NCBI GenBank assembly: GCA_043228905.1
Contig: JBHGNT010000013.1
Location: 7,564,001 to 7,628,000 of the forward strand
Direction: 5' to 3'
DNA: 64,000 nucleotides
Source: Azolla caroliniana
Taxonomy: Eukaryota > Plantae > Polypodiophyta
The translations under genes and the position numbers were made by a program. The notes beneath the pieces are model-generated. The model saw nothing but the letters and a program-made list of their open reading frames with translations. It did not search any database and was not told the DNA's origin. This document shows positions 1 to 64,000 of this stretch, one piece after another (within the stretch, counting starts at the first letter, position 1; the number at the start of each line of letters is the position of its first letter).

Positions 1-1612
1 ACGCCTTTCTACAAGACAAGTTAAAAGAAGAGGTGTACATGGTGAACCACCCAGATTCATGTCAGCTACACATCCGATTGTTGTCTGCCAACTCAAAAAG
101 CCTCTCTACGGCCTGAAGCAGGCACCGAGAGCATGACATTCGAAGATAACGAATATCTTCATCAAATCGGCTTCAACATGTCCAAGTCCGACAACTCTCT
201 GTTCATCCAGAGTGACTCCAGAGGATAGGTATTTATCATCATTTATGTGGATGATTTGGTGATAGGAGGAGAGCATTTAGTGGTTATTGAGCACATCCAA
301 AAGATCCTCTCCAGTCGATTCGAAATGACCGATATGAAGGCGCTCCATTACTTTCTAGGAATAGAAGTAATTCGGACTCCAAACGGCATCATGCTTTCTC
401 AAAAGCACTATACCCTCAATCTTCTTTACAAGTTTGGGATCACACAGTGTAAGCCCGTCACTACTCCTCTTGATCGAAATCTAAATCTAGATGCCGACTC
501 AGGCACTAGAGAGTGTGAGCCGACGCATTATCGTCAACTAGTCGGAAGCCTCATCTACCTCACAATTACCCGACTCGACCTGAGTTGCCCGGTCGGCCTT
601 CTTTGTCAGTTTATGCAAACTCCGCGAGACATCCATCTCGACTGTGCTAAGCTAGTGCTAAGGTATGTGAGTGGAACCGTGGATTTCGGCATCCTTTACA
701 AATCGGCCACACCAATACGGCTCGAACGTTATACCAATGCCGACTGGGCCGGCTACAGAGCCAACCAATGATTGACATCTGGATTTATCTTTTCTCTCGG
801 CAGTGGCGCCATATTGTGGAGTAGTAAGAAACAGCAGATAGTCACACTGTCGAGCACCAAAGCTGAATACAGGGGCACGGTCGTAGCCGCATTCGAAGCT
901 GTTTGGCTCAAGAGAAACTCAAAGGATCTGGGCGTTCCTATCAAGGATCCGATTCTCCTCTACTGCGACAACATGAGCAGTATTCACCTTGCTCGGAACC
1001 CAATCTTCCATGTTCAAACTAAGCACATTGAAGTACACTACCACTTCATCCAAGAGCATGTTCTAGTCGGGAATGTCGACCTATAATACATTAGCACAAA
1101 CCTGCAGATGATCGACATCTTCACCAAGGCCCTAGGAATCGACAAGTTGCGGCAGTTCACGACCAACCTGGTTCTTTCGACCATTGACCAACCGAGCTTG
1201 AGGGGGAGCAATAGGACTACACCCGGCCATTTGAAGCCGTAGTCGTCTAGCCATCTCACAAAAACGACCCGAAGACCAACCCGAACCAACCATCCGGAAG
1301 CCGAAGCCGGAAGTTGTGTTTGAAGGGGCGTGTTGAGAATCAAACTCAACTTCCTGTGAGTGGGAACACACTCTAGGATACTCAAGTGTGTGAACACCCC
1401 ACCTCCTGTATAGTAACTAGTGTGTCATAGAAGTTAATGTCCCATGACACATATTCCTTAGGTAGTTAGGACACGACCTCTTTCCCAAGAGGTTGTACTA
1501 GTGAGAGAAATTAGAGAGAGGTGACTACATAAACACCTTCTCCCTCTTGTTGTAAACGTTGCTCATTCTTGCTTCCTTGTAATACAGTTTTTCTAATTTT
1601 TCTGTAATCGTG

Positions 1613-1664
<52 letters not shown>

Positions 1665-1728
1665 ACACACAAACACACACACACACACACAATTCTTCCA
1701 CTACACAGAATCCATCCAATTCTTTATA
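1..1728 (+). mobile_element. 3' part of a degenerate Ty1/copia LTR retrotransposon (RT, RNase H, PPT, 3' LTR 1331-~1728)
   Basis: YVDD RT region, ADWAG and SSKKQ...TKHIEVHYHF RNase H motifs in ORFs 247-771 and 772-1086, with stops. Purine tract TGAAGGGGCG is followed by TGTTGAGAAT at 1331. The LTR contains (CT)n/(CA)n and ends in a degenerate TTCTTTATA. Confidence 0.9.
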
Positions 1729-2523
1729 AAGACAAATCTGAACCATCTCATCTTCGTCCAGTGTCACGTTGATGAATTCCAAGGCATCACAGATCTCTTT
1801 AATCTTCGTGGTGTAGTTGGTCACCATCATATCCCTTTGTGGATATTGTTGAGCTCCTACTAAAGGTGCAGCTTACAGGCCGTGGTACTTGCGGCGAAAA
1901 TCTTTTTCAGATTCTCTCATGCCTCCTTTGACATCTTTGCATCTCGAATGTAGCACAGCATCTAGTCGTGCACACAGGATGCAAGGTAGGTGCTACTTCA
2001 TTCTTTCCATGGATGTAACTCCAATACCCTCCCAAGATGCGTAGTTGCTTCTATCCAACTTTTCTGTTTCAAGAGTTCTACCATTTCCTCTGTCCATGTT
2101 TCTATCTTTTCCTATGTATGGAAGTCGTTTTCTTGGTCTGTGTCGAAAAATTGTGTCCACTATAGAGGATTCTCCTAACCCTCGCGCTCAAATACCATGT
2201 AAAAAGTAATATGCGGAAGCACGTAGATAGACATAATGGGTTGAGCCAGACAAATAGTATGACACTTAGGTTACCACAAAGATGGAGATGGAGTATAGGG
2301 AGAGGGGGAGAGAGAGAGAGAGAGAGAGAGTACTCAGAACAAAGAAAACTTCTGTTACAAAATTTGTCGACATTTTTACAATGTGCTCATAGACCACCTT
2401 ATATACAAATAATACTAGCACAAGTACTATGAACTCATTCATGAGCTCTGACACCTAATTGACCTATTATAGTCCTATGATTATACTAGGTCCTATCTGG
2501 CCCTACGACCCTACATTCTAACA
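1729..2523 (-). mobile_element. 5' remnant of a copia element: 5' LTR (2198-2523), Met-tRNA PBS, degenerate gag
   Basis: The minus strand reads TGTTAGAA...TTTTTACA, then TGGTATTTGAGCGCGAGG (variant of the TGGTATCAGAGC PBS). Gag remnants ENLKKIFAAST...ELNNI...KIKEICDAL...EMVQICL are homologous to gag at 6347 and 31673. Confidence 0.8.
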
Positions 2524-2890
2524 GCTTATAGCCAATTCGAACTATTAAAGCTAGATCCTAATGTAAGCATAAGATAAGGAAATATATTAGATAGATAGAA
2601 AAGAAATGAGAGAGAGAAAGAAGGGTGTTGATCCACCCGACCACCCCCAAGCGAAGGGATCGAGATGGACTCGAGCCTCGATCGGCATCCCATACCACCG
2701 TCATGGCATCGAGTCGTACATGGTACTGGCACCCTCACTTCAAGAGTTGATCACCATGAGGACAGAATCTCGATGTAGTCGATAATGTGTCAAATGAGGG
2801 TAGTTAGGCCTCATACTTATAGCCAAACCTAAGGCCCCCAAGCAAGTTCACACTTGACCTTAATGGGTTGTCTCAATTCCAAAGTAATCC

Positions 2891-3128
2891 TTCCCTTCTT
2901 TACCCTCTCATTTAACTCTCACAATTTATCCATGTGTATAGAATACTACGGTACAATCTTACCATGGGATATTAAATGGCCATGCCCGTAACACAACCCT
3001 ATGACCTTTCCCTTCTTTACCCTCTTGTTTAACCCTCACAAGTTATCCACGCATATAGAATACTACGGTACAATCTTACCACGGAATATTATATGGTCAT
3101 GCTCGTAACACGATCCTATGGCCTTTCC
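2891..3128. repeat. Tandem duplication of about 117 bp inside an LTR-like remnant
   Basis: TTCCCTTCTTTACCCTCT...GAATACTACGGTACAATCTTACCA starts at both 2891 and 3008. The segment ends at ~3205 in GATCTTGTCATCTCAACA, the terminus type of the local copia LTR family. Confidence 0.75.
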
Positions 3129-3205
3129 AGCCTCTACGGCCTTTTTAGCTTCCAGTTGATCCGGCTTCCAGGTTCCAGCCTTCTGTTGATCTTGTCATCT
3201 CAACA

Positions 3206-3631
3206 ATTAGCCACTGACATATCCTTCTATCAAATATTGTTGAGCTCTTGTCTAAGCTGCAACTTCTTGACCATGGTGTGGGCGGCAAAAATCTTCTTCA
3301 AATTTTCCGATGCCTCTTTTGGCATCTTTACATCTTTGATGTTGCCAAGTATCTGATCTTGCACATAGGAAGCTAGACAATAAAGCACCTTGCTTGCTAC
3401 CTGCTCTTATACCAGGAAATCCTTATGTGTCGGCTCCACCGCTACATCGTTTACTCCATCTATATAACTCCAATAACCATGTCCAAGTAGATATTGGTGC
3501 ATCTTGTACTCCCAAGTTGCATAGTTACTAGCTTCTCTATCGAGAGTGCACTTCCCATGTTTCTGTCCATTCTTGTTGTTGGTTAGTCTCAGTTGCAGAG
3601 GATTAGTTTATACCCTCGCACTCTTGTACCA
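3206..3631 (-). mobile_element. Degenerate copia gag fragment and PBS
   Basis: The minus strand translates to YATWEYKMHQYLLGHGYWSYIDG...ENLKKIFAA. A PBS-like TGGTACAAGAGTGCGAGG abuts the LTR at 3632. Confidence 0.8.
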
Positions 3632-3783
3632 TGTAAAGAAACACGATTGGGTTCTGTAGCAGAAGTTGGTGCACATTTGGCTCAGTCGCACCGAGTAGTA
3701 TACCACAAAGATGGAACAAAGAAGTAGAAAACAGAAATGGAGATGGAGACAGAGTAGAGATTAAGACAACAGTAATACGTGAA

Positions 3784-3843
<60 letters not shown>
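3632..3843 (-). repeat. First half of a copia 5' LTR, interrupted at its (GA)n tract; second half at 27137-27377
   Basis: TGTAAAGAA terminus next to the PBS. The (GA)n tract lies at the break point. Confidence 0.65.
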
Positions 3844-3844
<1 letters not shown>

Positions 3845-3846
<2 letters not shown>

Positions 3847-5806
3847 GTAGATAGATAGATAGATTATATTATCTTCTTCAGAGGAATATGACCTATGAGA
3901 CCAAAAATATTACATTTCACGTGATATGTGTGAAAGTGAGTAGTGACTCTCAATGTTCAAGAACTTTACCAATGAATGCTGCAATCGAGAGTGCACATTG
4001 TGGTTGTGAGAGAAATTCGTGCAAGGATTGTGCTCGGTTGAAGAGATGTGGAAAGCATGGTCAAATATGATCAAAAGCAAAGCATTGTATCAAAATGTGA
4101 TACTCAGACTCACGAATTTGTTTAGGGTAAAGTGTGCATAGCTGACCACTCTCATCATTTGTGCCCCAACGCCCCATCTCACATCGTAATACATGTGAGC
4201 TAAGTCGCATGGAATCAATGGTTCGAATGGCAGATAACAGGATGGGCTCAAACATGTATCAATGTGTACGGTTTCCCCATTCCGCAAAGAATATGGTTTT
4301 GTAGTTAGGTGTAACATGTGTAGTATAATGTGTGAAGCATGAGCCTCCACATTTGTTTACTTCCCAGGCAATTCTAGGAAGTCGATGTGAGAGGCTTTTT
4401 GAACCTTAAGCATGTATTCAACAAACCTTTCCATAGCCATGATCTCAATGGGAAGCGATCCCATCTCGAGGAGGATGAGGGTGTAGGGCAATTGTTTCTT
4501 AACTTGTAGAAACTTTGTAAGAAAATGTTTTTGGACATTTTCAAACTCTTTCCACGTAGATTAAGGTATGCTACCACCCCATAGAGAAGAATCGGTGTCA
4601 CCAAAGTGTCGAAAAGATATTTCTTGAGGACCCAACCTTTAATATCTCCAAGATTGCATGTGTTCTCAAATGCATAGTATGCTAGTTTACCCAGGCCCTC
4701 TTAGCGGCATGTAACACATTCATTCCATCTATAATTTGAAGGAACTTCAAGGCCAAGATATTTGAAGCTTTCCACACATTCAAATGGCTCTTTGTTGTAC
4801 GTTGTGCATGGTTTATCTCTTTTTTGGCTCTTCACAAGCATAATTTTTGTTTTAGAGCTATTGACACTTAATTTAGTATGCATGCAAAATTTAATTTAAT
4901 GTATTTTTGTTTATTTAGATCTTTAATTAGTTTGATTTAAGTGGTTAGGCTTAAATTTTTTATTAAATGGTTCGGTTTGGTTTTAACTTTTCCCTGAACG
5001 GTTTGGTTTTAAATGGTTTGGTTTCAACTTTTTCTTAAATGGTTTGGTTTAAATACTGAGGGTTCATAAACGGTTTGGTTTGGTTTTTGTTTTAAGTAAA
5101 CAGTTTGGTTTCGGTTCGGTTCGGTTTCTTTGCCTTTAAACCGAACTGAACCGAAATCGAACCGAGCCCATTGCTAATGGTGTTTGCGAAAACCAGCTTG
5201 CCCACAAGCTCTCTTACCATTTTTTTTTCAGACCATACACTTATCTTCGATTCCATTATACATCCAAATAGTTTTGTCATTAATGAGCCAACCATGATGG
5301 TTCGATAGTTGTTTACATTATTTACATCTCCACCTTTATGTAAAGGTTTGATCCAATTTGTAGTCCAATCATACGGCATACCATGTTGCAATGCATCATT
5401 TAACATATCACTTTATCCATACATGTGCTTCCTTTCCTGTCCATTTGAGCATTTTAGCCTTTATACATTGAAGATTGCTTGCCTTTCGAGAGGCCAATTT
5501 ATTAAGTCCTATCCATATAACTTCAATTGTAAAGAAGGGAGACATATGTGAAAGAGAACCATAACACATTATCTTTCCGGCAAGAGATTACTCATATAAA
5601 TTCTTACAATGTATAGACAAGTCTTGAAGAGTTAAGTCACCGTAACTCTCAACACGTTTCCCCATTAGATTTCCCCAAAATTTAGCACATGCATGTGCTT
5701 TCTCTTGCATTTGGATAAATTGTTGAGTAACTTCCCATATTCTTCTCTTTCTTTGAATAAGACTTTTAATACTCATGCAAATGCTTTTGGTAATTGTCTT
5801 TATCCT
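3845..5806 (-). mobile_element. Non-LTR retrotransposon (RTEX/L2-CR1-like LINE), RT and 3' portion, degenerate
   Basis: WIKPLHKGGD...NNYRTIMVG, GQAGFRKH, LSVNSSKTKIM...VESFKYLG, VTPILLYG, C-terminal RLSSHVLRCEMGRW...C...ESEYHILIQC. Short (ATCT)n tail at ~3845-3865. Confidence 0.85.
4891..5176 (-). mobile_element. Truncated MITE or hAT-like end with GGTTT/AACCG subterminal repeats, replacing the LINE RT core
   Basis: Dense GGTTCGGTTT/AACCGA motifs. The minus strand starts TAGCAATGGGCTCGGTTCG right after the LINE codons GQAGFRKHH. The central RT motifs are missing across this segment. Confidence 0.55.
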
Positions 5807-6346
5807 TGTTGAGAGACAAGCTCAACATTGGGAGCATAAACGGGTGCGTAACCCAATGCGTAGACTGGGTGTGTAAAAACGTGCGCAAAATATGGTCATA
5901 GCGGTATGTAAACCGAGAGGCCATTAAAATGTTATTCCTCGTAAGGAATAATTTTGGGGGTAAGTGTAGGATGCTCATTTATGAGGAGTCAGGTACTGTA
6001 AGTACTTGTGTCAGCCCGATAGTCAGGGCTTGTATAAAAGGTGCTCACTGAGCACCAAGTATGTACAGAGAACATACAGAGAATTATTTTGAATATAGTT
6101 ATGTTTCTGCTCTCTCTATCTCTATCTCTATCTCTCCCTCTCCTTCTCTGTGTTTTCTGTGTTTTATCCAAATGTCGTAATTCCGAACCGTGTACTTAGT
6201 GTCTTACACATACGCTTCAGCACATGTATTCTTTTACATGGTATCAGAGCGCGAGGGTTGAGACTCCTCTGCTGCCGACAGAAAAGCTTGCAATAAAGAT
6301 AGAGTTAAGTTATTGTTTTTTTCTTCGGAACGGATAAGACAACAGT

Positions 6347-9300
6347 ATGGATAGAGAAATGGGAAGCTCGCTACCGACTGAGAAGCTCGACAGGAGCAAA
6401 TATGCATCTTGGTCATACAAGATGCACCAGTATCTGCTTGCTCATGGTTACTTGAGTTATGTTGATGGAGTTAATGATGCAGCACCTAAATCGACACACA
6501 TAGATTTTTTGGCTTGGGAACAAGCGGCAAGCAAAGTTCTTTATTGCTTCGCGTCCTGTGTGAGCGACCAGCTCTTGAGGTACATTCGGGATGTTAAGAC
6601 GCCAAAGGATGCATGGGCACAAGCGCAATAGCCAGGAAGCTATAGCTCAAACAGGAGCTCAACAATGTCCGACAAAAATATCTGTCTGTGGCCGATTACA
6701 CGGCCCGAATCAAGGAGATCTATGACTCTCTTTCCTCCATCAACGTGAATGTCGAGGTGCACGAAATGGTGCACGTTTGTCTTGGTGGGTTGGCGTCAAA
6801 GTTCGGAGCGTTCTAGACAGTGGTCTACACAAGGGAGATTATGCCTTTGTTCTTCGAGCTTCAATCGATGTTGCTCGTGGAGGAAAATCACGCGGGTGCG
6901 TCAACGAGTACGCACACCGACAGCAAGATAGGTCCCCTAGTCGTGGTGGATTAGGCGGATCAGGCACAATGGAGGCATCTGAAAAGAGCAAAATGTGTGG
7001 CATAAGCAAAATGCCGGAAGCAATTCTGAACCCTCTAGAAGCAGGGGGAGTCATAGCGGCACCGGAAGTCGCCAAGAGAAGGCCACGACGGAATGTTGGT
7101 ATTGTGGCAAGAAAGGCCACAGGGAGAGCAAGTGCTAGAACAAGAGACCAGATTTGGACAAAGCTGAATCGAGCGGAAGAGACGCAGGAAGACGTCAAAA
7201 ATCGCACTACGCGAAAGGCTCCAAACAAGCCGGAAATGGATCAGGCCCAACCTTTGTAATGAAGCACAAGGCCAATTCGATGGTCGTTAACACCTCAAAA
7301 TCGAGCGAGGTGTGGTATGTTGATTCTGGAGCATCAAATCATATGACGAGTCATGAGGAATGGTTCTCGTATTTGGAGAAACCGGAAAAGCAAGGAGTGG
7401 TCGAAACGGGAGACGACACTCTGCATACCATCGAACATGTTGGAGAACTTCCTCTCAGCCACATCGGGAAAAAAGGGAAACTTATGAACATGTTGCATGT
7501 CCCGACAATAACCAAGAACCTGGTGTCGGTCAGTCAGATCGTCGACCAGGGGATGCAAGTTCGATTCACAAACCTCGGGTGCTACATCGAAGAGGAAGGC
7601 CAAGTTATCGCGCAAGGGCACCGTGAAGGGAGGATGTTCATCCTCGAAACTAATCAAGCTGGAACCGCGTTGTTCACGAAAGGACAGAAGGTCGAGTCGG
7701 ACATTGACCTGTGGCACAAGCGGTTCGGCCATGTTAACTTCCCACGGCTTCGTGAAATGCAAACGAAGAACATTGTTTTCGGTTTGCCAAAATTTTGGGG
7801 CCGTAATGGCCAAGTCTACGAAGCTTGCCAACTAGGGAAGCAGCACCGACTTCCATTCCCCAATGAGCGTATTCGTAGTCGAAATCCATTGGATTTGATC
7901 CATTAAAATGTATGGGGACTAGCACAGAATGTGATTCTCGGTGGAAGCCGTTACTTCATAACCCTCATCGATGACTTCACTCGGCATACTTGGGCGTGCT
8001 TGAACGCGAAAAAGAACTAAGTCTTCGTGTGGTTCCTGAAGGTGAAAAACCTTGCGGAAAGGGAAACAGGGCATAAGATCAAGTGCTTATGGTCCAATGG
8101 CGGGAAGGAGTACTTCTCCGACCAGTTCACGAGTTATCTACAAAAGGAGGGAACTCGACACGAATTCTCGTGTAGATATACGCCGGAGCAGAACGACGTA
8201 GCCCGAGCGGAAGAATCGGACAATCGAAGAAGTGGCCAAGGCATATGCTTGAAGAGAAGCATATGCTGAAGTTTTACTAGGCTGAAGCCTTAAGGACGGT
8301 TGTTTATTTGCAGAATTGGACTTCTGCTAATGGAGGAGTGTCGCCACACGAGTTGTATTTCGGAAAGAAGCCGAACTTGGCACATTTGAGGATTTTCGGT
8401 AGCATTGCGTATGTGAATGTGCCGAAGGAGAAGAGGAGGAAGTTGGATACCAAAGCCGAGAAGTGTATCTTGGTCGGCTATTCAGACGAGCAGAAGGGGT
8501 ATAAGTGCTATAACCCTCGGACAAAGGAACTTCGCGTAAGTCGAGATGTCGTATTCGACGATTCTGCATCGTGGTACTTGCCTTCACCTCCAATACCTCA
8601 TGACTCCAGTCCAAATTCTGAAGAAGAGATCAACGAGGCCGAGCTACCGCCACGCGATGAGGAAATCGGAGCTCTAACAGAGAGTCCGATCTCATTTCGG
8701 CTAAGCGGGCGGAATGAGGAGTTGGGCCGAAATGGCCAACCAAATGAAGACCCGATGAGTAGTAGAGACTCAGTCGTGTTGTCCCTGCGTAAAGAACCGA
8801 GGAGACGGTTTACACGTAAAGAAAAAGGGAAGAAGAAAATGTTGGAATACAATTTCGGCAGTGCCGAGTCAAATCTGAGCGAATCTGACTTCAGGCCAAT
8901 CGAGAAGGCACCTCCGCGGAAGAGGTCAAAATCGACCGAAAAGGTTGTGAAATCGGGTAATCACGAATTATGCCGATCTACCCGCCTGAAGAACCCCATA
9001 AAGAGGTATGGGTACAATGAATACATGGTGCACCATTACGCGTACATGACACAAGTGGCGGAAGTGCGTGAGCCGGAGAGCTACGCAGAAGCGGCGGAAG
9101 ACGCAAATTGGCGTGTTGCGATGCAGGAAGAGAAGCGCGCATTATCGGACAACGAGACTTGGGACCTGGTTGACGCACCTAAAGGTGTTAAGTAGATCGG
9201 ATGCAGATGGGTATTTAAAGTGAAATACAACACCCACGGCTCGATCAACCGATATATGGCCCATTTGGTTGCGAAAGGCTATTCATAGAAGCACGGTGTC

Positions 9301-10166
9301 GATTACGACGAGACCTTCGCGCTTGTCACGAAGGTGACTACCGTGCCAGTTCTGCTAGTCGTAGCTACAGCGAAGGGATGGCATCTACATCAAATGGATG
9401 TAAAGAATGTTTTCCTGCAAGGTAATCTTGAGGTAACAGGTGTACATGGTACAGCCCCCCGGATTTCTATCCGAACGGAACACTTTGGCAGTCTGCCAAT
9501 TGAAGACGACATTATACGGCCTTAAGCAAGCCCCGCAAGCTTGGAACGCGAAGATTACGCAACTACTGCGTAGAATGGGGTTTACAACGTCCAAATCAAA
9601 CTCCTCGTTGTTCGTTTGGCAAGGTCGCCATGGAACGGTTTGTCTTTTACTTTATGTTGATGATTTAGTCATCGTCGGTGCCGACCTGGAAGAAATCGGC
9701 CACATAAAGTCTCAGCTTGCGGCATCGTTCGAAATGAAGGATCTTGGTGACCTTCATTACTTCCTCGGGATCGAAGTGATACGTTCCCCCAAAGGCATAT
9801 TGATCAGTCAACGTCATTATGCATTGAATATGCTCTTCAAGTTCAGGATGGCAGATTGTAAGCCCATCTCGACCCCTCTGGATAGAAACGTAAAGCTTCG
9901 CTGAGATTCGACAAAGGCGTGCGACCCGACACAGTTTTGACATATTGTCGGCCAGACCACAGCTACCCGGTCGGAATGATCAGTCAATTTATGTTATAGC
10001 CCACGATCCAACACCTTCAATGCGCGCAAAGGATATTATGATATGTCATCGGCACGAAAGACATGTCGTTGTTGTATGATGCAGACGTAACTGAGCAGTT
10101 GGCCGGCTACACGGATGTCGATTGGGCCGGAAATGCCCACGATCGTAGATCCACATCCAGATACGC
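6347..10166 (+). pseudogene. Copia A gag-pol: gag, protease (WYVDSGASNHMT), GAG-pre-integrase, integrase, RT, start of RNase H
   Basis: Fragmented ORFs 6347-6631, 7154-7906, 8027-8269, 8308-9195 and 9440-9904 with stops and frameshifts. YVDD motif present. Confidence 0.93.
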
Positions 10167-13100
10167 TATCTTGATGTTGCGTGTCCAATGGGAGAAATTG
10201 TTAAATAGTGTAATTCCACGCACATGACACAAATGATTATAAATAGTGTAATTATCCTAGGGCCTAGTGCATATAGAGGGGTGCATGCAAGCAAGATTTG
10301 AACCTTGCACCTCCAAGGTAGAAGACATTTATCTTACCATTAGGGCTACAACCATACAAAACTGTGTGCATCAAACCGTGTTCCAAGCCCATGGTTTTGT
10401 GCATGCCACAAGAAAAAACCGTGTGCCCAAAAACCATGGGTCCAAGCCCATGGTTTTGTGCATGTTAGAAGCATGGATAGACCTATAAAAACCCTCGTAA
10501 GGCTTGTGTAAAGGAGGGGCTCAATATGTGAAATCACCACCATCATCATCATCAATAATATAATATTCTTCTTGACATCTATCTTCTTCTAATTTATCTT
10601 CTTCTCAAGTATAAAAATCTTTAATCTTCTCAAGTGTGACATTACTTTCCTCGACTCCTACATACACATCGTCGTCTTTTCGATAAATTCGTGAACGTCC
10701 TCCTTGGTCCATGGCCCCGGTGGTCCAGCTCGAGTGAAGCACGCACGTACGCGAGCATCTTCGCGACATCTTTTGGTGAACTTGACCTGAAGAGCGGCAG
10801 GGGAGGATGAAGATGGACGAGGAATATCTCATGGAGGCAATGTCAAAGATGATAATGGAACTTTCAAGAGAAGGGAAAAGACGAGATATGGCGTAACAAG
10901 CCATCGAGAGCGTGGTCAAGCGAGTCGGCTATTTTAACGGTGCAAAAGTCCAATATATTCTAAAAGTCTACAATGCCGAGATGGATTTGAGAGGTGTGAA
11001 CGAAGCTATGAGGCTGGAGTACTTTTGTCGGGTGGTGGCTGAACCAATCTACAAAGAGGTAGAAGAGCTTCGAGAAGCTCATGATTCGTGGGTGACTTTC
11101 AAGGAGGCTCTATTGAAGGCATATGGCTACGAGAGACCGAAGGGACGAGGTCGGCGTGAGTTCGACCAATGGGTGGCATCAGTGAAGACCCACCAAGGTG
11201 TGACACAAGCATTCCTAGACTTCGAGCGTCTTTTTTCTCAATTTTCGAAGTAGGAACAAAAATTGGTGGGGGTGGATAAGGTCTTGTTGTTCCTGAAGTC
11301 GATCGATCAAAGGGAAAGGATGGCCATTGGACTCAAACTCGAAGAAGATTATGGTGCAAATGGCCTCACCGAGGATTGGAGAAAAGTGGAAAGAGTATGC
11401 CGACTACATGATAAGAGGAAGACGATATTCTCTTTAGCAACAACACAACCCACGAGGGATGGTGAAAGGAGGACAGGATGCGACTACACACAACCACCCA
11501 AAGAAGAAATCTTGAAAATGGAAGGTTCGACGGTACTCGACATAGAGGCATTCGTAAATGAGGCATATGAGAGTTTAAAGGTGCAAGTCAAGGCCAAAGA
11601 GAAGCCTAGAATGGAGCCAAAACCAAGGCAATTGGTGATCAAGGAAGAGGAGACCTCTCGAAAAATGCGAACTAATGATACGGCCAATACGAAGGCCCAG
11701 GTTCGGTACGACAATACCACGGGAGAAGGTGTGAAACAAGCCACCTTCTCGACTTACGGAGGAACGACAGTCAAGAGAAAGGCCAAAGACTCGAGAGCGG
11801 GAAATGTTGGTTTAAGAGTGGACGAGCATTTTGGAACACATGTTGTGTCTGAAATATCAAGTGATGAAGGTGCAAGCATGAGCAAAGCTTGCGTGATCGA
11901 GGGATGTAAAGAGTGTGAGGTCAACATGATCAAGGGGTTAGCCACGAGGAACGACATCGAGTCGCAAATGGCTATGGAAGAGTCCACGGTGGATGACCGT
12001 GTCGAGACTTTCCCAACACTTGATCTAGAGACTTGGGCAGTTGCGTCCGAGAGCCAGCATGAGACCCAAGAGACGGAAAGTGGTGGGGAGGCAAATATTG
12101 AAGAAAATGTGAATAACAACAATGAGCGAAAGATGGCTATGGATGAGAAGACGGTGACCAATGGTGCCGAGGTTCTCCCCACAATTGTTCCTGAGACTTC
12201 GGCAGTTGTGCCCGATTGCCAACGTGAGACCGGAGAGACGAAAGGTGGCGACAAAAAATTGAAGGACCGAAAAGGCGATGAGGACGATGAGATGAATGAC
12301 CACAGACGAAGGGATCCCTCCACATTGGTTTTGGAGACTTCGGCAGTTGTGTCCTAGACCCAACATAAGACCGGAGAGATGGATGGCGGCCGCGAGGAGA
12401 TGAGGATCAAAGCCAGTGCATACGGAGGAATGGTGACCAATAAGGAGGCCAAGAACAAAGCTACAATAAAGTTCTATGAAGAGCTAGAGAGCGGCAAGAA
12501 AGGAAGAACCGGAAGACGACCCAGATGGAAAATGGCACGGTTGGTATTCTGACCTGAACGGGAACTAATCGATCAGGCCCGACCCAACCGAAACCCGGAC
12601 GGAAGTCATTCATCTGAGTCCGATTCGGCCGAATGCAAATTTGGACGAACGCTGACCAAGCGAGAAGTTGATTAGTTGAGACCGATCCAGACAAAAGTTG
12701 AGCCGACCTAGCCATAGGTTGAAGCAGACGAGCCACGACACTCGGTCAAGGCTAGTGAGCATGAGGAAAGGCAAGCATGACACGAGAAAGGCTGATCGGA
12801 GGAAGTTTGATGACAAAGGAGATGGTCTGCATGAAGGTGGCACATGTACAAGGCATGAAGGGTTACGCTCAAGTGGAGCAAAAGGGGCTATGCCAAGTGG
12901 TCATGGCAATGCGAAGGACGAGCGAATGATATGGTTGATCAAGTGGCGATGATGGTTTGGGTGGAAGGAATGCATGTGCTCAAAATGGAGGACAAAGGCC
13001 GACGCAAGCAAGGCGTAAGAAAGAAAGAAATCAAAGGCCAACCACCTTTGATTCCACCACATCACTCTTTTCTTCTTGGCACATGTCAGAGGACGTGCGG

Positions 13101-13538
13101 TTTGGTGGGGGTGGATGTCATGATGTTGTGTGTCCAATGGGAGAAATTGTGAAATAGTGTAGTTCCACACACATTACACAAATGATTATAAATATGAAAA
13201 TTATCGTAGGGCCTAGTGCATATAGAGGGGTGCAAGCAAGATTTAAACCTTGCACCTCCAAGATAGAAGCCATTTATCTTACCATTAGGGCTACTACCAA
13301 GTATTTTAAATGTTATGTATTTCTTTTCATATTCAAAAGGCATAGGAAAACAACCGTCCAAAACCATGTGCACAAAACCATGTTCCAAACCCATGGTTTT
13401 GTGCATGCCACAAGAAAAACCGTGTGCCCAAAAACCATGGGTCCAAGCCCATGGTTTTGTAAATGTTAGAAGCATGGATAGACCTATAAAAACCCTCAAA
13501 AGGCTTGTGTAAAGAGGGGGCTCAATATGTGAAATCAC

Positions 13539-13573
<35 letters not shown>

Positions 13574-13775
13574 ATAATATAATATTCTTCTTGACATATG
13601 TCTTCTTCTAATTTATCTTCTTCTTGAGTATAAAAATATTTGTTCTTTTCAAATATGATATTGGTTCCCTGACTCGTACATATGCATCGTCATCTTAATC
13701 TCCCACTTCCGCACCTCTAGTGGCCCTAGTGGTTCCGCTCAAGCAAAGCATGCACGCACATGCATCTTCGCGACA
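10167..13775 (+). mobile_element. Non-autonomous gag-only Ty3/gypsy element B
   Basis: LTRs 10167-10768 and 13116-13775. 4-bp TSD ACGC. PBS TGGTGAACTTGACCTGA (tRNA-Trp type) at 10774. PPT TTTGGTGGGGGTGGA at 13101. Gag-like ORFs 10912-12357 and no pol. Confidence 0.9.
10912..12357 (+). pseudogene. Gypsy-type Gag N-terminal domain plus acidic repeat tail (element B), one in-frame stop
   Basis: FNGAKV..L..Y.AEM and DKVLLFLKSID...GLTEDW match Gag of element C. Followed by E/T-rich ETSAV repeats. Confidence 0.8.
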
Positions 13776-14664
13776 ACGCATTCTCATTGGGAAGTGTGGC
13801 GATTGCGTTGTCGTGATGTGGCGTGCTCAAAAGTGGGCAAAACCGGCGAAAGGGGGAGGCTAAAAAATGTGAATGTGCAATGTGTGTGCACACAAAAGCG
13901 ATTAGTTGTGCATATTCAAAATAAAAGGGAAAAGAAAGAGTGGAAAGGATGCATAGAAGCCCGTGCAAAAAGTAAGAGAGAAGAGAGATAAAATGTAAAG
14001 AGATAGGCTAAGAATTTATAGAGATAGAATTATATATTATATAAGAGAGAGTTAGTGAGCTAGTGGATAGTCACATTGACTACTAGTTAGAGGTGCACGG
14101 TTTGAATCTAGACTTATAGTGCATCGTGATTTAAGGATTTTTATTCCTTTTTCATTGAAGACAAATTTGGCGACCCCCCCTTCTTTTTTTCCTATAAAAG
14201 GAGGTCGAGGGGGGCTCATTCGAGAGGACGTTTTGGGAGGAGGACACTATCGCCAATTTTCCATCGAAGCTCTTCATCTTCTTATTCACCACTTCTCTTC
14301 ATCTCATACCCCTTCATCCCCCTATCGCCACGTGCTCGTCTTCTTCGCGTCGGCACTCGAAGTTCTCGTGAGCCCAAGCTTCGTTGCTTCGCCACGTTCG
14401 TCGTTGCGAGCCCGTGTGCTCGCCGTTCGGGTGGTTGTGGTTCGTTGGGATTGGCATTTCGGTGGTGCTCATGTGTTCATCTTCGCCGTGTTCGGATTTT
14501 CTTTTGTCTCTAAGGGCATTTAATATTTATGTTTTGATTGAGCTTGTGGTTAACTATAAGTTGCCATTGTAAACAAAACCCTATTTTATAAAGGGTCCTC
14601 TTGCGTTGGAATCAAACACGTATTTATCTCTTTGGTCGATATCATTCGTGTTTCTTTCTCTCCT

Positions 14665-15300
14665 TCTTTCTTTATTCGTGTCTTCCTTGTACGTTTGGCC
14701 GTCTTATGATGAGGGAGCGTTTTGGGCATGCCCATGCACCTCTCCTCCTCATAAAGACGTACGCGCATTTGTGCGTGTGTTTGTGTCTTCCGTGTACGTT
14801 CGGCCGTCTTGTAACGAGGGACCGTTTCAGGCTTGCCCATGCACCTCTCCTCCTCATAAAGGCATACGAGCATTTTGTGCGTGTGTTTGTGTCTTTCTTG
14901 TACGTTCGGCCATCTTGTGACGAGGGGACCGTTCGAGCTTGCCCATGCACCTCTCCTCATAAAGGCGTACGAGCATTTGTGTGTGTGTTTGTGTCTTCCT
15001 TGTACGTCCGGCCGTCTTGTGACGAGGGAGCGTTTTGGGCGTGTCCATGCACCTCTCCTCCTCATAAAGACGTACGAGCATTTGTCTGTGTGTTTGTGTC
15101 TTCCTTGTACGTTCGGCCGTCTTGTGATGAGGGACCGTTTCGGGCTTGCCCATGCACCTCTCCTCCTCATAAAGGCGTACGAGCATTTTGTGCGTGTGTT
15201 TGTGTCTTCCTTGTACGTTCGGTTGTCTCGTGACGAGGGAGCGTTCGGGCTTGCACATGCACCTCTCCTCCTCATAAAGGCGTATGAGCATTCGTGTTTG
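14665..15300. repeat. About 105-bp tandem array (6 units) in the 5' LTR of gypsy C
   Basis: CATGCACCTCTCCTC(CTC)ATAAAG recurs near 14733, 14838, 14944, 15046, 15151 and 15257. Confidence 0.95.
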
Positions 15301-15606
15301 TGTTATCGTCCCCTTGTGTGTTCATGTTGCGTGCCCATCTTGCTTGTACCCGTTTAGTCACTTGGCTCGTGCAGTGATCTGGAAAGGTCGACGAGTCGTG
15401 ATCAACGAGAGCCACCGGCTTCACAAAACAAAGGGCAACGAAACCTTGCTCGGGAAAGGGTCGGGAAGTAGTATTGTCGTAAACCAAACCTCAGGTCTTC
15501 TCTATCCCTTGAGTACTCCCTAGTCCAAGACCCCCGTGGTCCCGCCCAAGTAACACACGTGCGCGAAACTTCGCGACATAAATTGGTGAACCCGATGTGA
15601 ACCAAG

Positions 15607-17744
15607 ATGCGAGGAGGAGAACTCGTTGAAGCGATGGCGGCTGCGGTGGACCGCTTGGTAAATGCCCGAGAAGGCATCACCGGCCTAGACCGGGCCATAG
15701 AGACGGTGGTCAGCACAACGGGTCGGTTCAATGGAAGAGATATCACGAGCTACTTGGATGCCTATAAGGCCGAAATGCTTATGCGAAACGTCCCTGAAGA
15801 TAGGCGGCTAACTGGATTCGCTAGTGTGGTAACGCCGAGTATCCACGTAGAGGTACTCGAGATACAAGCGGATTGTTGCAATTGGGTGGAGTTCGAAGAA
15901 AGACTCCTCGAGAAGTATGGCCTTGATGACTCACTCAGAATTTCGAAAAGGGATCTAATGGAGTGGGTTGAGCTTCCCGGCAAGGGGAGAAATACTATGG
16001 TACTTTTACAAGAATTTCAGAAGCGCTTCGCGCGACTCTTGGCTCTCGATAGGATGGTGCTTGACACAAGCAAGGTTCTACTATTCATAAAGACTGTTGT
16101 TGCACGAGACCGAGAGAAGGTGGGGTCCCTCCTCGAAACTGATGATGGGCTCACGACGGATTGGGCTATGGTAAAACGGGTTTGTAGCTGCTTCGATAAG
16201 AGAAGGGAATGGAACGACTGGTCTCCGTTGAGCGGCCAAACATCCACAGGCTCCATTAGTGAGACACATGAACCCAAGGGTGGTAGAATACCTCAAGAAA
16301 GAGAGCAAGCAAATGCAAGGTTCGTCCCAGAGAGAAACGTGGTTGAAGCACTGTCGGGAGGGTCAGCAATAGACGAGCTCACAAAGATGGTGCGAGATCT
16401 CCAAATAGCGCAAGCTAGGAGAGAGAGTGGTGGCCCTCAAGATCGACGTCCCCCGTTCACGCAAAGATGTATGTGGTGCGACAACCCCGACCACCTACGA
16501 AGGGAGTGTGGAGACTTTCAAGAGGCCCTAAGAAAGGATATTGTCTATCTTTGGAACAATAGGGTCTATTCGATGGAGACAAGGCGCCCCTTGGGATTGA
16601 ATCAAGGCCGAGGGGGCATGAGAAGGCTAATGGAGGAGGCCGAAGCACGACATGTTGAAGCCGTCCACTACTCGGCGTCAGCTAGGATCCGAGTGGGGAA
16701 AGAGGTGAGGAGCCAAGAGGAGAAAGAGTTTGACTTTTGGTTGTCAATCCTTGGAAGCCTCTCTAAGTGGAAGTTCAAAAGAGAAGAAGTAGACGAAGCG
16801 GAAAAAAGGGTCCAAGAAGCAACCGGGTGGAAGGATCTGGTGGAAGAAAAGACAGGCTTAGTGGAAGCTGCTTGCCAAAACTACGAAGTAATGGTAGAAG
16901 AGAAGAAGGTAGGAAATGACGAGGGAGCCGGTCCATCAAGGAAATATGACGCTCGAGGTGCACAAAGAAGGGAAGAGCAGAACCAATCTCAAGCACGCGA
17001 CGAAAGATGGAAAGAGAAGGGGAACGCCCCCAACTTCAAGCTTTGCTCAGAGATCGAACAAGCAACGGACTTGAAGAAGGTAGTGGAGGAGAGGATCCTC
17101 GATAGTCACGTAGAGTTTACTCTGCGAGAGGTCCTCGGAATTGCCAAGAAAGAATTCCATGAGGTCATCATCGACCTAATGAAGAGGAATCGGCTCTCGA
17201 TGAAGCAAGAAGTGGCAAAGCCCGCGATTGTAAATGCATTGTCAATTGAGGTTCCCGAGGAAGACGGAGACTAAGTGGACAGTCACTACACGAGGCCGCA
17301 TTGGGCGAGAGCGACAACGGAGACACCGGTACGGGTCGGAGATGTAAAAGAGCCGGTTGTAGCATTGATCGACCATGGCTCTGAGATCAACCTTATGTCC
17401 ATGGACTTTTATAAAAAGGGAAAGTGGTCGATCAACACGAAGCACGGGTGGAAGATTAGAGCGGCGACTCGAGCAACCGAGGAGCTATACGGGGCTTGCC
17501 AGAATGTACGTGTGAAGGTGGGGGACGTAGAAATAGATCAACATTTCTTTGTTCAAGAGACGTCCTCGCACCCGATCATCTTGGGTGAACCATACATCAT
17601 GGCGGCTCGCATGGAGACGAAGGTGCTAGATATGCGAGGGTCAAGAGCCAAGATGGGAAGCATTCAGTCCAATTCCTTACGGTGAGGCTCAACCATGAGC
17701 GCAATCGAGCCTCCCTCAAAGGGGATAGCCGAGAGGATTTTTGA
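15607..17744 (+). pseudogene. Gypsy C Gag-protease
   Basis: 555-aa ORF with a CMWCDNPDHLRREC zinc knuckle. In-frame stop at 17272, then protease VALIDHGSEINLMS. The tail ends in EDF* at 17744. Confidence 0.88.
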
Positions 17745-20700
17745 TTCGGGCTATTAAAGAGTGGGGCCGCAATAGCCCGAGGCAAACTAAGACCCTAAAC
17801 CCTTGTAAAACTATTAAATGTAATAGGAAACAATTTTGGTTCTCCGAAAATGGAGCTTGTAAAATTACTAGTTTAAGTGATAGAGATAAGTCTAGGGCCA
17901 AGAGATACGAAAGGTATCTCAAACAATGTAATTTATTGGGGGAAGATGACACCATAAGCGGCGCCATGGAGGCGGTCTCGTTCGACGACACTCTCAGAGA
18001 GATAGAGAGGGTAGTCGTTTCGGGCCTCAATGAAGACAAGGTAATTCCAGTCAACTCAGTTGACATGTACACCGCCATCGAAGAGCTTGGGCGGTTGATT
18101 GAGGAAACGAGGACGGTCAAGGTGCAAACAAAGTACAAGACTGTGGACAAGAAGGTGAAGCTTGTGGCTGCCCCATTGCCTAACGATAGTTGGGATCGGA
18201 TAAAGGGGGTAGCGGTTGATCCTAGCTTGCGGGACCCACGAGGCATAGGGCACCGGTTCACTGACGAGACGCGACAGAAGTTCCGGATTGGTGGGGGTGG
18301 CTTCCTATTGCCTAGGGAGGAGGAAAGATTTAGAAGGATGATCGAAAGCCACGGAAGGGATTTCGCCTTCTCGTCGGGTGAGATAGGGTGTGTAAACCCT
18401 AAGATCGTGGAGCCAATGGTGATCTTTACGGTGCCGCATGTACCGTGGAACATCAAGCCAATCCCCGTTCCGAGAGCGCACATCCCGAAGTTGATTGAGC
18501 TACTCAAGGAAAAGATCGAGATGGGTATCCTCGAGCCATCAAGCGCCCCATACTCGAATCGGTGGTTCACTATGCCAAAGAAGAACGGCACATTACGCTT
18601 CATCCAAGACCTACAACCTGTTAATCAAGTGACAATTCGAAATGCCGCGGTCGGACCGAGTGTTGACGAATTCGCCAAGGCCTTCGCTGGAAGGTCTATT
18701 TATTCGATCGGTGATCTATACTCGGGGTATGATCAATTCCAACTAACTATGGAGAGTAGGGACATCACAATGATGCGGACCCCTATCGGCCTAGTGTGAA
18801 TGTGTACCTTGCCACAAGGAGGCACTAACTCTGTAGCCCACATGGTAAATGCAATGAACAAGGTATTGAGAGATTGCATCCCCGACATCACCATGTCGTT
18901 CCTCGATGACATCCCCATAAAAGGGTGCTCTGAAGCGGAGAAAGATGAAACCTTGGACGAGGATGGGTGCAGATGTTCTGTGTCATATCACATCTCCGAT
19001 TGTGAGAAGGTTCTACAAAGACTCGAAGATGCACGCTTGACCTTCTCGGGTGAGAAATCGGCATTCGGCCAACCGGAGATCCTTGTGGTGAGACACTTGT
19101 GCGGGGCATACGAACGGAAGCCATCCCCGGCAAAGGTGGACGCCATCACAGACATGAGGGAAGAATGTAAATCGCAAACAGAGGTGAGGCGATTTCTTGG
19201 TGCCTGTGCATTCTACCACATCTGGATCCCGCACTATGCTCACCTAACCGAGCCCTTGTATGGGCTACTCAAGAAGGGGCGGAAGTTCAAGTGGGAGGAA
19301 GAGCACACAGAGGCAATGAAGAGGCTCAAAGGAATGTTGGTAGCAGCACCAGCTTTACGAAAAGCCGTATACAAGGAAGGGGTGCCCATCTACGTGACGG
19401 TAGATACGAGTCCAACAGGGATCGGATGGGTCATAAACCAAGAAGGAGAGGATGGTACACGCTACGCCATCCGGTTCGTAGCCAAGGTCTTAAGAGACCG
19501 ACAACAAGGATACGCCCAAGTAAAACGTGAGCTTTGGGGTATTGTGTCCGTAGTAAAGGCAGATAAAGATTACCTAATCAGGTCAGAGGTGGTAATAAAG
19601 ATGGATTGCCTTCCAATCCTAGGGATGGTTTCGGGATGTGCAACACCTGACCTAGCTATGCTAAGGTGGATTGCTTACATAATATCAATGAACCCGGAGA
19701 TTCACCACATTTCAGGGAAGAACAATGCCCTGGCAAATATGCTATCGAGGGCAAGATTCGAGGACGAAAGTGACATGGTGTCTGAAGATCAGGATGCCGC
19801 TCTTGACTTCTTTAAGATGGCCCAAGCGTCTATAGATGATCGAGATGTGCGAGTACTCCACGCCTTCAACGAAAGTGAATACAAAGGGGAGTGGCTACAC
19901 ATTGGCAAGTTCTTAAGCTCAATGACGGTGGATAGTTCATGGTCGAAGCAAGAAGCACAGAGAGTCCGAAAGAAAGTGTACAAGTACTTCCTAAGAGGGG
20001 GATTCCTCTGGAGGCACCCGAAGAGAAGGACGGGGACGCCACAACGAGTGGTCATAAAGGAAGAAGACCAGACAACATTGGTATCTTAGTTCCACGAGAG
20101 TCCTTGGGCGGGCCATAGAGGAATGTGGGCAACATTTGAGAAGTTAAAGGAGAAGTATTGGTGGCCGAGAATGTACAAGGATGTCGCCCATTTCGTGGGG
20201 ACGTGTGAAAGCTGCTAGATACACTCCAACATACGCCATAGGTACGAGTTGCACCCCACCTACCCACTCACCATACACTTCAAATGGATGGTGGATTTGG
20301 TTTCGATGCCGATGGGAGTGGGCCAAGTGAAATATTTGGTGCTAGCAAGAGAAGACCTAACAAACCAAGTAGAAGGGCGAGCCTTAGCAAACAAAATGAC
20401 GGCGGGGGTGTGTAAATTCTTACTCAAGGATGTCATTTGCCGGTATGGATGTGTGGGAAAGATAGTGGCCGACAGAGGAGAGCTGAACGCTCACGAAGCT
20501 ATAGAGCTCTTTGACCGACTTGGAGTGAAGCTCTCTCTCACGACCGCTTATAACCCGGAGGCTAATGGAAAGATAGAACGAGGACATGAGCCTATCGTAA
20601 AAACCATTGTACAAGCTTTTGATGGGTGAGTCGGGAATTGGCCTCGGTTACTACCTTATGCCTTGTGGGCCGATAGAACAACTCATAACTCAGTTACAGG

Positions 20701-21241
20701 TTTCATGCCAACTGAACTCATGTACGGACAAAAGTCGGTGATGCCCATTGAAGACATGATCGCTTCATGGGTAGTGATGTCGTGGGAAAACGAGATGAGT
20801 CGAGAAGAGCTTCTAGCCACAAGGATAAGGCAACTTTAGAGAAGAACCGAAGACTTGGAGTTGGCAAAGGAGAGGTTAGAAGCGGCTAGGCTAAGTAACA
20901 AAGCTTAATTCGACAAGACACACCGACTACGCCCTCGGAAGATCGAAGAAGGAGACTGGGTGATTGTTTATGATAGTAGTCTCGACAATCAACATAGCTC
21001 AATGCGGAAATTCTCAAAGTGATGGTTCGGGCTGTACGTGGTAACGAGTGCAAACGATAATGCTACCTACCACCTTACTGAACTCGATGGGACTAAGCTG
21101 GCAGTACCAATAGCAGGGAAGCGGGTCAAAATCTTCAAAAAGAGACACGATAGGGAGCCAAACCTCGATGACCTTGACGAAGATAAAGGCAAGCAAACAA
21201 CAAGCCGTGAGGTCAATGAGGAGGAGGAAATGAACTATTGA
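17741..21241 (+). pseudogene. Gypsy C pol: RT, RNase H, integrase (with stops)
   Basis: YKTVDKKVK, LRFIQDLQPVN, DLYSGYDQF, FLDD, VTVDTS, ELWG, H-H-C-C zinc finger, VADRG, YNPEANG and a GPY-like C-terminus. Confidence 0.93.
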
Positions 21242-21692
21242 CCACCCTCAGCCCGCCATTCTTGGCACATACCAGAGGATGTGCAATTTGGTGGGGGTGG
21301 ATGTCGTGATGTGGCGTGCTCGAGAGTGGGAAAACCGGCGAAAGGGGGGGGATCAAAAATGTGCATGTGCAATGTGTGTGCACACAAAAGCGATTAGTTG
21401 TGCATATTCAAAATAAAAGGGAAAAGAAAGAGTGGAAAGGATGCATAGAAGCCCGTGCAAAAAGTAAGAGAGAAGAGAGATCAAATGTAAAGAGATAGGC
21501 TAAGAATTTATAGAGATAGAATTATATATTATATAAGAGAGAGTTAGTGGGCTAGTGGATAGTCACATTGACTACTAGTTAGAGGTGCACGGTTTGAATC
21601 TAGACTTATAGTGCAGCGTGATTTAAGGATTTTTATTCCTTTTTCATTGAAGACAAATTTGGCGACCCCCCTTCTTTTTTTCCTATAAAAGG

Positions 21693-22136
21693 TGTCAGGA
21701 ATAGCAGAGATGGAATTAGTACTAAGAAGAGCAGTACCTATTAGTACTAAGAGGACGAGACTGCGTAAGATTCCCGAGAGAGGAAGTGAGAAGAGGAGAG
21801 AGAGAGAGAGAGATAGCGAGGATGAGAGAGAGAGAAAGATGATGACAATAGCTACTATATTATGTGAAAAGATAAGTACAAAGCGGCTAAGAGGCTTAAG
21901 ACTGGCGTTGAACCAATTTGGTTCAACATAATGTCTAGTGCCTTCTTTTATAGTGTTGTCAGGAGTAATCCTGAAACTTCTAGAATGTTCCAGAGAAATC
22001 TGGAATATACATTACTTTCTTATAATAAAACATAAATGAAAATAATATCCTATGAATTACAATAGATGGTGTGATGGTTAAGAGCTCGACCCATATACCA
22101 TAAGGTCATGGGTTCGAGTCTTGCCATATCATGACA
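21693..22136 (-). mobile_element. Solo LTR (444 bp) inserted in the 3' LTR of gypsy C
   Basis: TGTCA...TGACA termini and 5-bp TSD AAAGG. Absent from the 5' LTR. A related copy lies at 58838. Confidence 0.9.
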
Positions 22137-22624
22137 AAAGGAGGTCAAGGGGGGCTCATTTGGGAGGACGTTTTGGGAGGAGGAGATTATCGCCAATTTT
22201 CCTTCGAAGCTCTTCATCTTCTTATTCACCACTTCTCTCATCTCATACCCCTTCATCCCCCCATCGCCACGTGGTCATCTTCTTCGTGTCGGCACTCGAA
22301 GTGCTCGTGAGCCCAAGCTTCGTTGGTTCGACGTTGCTCCGCCCCATTTGTCGTTGCGAGCCTGTGTGCTCGCCGTTCGGGTGGTCGTGATTTGTTGGGA
22401 TTGGCATTTCGGTGGTGCTCATGTGTTCATCTTCGTCGTGTTTGGATTTGCTTTTGTCTCTAAGGGCATTTAATATTTATGTTTTGATTGAGCTTGTGGT
22501 TAACTATAAGTTGCCATTGTAAACAAAACCCTATTTTATAAAGGGTCCTCTTGCGTTGGAATCAAACATGTATTTATCTCTTTGGTCAATATCATTCCTG
22601 TTTCTTTCTCTCCTTCTTTCTTTA

Positions 22625-23150
22625 TTCGTGTCTTCCTTGTACGTTTGGTCGTCTTATGACGAGGGACGTTTCGGGCGTGCCCATGCACCTCTCCTCCTCA
22701 TAAAGACGTACAAGCATTTGTGTGTGTGTTTGTGTCTTCTGTGTAAGTTCGGTCGTCTTGTGACGAGGGACCGTTTCGGGCTTGCCCATGCACCTCTCCT
22801 CCTCATAAAGGCGTACGAGCATTTTGTGCGTGTGTTTGTGTCTTTCTTGTACGTTCGGCCGTCTTGTGACGAGGGGACCATTCGAGCTTGCCCATGCACC
22901 TCTCCTCCTCATAAAGGCGTACGAGCATTTTGTGCGTGTGTTTGTGTCTTCCTTGTACGTCCGGCCGTCTTGTGACGAGGGAGCGTTTTGGGCGTGCCCA
23001 TGCACCTCTCCTCCTCATAAAGACGTACGAGCATTTGTGTGTGTGTTTGTGTCTTCCGTGTACGTTCGGCCATCTTGTGACGAGGGACCGTTTCAGGCTT
23101 GCCCATGCACCTCTCCTCCTCATAAAGACGTACGGACATTGGTGTTTGTG
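22625..23150. repeat. About 105-bp tandem array (5 units) in the 3' LTR of gypsy C
   Basis: Same unit as 14665-15300, with one unit fewer. Confidence 0.92.
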
Positions 23151-23430
23151 TTATCATCCCCTTGTGCGTTCATGTTGCGTGCTCATCTTGCTTGTACCCG
23201 TTTGGTCACTTAGCTCGTGCAGTGATCTCGAAAGGTCGACGGGTCATGATCAACGAGAGCCATCGGCCTCACAAAACAAAGGGCAATGAGACCTTGCTCG
23301 AGAAGGGGTCGGGAAGTAGTATTGTCGTAAAGCAAACCTCGGGTCTTCTCTATCCCTTGAGTACTCCCTAGTCCAAGACCCTCATGGTCCCGCCCAAGTA
23401 ACACATGTGCACGAAACTTCGCGGCAGCGT

Positions 23431-23812
23431 GGAGCAGTAAGAAGCAGCTGACAGTAGCATTGTCGAGCACCGAGGCCAAATATCAAGGGGCGACTATCGC
23501 TATGTGTGAAGTCATTTGGCTGAAACGGCTATTACGGGATCTGCACGTAGAGGTGTCAGATCCAACGATGATCTACTACAACAAACTCAACAGCATACAC
23601 CTTGCGGAAAACCTTGTATTCCACGCTCGGACGAAGCACATTGAGGTGCATTACCACTTTGTCCGCGAGTGTGTTCTTTCTGGTGAAGTCGAACTAGCGT
23701 ATGTTCCAACGGGTCGGTAGATTGCCGACATCTTCACCAAGCCCCTTGGTCTCGACAAGTTACGACATTTCTCAGTTGAGCTGGGTTTGTCGCACCTCGA
23801 CACGCCGAGCTA
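23431..23812 (+). pseudogene. Remainder of copia A RNase H
   Basis: SSKKQLTVALSSTEAKY...TKHIEVHYHFVRE...ADIFTKPL. Joins in frame to SRYAFSLGSVAIAW once elements B and C are removed. Confidence 0.92.
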
Positions 23813-23933
23813 GAGGGGGAGACAAGAACAAGAACATGAGCGTGAAAGGAGTAGTAGTAACCATGATGCCAAATCGAATGAAGAATTCAATTTCGGGCCG
23901 ATTGAAGAAGCCGAAGAAGAAAACAGGGGCCGT

Positions 23934-24924
23934 TGTCGTGAAGATTTTCGGCAATGGTGTGAAAATTGCAAGGAACATACAAAATCGAGTGTGGTTCTTC
24001 ACACACAATATGAAACAATAATAATAAAGATACTATTTTAGATTAGTTTAATATCTTGGTACAAAAAGATAGATGTCTTCAAGAGCTTCCGAATGTATTT
24101 TACTACATGTGAAACGGACAACTTAGTGTCAAGTTCTGTGAGTGTGAAGTTTGAGAAGAAGAAGAGGAAAACAAAACTGTGAGATATCCCACATAGATAG
24201 GACACCATCAAGATTCAAGAGTATATAACTAGAGCCATATCTCTTTATATTTTGTCTATGTGTTAGGAGCACAAAAAACTTAGGTTGTATATCTTGGACG
24301 AATGGATGTGGCCAAGTTGTTCAAAATGGTTTTGGAGAACTGGAACCAGAACTGACGGCGACGGAACTAAAACCGGAACAGCGGATCAATCGGGTTGATC
24401 GGATAGGTTGATCATGATGCACGGTATCTTGAAGATTTTAGTGTGAAACGAAAAAGCTAAATCATTCCTTTGAGTTATATTTTTGTCATTATACTTTCAC
24501 ATGTAAATTCTCATACATGAGAGCTTGAATGAGTGACATGGTTATCATGCAACACATGTCATTGCATGCATGTCTTGCACCCTCACATGCATCATATGCA
24601 TGGGGGCATCTATAAAAGAGGGGAGGAGGAAGAAAAACAGGGCTATGTATGAATCAAGAATTTAATAAGAAGAAAATTCGTTATCCAATTGATGATATAT
24701 CTTGTTCCTCAAATCTAAAGTCAAGGGTTCATTCTTAATCTCTCTCTCCATTTCAATCTCTCTCAATCTAAAGTCAAGTGTTCTATCTTATCTCAATGTC
24801 TCTCTCTTTCAATCTATCTTAAATACTTTCTCGCTAAAGCTAGTGCAAACTTCGAATCGTTCCAATCCAGAACCCCGGCAGTTCTGCCTCACGATCCACA
24901 CGTAGTGACGGATTTTTCACAACA
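23934..24924 (+). mobile_element. Gypsy-type solo LTR in the copia A 3' UTR
   Basis: TGTCGTGAAGATTTT...TTCACAACA termini, the same start as the element E LTR. Flanks CCGT/TCGT. CTATAAAA box at ~24610. Confidence 0.8.
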
Positions 24925-25631
24925 TCGTAATCGCAAGGAAGAGCCGAAGGCAGTCAAACAAAGGGGAAACAAAGCCAAGAAAGGCATAAAGGCCAAGACT
25001 AAGACATGGTTGAACGTAGTTAAGGGCATGAAGACAAAAGACAAATTGGAGACAGCCAATTCGGGTGAAAGTGGGAATGAATCAAAAATGTTCGATTCAG
25101 ATACGTCGAATCAACTGAGGGCCAAGCTGAGAAAAGGGCACCGAAAGAAGCGTCAACACCACAACAACAAAGGAGCTGAGAAAGGCCGCATGAGCAAACA
25201 AGCCGACCGGAAGGGTCGAAGCGCATGAAATCGAACAAGTCGAGGAGCGTGAGCGAGGCGTGAAGCCAAGAGAGGCCGGAGCGAAGATCTGGAAAAGCAT
25301 ATGGAACATCAAGTTGAGCTTGAGGGGGAGTGTTGAGAGACAAGCTCAACATTGGGAGCATAAACGAGTGCGTAACCCAATGTGTAGACTGGGTGCGTAA
25401 AACCGTGCGCAAAATATGGTCGTAGCGGTATGTAAACCGAGAGGCCGTTAGAATGTTATTCCTCGTAGGAATAATTTTGGGGGTAACTGTAGGATGCTCA
25501 TTTATGAGTAGTCAGGTACTGTAAGTACTTGTGTCAGCTCGATAGTCAGGGCTTGTGTAAAAGGTGCTCATTGAGCACCAAGTATGTACAGAGAACATAC
25601 AAAAAATTATTGTGAATATAGTTACGTTTCT

Positions 25632-25705
<74 letters not shown>

Positions 25706-25807
25706 CCTTCTCTGTGTTTTCTGTATTTTATCGAACTGTCGTAATTCCGAACCATGTACTCAGTGTCTTACGCATACGCTTCCGCACACGTATTCTTTTA
25801 CAATCCT

Positions 25808-27136
25808 TAACTACATCTAAAACCATAAGGCACTTTTGAGCTTCACGACATTCTTTATCAAACCATGTTTTCCAAAATTTCTTGGTACATTTTTAAGATG
25901 TGTGGTTGGTCGAAAAAAAATTGTTTGTATAGGAGAGAATGACTTTCTTGAAAGCTTCCCATTTGCATTCTAGTGTGGTACCATGTTGTATCTTTGTCAT
26001 TTGCAACATATCCTCAACCATCTTTGAATACATGGGCGCTCACTTATGGTTCATGCTCAAGTGCGATTGTTTATTATCTTCAATAGCCTCTCACAATCAA
26101 ACCTATCTATACACTTGAGGTCAATACATAAAGGCCTATGATCGGATTCCGATGTCCATTCACCAAGTGAGAATTTATGTATATGATCCAAAATACCTTC
26201 GGAAAATAGCGCATAGTCAACCACACTATTTTCGTTGTGTTTTCTACATGTAAAACTATTAGTGTTGGGTCATAAGGAAATACCATTTGCAATAAGCAAT
26301 CTGGTACTATTACACATTTATAGGAGTAACTTCTCAATTTGGTTCGGATCTTTTTCATCGCTAGAAGAACGGTTATACATTTGCATATCCTCTTGCATCC
26401 TTGAGATATGTGGCATGAAAGATTCTCATGAATCAAGCTGGAAACTTCTTGTACAAGCATTCATGTCACCAAAGACAATAACTTTCCCTTTGGATTTGAA
26501 ATAAGCAATATTAGCTTCTAGATTGGCAAAAGGTTGATCTTTATTCAAACAAGCATAAAAGTTAGAATCTTGATGAGGAATGTAACATCCAACAACAAAA
26601 GTGGGCAAATCATTATGTGTTTCTATTTTGAGCCATATGTAGCATTTATGTTCATCATTTTTTACGATTGACACATATTTCTCTATTTCCTTCTTAATCA
26701 AACATGCCACCCCTCCTTATCCTCTTCTTTGTCTTGGATTTTTCTCCCATATCAAAGAGTGTACATTATAGTTTCCTAAAGCTTGAATCCTTTGAGTAGC
26801 ACGCTCTCATGTTTCAACAAGAAGTGTGATATCCGAGTCATTGGTGAACTCCTCTATGCCAAATCTCACATTCCATGGGTATCCATTGCAATTCCAAAAG
26901 CATAGTCGTAAAAGGCGTGGGTTAGTCTAATAGGTCACGTGTCCCAATTTGCCTACATTTCCATCTTTATGCACATCCTTAACCTTATTTTTCAATCTTT
27001 CTTCATATGCTTTACGACGGGCATTTTGTTGTGAGATAGTACGATCTTCACTCACAAAGCATTGTGTATCTTTGAGGTATACCTAACTATTTTCGAGTAT
27101 GTTCCGCCGCTTTGTATCATTTGTCATTGTGCATAC
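25808..27136 (-). mobile_element. 5' portion of the same LINE: APE endonuclease and end of ORF1
   Basis: LCFWNCNG, VVGCYIPHQDS...VIVFGDMNA. Upstream FVSEDRT...RRKAYEER resembles an ORF1 C-terminus. Contiguous with 3845-5806 across the ATCCT TSD. Confidence 0.85.
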
Positions 27137-27377
27137 AGAGAGAGAGAGAGAGAGAGAGATTCTACACCTAGAATAGAAGACTATCTTCGTATTAACAAAA
27201 AAAGCTCACTACAATATGCTCAGAGAGCACCTTTTATACAAATTCCTTATCCCTCTCATAAAGGTAGAGGGCTAACATAAGTACAATTAGTTGGCTCATT
27301 CATGAGCACTAAATTCTAGCCACACTGAATTCTAACTATAATAAAGTCACTAAGTTAGTTGAGCTTGTTATCTTAAT
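27137..27377 (-). repeat. Second half of the copia LTR interrupted by the LINE
   Basis: Starts with (GA)n, resembles the LTR at 2330-2450, and ends GTTGAGCTTGTTATCTTAATA (degenerate GTTGAGCTTGTCTCTCAACA). Confidence 0.65.
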
Positions 27378-28240
27378 AATAGGTGTCAATGTGTTGAAAA
27401 AAAACACAATATTTGGCATCATATGTCTTGCCAAACATCCCATTTAGCATTGTAAAGGGAGGGAGTATGTATGTATTATGTACAAGGAAATTGGGTGGTA
27501 TTTTATGTTCATCTGTTGTCCTTTGTGCAATTTGTACCCCCCCCCCCCCAACATACACACAAACACCCTCATCTTACTTGTAAATGAGATACATTGTATA
27601 GGTGCCTAGATGTTAGGTATATGTATATAAAGAAAAGAAAGTGAGAATACAATTTTGGTGTCAACTAATTGGTTAGTAACGCAAACATGTAGAAACGTAT
27701 TCATAACTGAAACAACTAGAATTAGTTTGATATCACTATCTCATTGATAATATTAATGTTTCATAATGTTGAGGCATAAGGTTCAAATGTTGGCATGATT
27801 TCTCTTCTTAATTTGTTGAGTGAATTTTAGAACCTTAACATTTTTGTAAAAGTAACGTGAAGAAGCAAGTATAAAGACCGAACAGAAGGAAGAAAACTCA
27901 GGTTTAATGGAGAGCTTGAGCTTACGTAGTATACGCGGGAGAGACAGAGAGAGTGAGAGAGAGAGAAAAAACAAGAACTATATTCAAAAAGGTACTCAAT
28001 CTCTATTCACCACACTATATCCTTATGTGTGTTCAATGAACACTTTTATACAAGTCCTAGAAGGACTGACCGAAGTACTGACAGTACTTCAATGCTCATT
28101 AACAGCTCCTACACTAACTCCCAAATATATTCCTCACGGAATATCTTTCCTAACGGCCTCCCGGTTTACGCACCGATCCGGCCCTACCTACGCATCGGTC
28201 TGCGTACCGGTTTACGCATTCGGCCTAACCGATCGGTCCC

Positions 28241-31200
28241 CCAGATCCTTCATGTCGAACGATGCCACAAGCTAGAGCTTCACGCGGTCGATTTCACCGA
28301 GGTCGGCGCCGGTGATGACCAAGTCATCAACATATAGTAAAATACTAACCGGTCCGAGTCGACCTTTCCGGATGAACAGGGAAGAGTCCGATTTTGACGT
28401 GACGAAGCCCATCCGACGCAGTTGTTGCGTGATCTTCGCGTTCCAAGCACGCGGGGCTTGCTTTAGTCCGTAAAGGGACTTCTTCAGTCGGCAAACTGCC
28501 GAGGAGTTCGTTCCAGAGTGAAATCCGGGGGGATGTACCATGTACACCTGTTCCTCAAGGTCACCTTGCAGGAACACATTCTTAACATCCATCTGATGTA
28601 AGTGCCACCCCTTCACCGCAGCTACTGTGAGCAAAACACGGACGGTCGTCATTTTCGCGACCGGCGCAAACGTCTCATCGTAGTCGATGTCGTGTTTCTA
28701 CGCGTAGCCCTTTGCCACTAGCCGAGCCTTGTACCGGTTGACCAAGCCATCAGTGTTGTACTTGACCTTGTACACCCACCTACACCCGATCGGTTTTACC
28801 CCTGTTGGTGCGTCAACCAGGTCCCAGGTCTCGTTCTCCGCCAATGCGTGCATCTCCTCCTCCATCGCAGCACGCCAATTCGCGTCTTTAGCCGCTTCTG
28901 CGTAGCTCTCCGGCTCACGCACTTCCACTACACGGGTCATGTACTCATAATGATGCGCCATGTACTCGTTGTAGCCGAACCGCAAAACTGGGTTCTTCTG
29001 GCGGGTAGATCGGCGTAATCTCACATTAGCCGATGTCGAGGCCTTCTCGATCGACGCGGACTTCACCTTTGAAGACCCGTCACTGGTTCCCTCGGAGTCG
29101 GACTCGCGTCGGTCTGACTCGTTCCTATCCGTGCCGAAATCCGACACCTTCTTCTTCCCTTTCTCTTTGCGCGTAAGCCGTCTCCTCGGCTTCCTGTGCA
29201 GGGAATGCACGGCCGAGTCTCCACTACTCGCCGGCTCTTCATCGAACTAACAATACCGACTCAGTCGTCCAATCGGTCCACTTAATCGGAGTGAAATCGG
29301 ACTCTCTTCGCGGGTCTCGATTCCGGGCTCATCCGGAGGCATCTCGGCCACACTGACCTCATCGTCAGAGCTCGGATTGGAGTCGGGGTTCGGAGTCGGG
29401 GGCTTGTACCAGGACGCGGACTCGTCAAACACAACGTCGCGGCTAACACGCGCCTGTTTGGTGCGAGGGTTATAGCACTTATAACCCTTCTGCTAGTCCG
29501 AGTAACCGACCAAGATGCATTTCTCGGCCTTTGCGTCCAGCTTCCTCCTTTTCTCCTTCGGTACATGCATATACGCAATGCTACCAAACACCCTCAAGTG
29601 TTGCAAGTTCGGCTTCGTTTCGAAATATAGCTCGTGCGCCGACACTTTGTCTCCGATCCGGTTCTGGATGTATACCGCGGTCCTTACCGCCTCGGCCCAG
29701 TAGAACTTGGGCAAGCTCTTCTCCTCCAGCATTGCCCGTGCCGCTTCCACAACTGACCGATTCTTCCTCTCGGCCACGCCGTTCTGCTCCGGCGTGTATC
29801 TACAACTGAATTCATGCCGAATTCCCATTTGTTGTAGATATCCGTTGAATTGACCAGAAAAGTACTCTTTCCCGCCATCCGACCGCAGGCACTTCATCCT
29901 TCGTCCCGTTTCCGTTTCCACGAACCCTTTGAGGCTCCAGAAACAGTCGAAGACTTCGCTCTTCCTCTCAATGAGGTAGATCCACGTGTGCCACGTGTGG
30001 TCATCGATGAAGGAGACGAAATATCGGCTCCCGCCAAGACTAACGTTTTGTGTCGGCCCCCATACATCGGAGTGTATAAGGTCGAGCTTGTTCCGGCTCC
30101 GGTTTCGCTCGTTTGGGAAAGGAAGTCGGTGTTGCTTCCCGAGCTAGCAGGCTTAACAAATTTGTGCCTTTCGGCCACTAAATTTGGGCAATCCGAACAC
30201 TACCTGTTTCGATTGCAAATCTTGAAGCCGCTAGTAGTTGACATGGCCTATCCGCTTGTGCCACAAGTCGATGTCCGACTCAGATTTTTGTCCCTTCGCG
30301 AACATTGCGGTGCCGCCGTCAGTGGAATCAAGGATGAACATCCTCCCGTCTCTGCGCCCTTGCGCAATCACATGACCTTCTTCCTCAATGAAGCACCCGA
30401 GGTGTGTAAACCGAACCTCCATCCCTTGGTCGACGATCTGTCCGACCGAGACCAAGTTCTTCGTGATTGTCAGAACGTGCAGCACGTTCATGAGTTTCCC
30501 TTTCTGCCCGACATGGCTAAGGGGGACTTCTCCGACATTCGCGATCGGATGCGGAGTGTCGTCTCCAGTTGCAACTACTCCAGGTTGTATCGGTTTTTCA
30601 AGGTACGAGAACCACTCCTTATGGCTCGTCATGTGGTTTGACGCGCCGGAGTCTATGTACCACACCTCGTCCGATCTCGGGGTGGTCCGTTTCATTGAGT
30701 TTGCTTCGTGTCTCGTCACGAAGGCAGACCCTTCTCCGGCTCTCCCGGAGTCTTCGGCGTAGTGCGATCGCTGCCGATTTCCCTTGTCGGTATGTCCGGA
30801 GCCGTTTCCAGAACCGGTTCTCTCCGAATCGGCGCGCTTCTTCCAGCACTCACTTTCCCTGTGGCCTTTCTTGCCACAGTACCGGCACTTCGCGATGGCC
30901 TTCCCTTGCCGGTTCTCATCGCTTCGACTCCCCCTGTTTCCGGAGGGTCCGGAGTTGCTGTCGGCATCACTTCGGTGCCTTCTTCCTTGATCTCGTCGGC
31001 CGCCTCCATTACACGCCGACTCGCCTCGTCCTCCACGTCCACGGGGCCTATCTCCCTCCGTGTACAACATTTTGTTGTCGGTGTGCGTGCTTGTAGACGC
31101 ACCCGCGTGGTTCTCCTCTACCAGGAGCATTGACTGTAAGTCGAAAAAGGACGGCGTATTCTCCCGGGTACACACAGCCGTTCGGAATGCTCCGAACTTT

Positions 31201-31673
31201 GACGCCAAACCTCCGAGACAAATCTGGACCATCTTGCTCTCCTCGATGTTCACCTCTATGGAGGCGAGGGAGTCGCAGATATCCTTGATCTTCGAGGTAT
31301 AGACCGCCACCAACAAGTCGCGTTGTCGTAGGTTGCTCAACTCCTGTCGGAGCTAAAGCTTCCTGGCTGTGGTGCTCGCAGCGAAAATCTTCTTCAGATT
31401 TTTCCACGCACCCTTCGGCGTCTTTGCATCCCGAACATAGCTCAATAGTTGTTCGCCCACACACGACGCGAAGCAGTATAATACCCTGCTCGCCGATTGC
31501 TCCCACGACGGGAAGTCTTTGTTTGTCGATTCAGGTGCCGCGTCATTAGCTCCTTCGACGTAGCTCCAGTAGCCGTGCCCGAGCAGGTACTGGTGCATCT
31601 TGTATGACCAAGATGCGTAGTTGGTTCTGTCGAGCTTCTCTGTTGGAAGCGAGCTCGCCATGCCTCTATCCAT
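28241..31673 (-). pseudogene. Copia B gag-pol (gag, zinc knuckle, protease, integrase, partial RT)
   Basis: MDRGMASSLPTEKL gag, CRYCGKKGHRESEC, WYIDSGAS, LRSDGGKEY, EQNGVAERKN, YVDD. Truncated after FDMKDLG. Confidence 0.93.
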
Positions 31674-32542
31674 CGTTCTTCTTGTTCTTCTTCGTCAAGT
31701 TGTGTCGGCTGCAGAGAGCATGGTTGTTAGGTACGTTAGGTACGGTACTGATACCATACGTATTTAACGTATTAATACAGGTATAGTACCTCCCAATTTT
31801 AAAATACGTTAAATACGTTTTTTAGTATGTTAAATACCTATAAAATACATAAAATACGTATAGTACGTTAAATACGTTAAATACTTCTAGAATTTGAAAT
31901 TTATTTACTTTCTTAAAAAATATTTGTAATATTGTAATATTGTAACCGTGTATATGCAATGTAACGAAGCATTCCATGGCTGTAGTTGCATCTTAAAAGT
32001 ACTAAAGGGCAAATCGAGCAAATATGAGAATCAAAAGGATACAAATCAACAAATCAAATAGATATTTGTTAGGTAAAAAAAAACCCAAACTTGTTGGGCA
32101 TTTACAACAACAGCCAAGGCCACGAAGCAAAAACTGTATATCCCTCACATGATTGAGGGAATTCACATGATGAGTCATGACAAGCTAAAATTCTACAAAA
32201 AAAATCGTACTTTTGACAAAAACAACACTTTGACAAGAAGTGCAACATACCTATTGAAGAAAAGACCACATCTTTTGATTTGGAAAAAACCTTCAGAACA
32301 CATAACATCAAATATTTGAGATACACTTACATTGCATTTTGTCAAAGAAATAGAATGCATTGTAGGAACAAAATTTAGAAAAAAACCTTAACAACACATA
32401 ACATCAGATATTTGACTTCTAAGAACACATAACTTGAACTATGTCCAAGACTCCAATGTATCAAAATGGGCTTAGATCAAAGAAAAGTAACATATGGCTA
32501 TTGAGCTTAGTAATAATGTATAGAAAACAGAAATATTAGTCA

Positions 32543-33640
32543 TTAGATCTCGTCCTCATCACAATCACTATCTTCATCATCAGATTCAGTGTTAGTTGAT
32601 GACATCAACATAGGTTCTTCGTCAATAAGATCATCATAATTTGTATGAATTGCTTCTTCTATTCCATTGACATTATCTTGATCATTTGGTGGTAAAGAAG
32701 CAAATGTACTTGATCTTGTTATTCTCCTATTACAAGAAGATCGCTCATCATCTCTTCTTGGCCTCTGCCTCCGTATTCGATCAATAGGGACTCCATCGCT
32801 TGATGTTGTCGTATGTGATCTTGTCATGCTCCTTGTCCTTCTTCTCATGCTCATTGTTTCTTGAAAATAAGTTTCATAGAATTCTCTATCCATATCATTT
32901 TCGTGGCTAATAGATGGAATATCAGGAGTCTTAGAGACATCTATCTCATTTGGATTCACCTGCAAACAAGTTTATAAAAGCTTAACGAAATTTGAGGAAT
33001 GTAAATTATAAGAAGTGAATAAAACAATACCTGCATTGGAGATGCATTCACAGTCTCAAACTTGCGAACTAGCCTTAAGTTCTCTCGCACATATACCAAT
33101 CGTTCAAGTTGTGCTACCTTTAGTCTGTTTCTATTTTTTGTATGTGCGAGAGCATGTGCATTCCAATTCCTTTCTGCTGCCCCAGAAGAGCAATCCTAAT
33201 AGAAAACAAAATATGAAATAAAAGGTAGTACACGAAAGTGCAGTATTTTAGAACCTAACTATAAAATTGATCATTTTTTCCAAACTTGACACTTACTTGG
33301 GATAATATGCGGACAGCTAATGCTTGGAGCTTTGGAGTTCTTCCACCAAAATTTTCCCACCATGTGACTGGCGTCATCATAGATATCTCTTCACGCGCTA
33401 ATGCATAGCTAAATGTCCCTGTACCATTTCGATATTCATGCAATTCATGAAATAAGATATCACATTCAAGTGTTGAGTACAATTTTTCTGTATAGCTCAT
33501 CCATGCATCCATTAACTCGGGGTTAATAAATGTAGCCTCCTCTCTCCACATCGGATGCAGCAAATGAGCTACAAGGTGGATCGGCCTCTTGAACCATTTC
33601 CATCGTATGTCAAATAACTTCAAAACATCTTCATACCTAA
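32543..33640 (-). pseudogene. hAT transposase C-terminal exons (dimerisation domain)
   Basis: RWKWFKRPIHLVAHLLHP...WWENFGGRTPKLQALAVRILSQ, then an ERNW...NRL-like exon and an acidic tail. Confidence 0.8.
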
Positions 33641-34459
33641 AAGGGTTTGTTGAGTATAGAACTACTGAGAAAGCATTAGATTCTTTCGATAAAATGCAAG
33701 TTGATGGAATCTTTCCGGATGCATATACATTGCCCATGTCCTAAAAGTGTGCGGTTTATTAGGGCCTACAGATAAAGGACAATCCATGTATATGGAGGCT
33801 GTATTGAAAGGGTTCTAGCAAGTGCACATTTATTCATACCCATCACATTCAAAAGCAGACAACCAAAACCATGATATTCCAAAAAATGAGTAGTTGTTAA
33901 CAAAAATAAATATGTATTGCAAATGATAAAAAATGGGACATCATTAAAAAAGGACCAAGCACTTTTCCCATGACACGAAATTGAGATCTTCAATGTTTCT
34001 GGAAACCAATGTCATTTATAGTAACATGGAAAGTAAATTAGAATGATCAATTTCTGAAATGAATTCAAATGGGATACAACCACTAAAATCAATAAGCAAA
34101 GGATTAGCTAATGCTACAAATTGTGAAAGATTTTGAACACATTGTCTACATGTATACATACATGTTTGAGTTTCAACACATGGTTCCTATAATATTTGAT
34201 CTCAACACTTGCAAAGAGGAGAGTTTTATTGCATGACATCAATTACAATTGTCTACCAATTTGTTACTTGTATAGATGCATTATTGTGGAATAGATAGAT
34301 TGCTGGACACAAGCATATGTAAACTAGATCAACTAAAAATTAAATCTCCCTTGTCATTTGGTATTATCATACAACTTGATATTGGAATACAACAAAATGG
34401 GAGGTATACTTAATCATAAAAAATAAAAGAAAGAAACATATTCACTAACCTGATTTTAT

Positions 34460-34740
34460 TTTCTTCTTCTTCTTCTTCTTCTTCTTCTTCTTCTTGTTCT
34501 TCTTCTTCTTGTTCTTCTTGTTCTTCTTGTTCTTCTTGTTGTTGTTGTTGTTGTTGTTCTTCTTCTTCTTCTTCTGCTTTTTCTGCTTCTGCTTTTTCTG
34601 CTTCTGCTTTTTCTGCTTCTTCTTCTTCTTCTTCTTCTGCTTCTTCTTCTTCTTCTTCTTCTTCTTCTTCTTCTTCTTCTTCTTCTTCTTCTTCTTCTTC
34701 TTCTTCTTCTTCTTCTTCTTCTTCTTCTTCTTCTTCTTCT
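34460..34740. repeat. (TTC)n microsatellite with TTG/CTG interruptions
   Basis: Directly visible. Confidence 0.98.
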
Positions 34741-37700
34741 AAGTCTATTATGTCCGTCTTCCTTCCTTCCTTCTATTTTACTAAAGTTGTTCTTTTCTTT
34801 TGCTTTCTTTAGGGTTTTACTCACATTTTCTATAAATACGTACTATACGTATTTTTTTAAAGGTACGTTAAATACCGTATTAGACGAATGTATATGACAT
34901 TTGAATGAACAACTTTGATGTATGGTATGTACTATACAAATAAGAAGGTATTATACGTATTGATATGTTAAATACGCGTACGTAAACAACGCTGGCAGAG
35001 AGGTTCTCAACCCTCGCGCTCTGATACCATGTAAAAGTAACGTGCGGAAGCAAGTATAAAGACCAAACAGAAGGAAGAAAACTCAGGTTTAATGGAGAGC
35101 TTGAGCTTACGCAGTATACGCGGGAGAGACAGAGAGAGTGAGAGAGAGAGAAAAAACAAGAACTATATTCAAAAAGGTACTCAATCTCTATTCACCACAC
35201 TATATCCTTATGTGTGTTCAATGAACACTTTTATACAAGTCCTAGAAGGACTGACCGAAGTACTGACAGTACTTCAATGCTCATTAACAGCTCCTACACT
35301 AACTCCCAAATATATTCCTCACGGAATATCTTTCCTAACGGCCTCCCGGTTTACGCACCGATCCGGCCCTACCTACGCATTGGTCTGCGTACCGGTTTAC
35401 ACATTCGGCCTAACCGATCGGTCCCAACCGATCCGGTCCTCGGCTTCTTCAGCAGATCCGACCGATGTTGAGCTTGTCTCTCAACAATTTTGATTATATG
35501 TTTTACTAGGTTTTTGTTTTGAAATGAGTTGATATCAATAACTAATTACGAGTGACATCACAATTTACTAAACATTCTTGCCTTCTTTACATGGGGTTCC
35601 TTAAACCTAGCCACATGCAATGGAAAGTTCTTGATTCATTAACATTTATTTTAATTTTGAAATTTTATTTTATATTAATAATAACTTATTCATTGATGGC
35701 ATCTTGATTTCCTAAACGTCACAGTCTCAATTCTATCAAGGAGTATCCTTTGTTCTACACATGTGTGATGGAGATCTTCAAGGGGTCAACATTATGCCTT
35801 GTACTACACCTAAGAAAGTATGCACAATGTTGCACTAGAAGAATCTCGCAATGCTAGCATCCTAAAACCAATGCACTTTAATTAGAATTTAATTATTTTG
35901 TACTCATGTCGTGATTCATTGTAGCCAATGGCAGTTTTCTGATTCTTCATTCAATATAAGGTCATAGAAAAAGATGGCGGTTACTTAGATTTGCTAAATG
36001 AATAATGGTTGGGCAGATTTTGTAGGTTGTGAAACTTTGAAAATCATACAAACTAAGTCCAACCATTTAACGTTTCCCAATATTAGCTTATTTTTGGCTA
36101 ATATAAGACAATATATTTTCTAAACTTATCATAAATGGGGTGAATCTTTAAAAAATGGTTCTCACGAGAATAGCCAAAAGTTAGACAAATTCCTTGAAAA
36201 TTTGAGCCAATAAGCTATCCAACAATAACCCCTTTCCATGATTAAGATGCTCATGATGTGAGACCCACGTATTGATTGATGCCTTCTTAACTTTTTCAGC
36301 TTTTCATGATAATTTTATTTGAAATGTTCGTTGGAAATAATATTATTGATAATGCACTTCAAAGGCATGTTTCATAGTGTGTTCACTCATCATCAATCTT
36401 TCATATAAGCCAATGGCTCTCTATATAAGCAACAGGGGGTTGTTGGCCCTTCTCTTTAGGTCCAAATATTTTACATTGATCAAAACTAAGGGATTGCAAT
36501 AACCAAGTTTACAACCATGGACAATAACGGATTCACTCCCTTTTCACACATAGCTAACACATTTTTACTCACATGTAACACATTTTTACTATTTTATGAT
36601 TATTCCGAGTTTTAGTTCAAGTGGTAATGAAGACAAAGAAGATTTTGGATGTATCAAACTATATGCACACTCAAAATCTTTAGTTTTTAAGTGCTTGAAT
36701 GACCCTTGTCTTTCACCAAACTACCAAGTTGACGATGATTATCATTCACAAATATTTCAATGATAAACTAAATATCACAAGCATAGAATTGACGTTGACC
36801 ACAATTTGTTGGTTAATCTCTCTCATAAAAAATTTATCCCATTTATTAAGCAATCAAAGTTGATTAAGATCATTAATTCCTCCATTTGCAAGAATAACTC
36901 GTACTCTCACTACCAACATCGGGATGGCAATTTATCTTTGATCCAATATCATCTCCTAAGTCACAAAGCATGTATTATTTGTATTCATTACGATATCTTA
37001 GATAGAAAATAAGAATACTTCAAAAGACCACAAGAACATTGATGAGTACTCATGGGATTCAAATTGCCTCATATCATAGGATCCAAATACAATAATAGAG
37101 CATGATGAGCGGGATAATGATAAAAATACACAAGTGCCTATAATAACAACACGTGTTTGACAATTGTTGGGAGCGAAATGGCACATACGGAAATCTATCT
37201 ATTTGACAAATTTATGGAATCTCGTATGATGACATCTTTAGTAAACAAAGATGCAAAGGAAAGACACAAACATGATTGACATGAGTAGTATATCATGACA
37301 AAGTCATACACGCATAAGAAGTTCCATAATGATGTTGCAGTAGTTGTTCATTATGGTAACAATTCAAATGAACCGAATATATATAGGCACCTGCGTGCGC
37401 ACACACACACACGATGTCAAATTCAATGAATCATATGAAGTAGGTTTACACAAATTTGTGAATTTGGGTTCATGTTTTGTAACCTTTCATTATTCTACTA
37501 GATCATAAAGTTTTATCAATGTGGTACATATCACTTGCTTCTTCACATACATAGGCAAATGTGTAACTTTTTTAGGAGTGGTTTATGGTACATTGTGTGT
37601 GCATGTATGTTCTTATGAAAACTGAACGGACTTGTAAATGTAGCATTTTCTTTACAAAGCAATTGGGTTTCGTATTCTTTATGTCAAAGAAAGCAACATA

Positions 37701-38564
37701 TATATGTGGGGAGTTTATATGTTTCCCATGGGATTAATTTCCTTCATAAATATTTTCACTAACAAGCTCAAAATTTTGACCAATGCCCTTTTTTCCGCAA
37801 TATTGTTTGTATTAAGTCTAATGGACCTCAACAACGAAAAAAGACATAAACATGACTTAGCAAACCTTGAAGTATGTGCTATTATTAAGAAGAATGTACA
37901 TGAAGTTGTTGAGTGGTTACGAATCGAGGTTTCCATATAACAATACTTTGGACTTGGTTTTCCAAGTCTTTTGGTCTAAAACATTTGTACTAACGAATAT
38001 GTATATGATAGGTAAAACGGAGAAAAGGAAAACATATGTATACGCTCTCTGACCACCATATCATTTCATATGCATGGGTAACACAAATGTTACACTCTTG
38101 CTCGTCACTTCACATATAAGATTTGTCTTGAATTTTGTAGTGAATAGAAGATATTACAATAAGTAGAGAGAGCATACACATACATACAACATAACATTTC
38201 CACACACACACACACAAGCAACAAGTGTAATACATACTATCACTATGTATTCCCTTCACATTGTCTGTGTGTGTACATTGTACATACATATTATTTGAAC
38301 AACCGAATTGTCTTCTCCTACACAAAGGTCTTTCTACCGACCATACTTCTCCTAACAGAAAATGATAAGGAACACATATGAGGCCAAAATTCCTTATTCC
38401 ATGAGCTGAAATCAACATGGTTTATGTAGACAATAACTGGCTTATCTAATTAGCCCCCCATTAACCACCCCAAATAAAATATATCGAAGAAAACCTTTAG
38501 TCCACGAACGAGGAGGGATAGGGCAGACGGTAACACCTCTTGACAACAGGGAGGGAGGTATTGT

Positions 38565-38985
38565 GAAGAAGAAGAAGAAGAAGAAGAAGAAGAAGAAGAA
38601 GAAGATGATGATGATGATGATGATGATGACGATGATGGATGACAATCTCCTCTCCTTCCTTGGCTCGTATGTGTCTTGTCTATCTATCTATCTATTGAGA
38701 TAGCCGCACACGATCCACCGGGATCAGTTGCTCACTCTGACCACCGCGACATATATGCATGCCTGCGTGCCTGCGTGCATGTATGTATGTATGCATACAC
38801 ATGTATGTATGTAAATAACCAACCAACCAAACCTAACAAAGAAAGCAAAAACTAATTATATATATAATGTATATATGTACAGAATAGGATGTAGATAAAA
38901 AGACATGGACTCACATACACACACAGAGAAAGAAGACGAAGAAGAATGAGATGGATTAAGGTTTAAGAAGACATGGGTGATCATT

Positions 38986-39020
<35 letters not shown>

Positions 39021-39055
39021 TATCCTTCCACTGATCCAAACCCTAACCCTCCTCT
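38565..39055 (+). promoter_or_regulatory. Upstream/5' region of the kinase gene with (GAA)n(GAT)n, (CT)n and an AAACCCTAA telo-box
   Basis: Microsatellites at 38565-38640 and 38988-39016, telo-box at ~39038, 0.4-0.9 kb upstream of the ATG. Confidence 0.45.
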
Positions 39056-39439
39056 GTCTGTCTGTGTTTCATATCCTTTAACTGATCGAAGCCCTAATTC
39101 CCCTCCCCTGCCTCTTCAACATCAACACAACAACTCCTTCTACTCAACTGGCAAGCTACGGATTTTCACGTTAATAAATTTAATCGTTGTACTCAGAGTG
39201 TAAATTCTATTGGTTGCTATGTTTTTTTGTTTTCCGGCGAGATGGTACAGATCTTTCCGCACTGCCACTGCTACCGCCACAGCCACCATCACTATCATAA
39301 GATATGTTAATCCGCAGTTTGTAGCTCTCCACAGATAATTTGTGTGTGTGAAGAAGTTCTCTGCAAGTGCTATTCGCAGTTAGGTTAGGGTTTAGAGATT
39401 CTGTCACTGTTTTGTACTTTTTTCCAATTCAATTCCCTC

Positions 39440-39557
39440 ATGGGATGGTTCACTTGCTATGGGGTTGGGAGGAAAGAGGGCAAATCAGAACGAGAGAATG
39501 ATCGGCACCATTTGGTCATTGCTAAGCATCCGGTCATGGCAGGGAAGGTCCAACCAG
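39440..39557 (+). CDS. Kinase exon 1
   Basis: ATG GGA TGG TTC ACT TGC; donor CAG|GTAAT. Confidence 0.85.
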
Positions 39558-42500
39558 GTAATATAAATAAGCCATTAATTCCATTTCTTCTTCTTCGCCA
39601 TCTCCTTTTTTTCATTGCAAGTTCTATCAGTTCTTCTAGATCTCAATATATCGTTACCGGTTTTCATCTGATCCAGCAGCTTCTTTTTCTCTGAGGTGGG
39701 TATGGATTCCTATTGCATCTGACCTACAAAAAAGATATAATTTTTTTTTATTCTTCAATGTGGATAGGGCTTTCCATTGCATCAAACTTTTGACCTAGTG
39801 AAATACTTGTAGATCTTTTTAGTTATTTGAACCGTACATCCCACCTATATGTAGATGCTTGTTATTCTAGCTTATAGACTAGAAATTGACATAGAATATT
39901 CAAATCGATTCTGTTTGTCAATGAGTTTACTTTTTTGCATAAGCCACCCAGCCACACATAGCTTAGAAAAGACTGTTTCTCAATAACTGGATTCTTCTGC
40001 TGTATCTAGATGCTTGTATGAAGTATAATAACACGAAGAAGGACAAGATCTGGTCTCCTCGATTTTATCTACATGAATCTGTACTAGGATGGGCACTTGT
40101 TAAACAAGTACATAAAGTGAGCTGAATGTGGCCTTGAAAATGCAGTTTTTCTTTGAATGTTTGGGTACACACTAATGAGAACAAGAGCAAGAAGAGGAAA
40201 ATATAATCTGATGGATTTGTGTAGAAAATGAATCTACGGATGCTATTTTGGACAGATATATCTTCAGATAATGCAGAAGCAACAGGCACTACATTTGAAA
40301 GATCAAGAGAGTCATCGGAATCGAGTTTGCGAACTACGAAATCAATTACTGTGCCAAAGTATGAGATTCCTCAAGGGTTGAATATACATGCACATACTTT
40401 TACATTCCATGAACTTGCTGTAGCTGCTCAAAACTTTAGCGAGGATTGTCTGATTGGGGAAGGTGGGTTCGGACCAGTATTCAGAGGCTATTTGGATGAC
40501 GGACAAGTGTGAATCCACTCTCACCCTTACACACATAAAAGCAAATTTCTACATCTTTTCTTGATTGCATTTGGGAAATGTGACGTCTGATTACCTTGCT
40601 TTCTTGTCAGGTTGTTGCAATTAAGAAGCTTAACACACATGGATTGCAAGGAAATCGTGAGTTTCTGGTGGAGGTGCTTATGCTTAGTCTTTTGCAGCAT
40701 GACAATCTTGTCAATCTCATAGGATACTGTGCTGATGGTGACCAACGGCTACTTGTGTATGAGTACATGGCCTTGGGATCATTAGAAGACCACTTGCATG
40801 GTGAGATGAAGAGGTGTTCTTTATGTGCGGGTCTAATTAACTTTGTAAAACACTTACAGATAATTCTGTGATTGATTATTTTTAGGCAAAAAATGTGAAA
40901 GGCCTCCGAGTTTTTCCCTACCCATTGTTTATTCCCCAAATTCCCTCCAAAGTTGGCCAACGCCCTGAAAGAGCAATATATACTTGCTATTTGAGCAGTT
41001 ATATGATCAATTCATCTCGTTTCCCTCAATTCTATGAGAAAATCTCAGCAATAGTGTGGCCAATTCAACCCATTTTTCTCTCTTTAGTGCATTTGAGGAA
41101 CAATGTAACTCACGGGCATTTTGGAGAAAACCTCGGTGGTATTTCAGAGTTTTTCTGTTAATTAAATGTGAAATCTAACGCAAAATATTTGAAATTAATT
41201 GCAGACATTCCGGAGGATCAAGAACCCTTGGATTGGAACACACGTATAAAAATAGCTGCTGGGGCAGCAAAAGGTTTAAAGTATCTACATGATACTGCAA
41301 ATCCACCAGTGATTTATCGGGACTTGAAATCTTCCAATATACTTCTTGGAGATGATTTTCATCCAAAACTATCAGATTTTGGGTTGGCAAAACTTGGACC
41401 AGTTGGAGATAAGTCACATGTATCTACACGAGTGATGGGGACCTATGGCTATTGTGCTCCTGAATATGCTATGACAGGTCAATTGACAATGAAGTCGGAT
41501 GTGTATAGTTTTGGGGTTGTATTACTGGAGTTAATATCGGGAAAGAAGGCAATGGACCAAATGAGACCATCAGGTCAACACAATTTAGTGGCATGGGTAA
41601 GATTTCTTAAGGATCTAAGGTATCATACATAGATCTTTCTATATGTGTATGCTAAGCTTTTATGTTTATGAGAGTGATGGCCATTTTTCTTTTTGTTTTT
41701 CGGAGTCCTCTTTTAGAATAGAAATTCCTCATCCATTGCATTTCATTGTATTTTTAGCTTGGTTCTTGATGTTGTTGTTTCTCTGGTTGTGTTTTTCCTT
41801 TGTTGAAATATCTTCAAGTCCTGTCCATATTTTCTGCGTTCAGAAATTGGATTTACTATCTAGGGATTTTTTATTTTGTGAATGTGGGAGAAGAATGAGC
41901 TGCAGACCATTAAATCATGAGCACATGGGATGTTGGAAGTGATTTCTCAGTTTGCATTCCCATTTCTTCCCTGGACATTGGGAATGGATGTCTTGGGGTC
42001 TCTTTGAAGAGGCCAAAATTGCCTATGACACCAAACAGCAGACCACATCTGTAAAAGTTATCTCATCTTGGAGTACAAACAAAGAAAAACAGCAAAAATG
42101 CAGCCTGCCTTTCTTAACCACAAGAACTAGAAAGTATATACACTGTTGAACATTCTGGTTTTGTGAATTTGTTTTTAGAGATTCCCACTAGTTGAGAATC
42201 TATCAATATGAGCTCAAATAGATTGAAACTTTGCCTTCTAAATATCCCCAACTTTGACTGATCTAAGATGGAGATGAATCGGAAGTGAGGAAAGCACAGA
42301 TGGGTTTCAGATTATCATGCCCCAAATTGATTGATAACAGTGCGGTGATCCCACAGTTCAGGTGGACATGCTATGCTTCCATGAAAAATTGGTATTTCTA
42401 TATCCTAGGGACTGTAGTGGTTGAGACCCTATTGGTGCTGCCCTTGACTGTCATGTAATAGGGCGTGGAGGATAGAGAAGGCTTGGTGTGGCAAGTATAT

Positions 42501-45500
42501 CAAACAGCCAATTGCACATAATCTCTCAAAGGGGCCAAGGGTCTTGTAAATGTGCATGGCTTAGGGCAACATGTTTTTGTTGAAAGATTTTAAATATTAT
42601 AGTTTCTAGCTATGGAATTCACTTCAGATGTTCATTATTGTTTATTATGGCAACTTGAACTATGATTCATGAAATATAACTGTGCAACATTAAGGAGAAA
42701 CATGGTTTGTTGCGAACACCTCGACTCTTCTTGTTTTTGATTATTTGATTTTGCCTTCTTTGAGGGAAGCTTCATACTTTTTCCCAATGTGGACAATGAA
42801 ATCAGGCACGTGTTTGGAGTTTTGAAACTCCCTTTGTATTGGCTCCCTTAAATGTTTGTGATCCGTATTTTAGGCTATAGGAAAGGAAAAGATTGCCTGT
42901 TTTAACTTGCTCACAAATGTGAAAAATGACGGTAGTCGTGAGTATCATGCATTTGTAGATTTAATGAGATGACAATAACATGGATCTACTCAAAGTACTG
43001 GAGCTTGCTGGGATCCCATCATTAATTACGTGATAAATCCTCGCATAGGATGACACGTTTTTAATTCATTATTTCTTGTGCACGTCTATAAGTGTGCACA
43101 TCTCAGAGCTTGTCCATAGTCAGGTTTCTTAGGGTCTGCTTTGATTTCATGCAGAGCTCACCCTACAAAGGCTAATGGTGGCTAGAATTAGCTTGGAACT
43201 TCAATACAAGGAGGAGATACAATAAATAAGGTTATACCCATTTATGGGGTACTTTATGGGGACATAATGAAACTCAAGTGACTTTACACTCATTGGAAAC
43301 TCAGGATACAGTAAATACCCTAGAATTAGTGTAACACACTTCATCTCATTGTTTACTCAGATGTATACCGTCTTTCTCAAATATATATTGCACCCGATTT
43401 AGGAATGTTAATGTATATCAAAATCTGGGTCCAAGATACCTGTGGGTAGATTGATCAAAGTTACTTGGTTCTGATGCTATGGTTGATGCTGTCTATCTCT
43501 CAGCAGCTGTCTCTTCGTTTTTTGCAATGTATGCCTAATCTCTGCACACTCAATGTAACACCACTCAAGCGTGGGTAACAAGATCAGAATCCAGATTCTT
43601 CTTGGAAGAGGAAAAGGTGGCATACACACGCTCCTACAGATACCTATGAGTAACATTCACAGGGCCTAGGTTCTCCTTATGTAATGCTGCTTGTGCCCGA
43701 CTTTCTCATGGATATGCAGCCCTTGGTGCTCTTGAAAGACAATGTGCACATTTGTAGTTCCAAGGGCCACAAACTAAACTGAGGCTATTTGATACACTTG
43801 TGACACCAACTCTTCTCTATGGAGTAGAGACTTGGGGACCAAGTCTTAACAAGGCAAATACTGGAAGGTTTCAGAGAGACCTTTTGTTTCAATGATTGCC
43901 TACATGATAAGGAGCAAAGTATCGGTGCCCATGATATAATCCAGGCAGAGATGAGAGCAGAACCTATAATCATCGAGGCATTATTTCGATCAGTGACCTG
44001 TATCCAACAACTTTGGGAGCTCCTTAAACGAAGGTACTCAAGGTTGTCAGCAAAAAATCTTGCTGAACATGGAGACATTCATTGTTGGTATGTTGAAATG
44101 CAACAATGGTTCGAGTCACATGGCATAAGCATAAATGCACCCCCATTCCAATATAGCTTGGATGGTCCCCCCATCTAAACATGACCAAATTGGAAAAGAA
44201 TAGAGTGATCTGAACTGATATTATTAACTTGGAAAACGAGATAACATGGATCAGCCCCAAAACATCAGTTGGTAGGAAGATGGTCCACCATAAGAAACTT
44301 TTTACACATGTCTGAGGATGATTCAACATCAGGCCATCTTATACTGACATACATCTATCCTATGTGCAGTGTGATAAATCAGCTGTGAACTTCTCATCAC
44401 ATACATTAGAGATTGAGGTAGGTAGATATGCACAAATATCTCTAGAACAAAGAATTTGCTAAGTGTGTCATTAGGGAATGGAATTTGGAGAACACTGTGG
44501 TTGTCACTTTAATGTTTTTTTATAAAATAAGGTGATACCATTGCCTCTTTAAGCAAATCTTTAGCCCACTATTTGCAAGGTAATGAAATATGAGGACCAA
44601 CGGTGCTTTGAGCTTTTCTTTCTAAAACTCAAGAAACATAAGGAAAATTTGTTGGACAACATGACAACCACACAAGCTCATCAGCAAAGACAATCACAAC
44701 TGTAACGAACCTAAAACATGGGGATCTCGAAACAGACCCAAAACATGGTGGGGAGAAGAGAGATTAACCAAAACAGAGATTGCATTAATATAAATTAAGC
44801 ACGATTAACAAGATGACTAAGTACAAGCTCCTTAGAGCTACTATAATTAAGGAGAGGGAGGAGAGAGTTTGTAAATCCGGGAATGAACCAGAATGAGGAG
44901 TGACTCCTTATATAGGCCAAGGGTGGTGGTAGAGCTTCCTTGGCGTTAGTCCAAGAGGTGGCTTTTGAGCTCCCTTGGGCGGTAGGCCAAGAAGTGTCTT
45001 TTGGTCTCCCCTGAGACTGGTTTTTGGCACTGTGACGCTGCTGATTTTGTAGCAGTGTCCGGGATTGGGTATTTCCTAAGTCCCAACTCAGATTGGGACT
45101 GGTAGTCCCAACTCAAGGGTGGAAACCCATATTTGGGACTGGGACTAAGACCGTGGTTCCCTTCTTGTGTCCCAACTCGATATGCTTGTGGCAACGTCGA
45201 TCGTGACTCCTTGACCCCACTCGTTTTGGGGCTTCTTGAGTCCAGCCCGACTCACTTCGGGATCGTGATCCGGTTGGGACTCTCTTGGGACACAACACAA
45301 CTTTCTTTAGCCCCACCACCCCTACTCATGCTACAAGTCAATCAAGGGCTACACAAATCGGCTCCTGTCTAGGACATAACAAAGGGGTTACAATAAATTG
45401 GGCAATAGCAATTTGTCATGCATGTAGGCCCCAGCATCATGGACCACGATCTCACTATCCTTGTCATCGACAGATGAAGGCCATTATCTTTTGCCATCAC

Positions 45501-46802
45501 AGGTACTTCCCTCGCATCAGAAACCTTTCCGTTTTGGATCGACCTATGTTAGACATCTTTTGAAGACAAAAGTAGCACATATCTGACTTGAGAATCTTAC
45601 TTGTACAGATGACAAGTTTCTTTAGTTGCGTCTTAATTATATTTTTATTTACTTTATTATTATTATTTAGCTATGTTTATTTTGGTTTGCTGTTCTCAAA
45701 GATGAGACAACATTTTAAGATGTAATCTCTTGTTTGGCCTCTTAAAAGATGTTAATATATCTTTCTTCTTTCCTACACAATACGAATTGAAGCAGGCAAA
45801 GATAATGCAAAAATCAATACCAGCGATCCAAATTATCCTGAATTGCGTTATAGTCTTAAAATCTGAAAATTGCGTCAATCTTTAATCTGGAAACTGTTCC
45901 TGTCTTTCTTGGGGACTATTATCTGCAACTGTTTTATAGGACGAGTTCTACTGACCTTCAGAGATTTTATTAGAAGATCTGTTTAAATACAAAATTAATT
46001 TTTCTGTAGTTGTCCTTTATGGGATTATGCTTGTATCATCTTATTCGTATATCCTTTCTTGAGATTCATTACATTAAACTGAATGTATGTCTCTGATTGA
46101 CAAAATATGTTAATTTGATGCTTTGGTGGCATTCGAAAACTTGGGTGTTTCATGAAGTCGAAACCAAACTTCAAATTGTTGTCTCTGAATGGAAATGTTG
46201 AAGGCTAATTGTTTTCTTAATGATACTGACAGGCACGACCCCTTTTCAAAGACAGGAAAAAGTTTGCTCAGATGGCTGATCCAAATCTACAAGGGAACTA
46301 CCCTGCGAGGGGATTGTTCCAAGCCCTAGCTGTAGCAGCTATGTGTGTACATGAGCAAGCTGCATCAAGGCCCTTGATAGCAGATGTTGTCACAGCACTC
46401 ACGTTTCTTTCCCAGACTCCTCATAACACTCCTCCAGCCACAATTTCTTCTTCAGCACGATCTTCCTCAGCTGCTATTGAACAGCAAATTTCAACCTCAA
46501 TAGCTGATTGTAGTTTAGAGTCTCATGATCGATACCATGAAAATATTTTGTATGATAAACAATCCACAGCATCAATACAGGCTGATTCACATGATAGAGA
46601 TAACGATGGCTCACATGATAGAGATAACGATGGTGTGGATGATAAGAGACAAGGAGCTATGGAGAGTGAGACAAAGTATACAAGCTGGAGATCGCCAGCA
46701 AGGGGTAAAGAGAGAGAGCAGGCTATTGCTGAAGCAAGGATATGGGGTGAAACCTGGAGAGAGAAGAGGGAGACTTCACGATTGGAAAAAGAAGGTGAAT
46801 AA
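39440..46802 (+). CDS. PBL27: Receptor-like cytoplasmic kinase VII, PBS1/PBL27-like, ~506 aa. Exons 39440-39557, 40256-40506, 40611-40800, 41205-41596, 46233-46802
   Basis: MGWFTC acylation-type N-terminus, [51 protein letters not shown], and C-terminal [18 protein letters not shown]. All introns are GT-AG with consistent phases (1521 nt). The orthology label is tentative. Confidence 0.93.
40256..40506 (+). CDS. Kinase exon 2
   Basis: Acceptor GACAG (an alternative AG lies 12 nt downstream). [10 protein letters not shown]...GEGGFG; donor CAA|GTGTG. Confidence 0.88.
40611..40800 (+). CDS. Kinase exon 3
   Basis: TCAG|VVAIKKL...LEDHLH|GTGAG. Confidence 0.95.
41205..41596 (+). CDS. Kinase exon 4
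   Basis: GCAG|...catalytic loop and activation segment...NLVAW|GTAAG. Confidence 0.95.
43570..44700 (+). mobile_element. 5'-truncated degenerate LINE (same RTEX/L2-like type) in kinase intron 4
   Basis: [18 protein letters not shown] and [19 protein letters not shown]-like remnants. Confidence 0.75.
44701..45392 (-). mobile_element. Probable solo LTR in kinase intron 4
   Basis: TGTAAC...GTTACA inverted termini, TATA box on the minus strand at ~44910, GC-richer than the flanks. TSD not clean. Confidence 0.55.
46233..46802 (+). CDS. Kinase exon 5
   Basis: ACAG|[11 protein letters not shown]...[11 protein letters not shown]...TAA. Confidence 0.95.
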   Translation, partial: ARPLFKDRKKFAQMADPNLQGNYPARGLFQALAVAAMCVHEQAASRPLIADVVTALTFLSQTPHNTPPATISSSARSSSAAIEQQISTSIADCSLESHDRYHENILYDKQSTASIQADSHDRDNDGSHDRDNDGVDDKRQGAMESETKYTSWRSPARGKEREQAIAEARIWGETWREKRETSRLEKEGE

Positions 46803-48419
46803 AAATGGGGTCAAGCTACCTAAAGAGATGGTTCAAACCTGTACCACGACATCATTGCTTATTAACGATTTAAATCCATCATCATATGAAGGTTTCTGCT
46901 ATTCAGTAATGGCCAGTTAAGACCTCCAAGTGGTTGTCTCATGAATGAGTATCTGAGAAAGTGAGGACATTTGAATCTCTCATCCTTATGTTTCTGGTTT
47001 CGGTGGAAGTCCAAGGATTGTAAAATATGAAGACTAATAATACTCCTTTATCTGCAGAATTTCAGGTTTTTGTATGTTGTGTTGTCTGGTTGAAGCCAAC
47101 AATCCTCTTGATACTAGTGTGTAAACTATACCCTGATTTGTACATGGTTTTCATTCGGTATTTCTTGATAACATCATGTATCATTTGGTATTCTATAATT
47201 TATTTGTGGTCTTTCTAAAAGAGATTCGTATGGTACCCAACTTTTTTTGTGCTTTTATTCAAATGTGAAATAGGGAAATTAAAATGCCATGTCTACGGAT
47301 ATTTTGTTCAAGTTGGAAGCATTGAGGTTTCTTGGAGTTTACTATTTTCATTTGCTTTTAATTAAGTATGAATTTAGGATCATGCTTGCACCTTGGTTTT
47401 TTGGTACTTGCTGAATGTTCTTTCCATTAGCACTACTAAGTAGAATTATTGCTCGCTTAATCCTAGCTTCCCCTCAAATTAACTTTTACTAGTTGGAAAA
47501 CATGTATACCATCTTTTTGCTCTTTATAATGTGTCTGCTTTTCTAATTTTCATTGAATGACATCACCAACTTTACACAACTAAATGGATGGGTTAGATTG
47601 ATGATCTATCTTCATGCTTTATAACATGTAAATAGTTAGAGAAATGTATGTATAATTCTCATGCAATGGGTAGATAAAATAGATGTGTAGTGTGTGATGT
47701 GTGTGAGATGTAAGAGAGACGAACAAAATAGGAATGACTAGTGTGTGTTACGTGCATAACCATAATTGATCATGAGATGGGTTTTTCATAGTTTTCATTA
47801 ATCTTATGATGAGTACATGTAGGTTAGTTTTGAAAGGAACGGGGATATAAATTGTAATATTCAATTCTATGATGTGGGGTAACTATTAAATGTGTTATCA
47901 CTTGACCACTAGGGTTTTTGCCTATATAATAAGGCTAACTACTTTTTATCAAGGAGGCTTGACTTATGTTGAGCCTATTATGATAGTGTGACTATGGCTC
48001 TTGTTAACTAAGCACTTGTGATCCTCACAGAAGGCACAACTCACACCGAGGAGATTTGAGTTCGTCTCACACTGTCTATAACTGCTTATGTTTTGCTTTA
48101 TTAATTAGTTAGACTATACCAACATAAAATAAGGAATTGGTTTCTTAGAACTTTTGTGGAAGCACACATAAAATTGGGAACAATCTAATCATGATTGGCA
48201 TAATGAGTCGAATATCTAAGGTATCCACTTTATTCAATGGAAAGGCATCTCCCATTTACAAAGTCAACAGTGAGCTTTAATACACAAGCATGTCCCAAAC
48301 AATTTCTGTTCATACACAAGGTTTGGGATACTAGGGCTTGTTATCTCAAAATTCATATTTGCTATTGTGCATATTCTATACAAAAGGTGCGAAACCAATG
48401 ACAAGATGTCTTGTTCATG

Positions 48420-49012
48420 ACTAGAGTCGAAGTTAGGCCAAAGTCGATGGTAGTCGAGAGTTGAAGGTAGGCCAGAGTCAAAGGTAGCCTAGAGTTGAAC
48501 GTAGTAGTGATTCAAGCAATGAGTCATGTCTGAAATCAACATGTAATTCACCCAAAGACCCTGAGATTATGAACAAATTTAACAATATGAAGTCTAGATG
48601 GTCTTTTTTATATGTTAAAATGTTGGATTATGAAGAAATTCCCTTTATAAAATAGGGTTTACAAGATTGTAGAGTTTTTTATTGTACAATGATGATAATT
48701 TTTCAGAAATTAAACATGAACTAAGAACCCTAAATTTCACAAAGACGGTGAAAATTAAACCTTAAAACTGTAAATATGTTGTGAAAAAGAAGAAGAATAT
48801 GAAGAAAGGAATAAAGTGAAGCCTCAGGGAGAAATCCTCGAGTTTTGGTGGAATCTCCTAATGATCAAAGACCACATAACCTCTTGTTGTGTCAAACCAT
48901 TCATAATCTCAGGTTCTTTGAGTGAATTACATGTTAATTTCAGGCATAACTCACTACTTCAATCACTACTACGTTCAACTCTAGGCTACCTTCGACTTTG
49001 GCCTACCTTCTA
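48420..49012. repeat. Long inverted repeat with ~18-bp tandem subrepeats (fold-back DNA transposon remnant)
   Basis: GAAGGTAGGCC...GAGATTATGAA (48463-48573) is reverse-complemented at ~48900-49010. Confidence 0.75.
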
Positions 49013-52000
49013 CTAAATATCTGAATATATGCTTAACTACGTTCCAATGTTGTCAGCCAGGGTTGTGCACGAATCTGTTGACGACTCTTACGATGTGTGC
49101 TATGTCTGGTTGTTGTTGCGGTTTTCCGCGTGGATGCGTAGAAATAGGACGGGACCACCGGGATCTTGGACCAAGGAGTTGGAATAGGGAGGAAGGGAGG
49201 ACCGTGTCATAGTCCGGATAGCTACGCCGGTCCGGTCCTCGGTGGCATATTGGACACGGAACAGTACCCAGATAAGGGCGGAGCAACTCGCCGGCCTGAG
49301 GGAGTGTATCTTTTCCCGGTGAGGATGCCGGGGAGCAGTGGCAAGCACACAGCCTCACGGACTCATATGTGCACGCAACAAATTCAGGACGGGAATAAGT
49401 CACGACCTTAGAGTACGACCAACACACGTCAAGTAGGAGCCACGCAAAAACCCCAACAAAGGGGACTCAACAAACTGATGATTAACAAAGAACAATGCTA
49501 AGCGCTCTTTGGAGAGACGCACACAGAGAGACAGGACAAAGAATCTCTAGTTGAGAGCACAAGGGTTGCCATCGCGAGCAGAGGCTTCCTCTCCTTGTTA
49601 GAAATGGTGACAAGCACAAGACGAGAAGAGACAGAGAGAGGTAGAGAACTCGGCACTCAATCCGACAACACTTCCTCCTCCTAATTCCTAGATCCCTTTC
49701 TTAGTCTTCTCTCCCTCCTTTTATAGCCTAAGGAGAGAGAGAGAGTTGTTACATCAGATAGTTAAGTCAGCCGCTTCCGACAGAGATTTTCCTCGATTCC
49801 CTAATGTCAAACTCCCACATTCCTCTCTATTTGTGCGAGTCTTTAAAGTGCTCATTAACCCTACTACCTAGTAATTACTAGTCCAATATTATTACATGTT
49901 TCACACATAAAGGAAAAACTTTGTACATCCGTGTAAACACCCATTCCCGCGCATCTTGCTCCGTTTCCTTATGTGGTCAGAATCCTTCACGACATCCACC
50001 CCCACCAAACCGCACATCCTCCAAAATGTGCCAAGTAGTGAAGTGGTGGATATTCTGGCTCAGCCTTTACGCCTCCCTTCCCAGGTTGTTGCTGATCGGG
50101 TCCTCTCTCATCTCCTCACCCTAGTCCGCACTTTCGCCCCCTTCTATCTCCAGCTCCGGTTCATGCTCGCATCGTCTTTTGAAGGTCTTTATCCGCTTTC
50201 CCGCGATAGGTGCTGCTACCCTCGTCCCGTTTAGTTCCGCAAGGTGGTAGGTTGCATTGTCGTTCACGCTGGTCACCACATACGGTCCGAACCACCATCT
50301 TGCAAACTTTCGGATCGACCGATGCTGGTTGTCTAAGTTGTTGTCGTAGACCAGCACCCAATCACCTTCTTTGATCTTCTTCGGCTTGAGTTGGTGGATT
50401 CGATCGAACCGGCCCTTGTTCTTCTCCCTTGACGCGTGCAACTTCGTCTTTGCTCATTCTACGTCCTCCGGCCTTCGCTCGAGTTGACAGATCTGTGCTG
50501 CCAATAGCTCCTCCCGGCTCATCTCCTCCGACCAATCGATCACCGTCCATGAAGAGATTGTCCACTCTACTGGCATAACTGGCCTTTGCCCCAACATAAG
50601 TTCTGCCGGCATGTACCCGATCACCGAACTATGCGTAGTCCGGTCAACCCATAGTGCGTAAGGTAGGAGCCTTGGCCAGTTTCGTACTCGTCCCTTGCAT
50701 GCATGTACCAGAGCTTTCACAATTGACCCGTGCCCGCGTTCTACCTTCCTGTTAGCTTCCAGATTGTACGTCGCGGTGAGGGAGAGATTGACCCCTAGCC
50801 GGTCGAACAACTCCTCCGCTTGCTGCGCGTCTAGCTCTCCACGGTCGGCCACGACTTTCCCTACACACCCGTAATGGCAAATCACGTCTTCGACCAGGAA
50901 CCGACATACCGCCACAGTCGTTTTGTTCGTTAAAGCTCGACAACCCACCTGGTTCGTTAGATCCTCCCGCGCAAGCACTAGATACCTCATTTATCCTATC
51001 CCCATAGGCATCGTTACTAGGTCGACCATCCATTTGAAGTGAATGGTTGGTGGGTAAGTCGGGTGTAGCCCCTCTCGATGCCGAATGCTGGAATGCACTT
51101 GGCAGCTTTCGCATGTTGTCATGAAATGATGGGCATCCCGGTACATTCCCGACCACCAATACTTCTCCTTCAACTTTTCAAACGTGGCCCAGGTTCCATG
51201 GTGTCCAGACCAAGGGTTTTCGTGAAATTCTGACAGGAGCACTGATTGCTCTTCATTCTTTATCACCACCCGGAGTGGTGTGCCGGTCCGCTTCTTCGGA
51301 TGCTGCCATATCTTGCCATTCCATAGGAAGAACCGACATGCCTTCTTCCGGACCCGGATCGCCTCGTCTTTTGTCCACGTCGTGTCCGGCGCCATCGTGC
51401 TTAGGAACCTGCCGATTCGTAGCCACTTCCCCTAGTAGTCGTTCTCGTTGAACTCGTTTAGGACTGGAGTGTTGTGTCTATTCGCCCTCAATCAGGCAGT
51501 CTCGAAGAAATCCACACCCATCTCTTCATCCTCTGACACCATGCCGTCCTCGTTGTCGAACCGCGCTCTTGAAAGCATATCGGCCATGGCATTGTCCTTT
51601 TCGGAGATGTGCCGGATCTCCGGATTCAAGGATTAGATATCCGTCTTGATTATCATGTCTGTCCCGATTAAGTAGTCTTTATCAGCCTTGACCGCTGAAA
51701 CGATACCCCAGAGTTCACGTTTAACTTGGGCGTATCCCCGTTGCCACTCACTCAACACCTTCGCACCGAACCGGATGGGGAACCGTGTACCCTCCTCGTC
51801 TTCTTGATTAACTACCCACCCGATTCCGGTCGGACTCGTATCCACCATTACGTTGTCGCGTTGCTATGCGCGTGCGTGGAGAAGGGCGGGACCATGGGGG
51901 TCTTGGACTAAGAAGTAGAGGAGAAGGAATCGGACACGGAATGGAATATTTGCTCAAGAAGAAGAAGAATGAACAAGAGATTAACTCGAACAAGAGGAAG

Positions 52001-52671
52001 ATGGAGACGAGATGATCAACAAGATATGTTAAAACGAAATGAACGATTACAAAATGGTGGCCGCGTAGGCCGCACCAAACGACTACTCGAAACCCTAACC
52101 GACGAAGATGAAGATAAAGATCAAGAAACCCTAACCCTAACCCTAACGCTTGACCTATGTGGTATACCTCGCACACTCAAAATAGGCAACCCTCACAATG
52201 GTGCCTTCCCTCTCCTTTTATAGCACAAGGAGGGAAGACCGTTTACAAAACGAGACTAAAATATCCCCTTTCATTCAAAGGGGATATTTGCCTTGATTTG
52301 GGGGAGGGTGAGATTGATGGCCCCCTTAACTCCCACCTCCTCACAAACAACTAGGTACCTATGTACCGCATAGTACCTCTCTCTCTCTCTCTCTCTCGCG
52401 TGGATGTGTGCACAAGACCACATCGCCTTTATACCTCAGGGATCTTATGGGGCATTTCTAGCACCATACCCTTTACCCTTATTATTATTACAAATACATT
52501 ATGTACGTGTGCAACGTTGCACATCGCTCTTTGGCTCTCGTTGCTTGGGTTTCCGCTTGTGGACGAAAATCTTCACGACATCCGCCCCCACCTAACCGCA
52601 CATCCAACGGTATGTGCCAAAACATAGGGGAGAGAACACAAGATTTTCGGCCACGACGACCGACCGAGTCC

Positions 52672-54084
52672 TTAGCGTCCTCGTGGGCCCGCCCAACTTT
52701 GTCTTCCACTTCGAGCAAGACCACCCTGTCCCACGAACCACCGCCGCCTTCTGGTCCACCATCCTCGCCGAATGGTCTCGAACCGTTGGCGCCATCCGAT
52801 CCGCCACACTCGACGATGTTCGCCGAGTCGTTGCCTGCACCCCATCCTCCACGTCCACCGTGGGTCCTTGAACCACTGACTACATCCGACCCGCCGTATC
52901 TGATGCCCGTGCTTTCCTCCCCGTTCGGTCCTCCCGAACCCCGTCGCCGACCCGACTGCTCTTCCTTTGTCCGCCTCGTATATCCCCCGGATGCGCTCCC
53001 GGTCGCATGCCGGATTCCGCCCTTTGCGTGCCGCACACCTCGGCGTGCCGATTCTCTCCGCTCCGCGCTCGCCTTCCGTAGGCTTTCCCCATTGTTCGCC
53101 GTGCTCTCTCGCGGTAGAGCGTACTGTCATCCCGACCTCCGTGTTGGTGTCCCTCGAGGCTCTCGTTACCGCTTCGCCTTGACTTGCGCCCTCTTGGCTT
53201 GCTTGGCCTTGCATGCCCTCCGGGAAGCCGCGCTTCCTCTTCTCGGCGCGTAGCCCGTTGCTCTCCGCGCACCTTCTTCGGTTCTCAAGACACGACTCTC
53301 CACTCATGCCGATCGCGCTCGGCCCATGTCGTCGGTTTTGGTGTTTCGCCGCGTCGTCCTTCATCTCACGCTTGCCTCTCGAAGGCTTGACCCGACCGTC
53401 ATCGTCAGTCAATCGTTGTTGCCCATCCGCTGTATGCATGCTTGTGTCTTGGCCCTCCACCGGCCGTATTGCATGCGTCTCATGTCGCGCTTCCGCCGTA
53501 GACCCGACCTCCGCGTCGGACTCCAACTCCTCGCCACCACCCACTGTTTCTTCATTCTCCTTTCGATCCGCGACCGCCAATGCCTCACGGGTAGGTGTGG
53601 AGGGTTCCTCCCACTCTCGGTCCACCACTGAGTCCTCGCCTCTCAAAGGCTCAATCGGTCCACCGTTTCCGGTCACTCGTTGACGCTCTCTCGGATGCAT
53701 GCTCGTTCTTGGGCCCTTCACCGACCGTAATGCATGCTTCGTGTTACGCCCTTCATCCGCCGTAGACCCGACCTCCACGTCGGCCACTTCTTCCTTTGTC
53801 ACCGTAGCCCGTTCCGACCCGGGCTCGCCATCTTGGACCCGCTCGTCCATCATCTCATACCGGATACCCGCTCCGATAACTTTGTCCGCTTCGGCCTCCG
53901 ACTCCTCGCCGCCACTCGCCGTCTCTCCGGTCTCACGTTGATCCGCAACCGCCGAAGTCTCTAGAATGGGTGTGGAAGGTCCCTCTCGCTCTCGGTCTTC
54001 TAGCAAGCCGTGATCATCGTGCCCACTAGGCCTCCTCAATACGCTCACCGGCTCGCGTCGCGTGTTGTGACCCGTCCTCCCCAA
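52672..54084 (-). CDS. Second low-complexity acidic ORF of element E
   Basis: Contains PSTPILETSAVADQRETGET repeats shared with elements B and F. Confidence 0.45.
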   Translation of the reverse strand: MGRTGHNTRREPVSVLRRPSGHDDHGLLEDREREGPSTPILETSAVADQRETGETASGGEESEAEADKVIGAGIRYEMMDERVQDGEPGSERATVTKEEVADVEVGSTADEGRNTKHALRSVKGPRTSMHPRERQRVTGNGGPIEPLRGEDSVVDREWEEPSTPTREALAVADRKENEETVGGGEELESDAEVGSTAEARHETHAIRPVEGQDTSMHTADGQQRLTDDDGRVKPSRGKREMKDDAAKHQNRRHGPSAIGMSGESCLENRRRCAESNGLRAEKRKRGFPEGMQGQASQEGASQGEAVTRASRDTNTEVGMTVRSTAREHGEQWGKPTEGERGAERIGTPRCAARKGRNPACDRERIRGIYEADKGRAVGSATGFGRTERGGKHGHQIRRVGCSQWFKDPRWTWRMGCRQRLGEHRRVWRIGWRQRFETIRRGWWTRRRRWFVGQGGLARSGRQSWAGPRGR

Positions 54085-54147
54085 TCTCCAATCATGCCGA
54101 CTTAGCCTTCGCCTGGATCGGCCTCGGCCGATCGAGTTCCGGTTTGG

Positions 54148-56211
54148 TCAGCTCCCTTCCGTAATCGTAACTGGCCGGTACATGTTTGTCCGCGCAAATC
54201 CGGCCTTGCCGGTTCTTCTTCGGTTTGGGCCCGGTTGACCGGACCCCGCTTCACTCTTCTTCCGCTCCGCCTCCCGGCCGGGTCGGATTACCGACTGGCT
54301 TATCTTTCGGTCGGGTCGGTTCCCGACTCGATCCTCGATGCCGCTCCGGGCCTCTCCTTCGGTCTTTTCGCACGTGCCCACTCCGGGCCTCTCATCCTCA
54401 CGGCCACCGCCCATCTCCCCGGTCTTATGTTCGCGCTCGGGCGCAACCGCCGAAGTCTCTGGCCCCGGTGTCGAGGGATCTCGCCTCCATCCGCTACAAA
54501 CATCCTCTTCGTCATTTTGGTTGCCCGCCTTGCCGCCGCCACCGTCCGTCTCTCTAGGTCTCACACCGGCTCTCGGGCCGGTTGCCGGAGTCTCTAGGAC
54601 CGGTGTGTGGAAGGTCGCGGCACCGCCGCTCGTCTCCTCTTCTTCCTCGATTTCGCAAGCCTCGAGTATGCTCGCGAAATCCTCGTAGAACTTTTCGGGC
54701 AACCGCATTCCGAAACTTTCGCCCACTCTTGAAGTGGCGTCCATTGCTCCGTAGATATCGGCCTCATCCATGGCCGTCCTCTTTCCACAAGTCGAGAGGG
54801 TCGCTCGCTCTGCACCCTCTCCCACATCGTCGCCATGGTCGCCCGCCTTGCCGCCGCCACCGTTCGTTACCCTAGGTCTCTTGAACTGGTGCGTGTAAGG
54901 TAGCAACGCTGGGGTCTCTTGAACCGGTGCGTGTAAGGTAGCAACACCGCCGCTCGTCGATGCTATGCCCGTAGCCACCTCCATTCGGACATCGTCGTTC
55001 GTGGCTACCCCGCCTCCGTTTATGCAAGCATCAATTATGCTTGCCGCCTCCTCTTCCACGGTCTCCTTACCGTTGTCTCGGTTGCCCGCCTTGCCGCCGC
55101 CACCGCCCGTCGCTCTAGGTCTCACGCCGGCAATCGGGCCGACCGCCGGTGCCTCTAGGGCCGGTGTGTGTAAGGTCGCGGCACCGCCGCTTGTCTCCTC
55201 CTCACTCGATGTTTCGGGCCGCCATGTCCCGAATCCGTAGTTATCGGCCTCCATGGCCGTCCATTCGCCGCAAGACGAGAGAGTCGCTCTTTCCGCACCC
55301 TCTCCCATGTCACCATCGTGGTCGCCCGCCTTGCCGCCACCACCGCCCATCACTCTAGGTCTCACACCGGCTCTCGGGCCGGTTGCCGGAGTCTCTAGGC
55401 CCGGTGTGCGTAAGGTCCCGGCACCACCGCCCGTCTTCTCCCCGCTCAATGTTTCGGGCCTCCATGCCCGAACTCCCTCATGTCCGCTCGAACCGGCGAT
55501 CGCCGCCTCACCGTCCTCGACCTTGTCCTCAGTCGATCTTTCTCCGCATGTCGAGAGGGTGGCTCGCTCCGCACCCTCTCCTGTGGTACCAATGTACCAT
55601 TCTCTTTCGGCCTCCTCACCCTCCGATTCGCTCGGCCCCGACTCCGCAATAAGCCCTTCTTCGGCTTCGATTTGTGCCTCTACGATCTCGTACGCTTCCC
55701 GCACCAAGGCTTCGATGTCGAGCTCCTCCGAACCGATTTGCGTTGAGCTCTCTTCCGGCGTTAGTGCGTAGTCGGTCGCCGCTCTCTCTTCTCCACCGCT
55801 CGCGGGCCGCGTTGTGGCCGACCGCCTCTCATCGCATTGTATGCACGCCCATTCCACCTCGTTCCAATCTTCGGTGAGGCCGTATGCCCCTTCTTCGTCT
55901 TCGAGGTAGGGAAAAATGGCCATTCTCCCCCTTTCGTTGACCGACTTCAAGAATAGTGGGACCTTGTCCGTCCCCACCGATTCTTGATCCCAGACCGAAA
56001 GTTGGGAAAACCGGAGATCGAACTCCCGGAATGCCTTCATTGCGCTTCGAGGAGCCTTTGCCGATGACACCCATAGATCGAACTCGCGTCGATCGTACTT
56101 GTACGACTCTTCCCGTCTTCCTCTCCTTCTTGCGAAATCCCTTGCCATTCTCGTAATTACTTCCGCGATGTCTCTGGCTTCCATCTCCTTCCTCCCTTGC
56201 CGCCTCTTCAC
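54148..56211 (-). CDS. Partial Gag fused to Gly/Glu/Thr-rich repeats (687-aa open frame)
   Basis: RREFDLWV...DKVPLFLKSV...GLTEDW Gag segment followed by 4-5 TPxLETPAxGPRAGVRPRxxGGGGGKAG repeats. Confidence 0.7.
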   Translation of the reverse strand: MKRRQGRKEMEARDIAEVITRMARDFARRRGRREESYKYDRREFDLWVSSAKAPRSAMKAFREFDLRFSQLSVWDQESVGTDKVPLFLKSVNERGRMAIFPYLEDEEGAYGLTEDWNEVEWACIQCDERRSATTRPASGGEERAATDYALTPEESSTQIGSEELDIEALVREAYEIVEAQIEAEEGLIAESGPSESEGEEAEREWYIGTTGEGAERATLSTCGERSTEDKVEDGEAAIAGSSGHEGVRAWRPETLSGEKTGGGAGTLRTPGLETPATGPRAGVRPRVMGGGGGKAGDHDGDMGEGAERATLSSCGEWTAMEADNYGFGTWRPETSSEEETSGGAATLHTPALEAPAVGPIAGVRPRATGGGGGKAGNRDNGKETVEEEAASIIDACINGGGVATNDDVRMEVATGIASTSGGVATLHAPVQETPALLPYTHQFKRPRVTNGGGGKAGDHGDDVGEGAERATLSTCGKRTAMDEADIYGAMDATSRVGESFGMRLPEKFYEDFASILEACEIEEEEETSGGAATFHTPVLETPATGPRAGVRPRETDGGGGKAGNQNDEEDVCSGWRRDPSTPGPETSAVAPEREHKTGEMGGGREDERPGVGTCEKTEGEARSGIEDRVGNRPDRKISQSVIRPGREAERKKSEAGSGQPGPNRRRTGKAGFARTNMYRPVTITEGS

Positions 56212-58837
56212 GTTGGGTTCACCAAATATGTCGCGTTGCTACTCGCGTGCGTGGAGAAGGGCGGGACCACGGGGGTCTTGGACTAAGAAGTAGAGGAGAA
56301 GGAATCGGACACAGAATGGAAGCTTTGCTCAAGAAGAAGAAGAATGAACAAGAGATTAACTCGAACAAGAGGAAGATGGAGACGAGATGATCAACAAGAT
56401 ATGTTAAAACGAAATGAACGATTACAAAATGGTGGCCGCGTAGGCCGCACCAAATGACTACTCGAAACCCTAATCGACGAAGATGAAGATAAAGATCACG
56501 AAACCCTAACCCTAACCCTAACGCTCGACCTATGTGGTATACCTCGCACACTCAAAATAGGCAACCCTCAGAATGGTGTCTTCCCTCTCCTTTTATAGCA
56601 CAAGGAGGGAAGACCGTTTACAAAACGAGACTAAAATATCCCCTTTCATTCAAAGGGGATATTTGCCTTGATTTAGGGGAGGGTGAGATTGATGGCCCCC
56701 TTAACTCCCACCTCCTCACAAACAACTAGGTACCTATGTACCGCATAGTACCTCTCTCTCTCTCTCTCGCGTGGATGTGCGCACAAGACCACATCGCCTT
56801 ATACCTTAGGGATCTTATGGGGCATTTCTAGCACCATACCCTTTACCCTTATTATTATTACAAATACATTATGTACGTGTGCAACGTTGCACATCGCTCT
56901 TTGGCTCTCGTTGCTCGGGTTTCCACTTGTGGACGAAAATTTTCACGACAACGTAAACCGGAGTGTCCGGCTTGTATACTGCTTTCCGAAGAGCCGGAGC
57001 CGCTCCCAGGAATCTTCAGACTTCTGTGATCGACTTGCATTCCTCCTTAATCCCGGAGATGGCCTCTACCTTCGCTGGAGACGGTTTCCGGCCGTATGGT
57101 CCACACAGGTGCCCTACTACTAGGATCTCGGATTGTCCGAAAGACGACTTCTCCTCAGAGAAGGTAATCCGAGTGCCCTCAAGCCTCTGCAATATCCTCT
57201 TGCAGTCGGAGATGTGGTCCGCGACAAACTTCCGACATCCGTCCAGCCCGATCGAGTCATCCTTCGCTCCCTCCGGACATCCCCTGATGGGGATGTCTTC
57301 CAAGAATGGCATGGTGATGTCTGGTATGCAGTCCTACAAAACCTTGTTCATTTTGTTCACCATGTGTGCCACTGAATTGGTCTCTCCTTGTGGTAGGGTA
57401 CACATCTGCTTTAGGCTGAGAGGGGTTTGCATCGTCGTGATATCCCTGCTCTCCACGGCTATCTGGAATTGGTCATACCCCGAGTATAAATCCCCGACCA
57501 AGTAGATTGACCTTCCCTTGAAGGCCTCCTCAAACTCGTCAATTGTCGGCCCGATTCGTACATTTCGAATGGTGACCTTGTTGATCAGTTGCAGGTCCTG
57601 GATGAAGCCCAGTGTGCCATTCTTCTTCGGCATCGTAAACCACTGATTCGAATATGGGGCACTTGACAACTCGAGGATGCCAATCTCCATCGGCTTTGGG
57701 ATGTGAGCCCTTGGCACCAGAATTGGTTTGAGACTCCACGACACATGGACTACCGTGAAGGTCACCATTGGTTCAACGATAGTCGGGTCTACGCAAACGA
57801 TCTCCCCCGACGAAAATGTAAAGGCTTTCCCGTGCGTTTCGAACATCCTCCGAAACTGGACCTCCCTTGCGGGCAGTAGGAAGCCACACCCACTGATCTT
57901 GAGCTTCCGCAACATCTCATTAGTGAACCAATGTCCTATGCCGGCCGGATCTCGTAAACTCGGGTCCGTCACGACCCCTTTCATTCATTCCCAGCTGTCC
58001 TCCGACAAGAGAGTTGCTTGGCCTTAACTTCCAGTCCATAGTCTTGTACTTGGTGTCAACTCGGGCCGTTTGATCCAACCCGAACATCCTCCCAAAATCC
58101 GCGATGACTTTGTACATCTCCACCGAATTGACCGGAATCATCTAGTCTTCGCACAGATCCTCTTCGGCTACCCTCGCGATTTCTCCAAGGGTGTTGTCGA
58201 ATGAGACCGCCTCAACGACCCCACCAATCTCGTCACCGGGGCCCAAGGCACCGCATGCCCTCAAGTGTCCTTCGACCTGCCTCTTTTCCCGGCCGCTAAT
58301 GCCGATTATGGAACAAACTCCATTAATGGAGGGCCAAAATATCCTACCTATGGTACATGGGGTTTCTTCCGGTTGTTCGAACTATCGCGACCCGACGCCT
58401 TGATCTCGACATCCCCGACCTTCAGGCATGCCCCGTGTAGCTCCTCCGTGGCGCGGGTCGCCGTGTGTATTGTCCACCCATGCTTGGTGTTGATTGGCCA
58501 TTTACCTTTCTTGTAGAAGTCCATGGATATCAGGTTAATTTCAGACCCATGGTCGATCAAAGCCACCACTGGTTCATTTACGTTCCCGATTCGAACTGGT
58601 GTCTCCGTTGTCGCTCTCGCCCAATGCGGCTTCATATAGTGGCTGGCCGAGAACTCATCTTCCGTGACCGCCTCGTCGATGTGTGCTGCTCTCAACTCTA
58701 CGGGCTTCTCTAGCTCAGGCTCTGTCGCGAGCCACTTTTCACTTCCCTCAATGACAACTCTACTTTGCTATCAAGGATCCGCTCCTCCAAGACCTTCTGC
58801 AGGTCTGTTGCTCTCTCTATCTCAGAGCTCAACTAGA

Positions 58838-59132
58838 TGTCATGATATGGCAAGATTCGAACCCATGACCTTTTGTTACATGGGTCAAGCCCTTGCCATT
58901 AGACTATACATTGTAATACGAAGGATATTATTTTAATTTATTATTTCACTATAGAAATTGATGTATATTCCAAATTTCTCTAGAACATTCTAGAAACTTC
59001 AGGAGTACTCTTGAAAACACTATCTAAGGAGGCACAAGACATTATTTCGAACCAAATTGGTTCAACGCTAGTCTTAAGCCTCCTAGCTACTACTGTATAT
59101 TCTCTTCACATAATATATATCTTTTGTTATCA

Positions 59133-59172
<40 letters not shown>
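58838..59172 (+). mobile_element. Truncated LTR of the 21693-22136 family
   Basis: TGTCATGATATGGCAAGATTCGAACCCATGACC..., reverse-complement homologue of ~21830-22136. Confidence 0.85.
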
Positions 59173-59174
<2 letters not shown>

Positions 59175-60490
59175 TGAAAACACACAATTATATTAATAAA
59201 TGTGTGTAAAAAACACTACTTACAATTGGTGTGACAATGGAGTATGGTCACCCATTAACTACACTACACGGGTAGTGGAACCTGTTGAATTGCAAATAGG
59301 CAAGACGAACACTCCACTGAGGAAAGAATTTCCACTTGCTCCAATAAAGAAAATTGCCACATTAGTACTCCCTTCAATTTTCGTAGATATACTTTCACTC
59401 CATGTCTACCGTCGAATACAAAAGCGTTGCGCATATTCCAATTATGACGCAATCCCCAATATCTCAGAAATAGAAAAACGATCTCCATCTCTGATTTTGG
59501 GTCAACCTGTGTAAATTGTGCAAACACCCACTGTCTAGGTGTCAAATAACACCGTTGTAAAACTTGCCAAATTTGAGAAATGTAACTCCAAATCTGACAA
59601 GCAATCGGACATTGTATAAATCGATGAGTACTATCTTCCATTTGAACAGTGCAAAAGAAAAAATTACCCATTGATAATCCACGACGCTTTAGAGCTAATC
59701 CCAAAGGCAATCCTCCAATCAAAACTCTCCATATGAAGACCTTTGCTACAAGTGGCAATTTAGAATGCCAACTACGTTGTAAGATCTGCCACCACCCATG
59801 ATCAGATTTGTGTAATCTCCATTCTTCTTCAGCCTTAGATGATAACCATCCAAGAGACTCAACAGAGCAATGATACAAAAGATTAGTAGTCACTTGTAAC
59901 AATGACGTTGTCGTGCCTTTCGGCGTCAGATCGTTTGCGTGAGTCGGGTTGAAACCGCTGGGGTTTTGGACAAGGAAGAGGAGAGTTTTAAGGCTAATAA
60001 GAATATAAATATGTTGTAAGAAAGAGTTATAGCAAACTCGTGAATCCCACGAGTGTATTGTATTAGATTAATCAATATGAATATAAGAATATAAATTTGG
60101 GTTGAAAGAGAATGATATAGAATCCTCGTGAATCCCACGAGTATAGTTTATTAATTGGTGTTTTTTAGAAACATATCCAGTTTCCAAGTATTTCACACAC
60201 CTTTTACATTGTGCTCCTCATCCTTATATAGAGATGAGAGAGTCTTTTCCAACCCATGCGTTTCTCTAACTATAGACTCCATGCTTTTTCTATAGATAGA
60301 CCATATGCTTTATCTAAAGTGATCATGCTTTTTCTAACTTGTGCGTTTTTTATAAACTATAGTGTTCATACACGCTAGATATGCATGCACAGCTTTTTCT
60401 TTTAGCATGCGTTTTTTTCTTTTAACTAAAGTTTATCGTACGTGAACTTAACTTTCTATGTGGGACATCTACCTTTTAACACTAATGAAA

Positions 60491-60552
60491 TGCTAGTGTA
60501 ATGGTAAGACATTACATTATTAACATGGAGGTGCAAGGTTCGAATCTTGCCC
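60491..60552 (+). promoter_or_regulatory. tRNA-like Pol III A-box/B-box module within an LTR
   Basis: TAGTGTAATGGTAAG...GGTTCGAATC with a GCAAG/CTTGC stem. Homologues occur in other LTRs. Confidence 0.6.
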
Positions 60553-61184
60553 TATGCATGTTATATATATTTTAATATTTTCTACTATTTATTCATATTT
60601 ATTAAATCGGTACTTTATAAGTTTTTCATGTAGTGTACGAAATACACGACGACACTCGCCCCCTCCGAACTCGCACATCCTCCGGTATGTGCCGAAGTTG
60701 TCGGTGATTGTTAGTCTCGTCCGTTCGTTCTCCGCATGGTTGGTTTCGTCGTCGGTCATTTTTGGTTGCCGGCCCCGTTCGGTCTCCGGATTTTAGTTGC
60801 CGACTCCGCCTGGTTTCCGGTTCAGTTCGGTTGCCGGCTCTGTCCGGTCTCCGATTACCAGCCCTCGTAATTCTTCATTACTTGTTGTACCCTTTGTTTC
60901 TCTCGCTATGTCAGCTTTGTCTCTCCATTTTGAGCACATCCATTCTTTCAACCCGAACCATTGTCGACATCCGATCCACCATAGTCTTCGTTCATTCTTT
61001 GCATTGCCATGAGTGGTTGTCATGGTCCCTTGTGGTCCTCTTGAGCATCTCGGTGTGCTGTCTCTCTCTGCTCCGCGCTTGTCTTCCGTAGGTTCTACCC
61101 ACGCGTCGATGTCGACCTTTGAATATGCGCTCGTTGTTAGCTCCTTGTGTGGCTTTAATGTATGCTTTATTTCTCGTTGTTGCA

Positions 61185-61345
61185 CATGCGTCGTATTACG
61201 CCGTAGCGCATGCTTCGTATTCCATCGTAGTGCATGTGTTGTATTACGCCGTAGTGCATGCTTTGTATTCCATTGTAGCGCGTGCTTCTTTTTACGCCGT
61301 AGCACATGCTTCTTTTTGCGCCGTATTACGTGCTTCTCTCGGCGT
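61185..61345. repeat. 24-bp minisatellite (~6 units) inside element F
   Basis: CGTAGyGCATGCTTyGTATTmCry-like units, translating as HALRRNTT/HALRWNTK. Confidence 0.75.
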
Positions 61346-64000
61346 AGACCCGACCTTTGCGTTGTCGTGCTTTTGTTTACATCGGAATTTCAGACGGATC
61401 ATCTTCCATCCGAACCGACTTCTGACTTTATCTTCCTTGCCGCCACCTCCTGTCTCTCCGGTCTCACGTTGGTTCTCGGACACAACCACCGAAGTCTCTA
61501 GAATTAGTGGGTAGGAATCCTCGGTATTATCATCCTCCGTTGTTTCACCCATAGCCATCTTCTCGGCTATCTCTCTATCGTACGCATCGGCTTCGACCTT
61601 TGTTTTCTCTTCGCCACCTTCCGTCTCTTCGGTCTCACGTTGCCTTTCGAACGCAACCGCCAGAGTCTTTGGAATCAATGGTGGGGAAGTCTCGATATGA
61701 CCATCCGCTATTGATTCGTCCATAGCCACCTTCGATTCGATGTCATCTTTCGTGGCGACCTCCTCAATCAGGTCCTCCTTGCTCTCTTTCACTGCATCAA
61801 TTATGCAAACATAAATTATGCTTACCCCTTTTTCACCCGATGTTTCCGACACTTGTATTCCGAAATCTTCTTCTACACTTGGGTTATCGATCTTATCCTT
61901 TGCCGTCGTTCTTTCGCAAGACAAGAGGGTGGTTTGTTTTACACCCTCTTCCGTCACACCATCATGTTGTATTTCGGTCTTCAATCGACCATCCTTCATC
62001 GGCCATGTCGTTGACAAGATTCTCATCTTCCTCTCATCATGTCTCCGGCATACCCTTTTGACTTTGGCCCAATCCTCGGTAAGACTGTTCGCACCGTCAT
62101 AATCTTCGAGCTCGATCCCGATGTCCATCCTTTCTTTCCGATCAATCAATCTTACGAACATTAGGACTTTATCCTCCTCCACCAATCTTTGTTCCCGCTC
62201 CGAGAGTCGAGCAAAACGATGCTCGAACTCTCGGAATGCTTGTGTTGCACTTCAGTGGGTCTTCTCCGATGCCACCCATTCGTCGAATTCTCGCCGATCT
62301 TGTCCCTTCGATCTCTTGTAATCATATGCCTCTCGTAAAGCTTCTTTGAATGGCCCCCATGTCAAGTTTTGTTGCCGTATCTTATGGATTCTCTCTTGTA
62401 GCTCATCCGTGGCAATCCGATTGAAGGATGTCACTTGCAATCCTTCCGGTATCCCACATCGCATCATCTCCGCCTTGTAGTCACGTAGATAGCGTGAGAC
62501 ATCGTTTCCGTTGAATTGTCCGTTTCGTTGTACGAGCCACTTTACTGCCGCCGTGATCTCAGACATCGCTCGTTGTTCTTGTAGCATCCGCTCGAACATC
62601 ATCACCATTGTTATGCTCATCGCCTCTTGTTGATTCTCCATCTCCTTGCCACCGGCCTTCACGTCGGGTTCACCACTTGTGTCGTGCCTTTCGGCGTCAG
62701 ATCGTTTGCGTGAGTCGGGTGGAAAACGCTGGGGTTTTGGACTAGGAAGAGGAGAGTTTTAAGGCTAATAAGAATATAAATATGTTGTAAGAAAGAGTTA
62801 TAGCAAACTCGTGAATCCCACGAGTGTATTGTATTAGATTAATCAATATGAATATAAGAATATAAATTTGGGTTGAAAGAGAATGATATAGAATCCTCGT
62901 GAATCCCACGAGTATAGTTTATTAATTGGTGTTTTTTAGAAACATATCCAGTTTCCAAGTATTTCACACACCTTTTACATTGTGCTCCTCATCCTTATAT
63001 AGAGATGAGAGAGTCTTTTCCAACCCATGCGTTTTGTCTAACTATAGACTCCATGCTTTTTCTATAGATAGACTATATGCTTTATCTAAAGTGATCATGC
63101 TTTTTCTAACTTGTGCATTTTTTATAAACTATAGCGTTCATACACGCTAGATATGCATGCACAACTTTTTCTTTTAGCATGCGTTTTTTTCTTTTAACTA
63201 AAGTTTATCCTATGTGAACTTAACTTTCTATGTGGGACATCTACTTTTTAACACTAATGAAATGCTAGTGTAATGGTAAGACATTACATTATTAATATGG
63301 ACGTGCAAGGTTTGAATCTTGCCCTATGCATGTTATATATATTTTAATATTTTCTACTATTTATTCATATTTATTAAATCGGTACTTTATAAGTTTTTCA
63401 CGTAGTGTACGAAATACACTACGACAACGTTTGATCCGTTGGACACCAATCAAGCCACGGTTGTTCTCCTTTTTTTAGAGGTAAGGGACCTTGCATCAAT
63501 GCAATATTTTTACTCATTTTAACATGGCTCTACAAAACTCCTATGCTCAAATAACATCAGGAAACATGAGCAATATCGGCAATGAAGAAATCCAAGTCCT
63601 GTTGACAACAGCTAATATATTATGAAAGATAAGTACAAGTGGTTGAGAGGCATAAACACTTTGGAAGAAAGACGAAATATATCAATTCATTTCTCAATCA
63701 TCAAAATTAATAGTGAACTCCAAGTGGATGTTTTTCAGTTTTCTGGTACAATGTATTGATAGGGTGACTTTCAAGCATTAAATAGAGAGACCTCCCCTAA
63801 TATGTGCTCATGAACCTCTTGGGGGACCTTGTAGACAGTGTTGTATCCCTTAACCTTGTGCTTTGCTTGAGTCATATTGAATTTGATCGCAAGAATGGCA
63901 TCAACGTAGATTATTGCGATGGGTGCTTCTTTTAGTAATGCATATGTGTTCTTGCACTGCGGCAACTTTGCATAATAGTTTCCATACACAACAGACTCAC

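What the first reader, a model, noticed from the sequence alone, without database searches (positions are those of the whole stretch)
10291..63323. tRNA-like Pol III promoter modules carried inside the LTRs of four different families
Seen: A-box/B-box pairs at tRNA spacing occur in both LTRs of three elements. B has TAGCCCTAATGGTAAG...GGTTCAAATC (10291-10348 and 13235-13293, minus). C has TAGTGAGCTAGTGG...GGTTTGAATC (14051-14115 and 21541-21606, plus). F has TAGTGTAATGGTAAG...GGTTCGAATC (60491-60552 and 63261-63323). The solo-LTR family also has one (22064-22130 and 58845-58910: TAGTCTAATGGCAAG...GGTCATGGGTTCGAATC). B, C and F share GAGGTGCA(A/C)GGTT(C/T)(G/A)AATC although their LTRs are otherwise unalike. 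Orientation is antisense to the element in B and F and sense in C. Known: Cassandra TRIMs carry 5S-derived Pol III promoters in their LTRs, and TFIIIC-bound tDNAs act as chromatin barriers. Inference: these LTRs co-opted a tRNA- or SINE-derived module as a Pol III promoter or anti-silencing insulator.
Basis: partly seen in the sequence, partly recalled or inferred. Interest (0 to 1): 0.85.

Follow-up and report, generated by a model that had tools for sequence, protein, structure and literature searches.

The report
tRNA promoter boxes inside Gypsy LTRs
Several families of plant jumping genes, protein-coding ones included, carry in their end repeats a short tRNA-gene-like piece that keeps only the letters a known tRNA-gene transcription factor (TFIIIC) grips, so it likely serves as a docking site that would shield or tune the element's own promoter, although binding is untested.

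Summary
Real. Eight tRNA-gene-like A-box/B-box modules lie in LTRs of four families and take 8 of the top 9 places in an independent tRNA-profile scan. Thirteen metagenome loci add up to four more LTR families. Across eight families the A-box core, tRNA positions 44-48 and the B box are 87-95% identical, spacer and flanks 31-33%; spacing is fixed and the cloverleaf is gone. This matches published TFIIIC contacts. The hosts are mostly Phygy-like Gypsy elements of a seed-free plant, autonomous ones included. The module lies upstream of the LTR TATA motif, points away from the element in seven of eight families, and is usually followed by a T-run, so it cannot make the genomic RNA as proposed for Helenus or shown for Cassandra. 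Best reading (0.5): a selected TFIIIC/Pol III site acting on the LTR's own Pol II promoter. Against: the key base C56 is T in 9 of 19 copies, family C shows no extra conservation, related families lack it, and nothing on binding or RNA exists. New variant of the Helenus kind. The scan noted similar LTR-borne boxes earlier in other genomes (unreviewed notes).

The parts
10279..10354 (-). tRNA-like module (tRNA positions 1-77) in the 5' LTR of element B, antisense to the element
   Evidence: (23.3 bits)
13224..13299 (-). module in the 3' LTR of B (T at position 56)
   Evidence: (18.0 bits)
14049..14124 (+). module in the 5' LTR of element C, sense; T-run 28 nt after the B box; TATA-like motif at 14192
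   Evidence: (19.6 bits)
21541..21616 (+). module in the 3' LTR of C
   Evidence: (20.8 bits)
22061..22136 (+). module in solo LTR S1, antisense to that LTR; position 77 is the LTR's terminal base
   Evidence: (24.6 bits)
58838..58913 (-). module in LTR S2, antisense, flush with the LTR start
   Evidence: (23.2 bits)
60487..60562 (+). module in the 3' LTR of element F, antisense; T-run 22 nt after the B box
   Evidence: Rfam tRNA 13.4 bits, model 8-63; 25.8 bits
63259..63334 (+). module in the 5' LTR of F (T at position 56)
   Evidence: 18.4 bits
10174..13696 (+). element B: gag-only Gypsy derivative, LTRs about 10174-10678 and 13117-13696 (92% identical), polypurine tract present, primer site not found, ends worn
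13809..23426 (+). element C: gag-pol Gypsy, LTRs 13809-15578 and 21302-23426 (U3 part 98% identical), 4-bp NCGN target duplication, primer site and polypurine tract
21693..22136 (-). solo LTR S1, 444 bp, 5-bp target duplication, inserted at the TATA-like motif of C's 3' LTR
58838..59171 (+). LTR S2 (86% identical to S1), cut off at its CT run by LINE-like sequence
59909..63426 (-). element F: gag-only Gypsy derivative, LTRs 62680-63426 and 59909-60654 (98% identical), 4-bp NCGN target duplication, primer site and polypurine tract
51854..56950 (-). element E: related gag-only element whose LTRs lack the module (negative case)
49051..49994 (-). 3' LTR of gag-pol element D', close relative of C, lacking the module (negative case)

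Best explanation
Several LTR-retrotransposon families carry, upstream of the TATA-like motif in their LTRs, a tRNA-gene-like module that keeps the A-box core, positions 44-48 and the B box at fixed spacing but not the cloverleaf, and it likely works as a DNA docking site for TFIIIC (and a short Pol III unit) that would shield or tune the element's own Pol II promoter. Shown: the module, its place in both LTRs, its orientation, the conservation pattern and the lost fold. Inferred: (1) origin from a tRNA gene or tRNA-SINE head, captured long ago and copied between LTRs as part of U3; (2) selection on the TFIIIC-contact bases, because everything between and around them has drifted to chance identity; (3) TFIIIC, with TFIIIB and Pol III on copies with intact boxes, sits about 70-255 bp upstream of the TATA motif, between the flank and the core promoter, and makes at most a roughly 85-nt RNA that stops at the next T-run; (4) the benefit is a chromatin barrier or open-chromatin patch at the LTR promoter, as tRNA genes and B boxes give in yeasts. 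The sign of the effect (protecting or damping) is not known. The module cannot be the promoter of the genomic RNA.
For: Ungapped identity over 28 pairs of 8 family representatives: A-box core 0.87, positions 44-48 0.95, B box 0.91, against spacer 0.33, positions 49-51 0.36, flanks 0.31; for the 4 window families, which no pattern of mine selected: 0.80, 0.90, 0.91 against 0.26, 0.39, 0.25-0.28. The yeast TFIIIC structure contacts the B box and the 44-47 stretch, the A box matters for TFIIIB/Pol III recruitment more than for binding, and the tRNA gene in that structure has T at position 62 as all modules do (PMC11724288). Spacer of 20 nt in 12 of 13 LTR-type metagenome loci although 17-24 was allowed. 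Cloverleaf pairing 50.0% against 50.9% in shuffles. Contigs of 4 public runs laid on F's U3 pile up on the T-arm/B box 15- to 39-fold above two flank bins in three runs and more in the fourth, higher than on the LTR terminus; loose ends of contigs that fit only downstream still carry an A box in exact register in three different spacer types. Variant rows: 4 in 68 module bases against 27 in 120 flanking bases (p=0.004; 40 of 67 rows visible). Both orientations occur, which suits a DNA site. Present next to an integrase gene in L020 and in gag-pol element C. One contig of a more distant organism shows a B box in register in C's relative.
Against: Position 56, the most contacted base pair, is T in 9 of 19 copies, in 26-30% of laid depth for F-type LTRs and in about 35-50% for C. 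In F-type copies T56 occurs 4 of 7 times and A57 0 of 7, so plain CpG decay does not explain it all and some subfamilies seem to have spread with a damaged box. In family C the module is no better conserved than its flanks (10 rows in 65 bases against 12 in 130, p=0.23; 40 of 73 rows visible) and laid depth dips there. The 5' half of the A box is weak (0.43-0.50) and B-type boxes have an extra base. Related elements E and D' lack the module, so it is dispensable; D' groups with C (100/99) apart from L020. TFIIIC tolerates many spacings, so fixed spacing is not required by this model. Four of the eight family representatives were found by a pattern that demands the boxes. No binding, chromatin or RNA data.
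Confidence: 0.5

Rival explanations
1. The product matters: Pol III makes a short (about 75-90 nt) RNA from the module, antisense to the 3' end of the genomic RNA in most families, which regulates, packages with or decoys silencing away from the element.
For: The A box, which serves Pol III recruitment more than TFIIIC binding, is kept; a T-run follows at +22 to +28 in F, C and the families of L011, L012 and L020, giving tRNA-sized units of 83-89 nt; F and S modules fold well (z -4.35 and -3.79).
Against: No fold is shared: cloverleaf at shuffle level; B z=0.24, L020 z=-0.88; in S no terminator lies inside the element and one B copy has none within 1.3 kb; F, L011 and L020 are related, and T-runs are common in these AT-rich flanks.
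Confidence: 0.15
2. Passive relic: tRNA-SINE heads landed in U3 once or several times and ride along without a function; the boxes look conserved because SINE heads share them.
For: Patchy presence and both orientations; frequent T56; no excess conservation in family C; two unrelated SINE-like repeats match the same pattern (L016, L019).
Against: No SINE body, A-tail or convincing target duplication (longest flanking repeat 5-6 nt); no common empty allele in F (joints across it are single contigs of depth 63 or less); in related LTRs (F, L011, L020; B, F) the module is one of the few or the only alignable island while its spacer has drifted; no free plant SINE among 15 metagenome loci.
Confidence: 0.15
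3. RNA-level element: a hairpin in U3, or an antisense tRNA relic that anneals to the primer tRNA to help strand transfer, as described for HIV-1 U3-R.
For: Antisense in 7 of 8 families; a 7-pair hairpin around positions 55-58 pairs in 87.5% of cells and would tolerate both T56 and A57 in its loop; a 7-pair helix joining the A-box core to the B-box end pairs in 92.9%.
Against: No covariation: 0 double changes for the hairpin (500 of 500 shuffles as high), 1 for the long helix (61 of 500). The wobble pairs would not hold on the element's own strand. The module matches the primer implied by the primer-binding site at only 5-7 of 18 positions. C has it in sense.
Confidence: 0.1
5. TRIMp3-type promoter: Pol III starts in the 5' LTR module and makes the genomic RNA, as in Cassandra and as proposed for Helenus.
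For: Module in both LTRs; sense orientation in C.
Against: Antisense in 7 of 8 families; C is 9.6 kb, coding, with a T-run 28 nt after the B box and a TATA-like motif downstream.
Confidence: 0.03

Closest known systems
Helenus / TRIMp3 (Kojima 2024, PMC10886601; read parts 1-5 of 6 of the text; supplement searched with five terms only)
   Same: tRNA-like sequence in both LTRs, boxes A and B kept, tRNA function lost, origin from a tRNA or SINE2 head proposed.
   Different: Helenus are non-coding TRIMs of 311-1263 bp; the screen kept only elements under 1000 bp although 'not a few LTRs' had tRNA-like parts; the only plant family is from Selaginella and its printed LTR has the module in sense; the paper expects autonomous partners not to share it. 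Here the module is in gag-only and gag-pol Gypsy elements of 3.5-9.6 kb, mostly antisense and upstream of a TATA motif.
Cassandra (as described in PMC10886601; original paper not read)
   Same: Pol III gene fragment inside plant LTRs.
   Different: 5S-derived, sense, non-coding, and drives the element's RNA; none of that applies here.
tDNA, ETC and B-box chromatin boundaries in yeasts (PMC4228148 passages; PMC7474672 abstract and opening)
   Same: TFIIIC-type boxes next to a Pol II promoter or at a domain edge, acting without a useful RNA.
   Different: Those are fixed host loci with binding data; here the site is mobile, keeps an A box, and binding is untested. In PMC7474672 the B-box boundaries favour heterochromatin inside the domain, so the sign of the effect can differ.
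tRNA-Lys3-gene-like sequence in HIV-1 U3-R (seen only as a passage and a reference title in PMC6468702)
   Same: tRNA relic in the upstream LTR, complementary to tRNA on the genomic RNA.
   Different: There it matches the primer tRNA; here the module does not match the primer implied by the primer site, and one family has it in sense.
Phygy non-chromovirus Gypsy clade (Neumann 2019, PMC6317226, passages)
   Same: Short elements, polyprotein fills the interior, NCGN target preference (C, E, F).
   Different: No tRNA-like LTR module appears in the passages seen; family S has a 5-bp non-NCGN duplication and so likely another integrase.

Membership tests
Helenus / TRIMp3 | tRNA-derived sequence with boxes A and B in both LTRs | tested here: met
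Helenus / TRIMp3 | TRIM: non-coding, about 300-1300 bp | tested here: not met
   B and F about 3.5 kb with gag, C 9.6 kb with gag-pol; the interior of S was not seen
Helenus / TRIMp3 | module placed to transcribe the genomic RNA (sense, no early terminator) | tested here: not met
   antisense in 7 of 8 families; T-run at +28 in C
Helenus / TRIMp3 | Pol III transcription | not testable with these tools
   no RNA holder listed
tRNA gene | cloverleaf fold and covariance-model score | tested here: not met
   ARAGORN 0 genes; Rfam no tRNA hit in the whole window, 13.4 bits on F alone, none on S; pairing at shuffle level
tRNA-derived SINE insertion | body, tail and target duplication around the head | tested here: not met
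   no A-run of 8, longest flanking repeat 5-6 nt in 8 of 8 copies
tRNA-derived SINE insertion | free copies outside LTRs in the host genome | tested here: inconclusive
   none in the window or among 13 plant-type loci; no whole genome available
Phygy (hosts C, E, F, B) | 4-bp NCGN target duplication | tested here: met
   3 of 3 elements with clear ends (C, E, F); B ends worn
Phygy (hosts C, E, F, B) | Gypsy domain order, no chromodomain, polyprotein fills the interior | tested here: met
   pol match 17744-21238 ends about 60 bp before the 3' LTR; listed domains of the closest protein P0001 hold no chromodomain
Phygy (hosts C, E, F, B) | placement with reference Phygy sequences in an RT tree | not testable with these tools
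   no reference set on hand; named relatives are from Riccia and Adiantum at 37-63% identity
TFIIIC-bound boundary (tDNA / ETC type) | B box with TFIIIC-contact bases | tested here: inconclusive
   intact in 10 of 19 copies, T56 in 9
TFIIIC-bound boundary (tDNA / ETC type) | TFIIIC occupancy and barrier activity | not testable with these tools
   needs ChIP and reporter assays

The most novel reading that the evidence does not exclude
Protein-coding Gypsy retrotransposons of a seed-free plant, and a second LTR lineage with a different target duplication, carry a portable tRNA-gene cassette in U3 as a built-in TFIIIC insulator against silencing; it moves between LTR lineages, can flip, and seeds the host genome with very many mobile TFIIIC sites.
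Probability: 0.3. Interest if true: 0.85.

Novelty: new variant of a known kind. Interest (0 to 1): 0.62.

Why it matters
Pol III gene pieces in LTRs are described only for tiny non-coding elements, where they are taken to be the promoter. Here they sit in coding elements, face away from the element and keep just the TFIIIC-contact bases. If TFIIIC binds, this is a cis-encoded way for plant retrotransposons to handle silencing and a large mobile source of TFIIIC sites in a plant genome. Sister families with and without the module (C against D', B and F against E) and C56 against T56 copies give ready-made controls for asking whether tDNA barriers work in plants.

Tried and rejected
No whole genome is held for this window, so copy-level statistics rest on 8 window copies, 13 metagenome loci and contigs of 4 of 22 listed runs. 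No RNA holder listed. Viral contigs: a T-arm pattern gave 7 phage loci, tRNA genes or tRNA-like; a looser pattern gave 1 locus in a viral tRNA cluster; no relative of the pol protein. Prokaryotic genomes: 0 matches. Rfam and ARAGORN do not call the modules. Functional tRNA, conserved hairpin and primer-annealing ideas were tested and not supported. The tRNA type of origin could not be assigned. The interior and superfamily of family S were not found: neither L015/L022 nor the visible loose ends show a primer site. LTR boundaries of L011/L018 were not resolved; the LTR nature of L017 rests only on a CA end 12 nt after the B box. L016 and L019 were left out of the family alignment: no similarity to the window, 90% alike to each other over 157 nt. 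Look-ups of earlier findings by sequence and relatives were empty. Summed contig depth is no copy number and was used only to compare segments.
Full report
Setting. The window is a nest of Copia and Gypsy elements. The named relatives of element C's pol are from a liverwort and a fern, the closest ones unnamed, so the host is a seed-free land plant; a moss is likely from the Phygy-like features below (inference). No whole genome is held.

Observation. All eight modules exist. ARAGORN finds no tRNA gene and Rfam gives F only 13.4 bits against a cut-off of 29, S nothing. A position profile made from 17 of the 27 tRNA genes of an unrelated phage locus ranks the eight modules 1-4 and 6-9 among 128,000 positions, at 18.0-25.8 bits; shuffled windows reach 16.9 on average and 20.7 at most in 20 trials. 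All eight lie in LTRs. The LTRs of E, D' and the Copia elements have no hit above about 12 bits.

Hosts. C (13809-23426, plus) is a gag-pol Gypsy; F (59909-63426, minus) and B (about 10174-13696, plus) are gag-only relatives. C, E and F have 4-bp NCGN target duplications and the same primer site, the target preference that PMC6317226 gives for Phygy (passages). S1 is a 444-bp solo LTR with a 5-bp duplication, so S likely belongs to another lineage. In each window family the module lies between the LTR start and a TATA-like motif, about 70 to 255 bp upstream of it (in S2 the motif is worn); that this is U3 is inferred. It faces away from the element in B, F and S and along it in C. In S the tRNA-like unit ends flush with the LTR end: position 77 is the terminal base in both copies.

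More families. One metagenome scan with a pattern allowing 17-24 nt between the boxes gave 15 loci: 5 of family F, 1 of B, 2 of S (one locus twice), 1 diverged B relative (L012), 2 of a family sharing TATA and U5 motifs with F (L011, L018; one locus twice), 1 LTR directly behind an integrase gene and polypurine tract (L020), 1 probable LTR end (L017), and 2 unrelated SINE-like repeats (L016, L019). The spacer is 20 nt in 12 of the 13 LTR-type loci. The same pattern had 0 matches in the prokaryotic genomes. In an integrase tree of 48 rows, C (module in sense) groups with D' (no module) at 100/99, apart from L020 (antisense). So presence is patchy: old capture with losses and an inversion, or exchange of LTR segments.

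What is conserved. With one copy for each of 8 families in fixed register, identity is 0.87 in the A-box core, 0.95 at positions 44-48 and 0.91 in the B box, but 0.33 in the anticodon-arm spacer, 0.36 at 49-51 and 0.31 in both flanks; the four window families alone give the same picture. The first half of the A box is weak (0.43). The cloverleaf is not kept (50.0% paired against 50.9% shuffled), and two other helices show no covariation. The kept positions match TFIIIC contacts in yeast: B box, the 44-47 stretch, and a T at 62 in the gene used for the structure (PMC11724288, passages and section 26).

Evidence not chosen by my pattern. Contigs of 4 of 22 listed runs (three organism labels) were laid on F's U3. 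Summed depth peaks on the T-arm and B box (for example 628,154 against 41,182 and 40,799 in flank bins of run X1; 222,577 against 5,645 and 9,104 in X3), above the LTR terminus. Loose ends of contigs that fit only on the B-box side carry an A box in exact register with three other spacers. Of the 40 variant rows shown (of 67), 4 fall in the 68-base module and 27 in the 120 flanking bases (p=0.004). Joints across the module are single low-depth contigs, so no common empty allele was seen. Family C behaves differently: no peak, a dip at the B box, 10 rows in 65 bases against 12 in 130 (p=0.23; 40 of 73 rows shown), none of them in the A box; most depth has C56 (50-65% in three runs), and one contig of the most distant organism has a B box in register.

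Against function. C56 is T in 9 of 19 copies. Single-LTR changes in B and F show decay after insertion, but T56 in 4 of 7 F copies with A57 in none, and T56 in deep contigs such as L020, suggest that some subfamilies spread with a damaged box. E and D' do without the module.

Mechanism. The module cannot drive the genomic RNA: wrong direction in 7 of 8 families and a T-run 22-28 nt after the B box in F, C, L011, L012 and L020. It does not match the primer implied by the primer site (5-7 of 18). A DNA site that works in either direction next to the Pol II promoter fits best. Pol III complexes in yeast act as barriers and insulators, position nucleosomes and can also repress nearby Pol II promoters (PMC4228148, passages; PMC7474672, abstract). 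I put a selected TFIIIC site acting on the LTR promoter at 0.5, a functional short RNA at 0.15, a passive relic at 0.15, an RNA structure at 0.1. That the module is tRNA-derived and was under selection between families I put at about 0.8.

Known and new. Helenus (PMC10886601; parts 1-5 of 6 read; supplement searched with five terms) is the closest case: tRNA-like LTRs, but non-coding TRIMs, with one plant family from Selaginella and no entry for the three bryophyte names searched. The author notes other LTRs with tRNA-like parts and did not study them, so coding cases may lie in Repbase or in supplement parts that I did not read. Seven searches listed no paper on such modules in coding plant LTR elements; the library lacks most subscription papers. 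PMC13570524 (passages) only cites Cassandra and Helenus. Unreviewed notes of this scan describe tRNA-type boxes in chromovirus LTRs of a fungus-like genome; I did not test them. Verdict: real, a new variant of the small-RNA-gene-in-LTR kind, function inferred; interest 0.62.

Noticed in passing
window 22061-22136 and 58838-58913; L017 98-160: In family S the tRNA-like unit ends exactly at the LTR terminus (terminal CA at tRNA positions 76-77; at 73-74 in L017), as if the LTR's outer end came from a tRNA 3' end.
   Followed up: partly
window 21693-22136: Solo LTR S1 inserted right into the TATA-like motif of C's 3' LTR, about 75 nt downstream of C's module.
   Followed up: partly
window 14675-15304 and 22625-23152: C's LTRs hold an array of about 105-bp tandem units downstream of the TATA-like motif; the unit number differs between the two LTRs.
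   Followed up: no
window 60035-60145; L011 8260-8280; L020 1770-1860: A near-palindromic motif recurs in the U5 part of F, L011 and L020 LTRs and is one of the few conserved islands there.
   Followed up: no
window 60300-60329: A second depth peak in F's U3 over short repeated motifs 70-100 bp upstream of the TATA-like motif; B has similar repeated motifs. Possible transcription-factor sites.
   Followed up: no
window 10169-13696, 51854-56950, 59909-63426: Three distinct gag-only non-autonomous families (B, E, F) with related gag genes and long low-complexity C-terminal parts.
   Followed up: partly
window 10350-10360 against 13295-13360: B's 5' LTR lacks about 57 bp present in the 3' LTR and in L009, right upstream of the module.
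   Followed up: no
L016 1-155, L019 1093-1248: Two copies of an unrelated tRNA-headed repeat with a shared 3' body, SINE-like; by recall it resembles animal SINEs (not tested).
   Followed up: partly
L001, L003-L006 (match site), L002: Phage contigs with a tRNA-like element that ARAGORN does not call, with a long insert between the boxes in L001 and L003-L006.
   Followed up: no
window 41162-41632: Protein-kinase exon of a host gene amid the retrotransposon nest.
   Followed up: no
window 48459-48573 and 48900-49014: 115-bp inverted repeat (90%) next to the 3' LTR of D'; the region also resembles L012 1793-1961.
   Followed up: no
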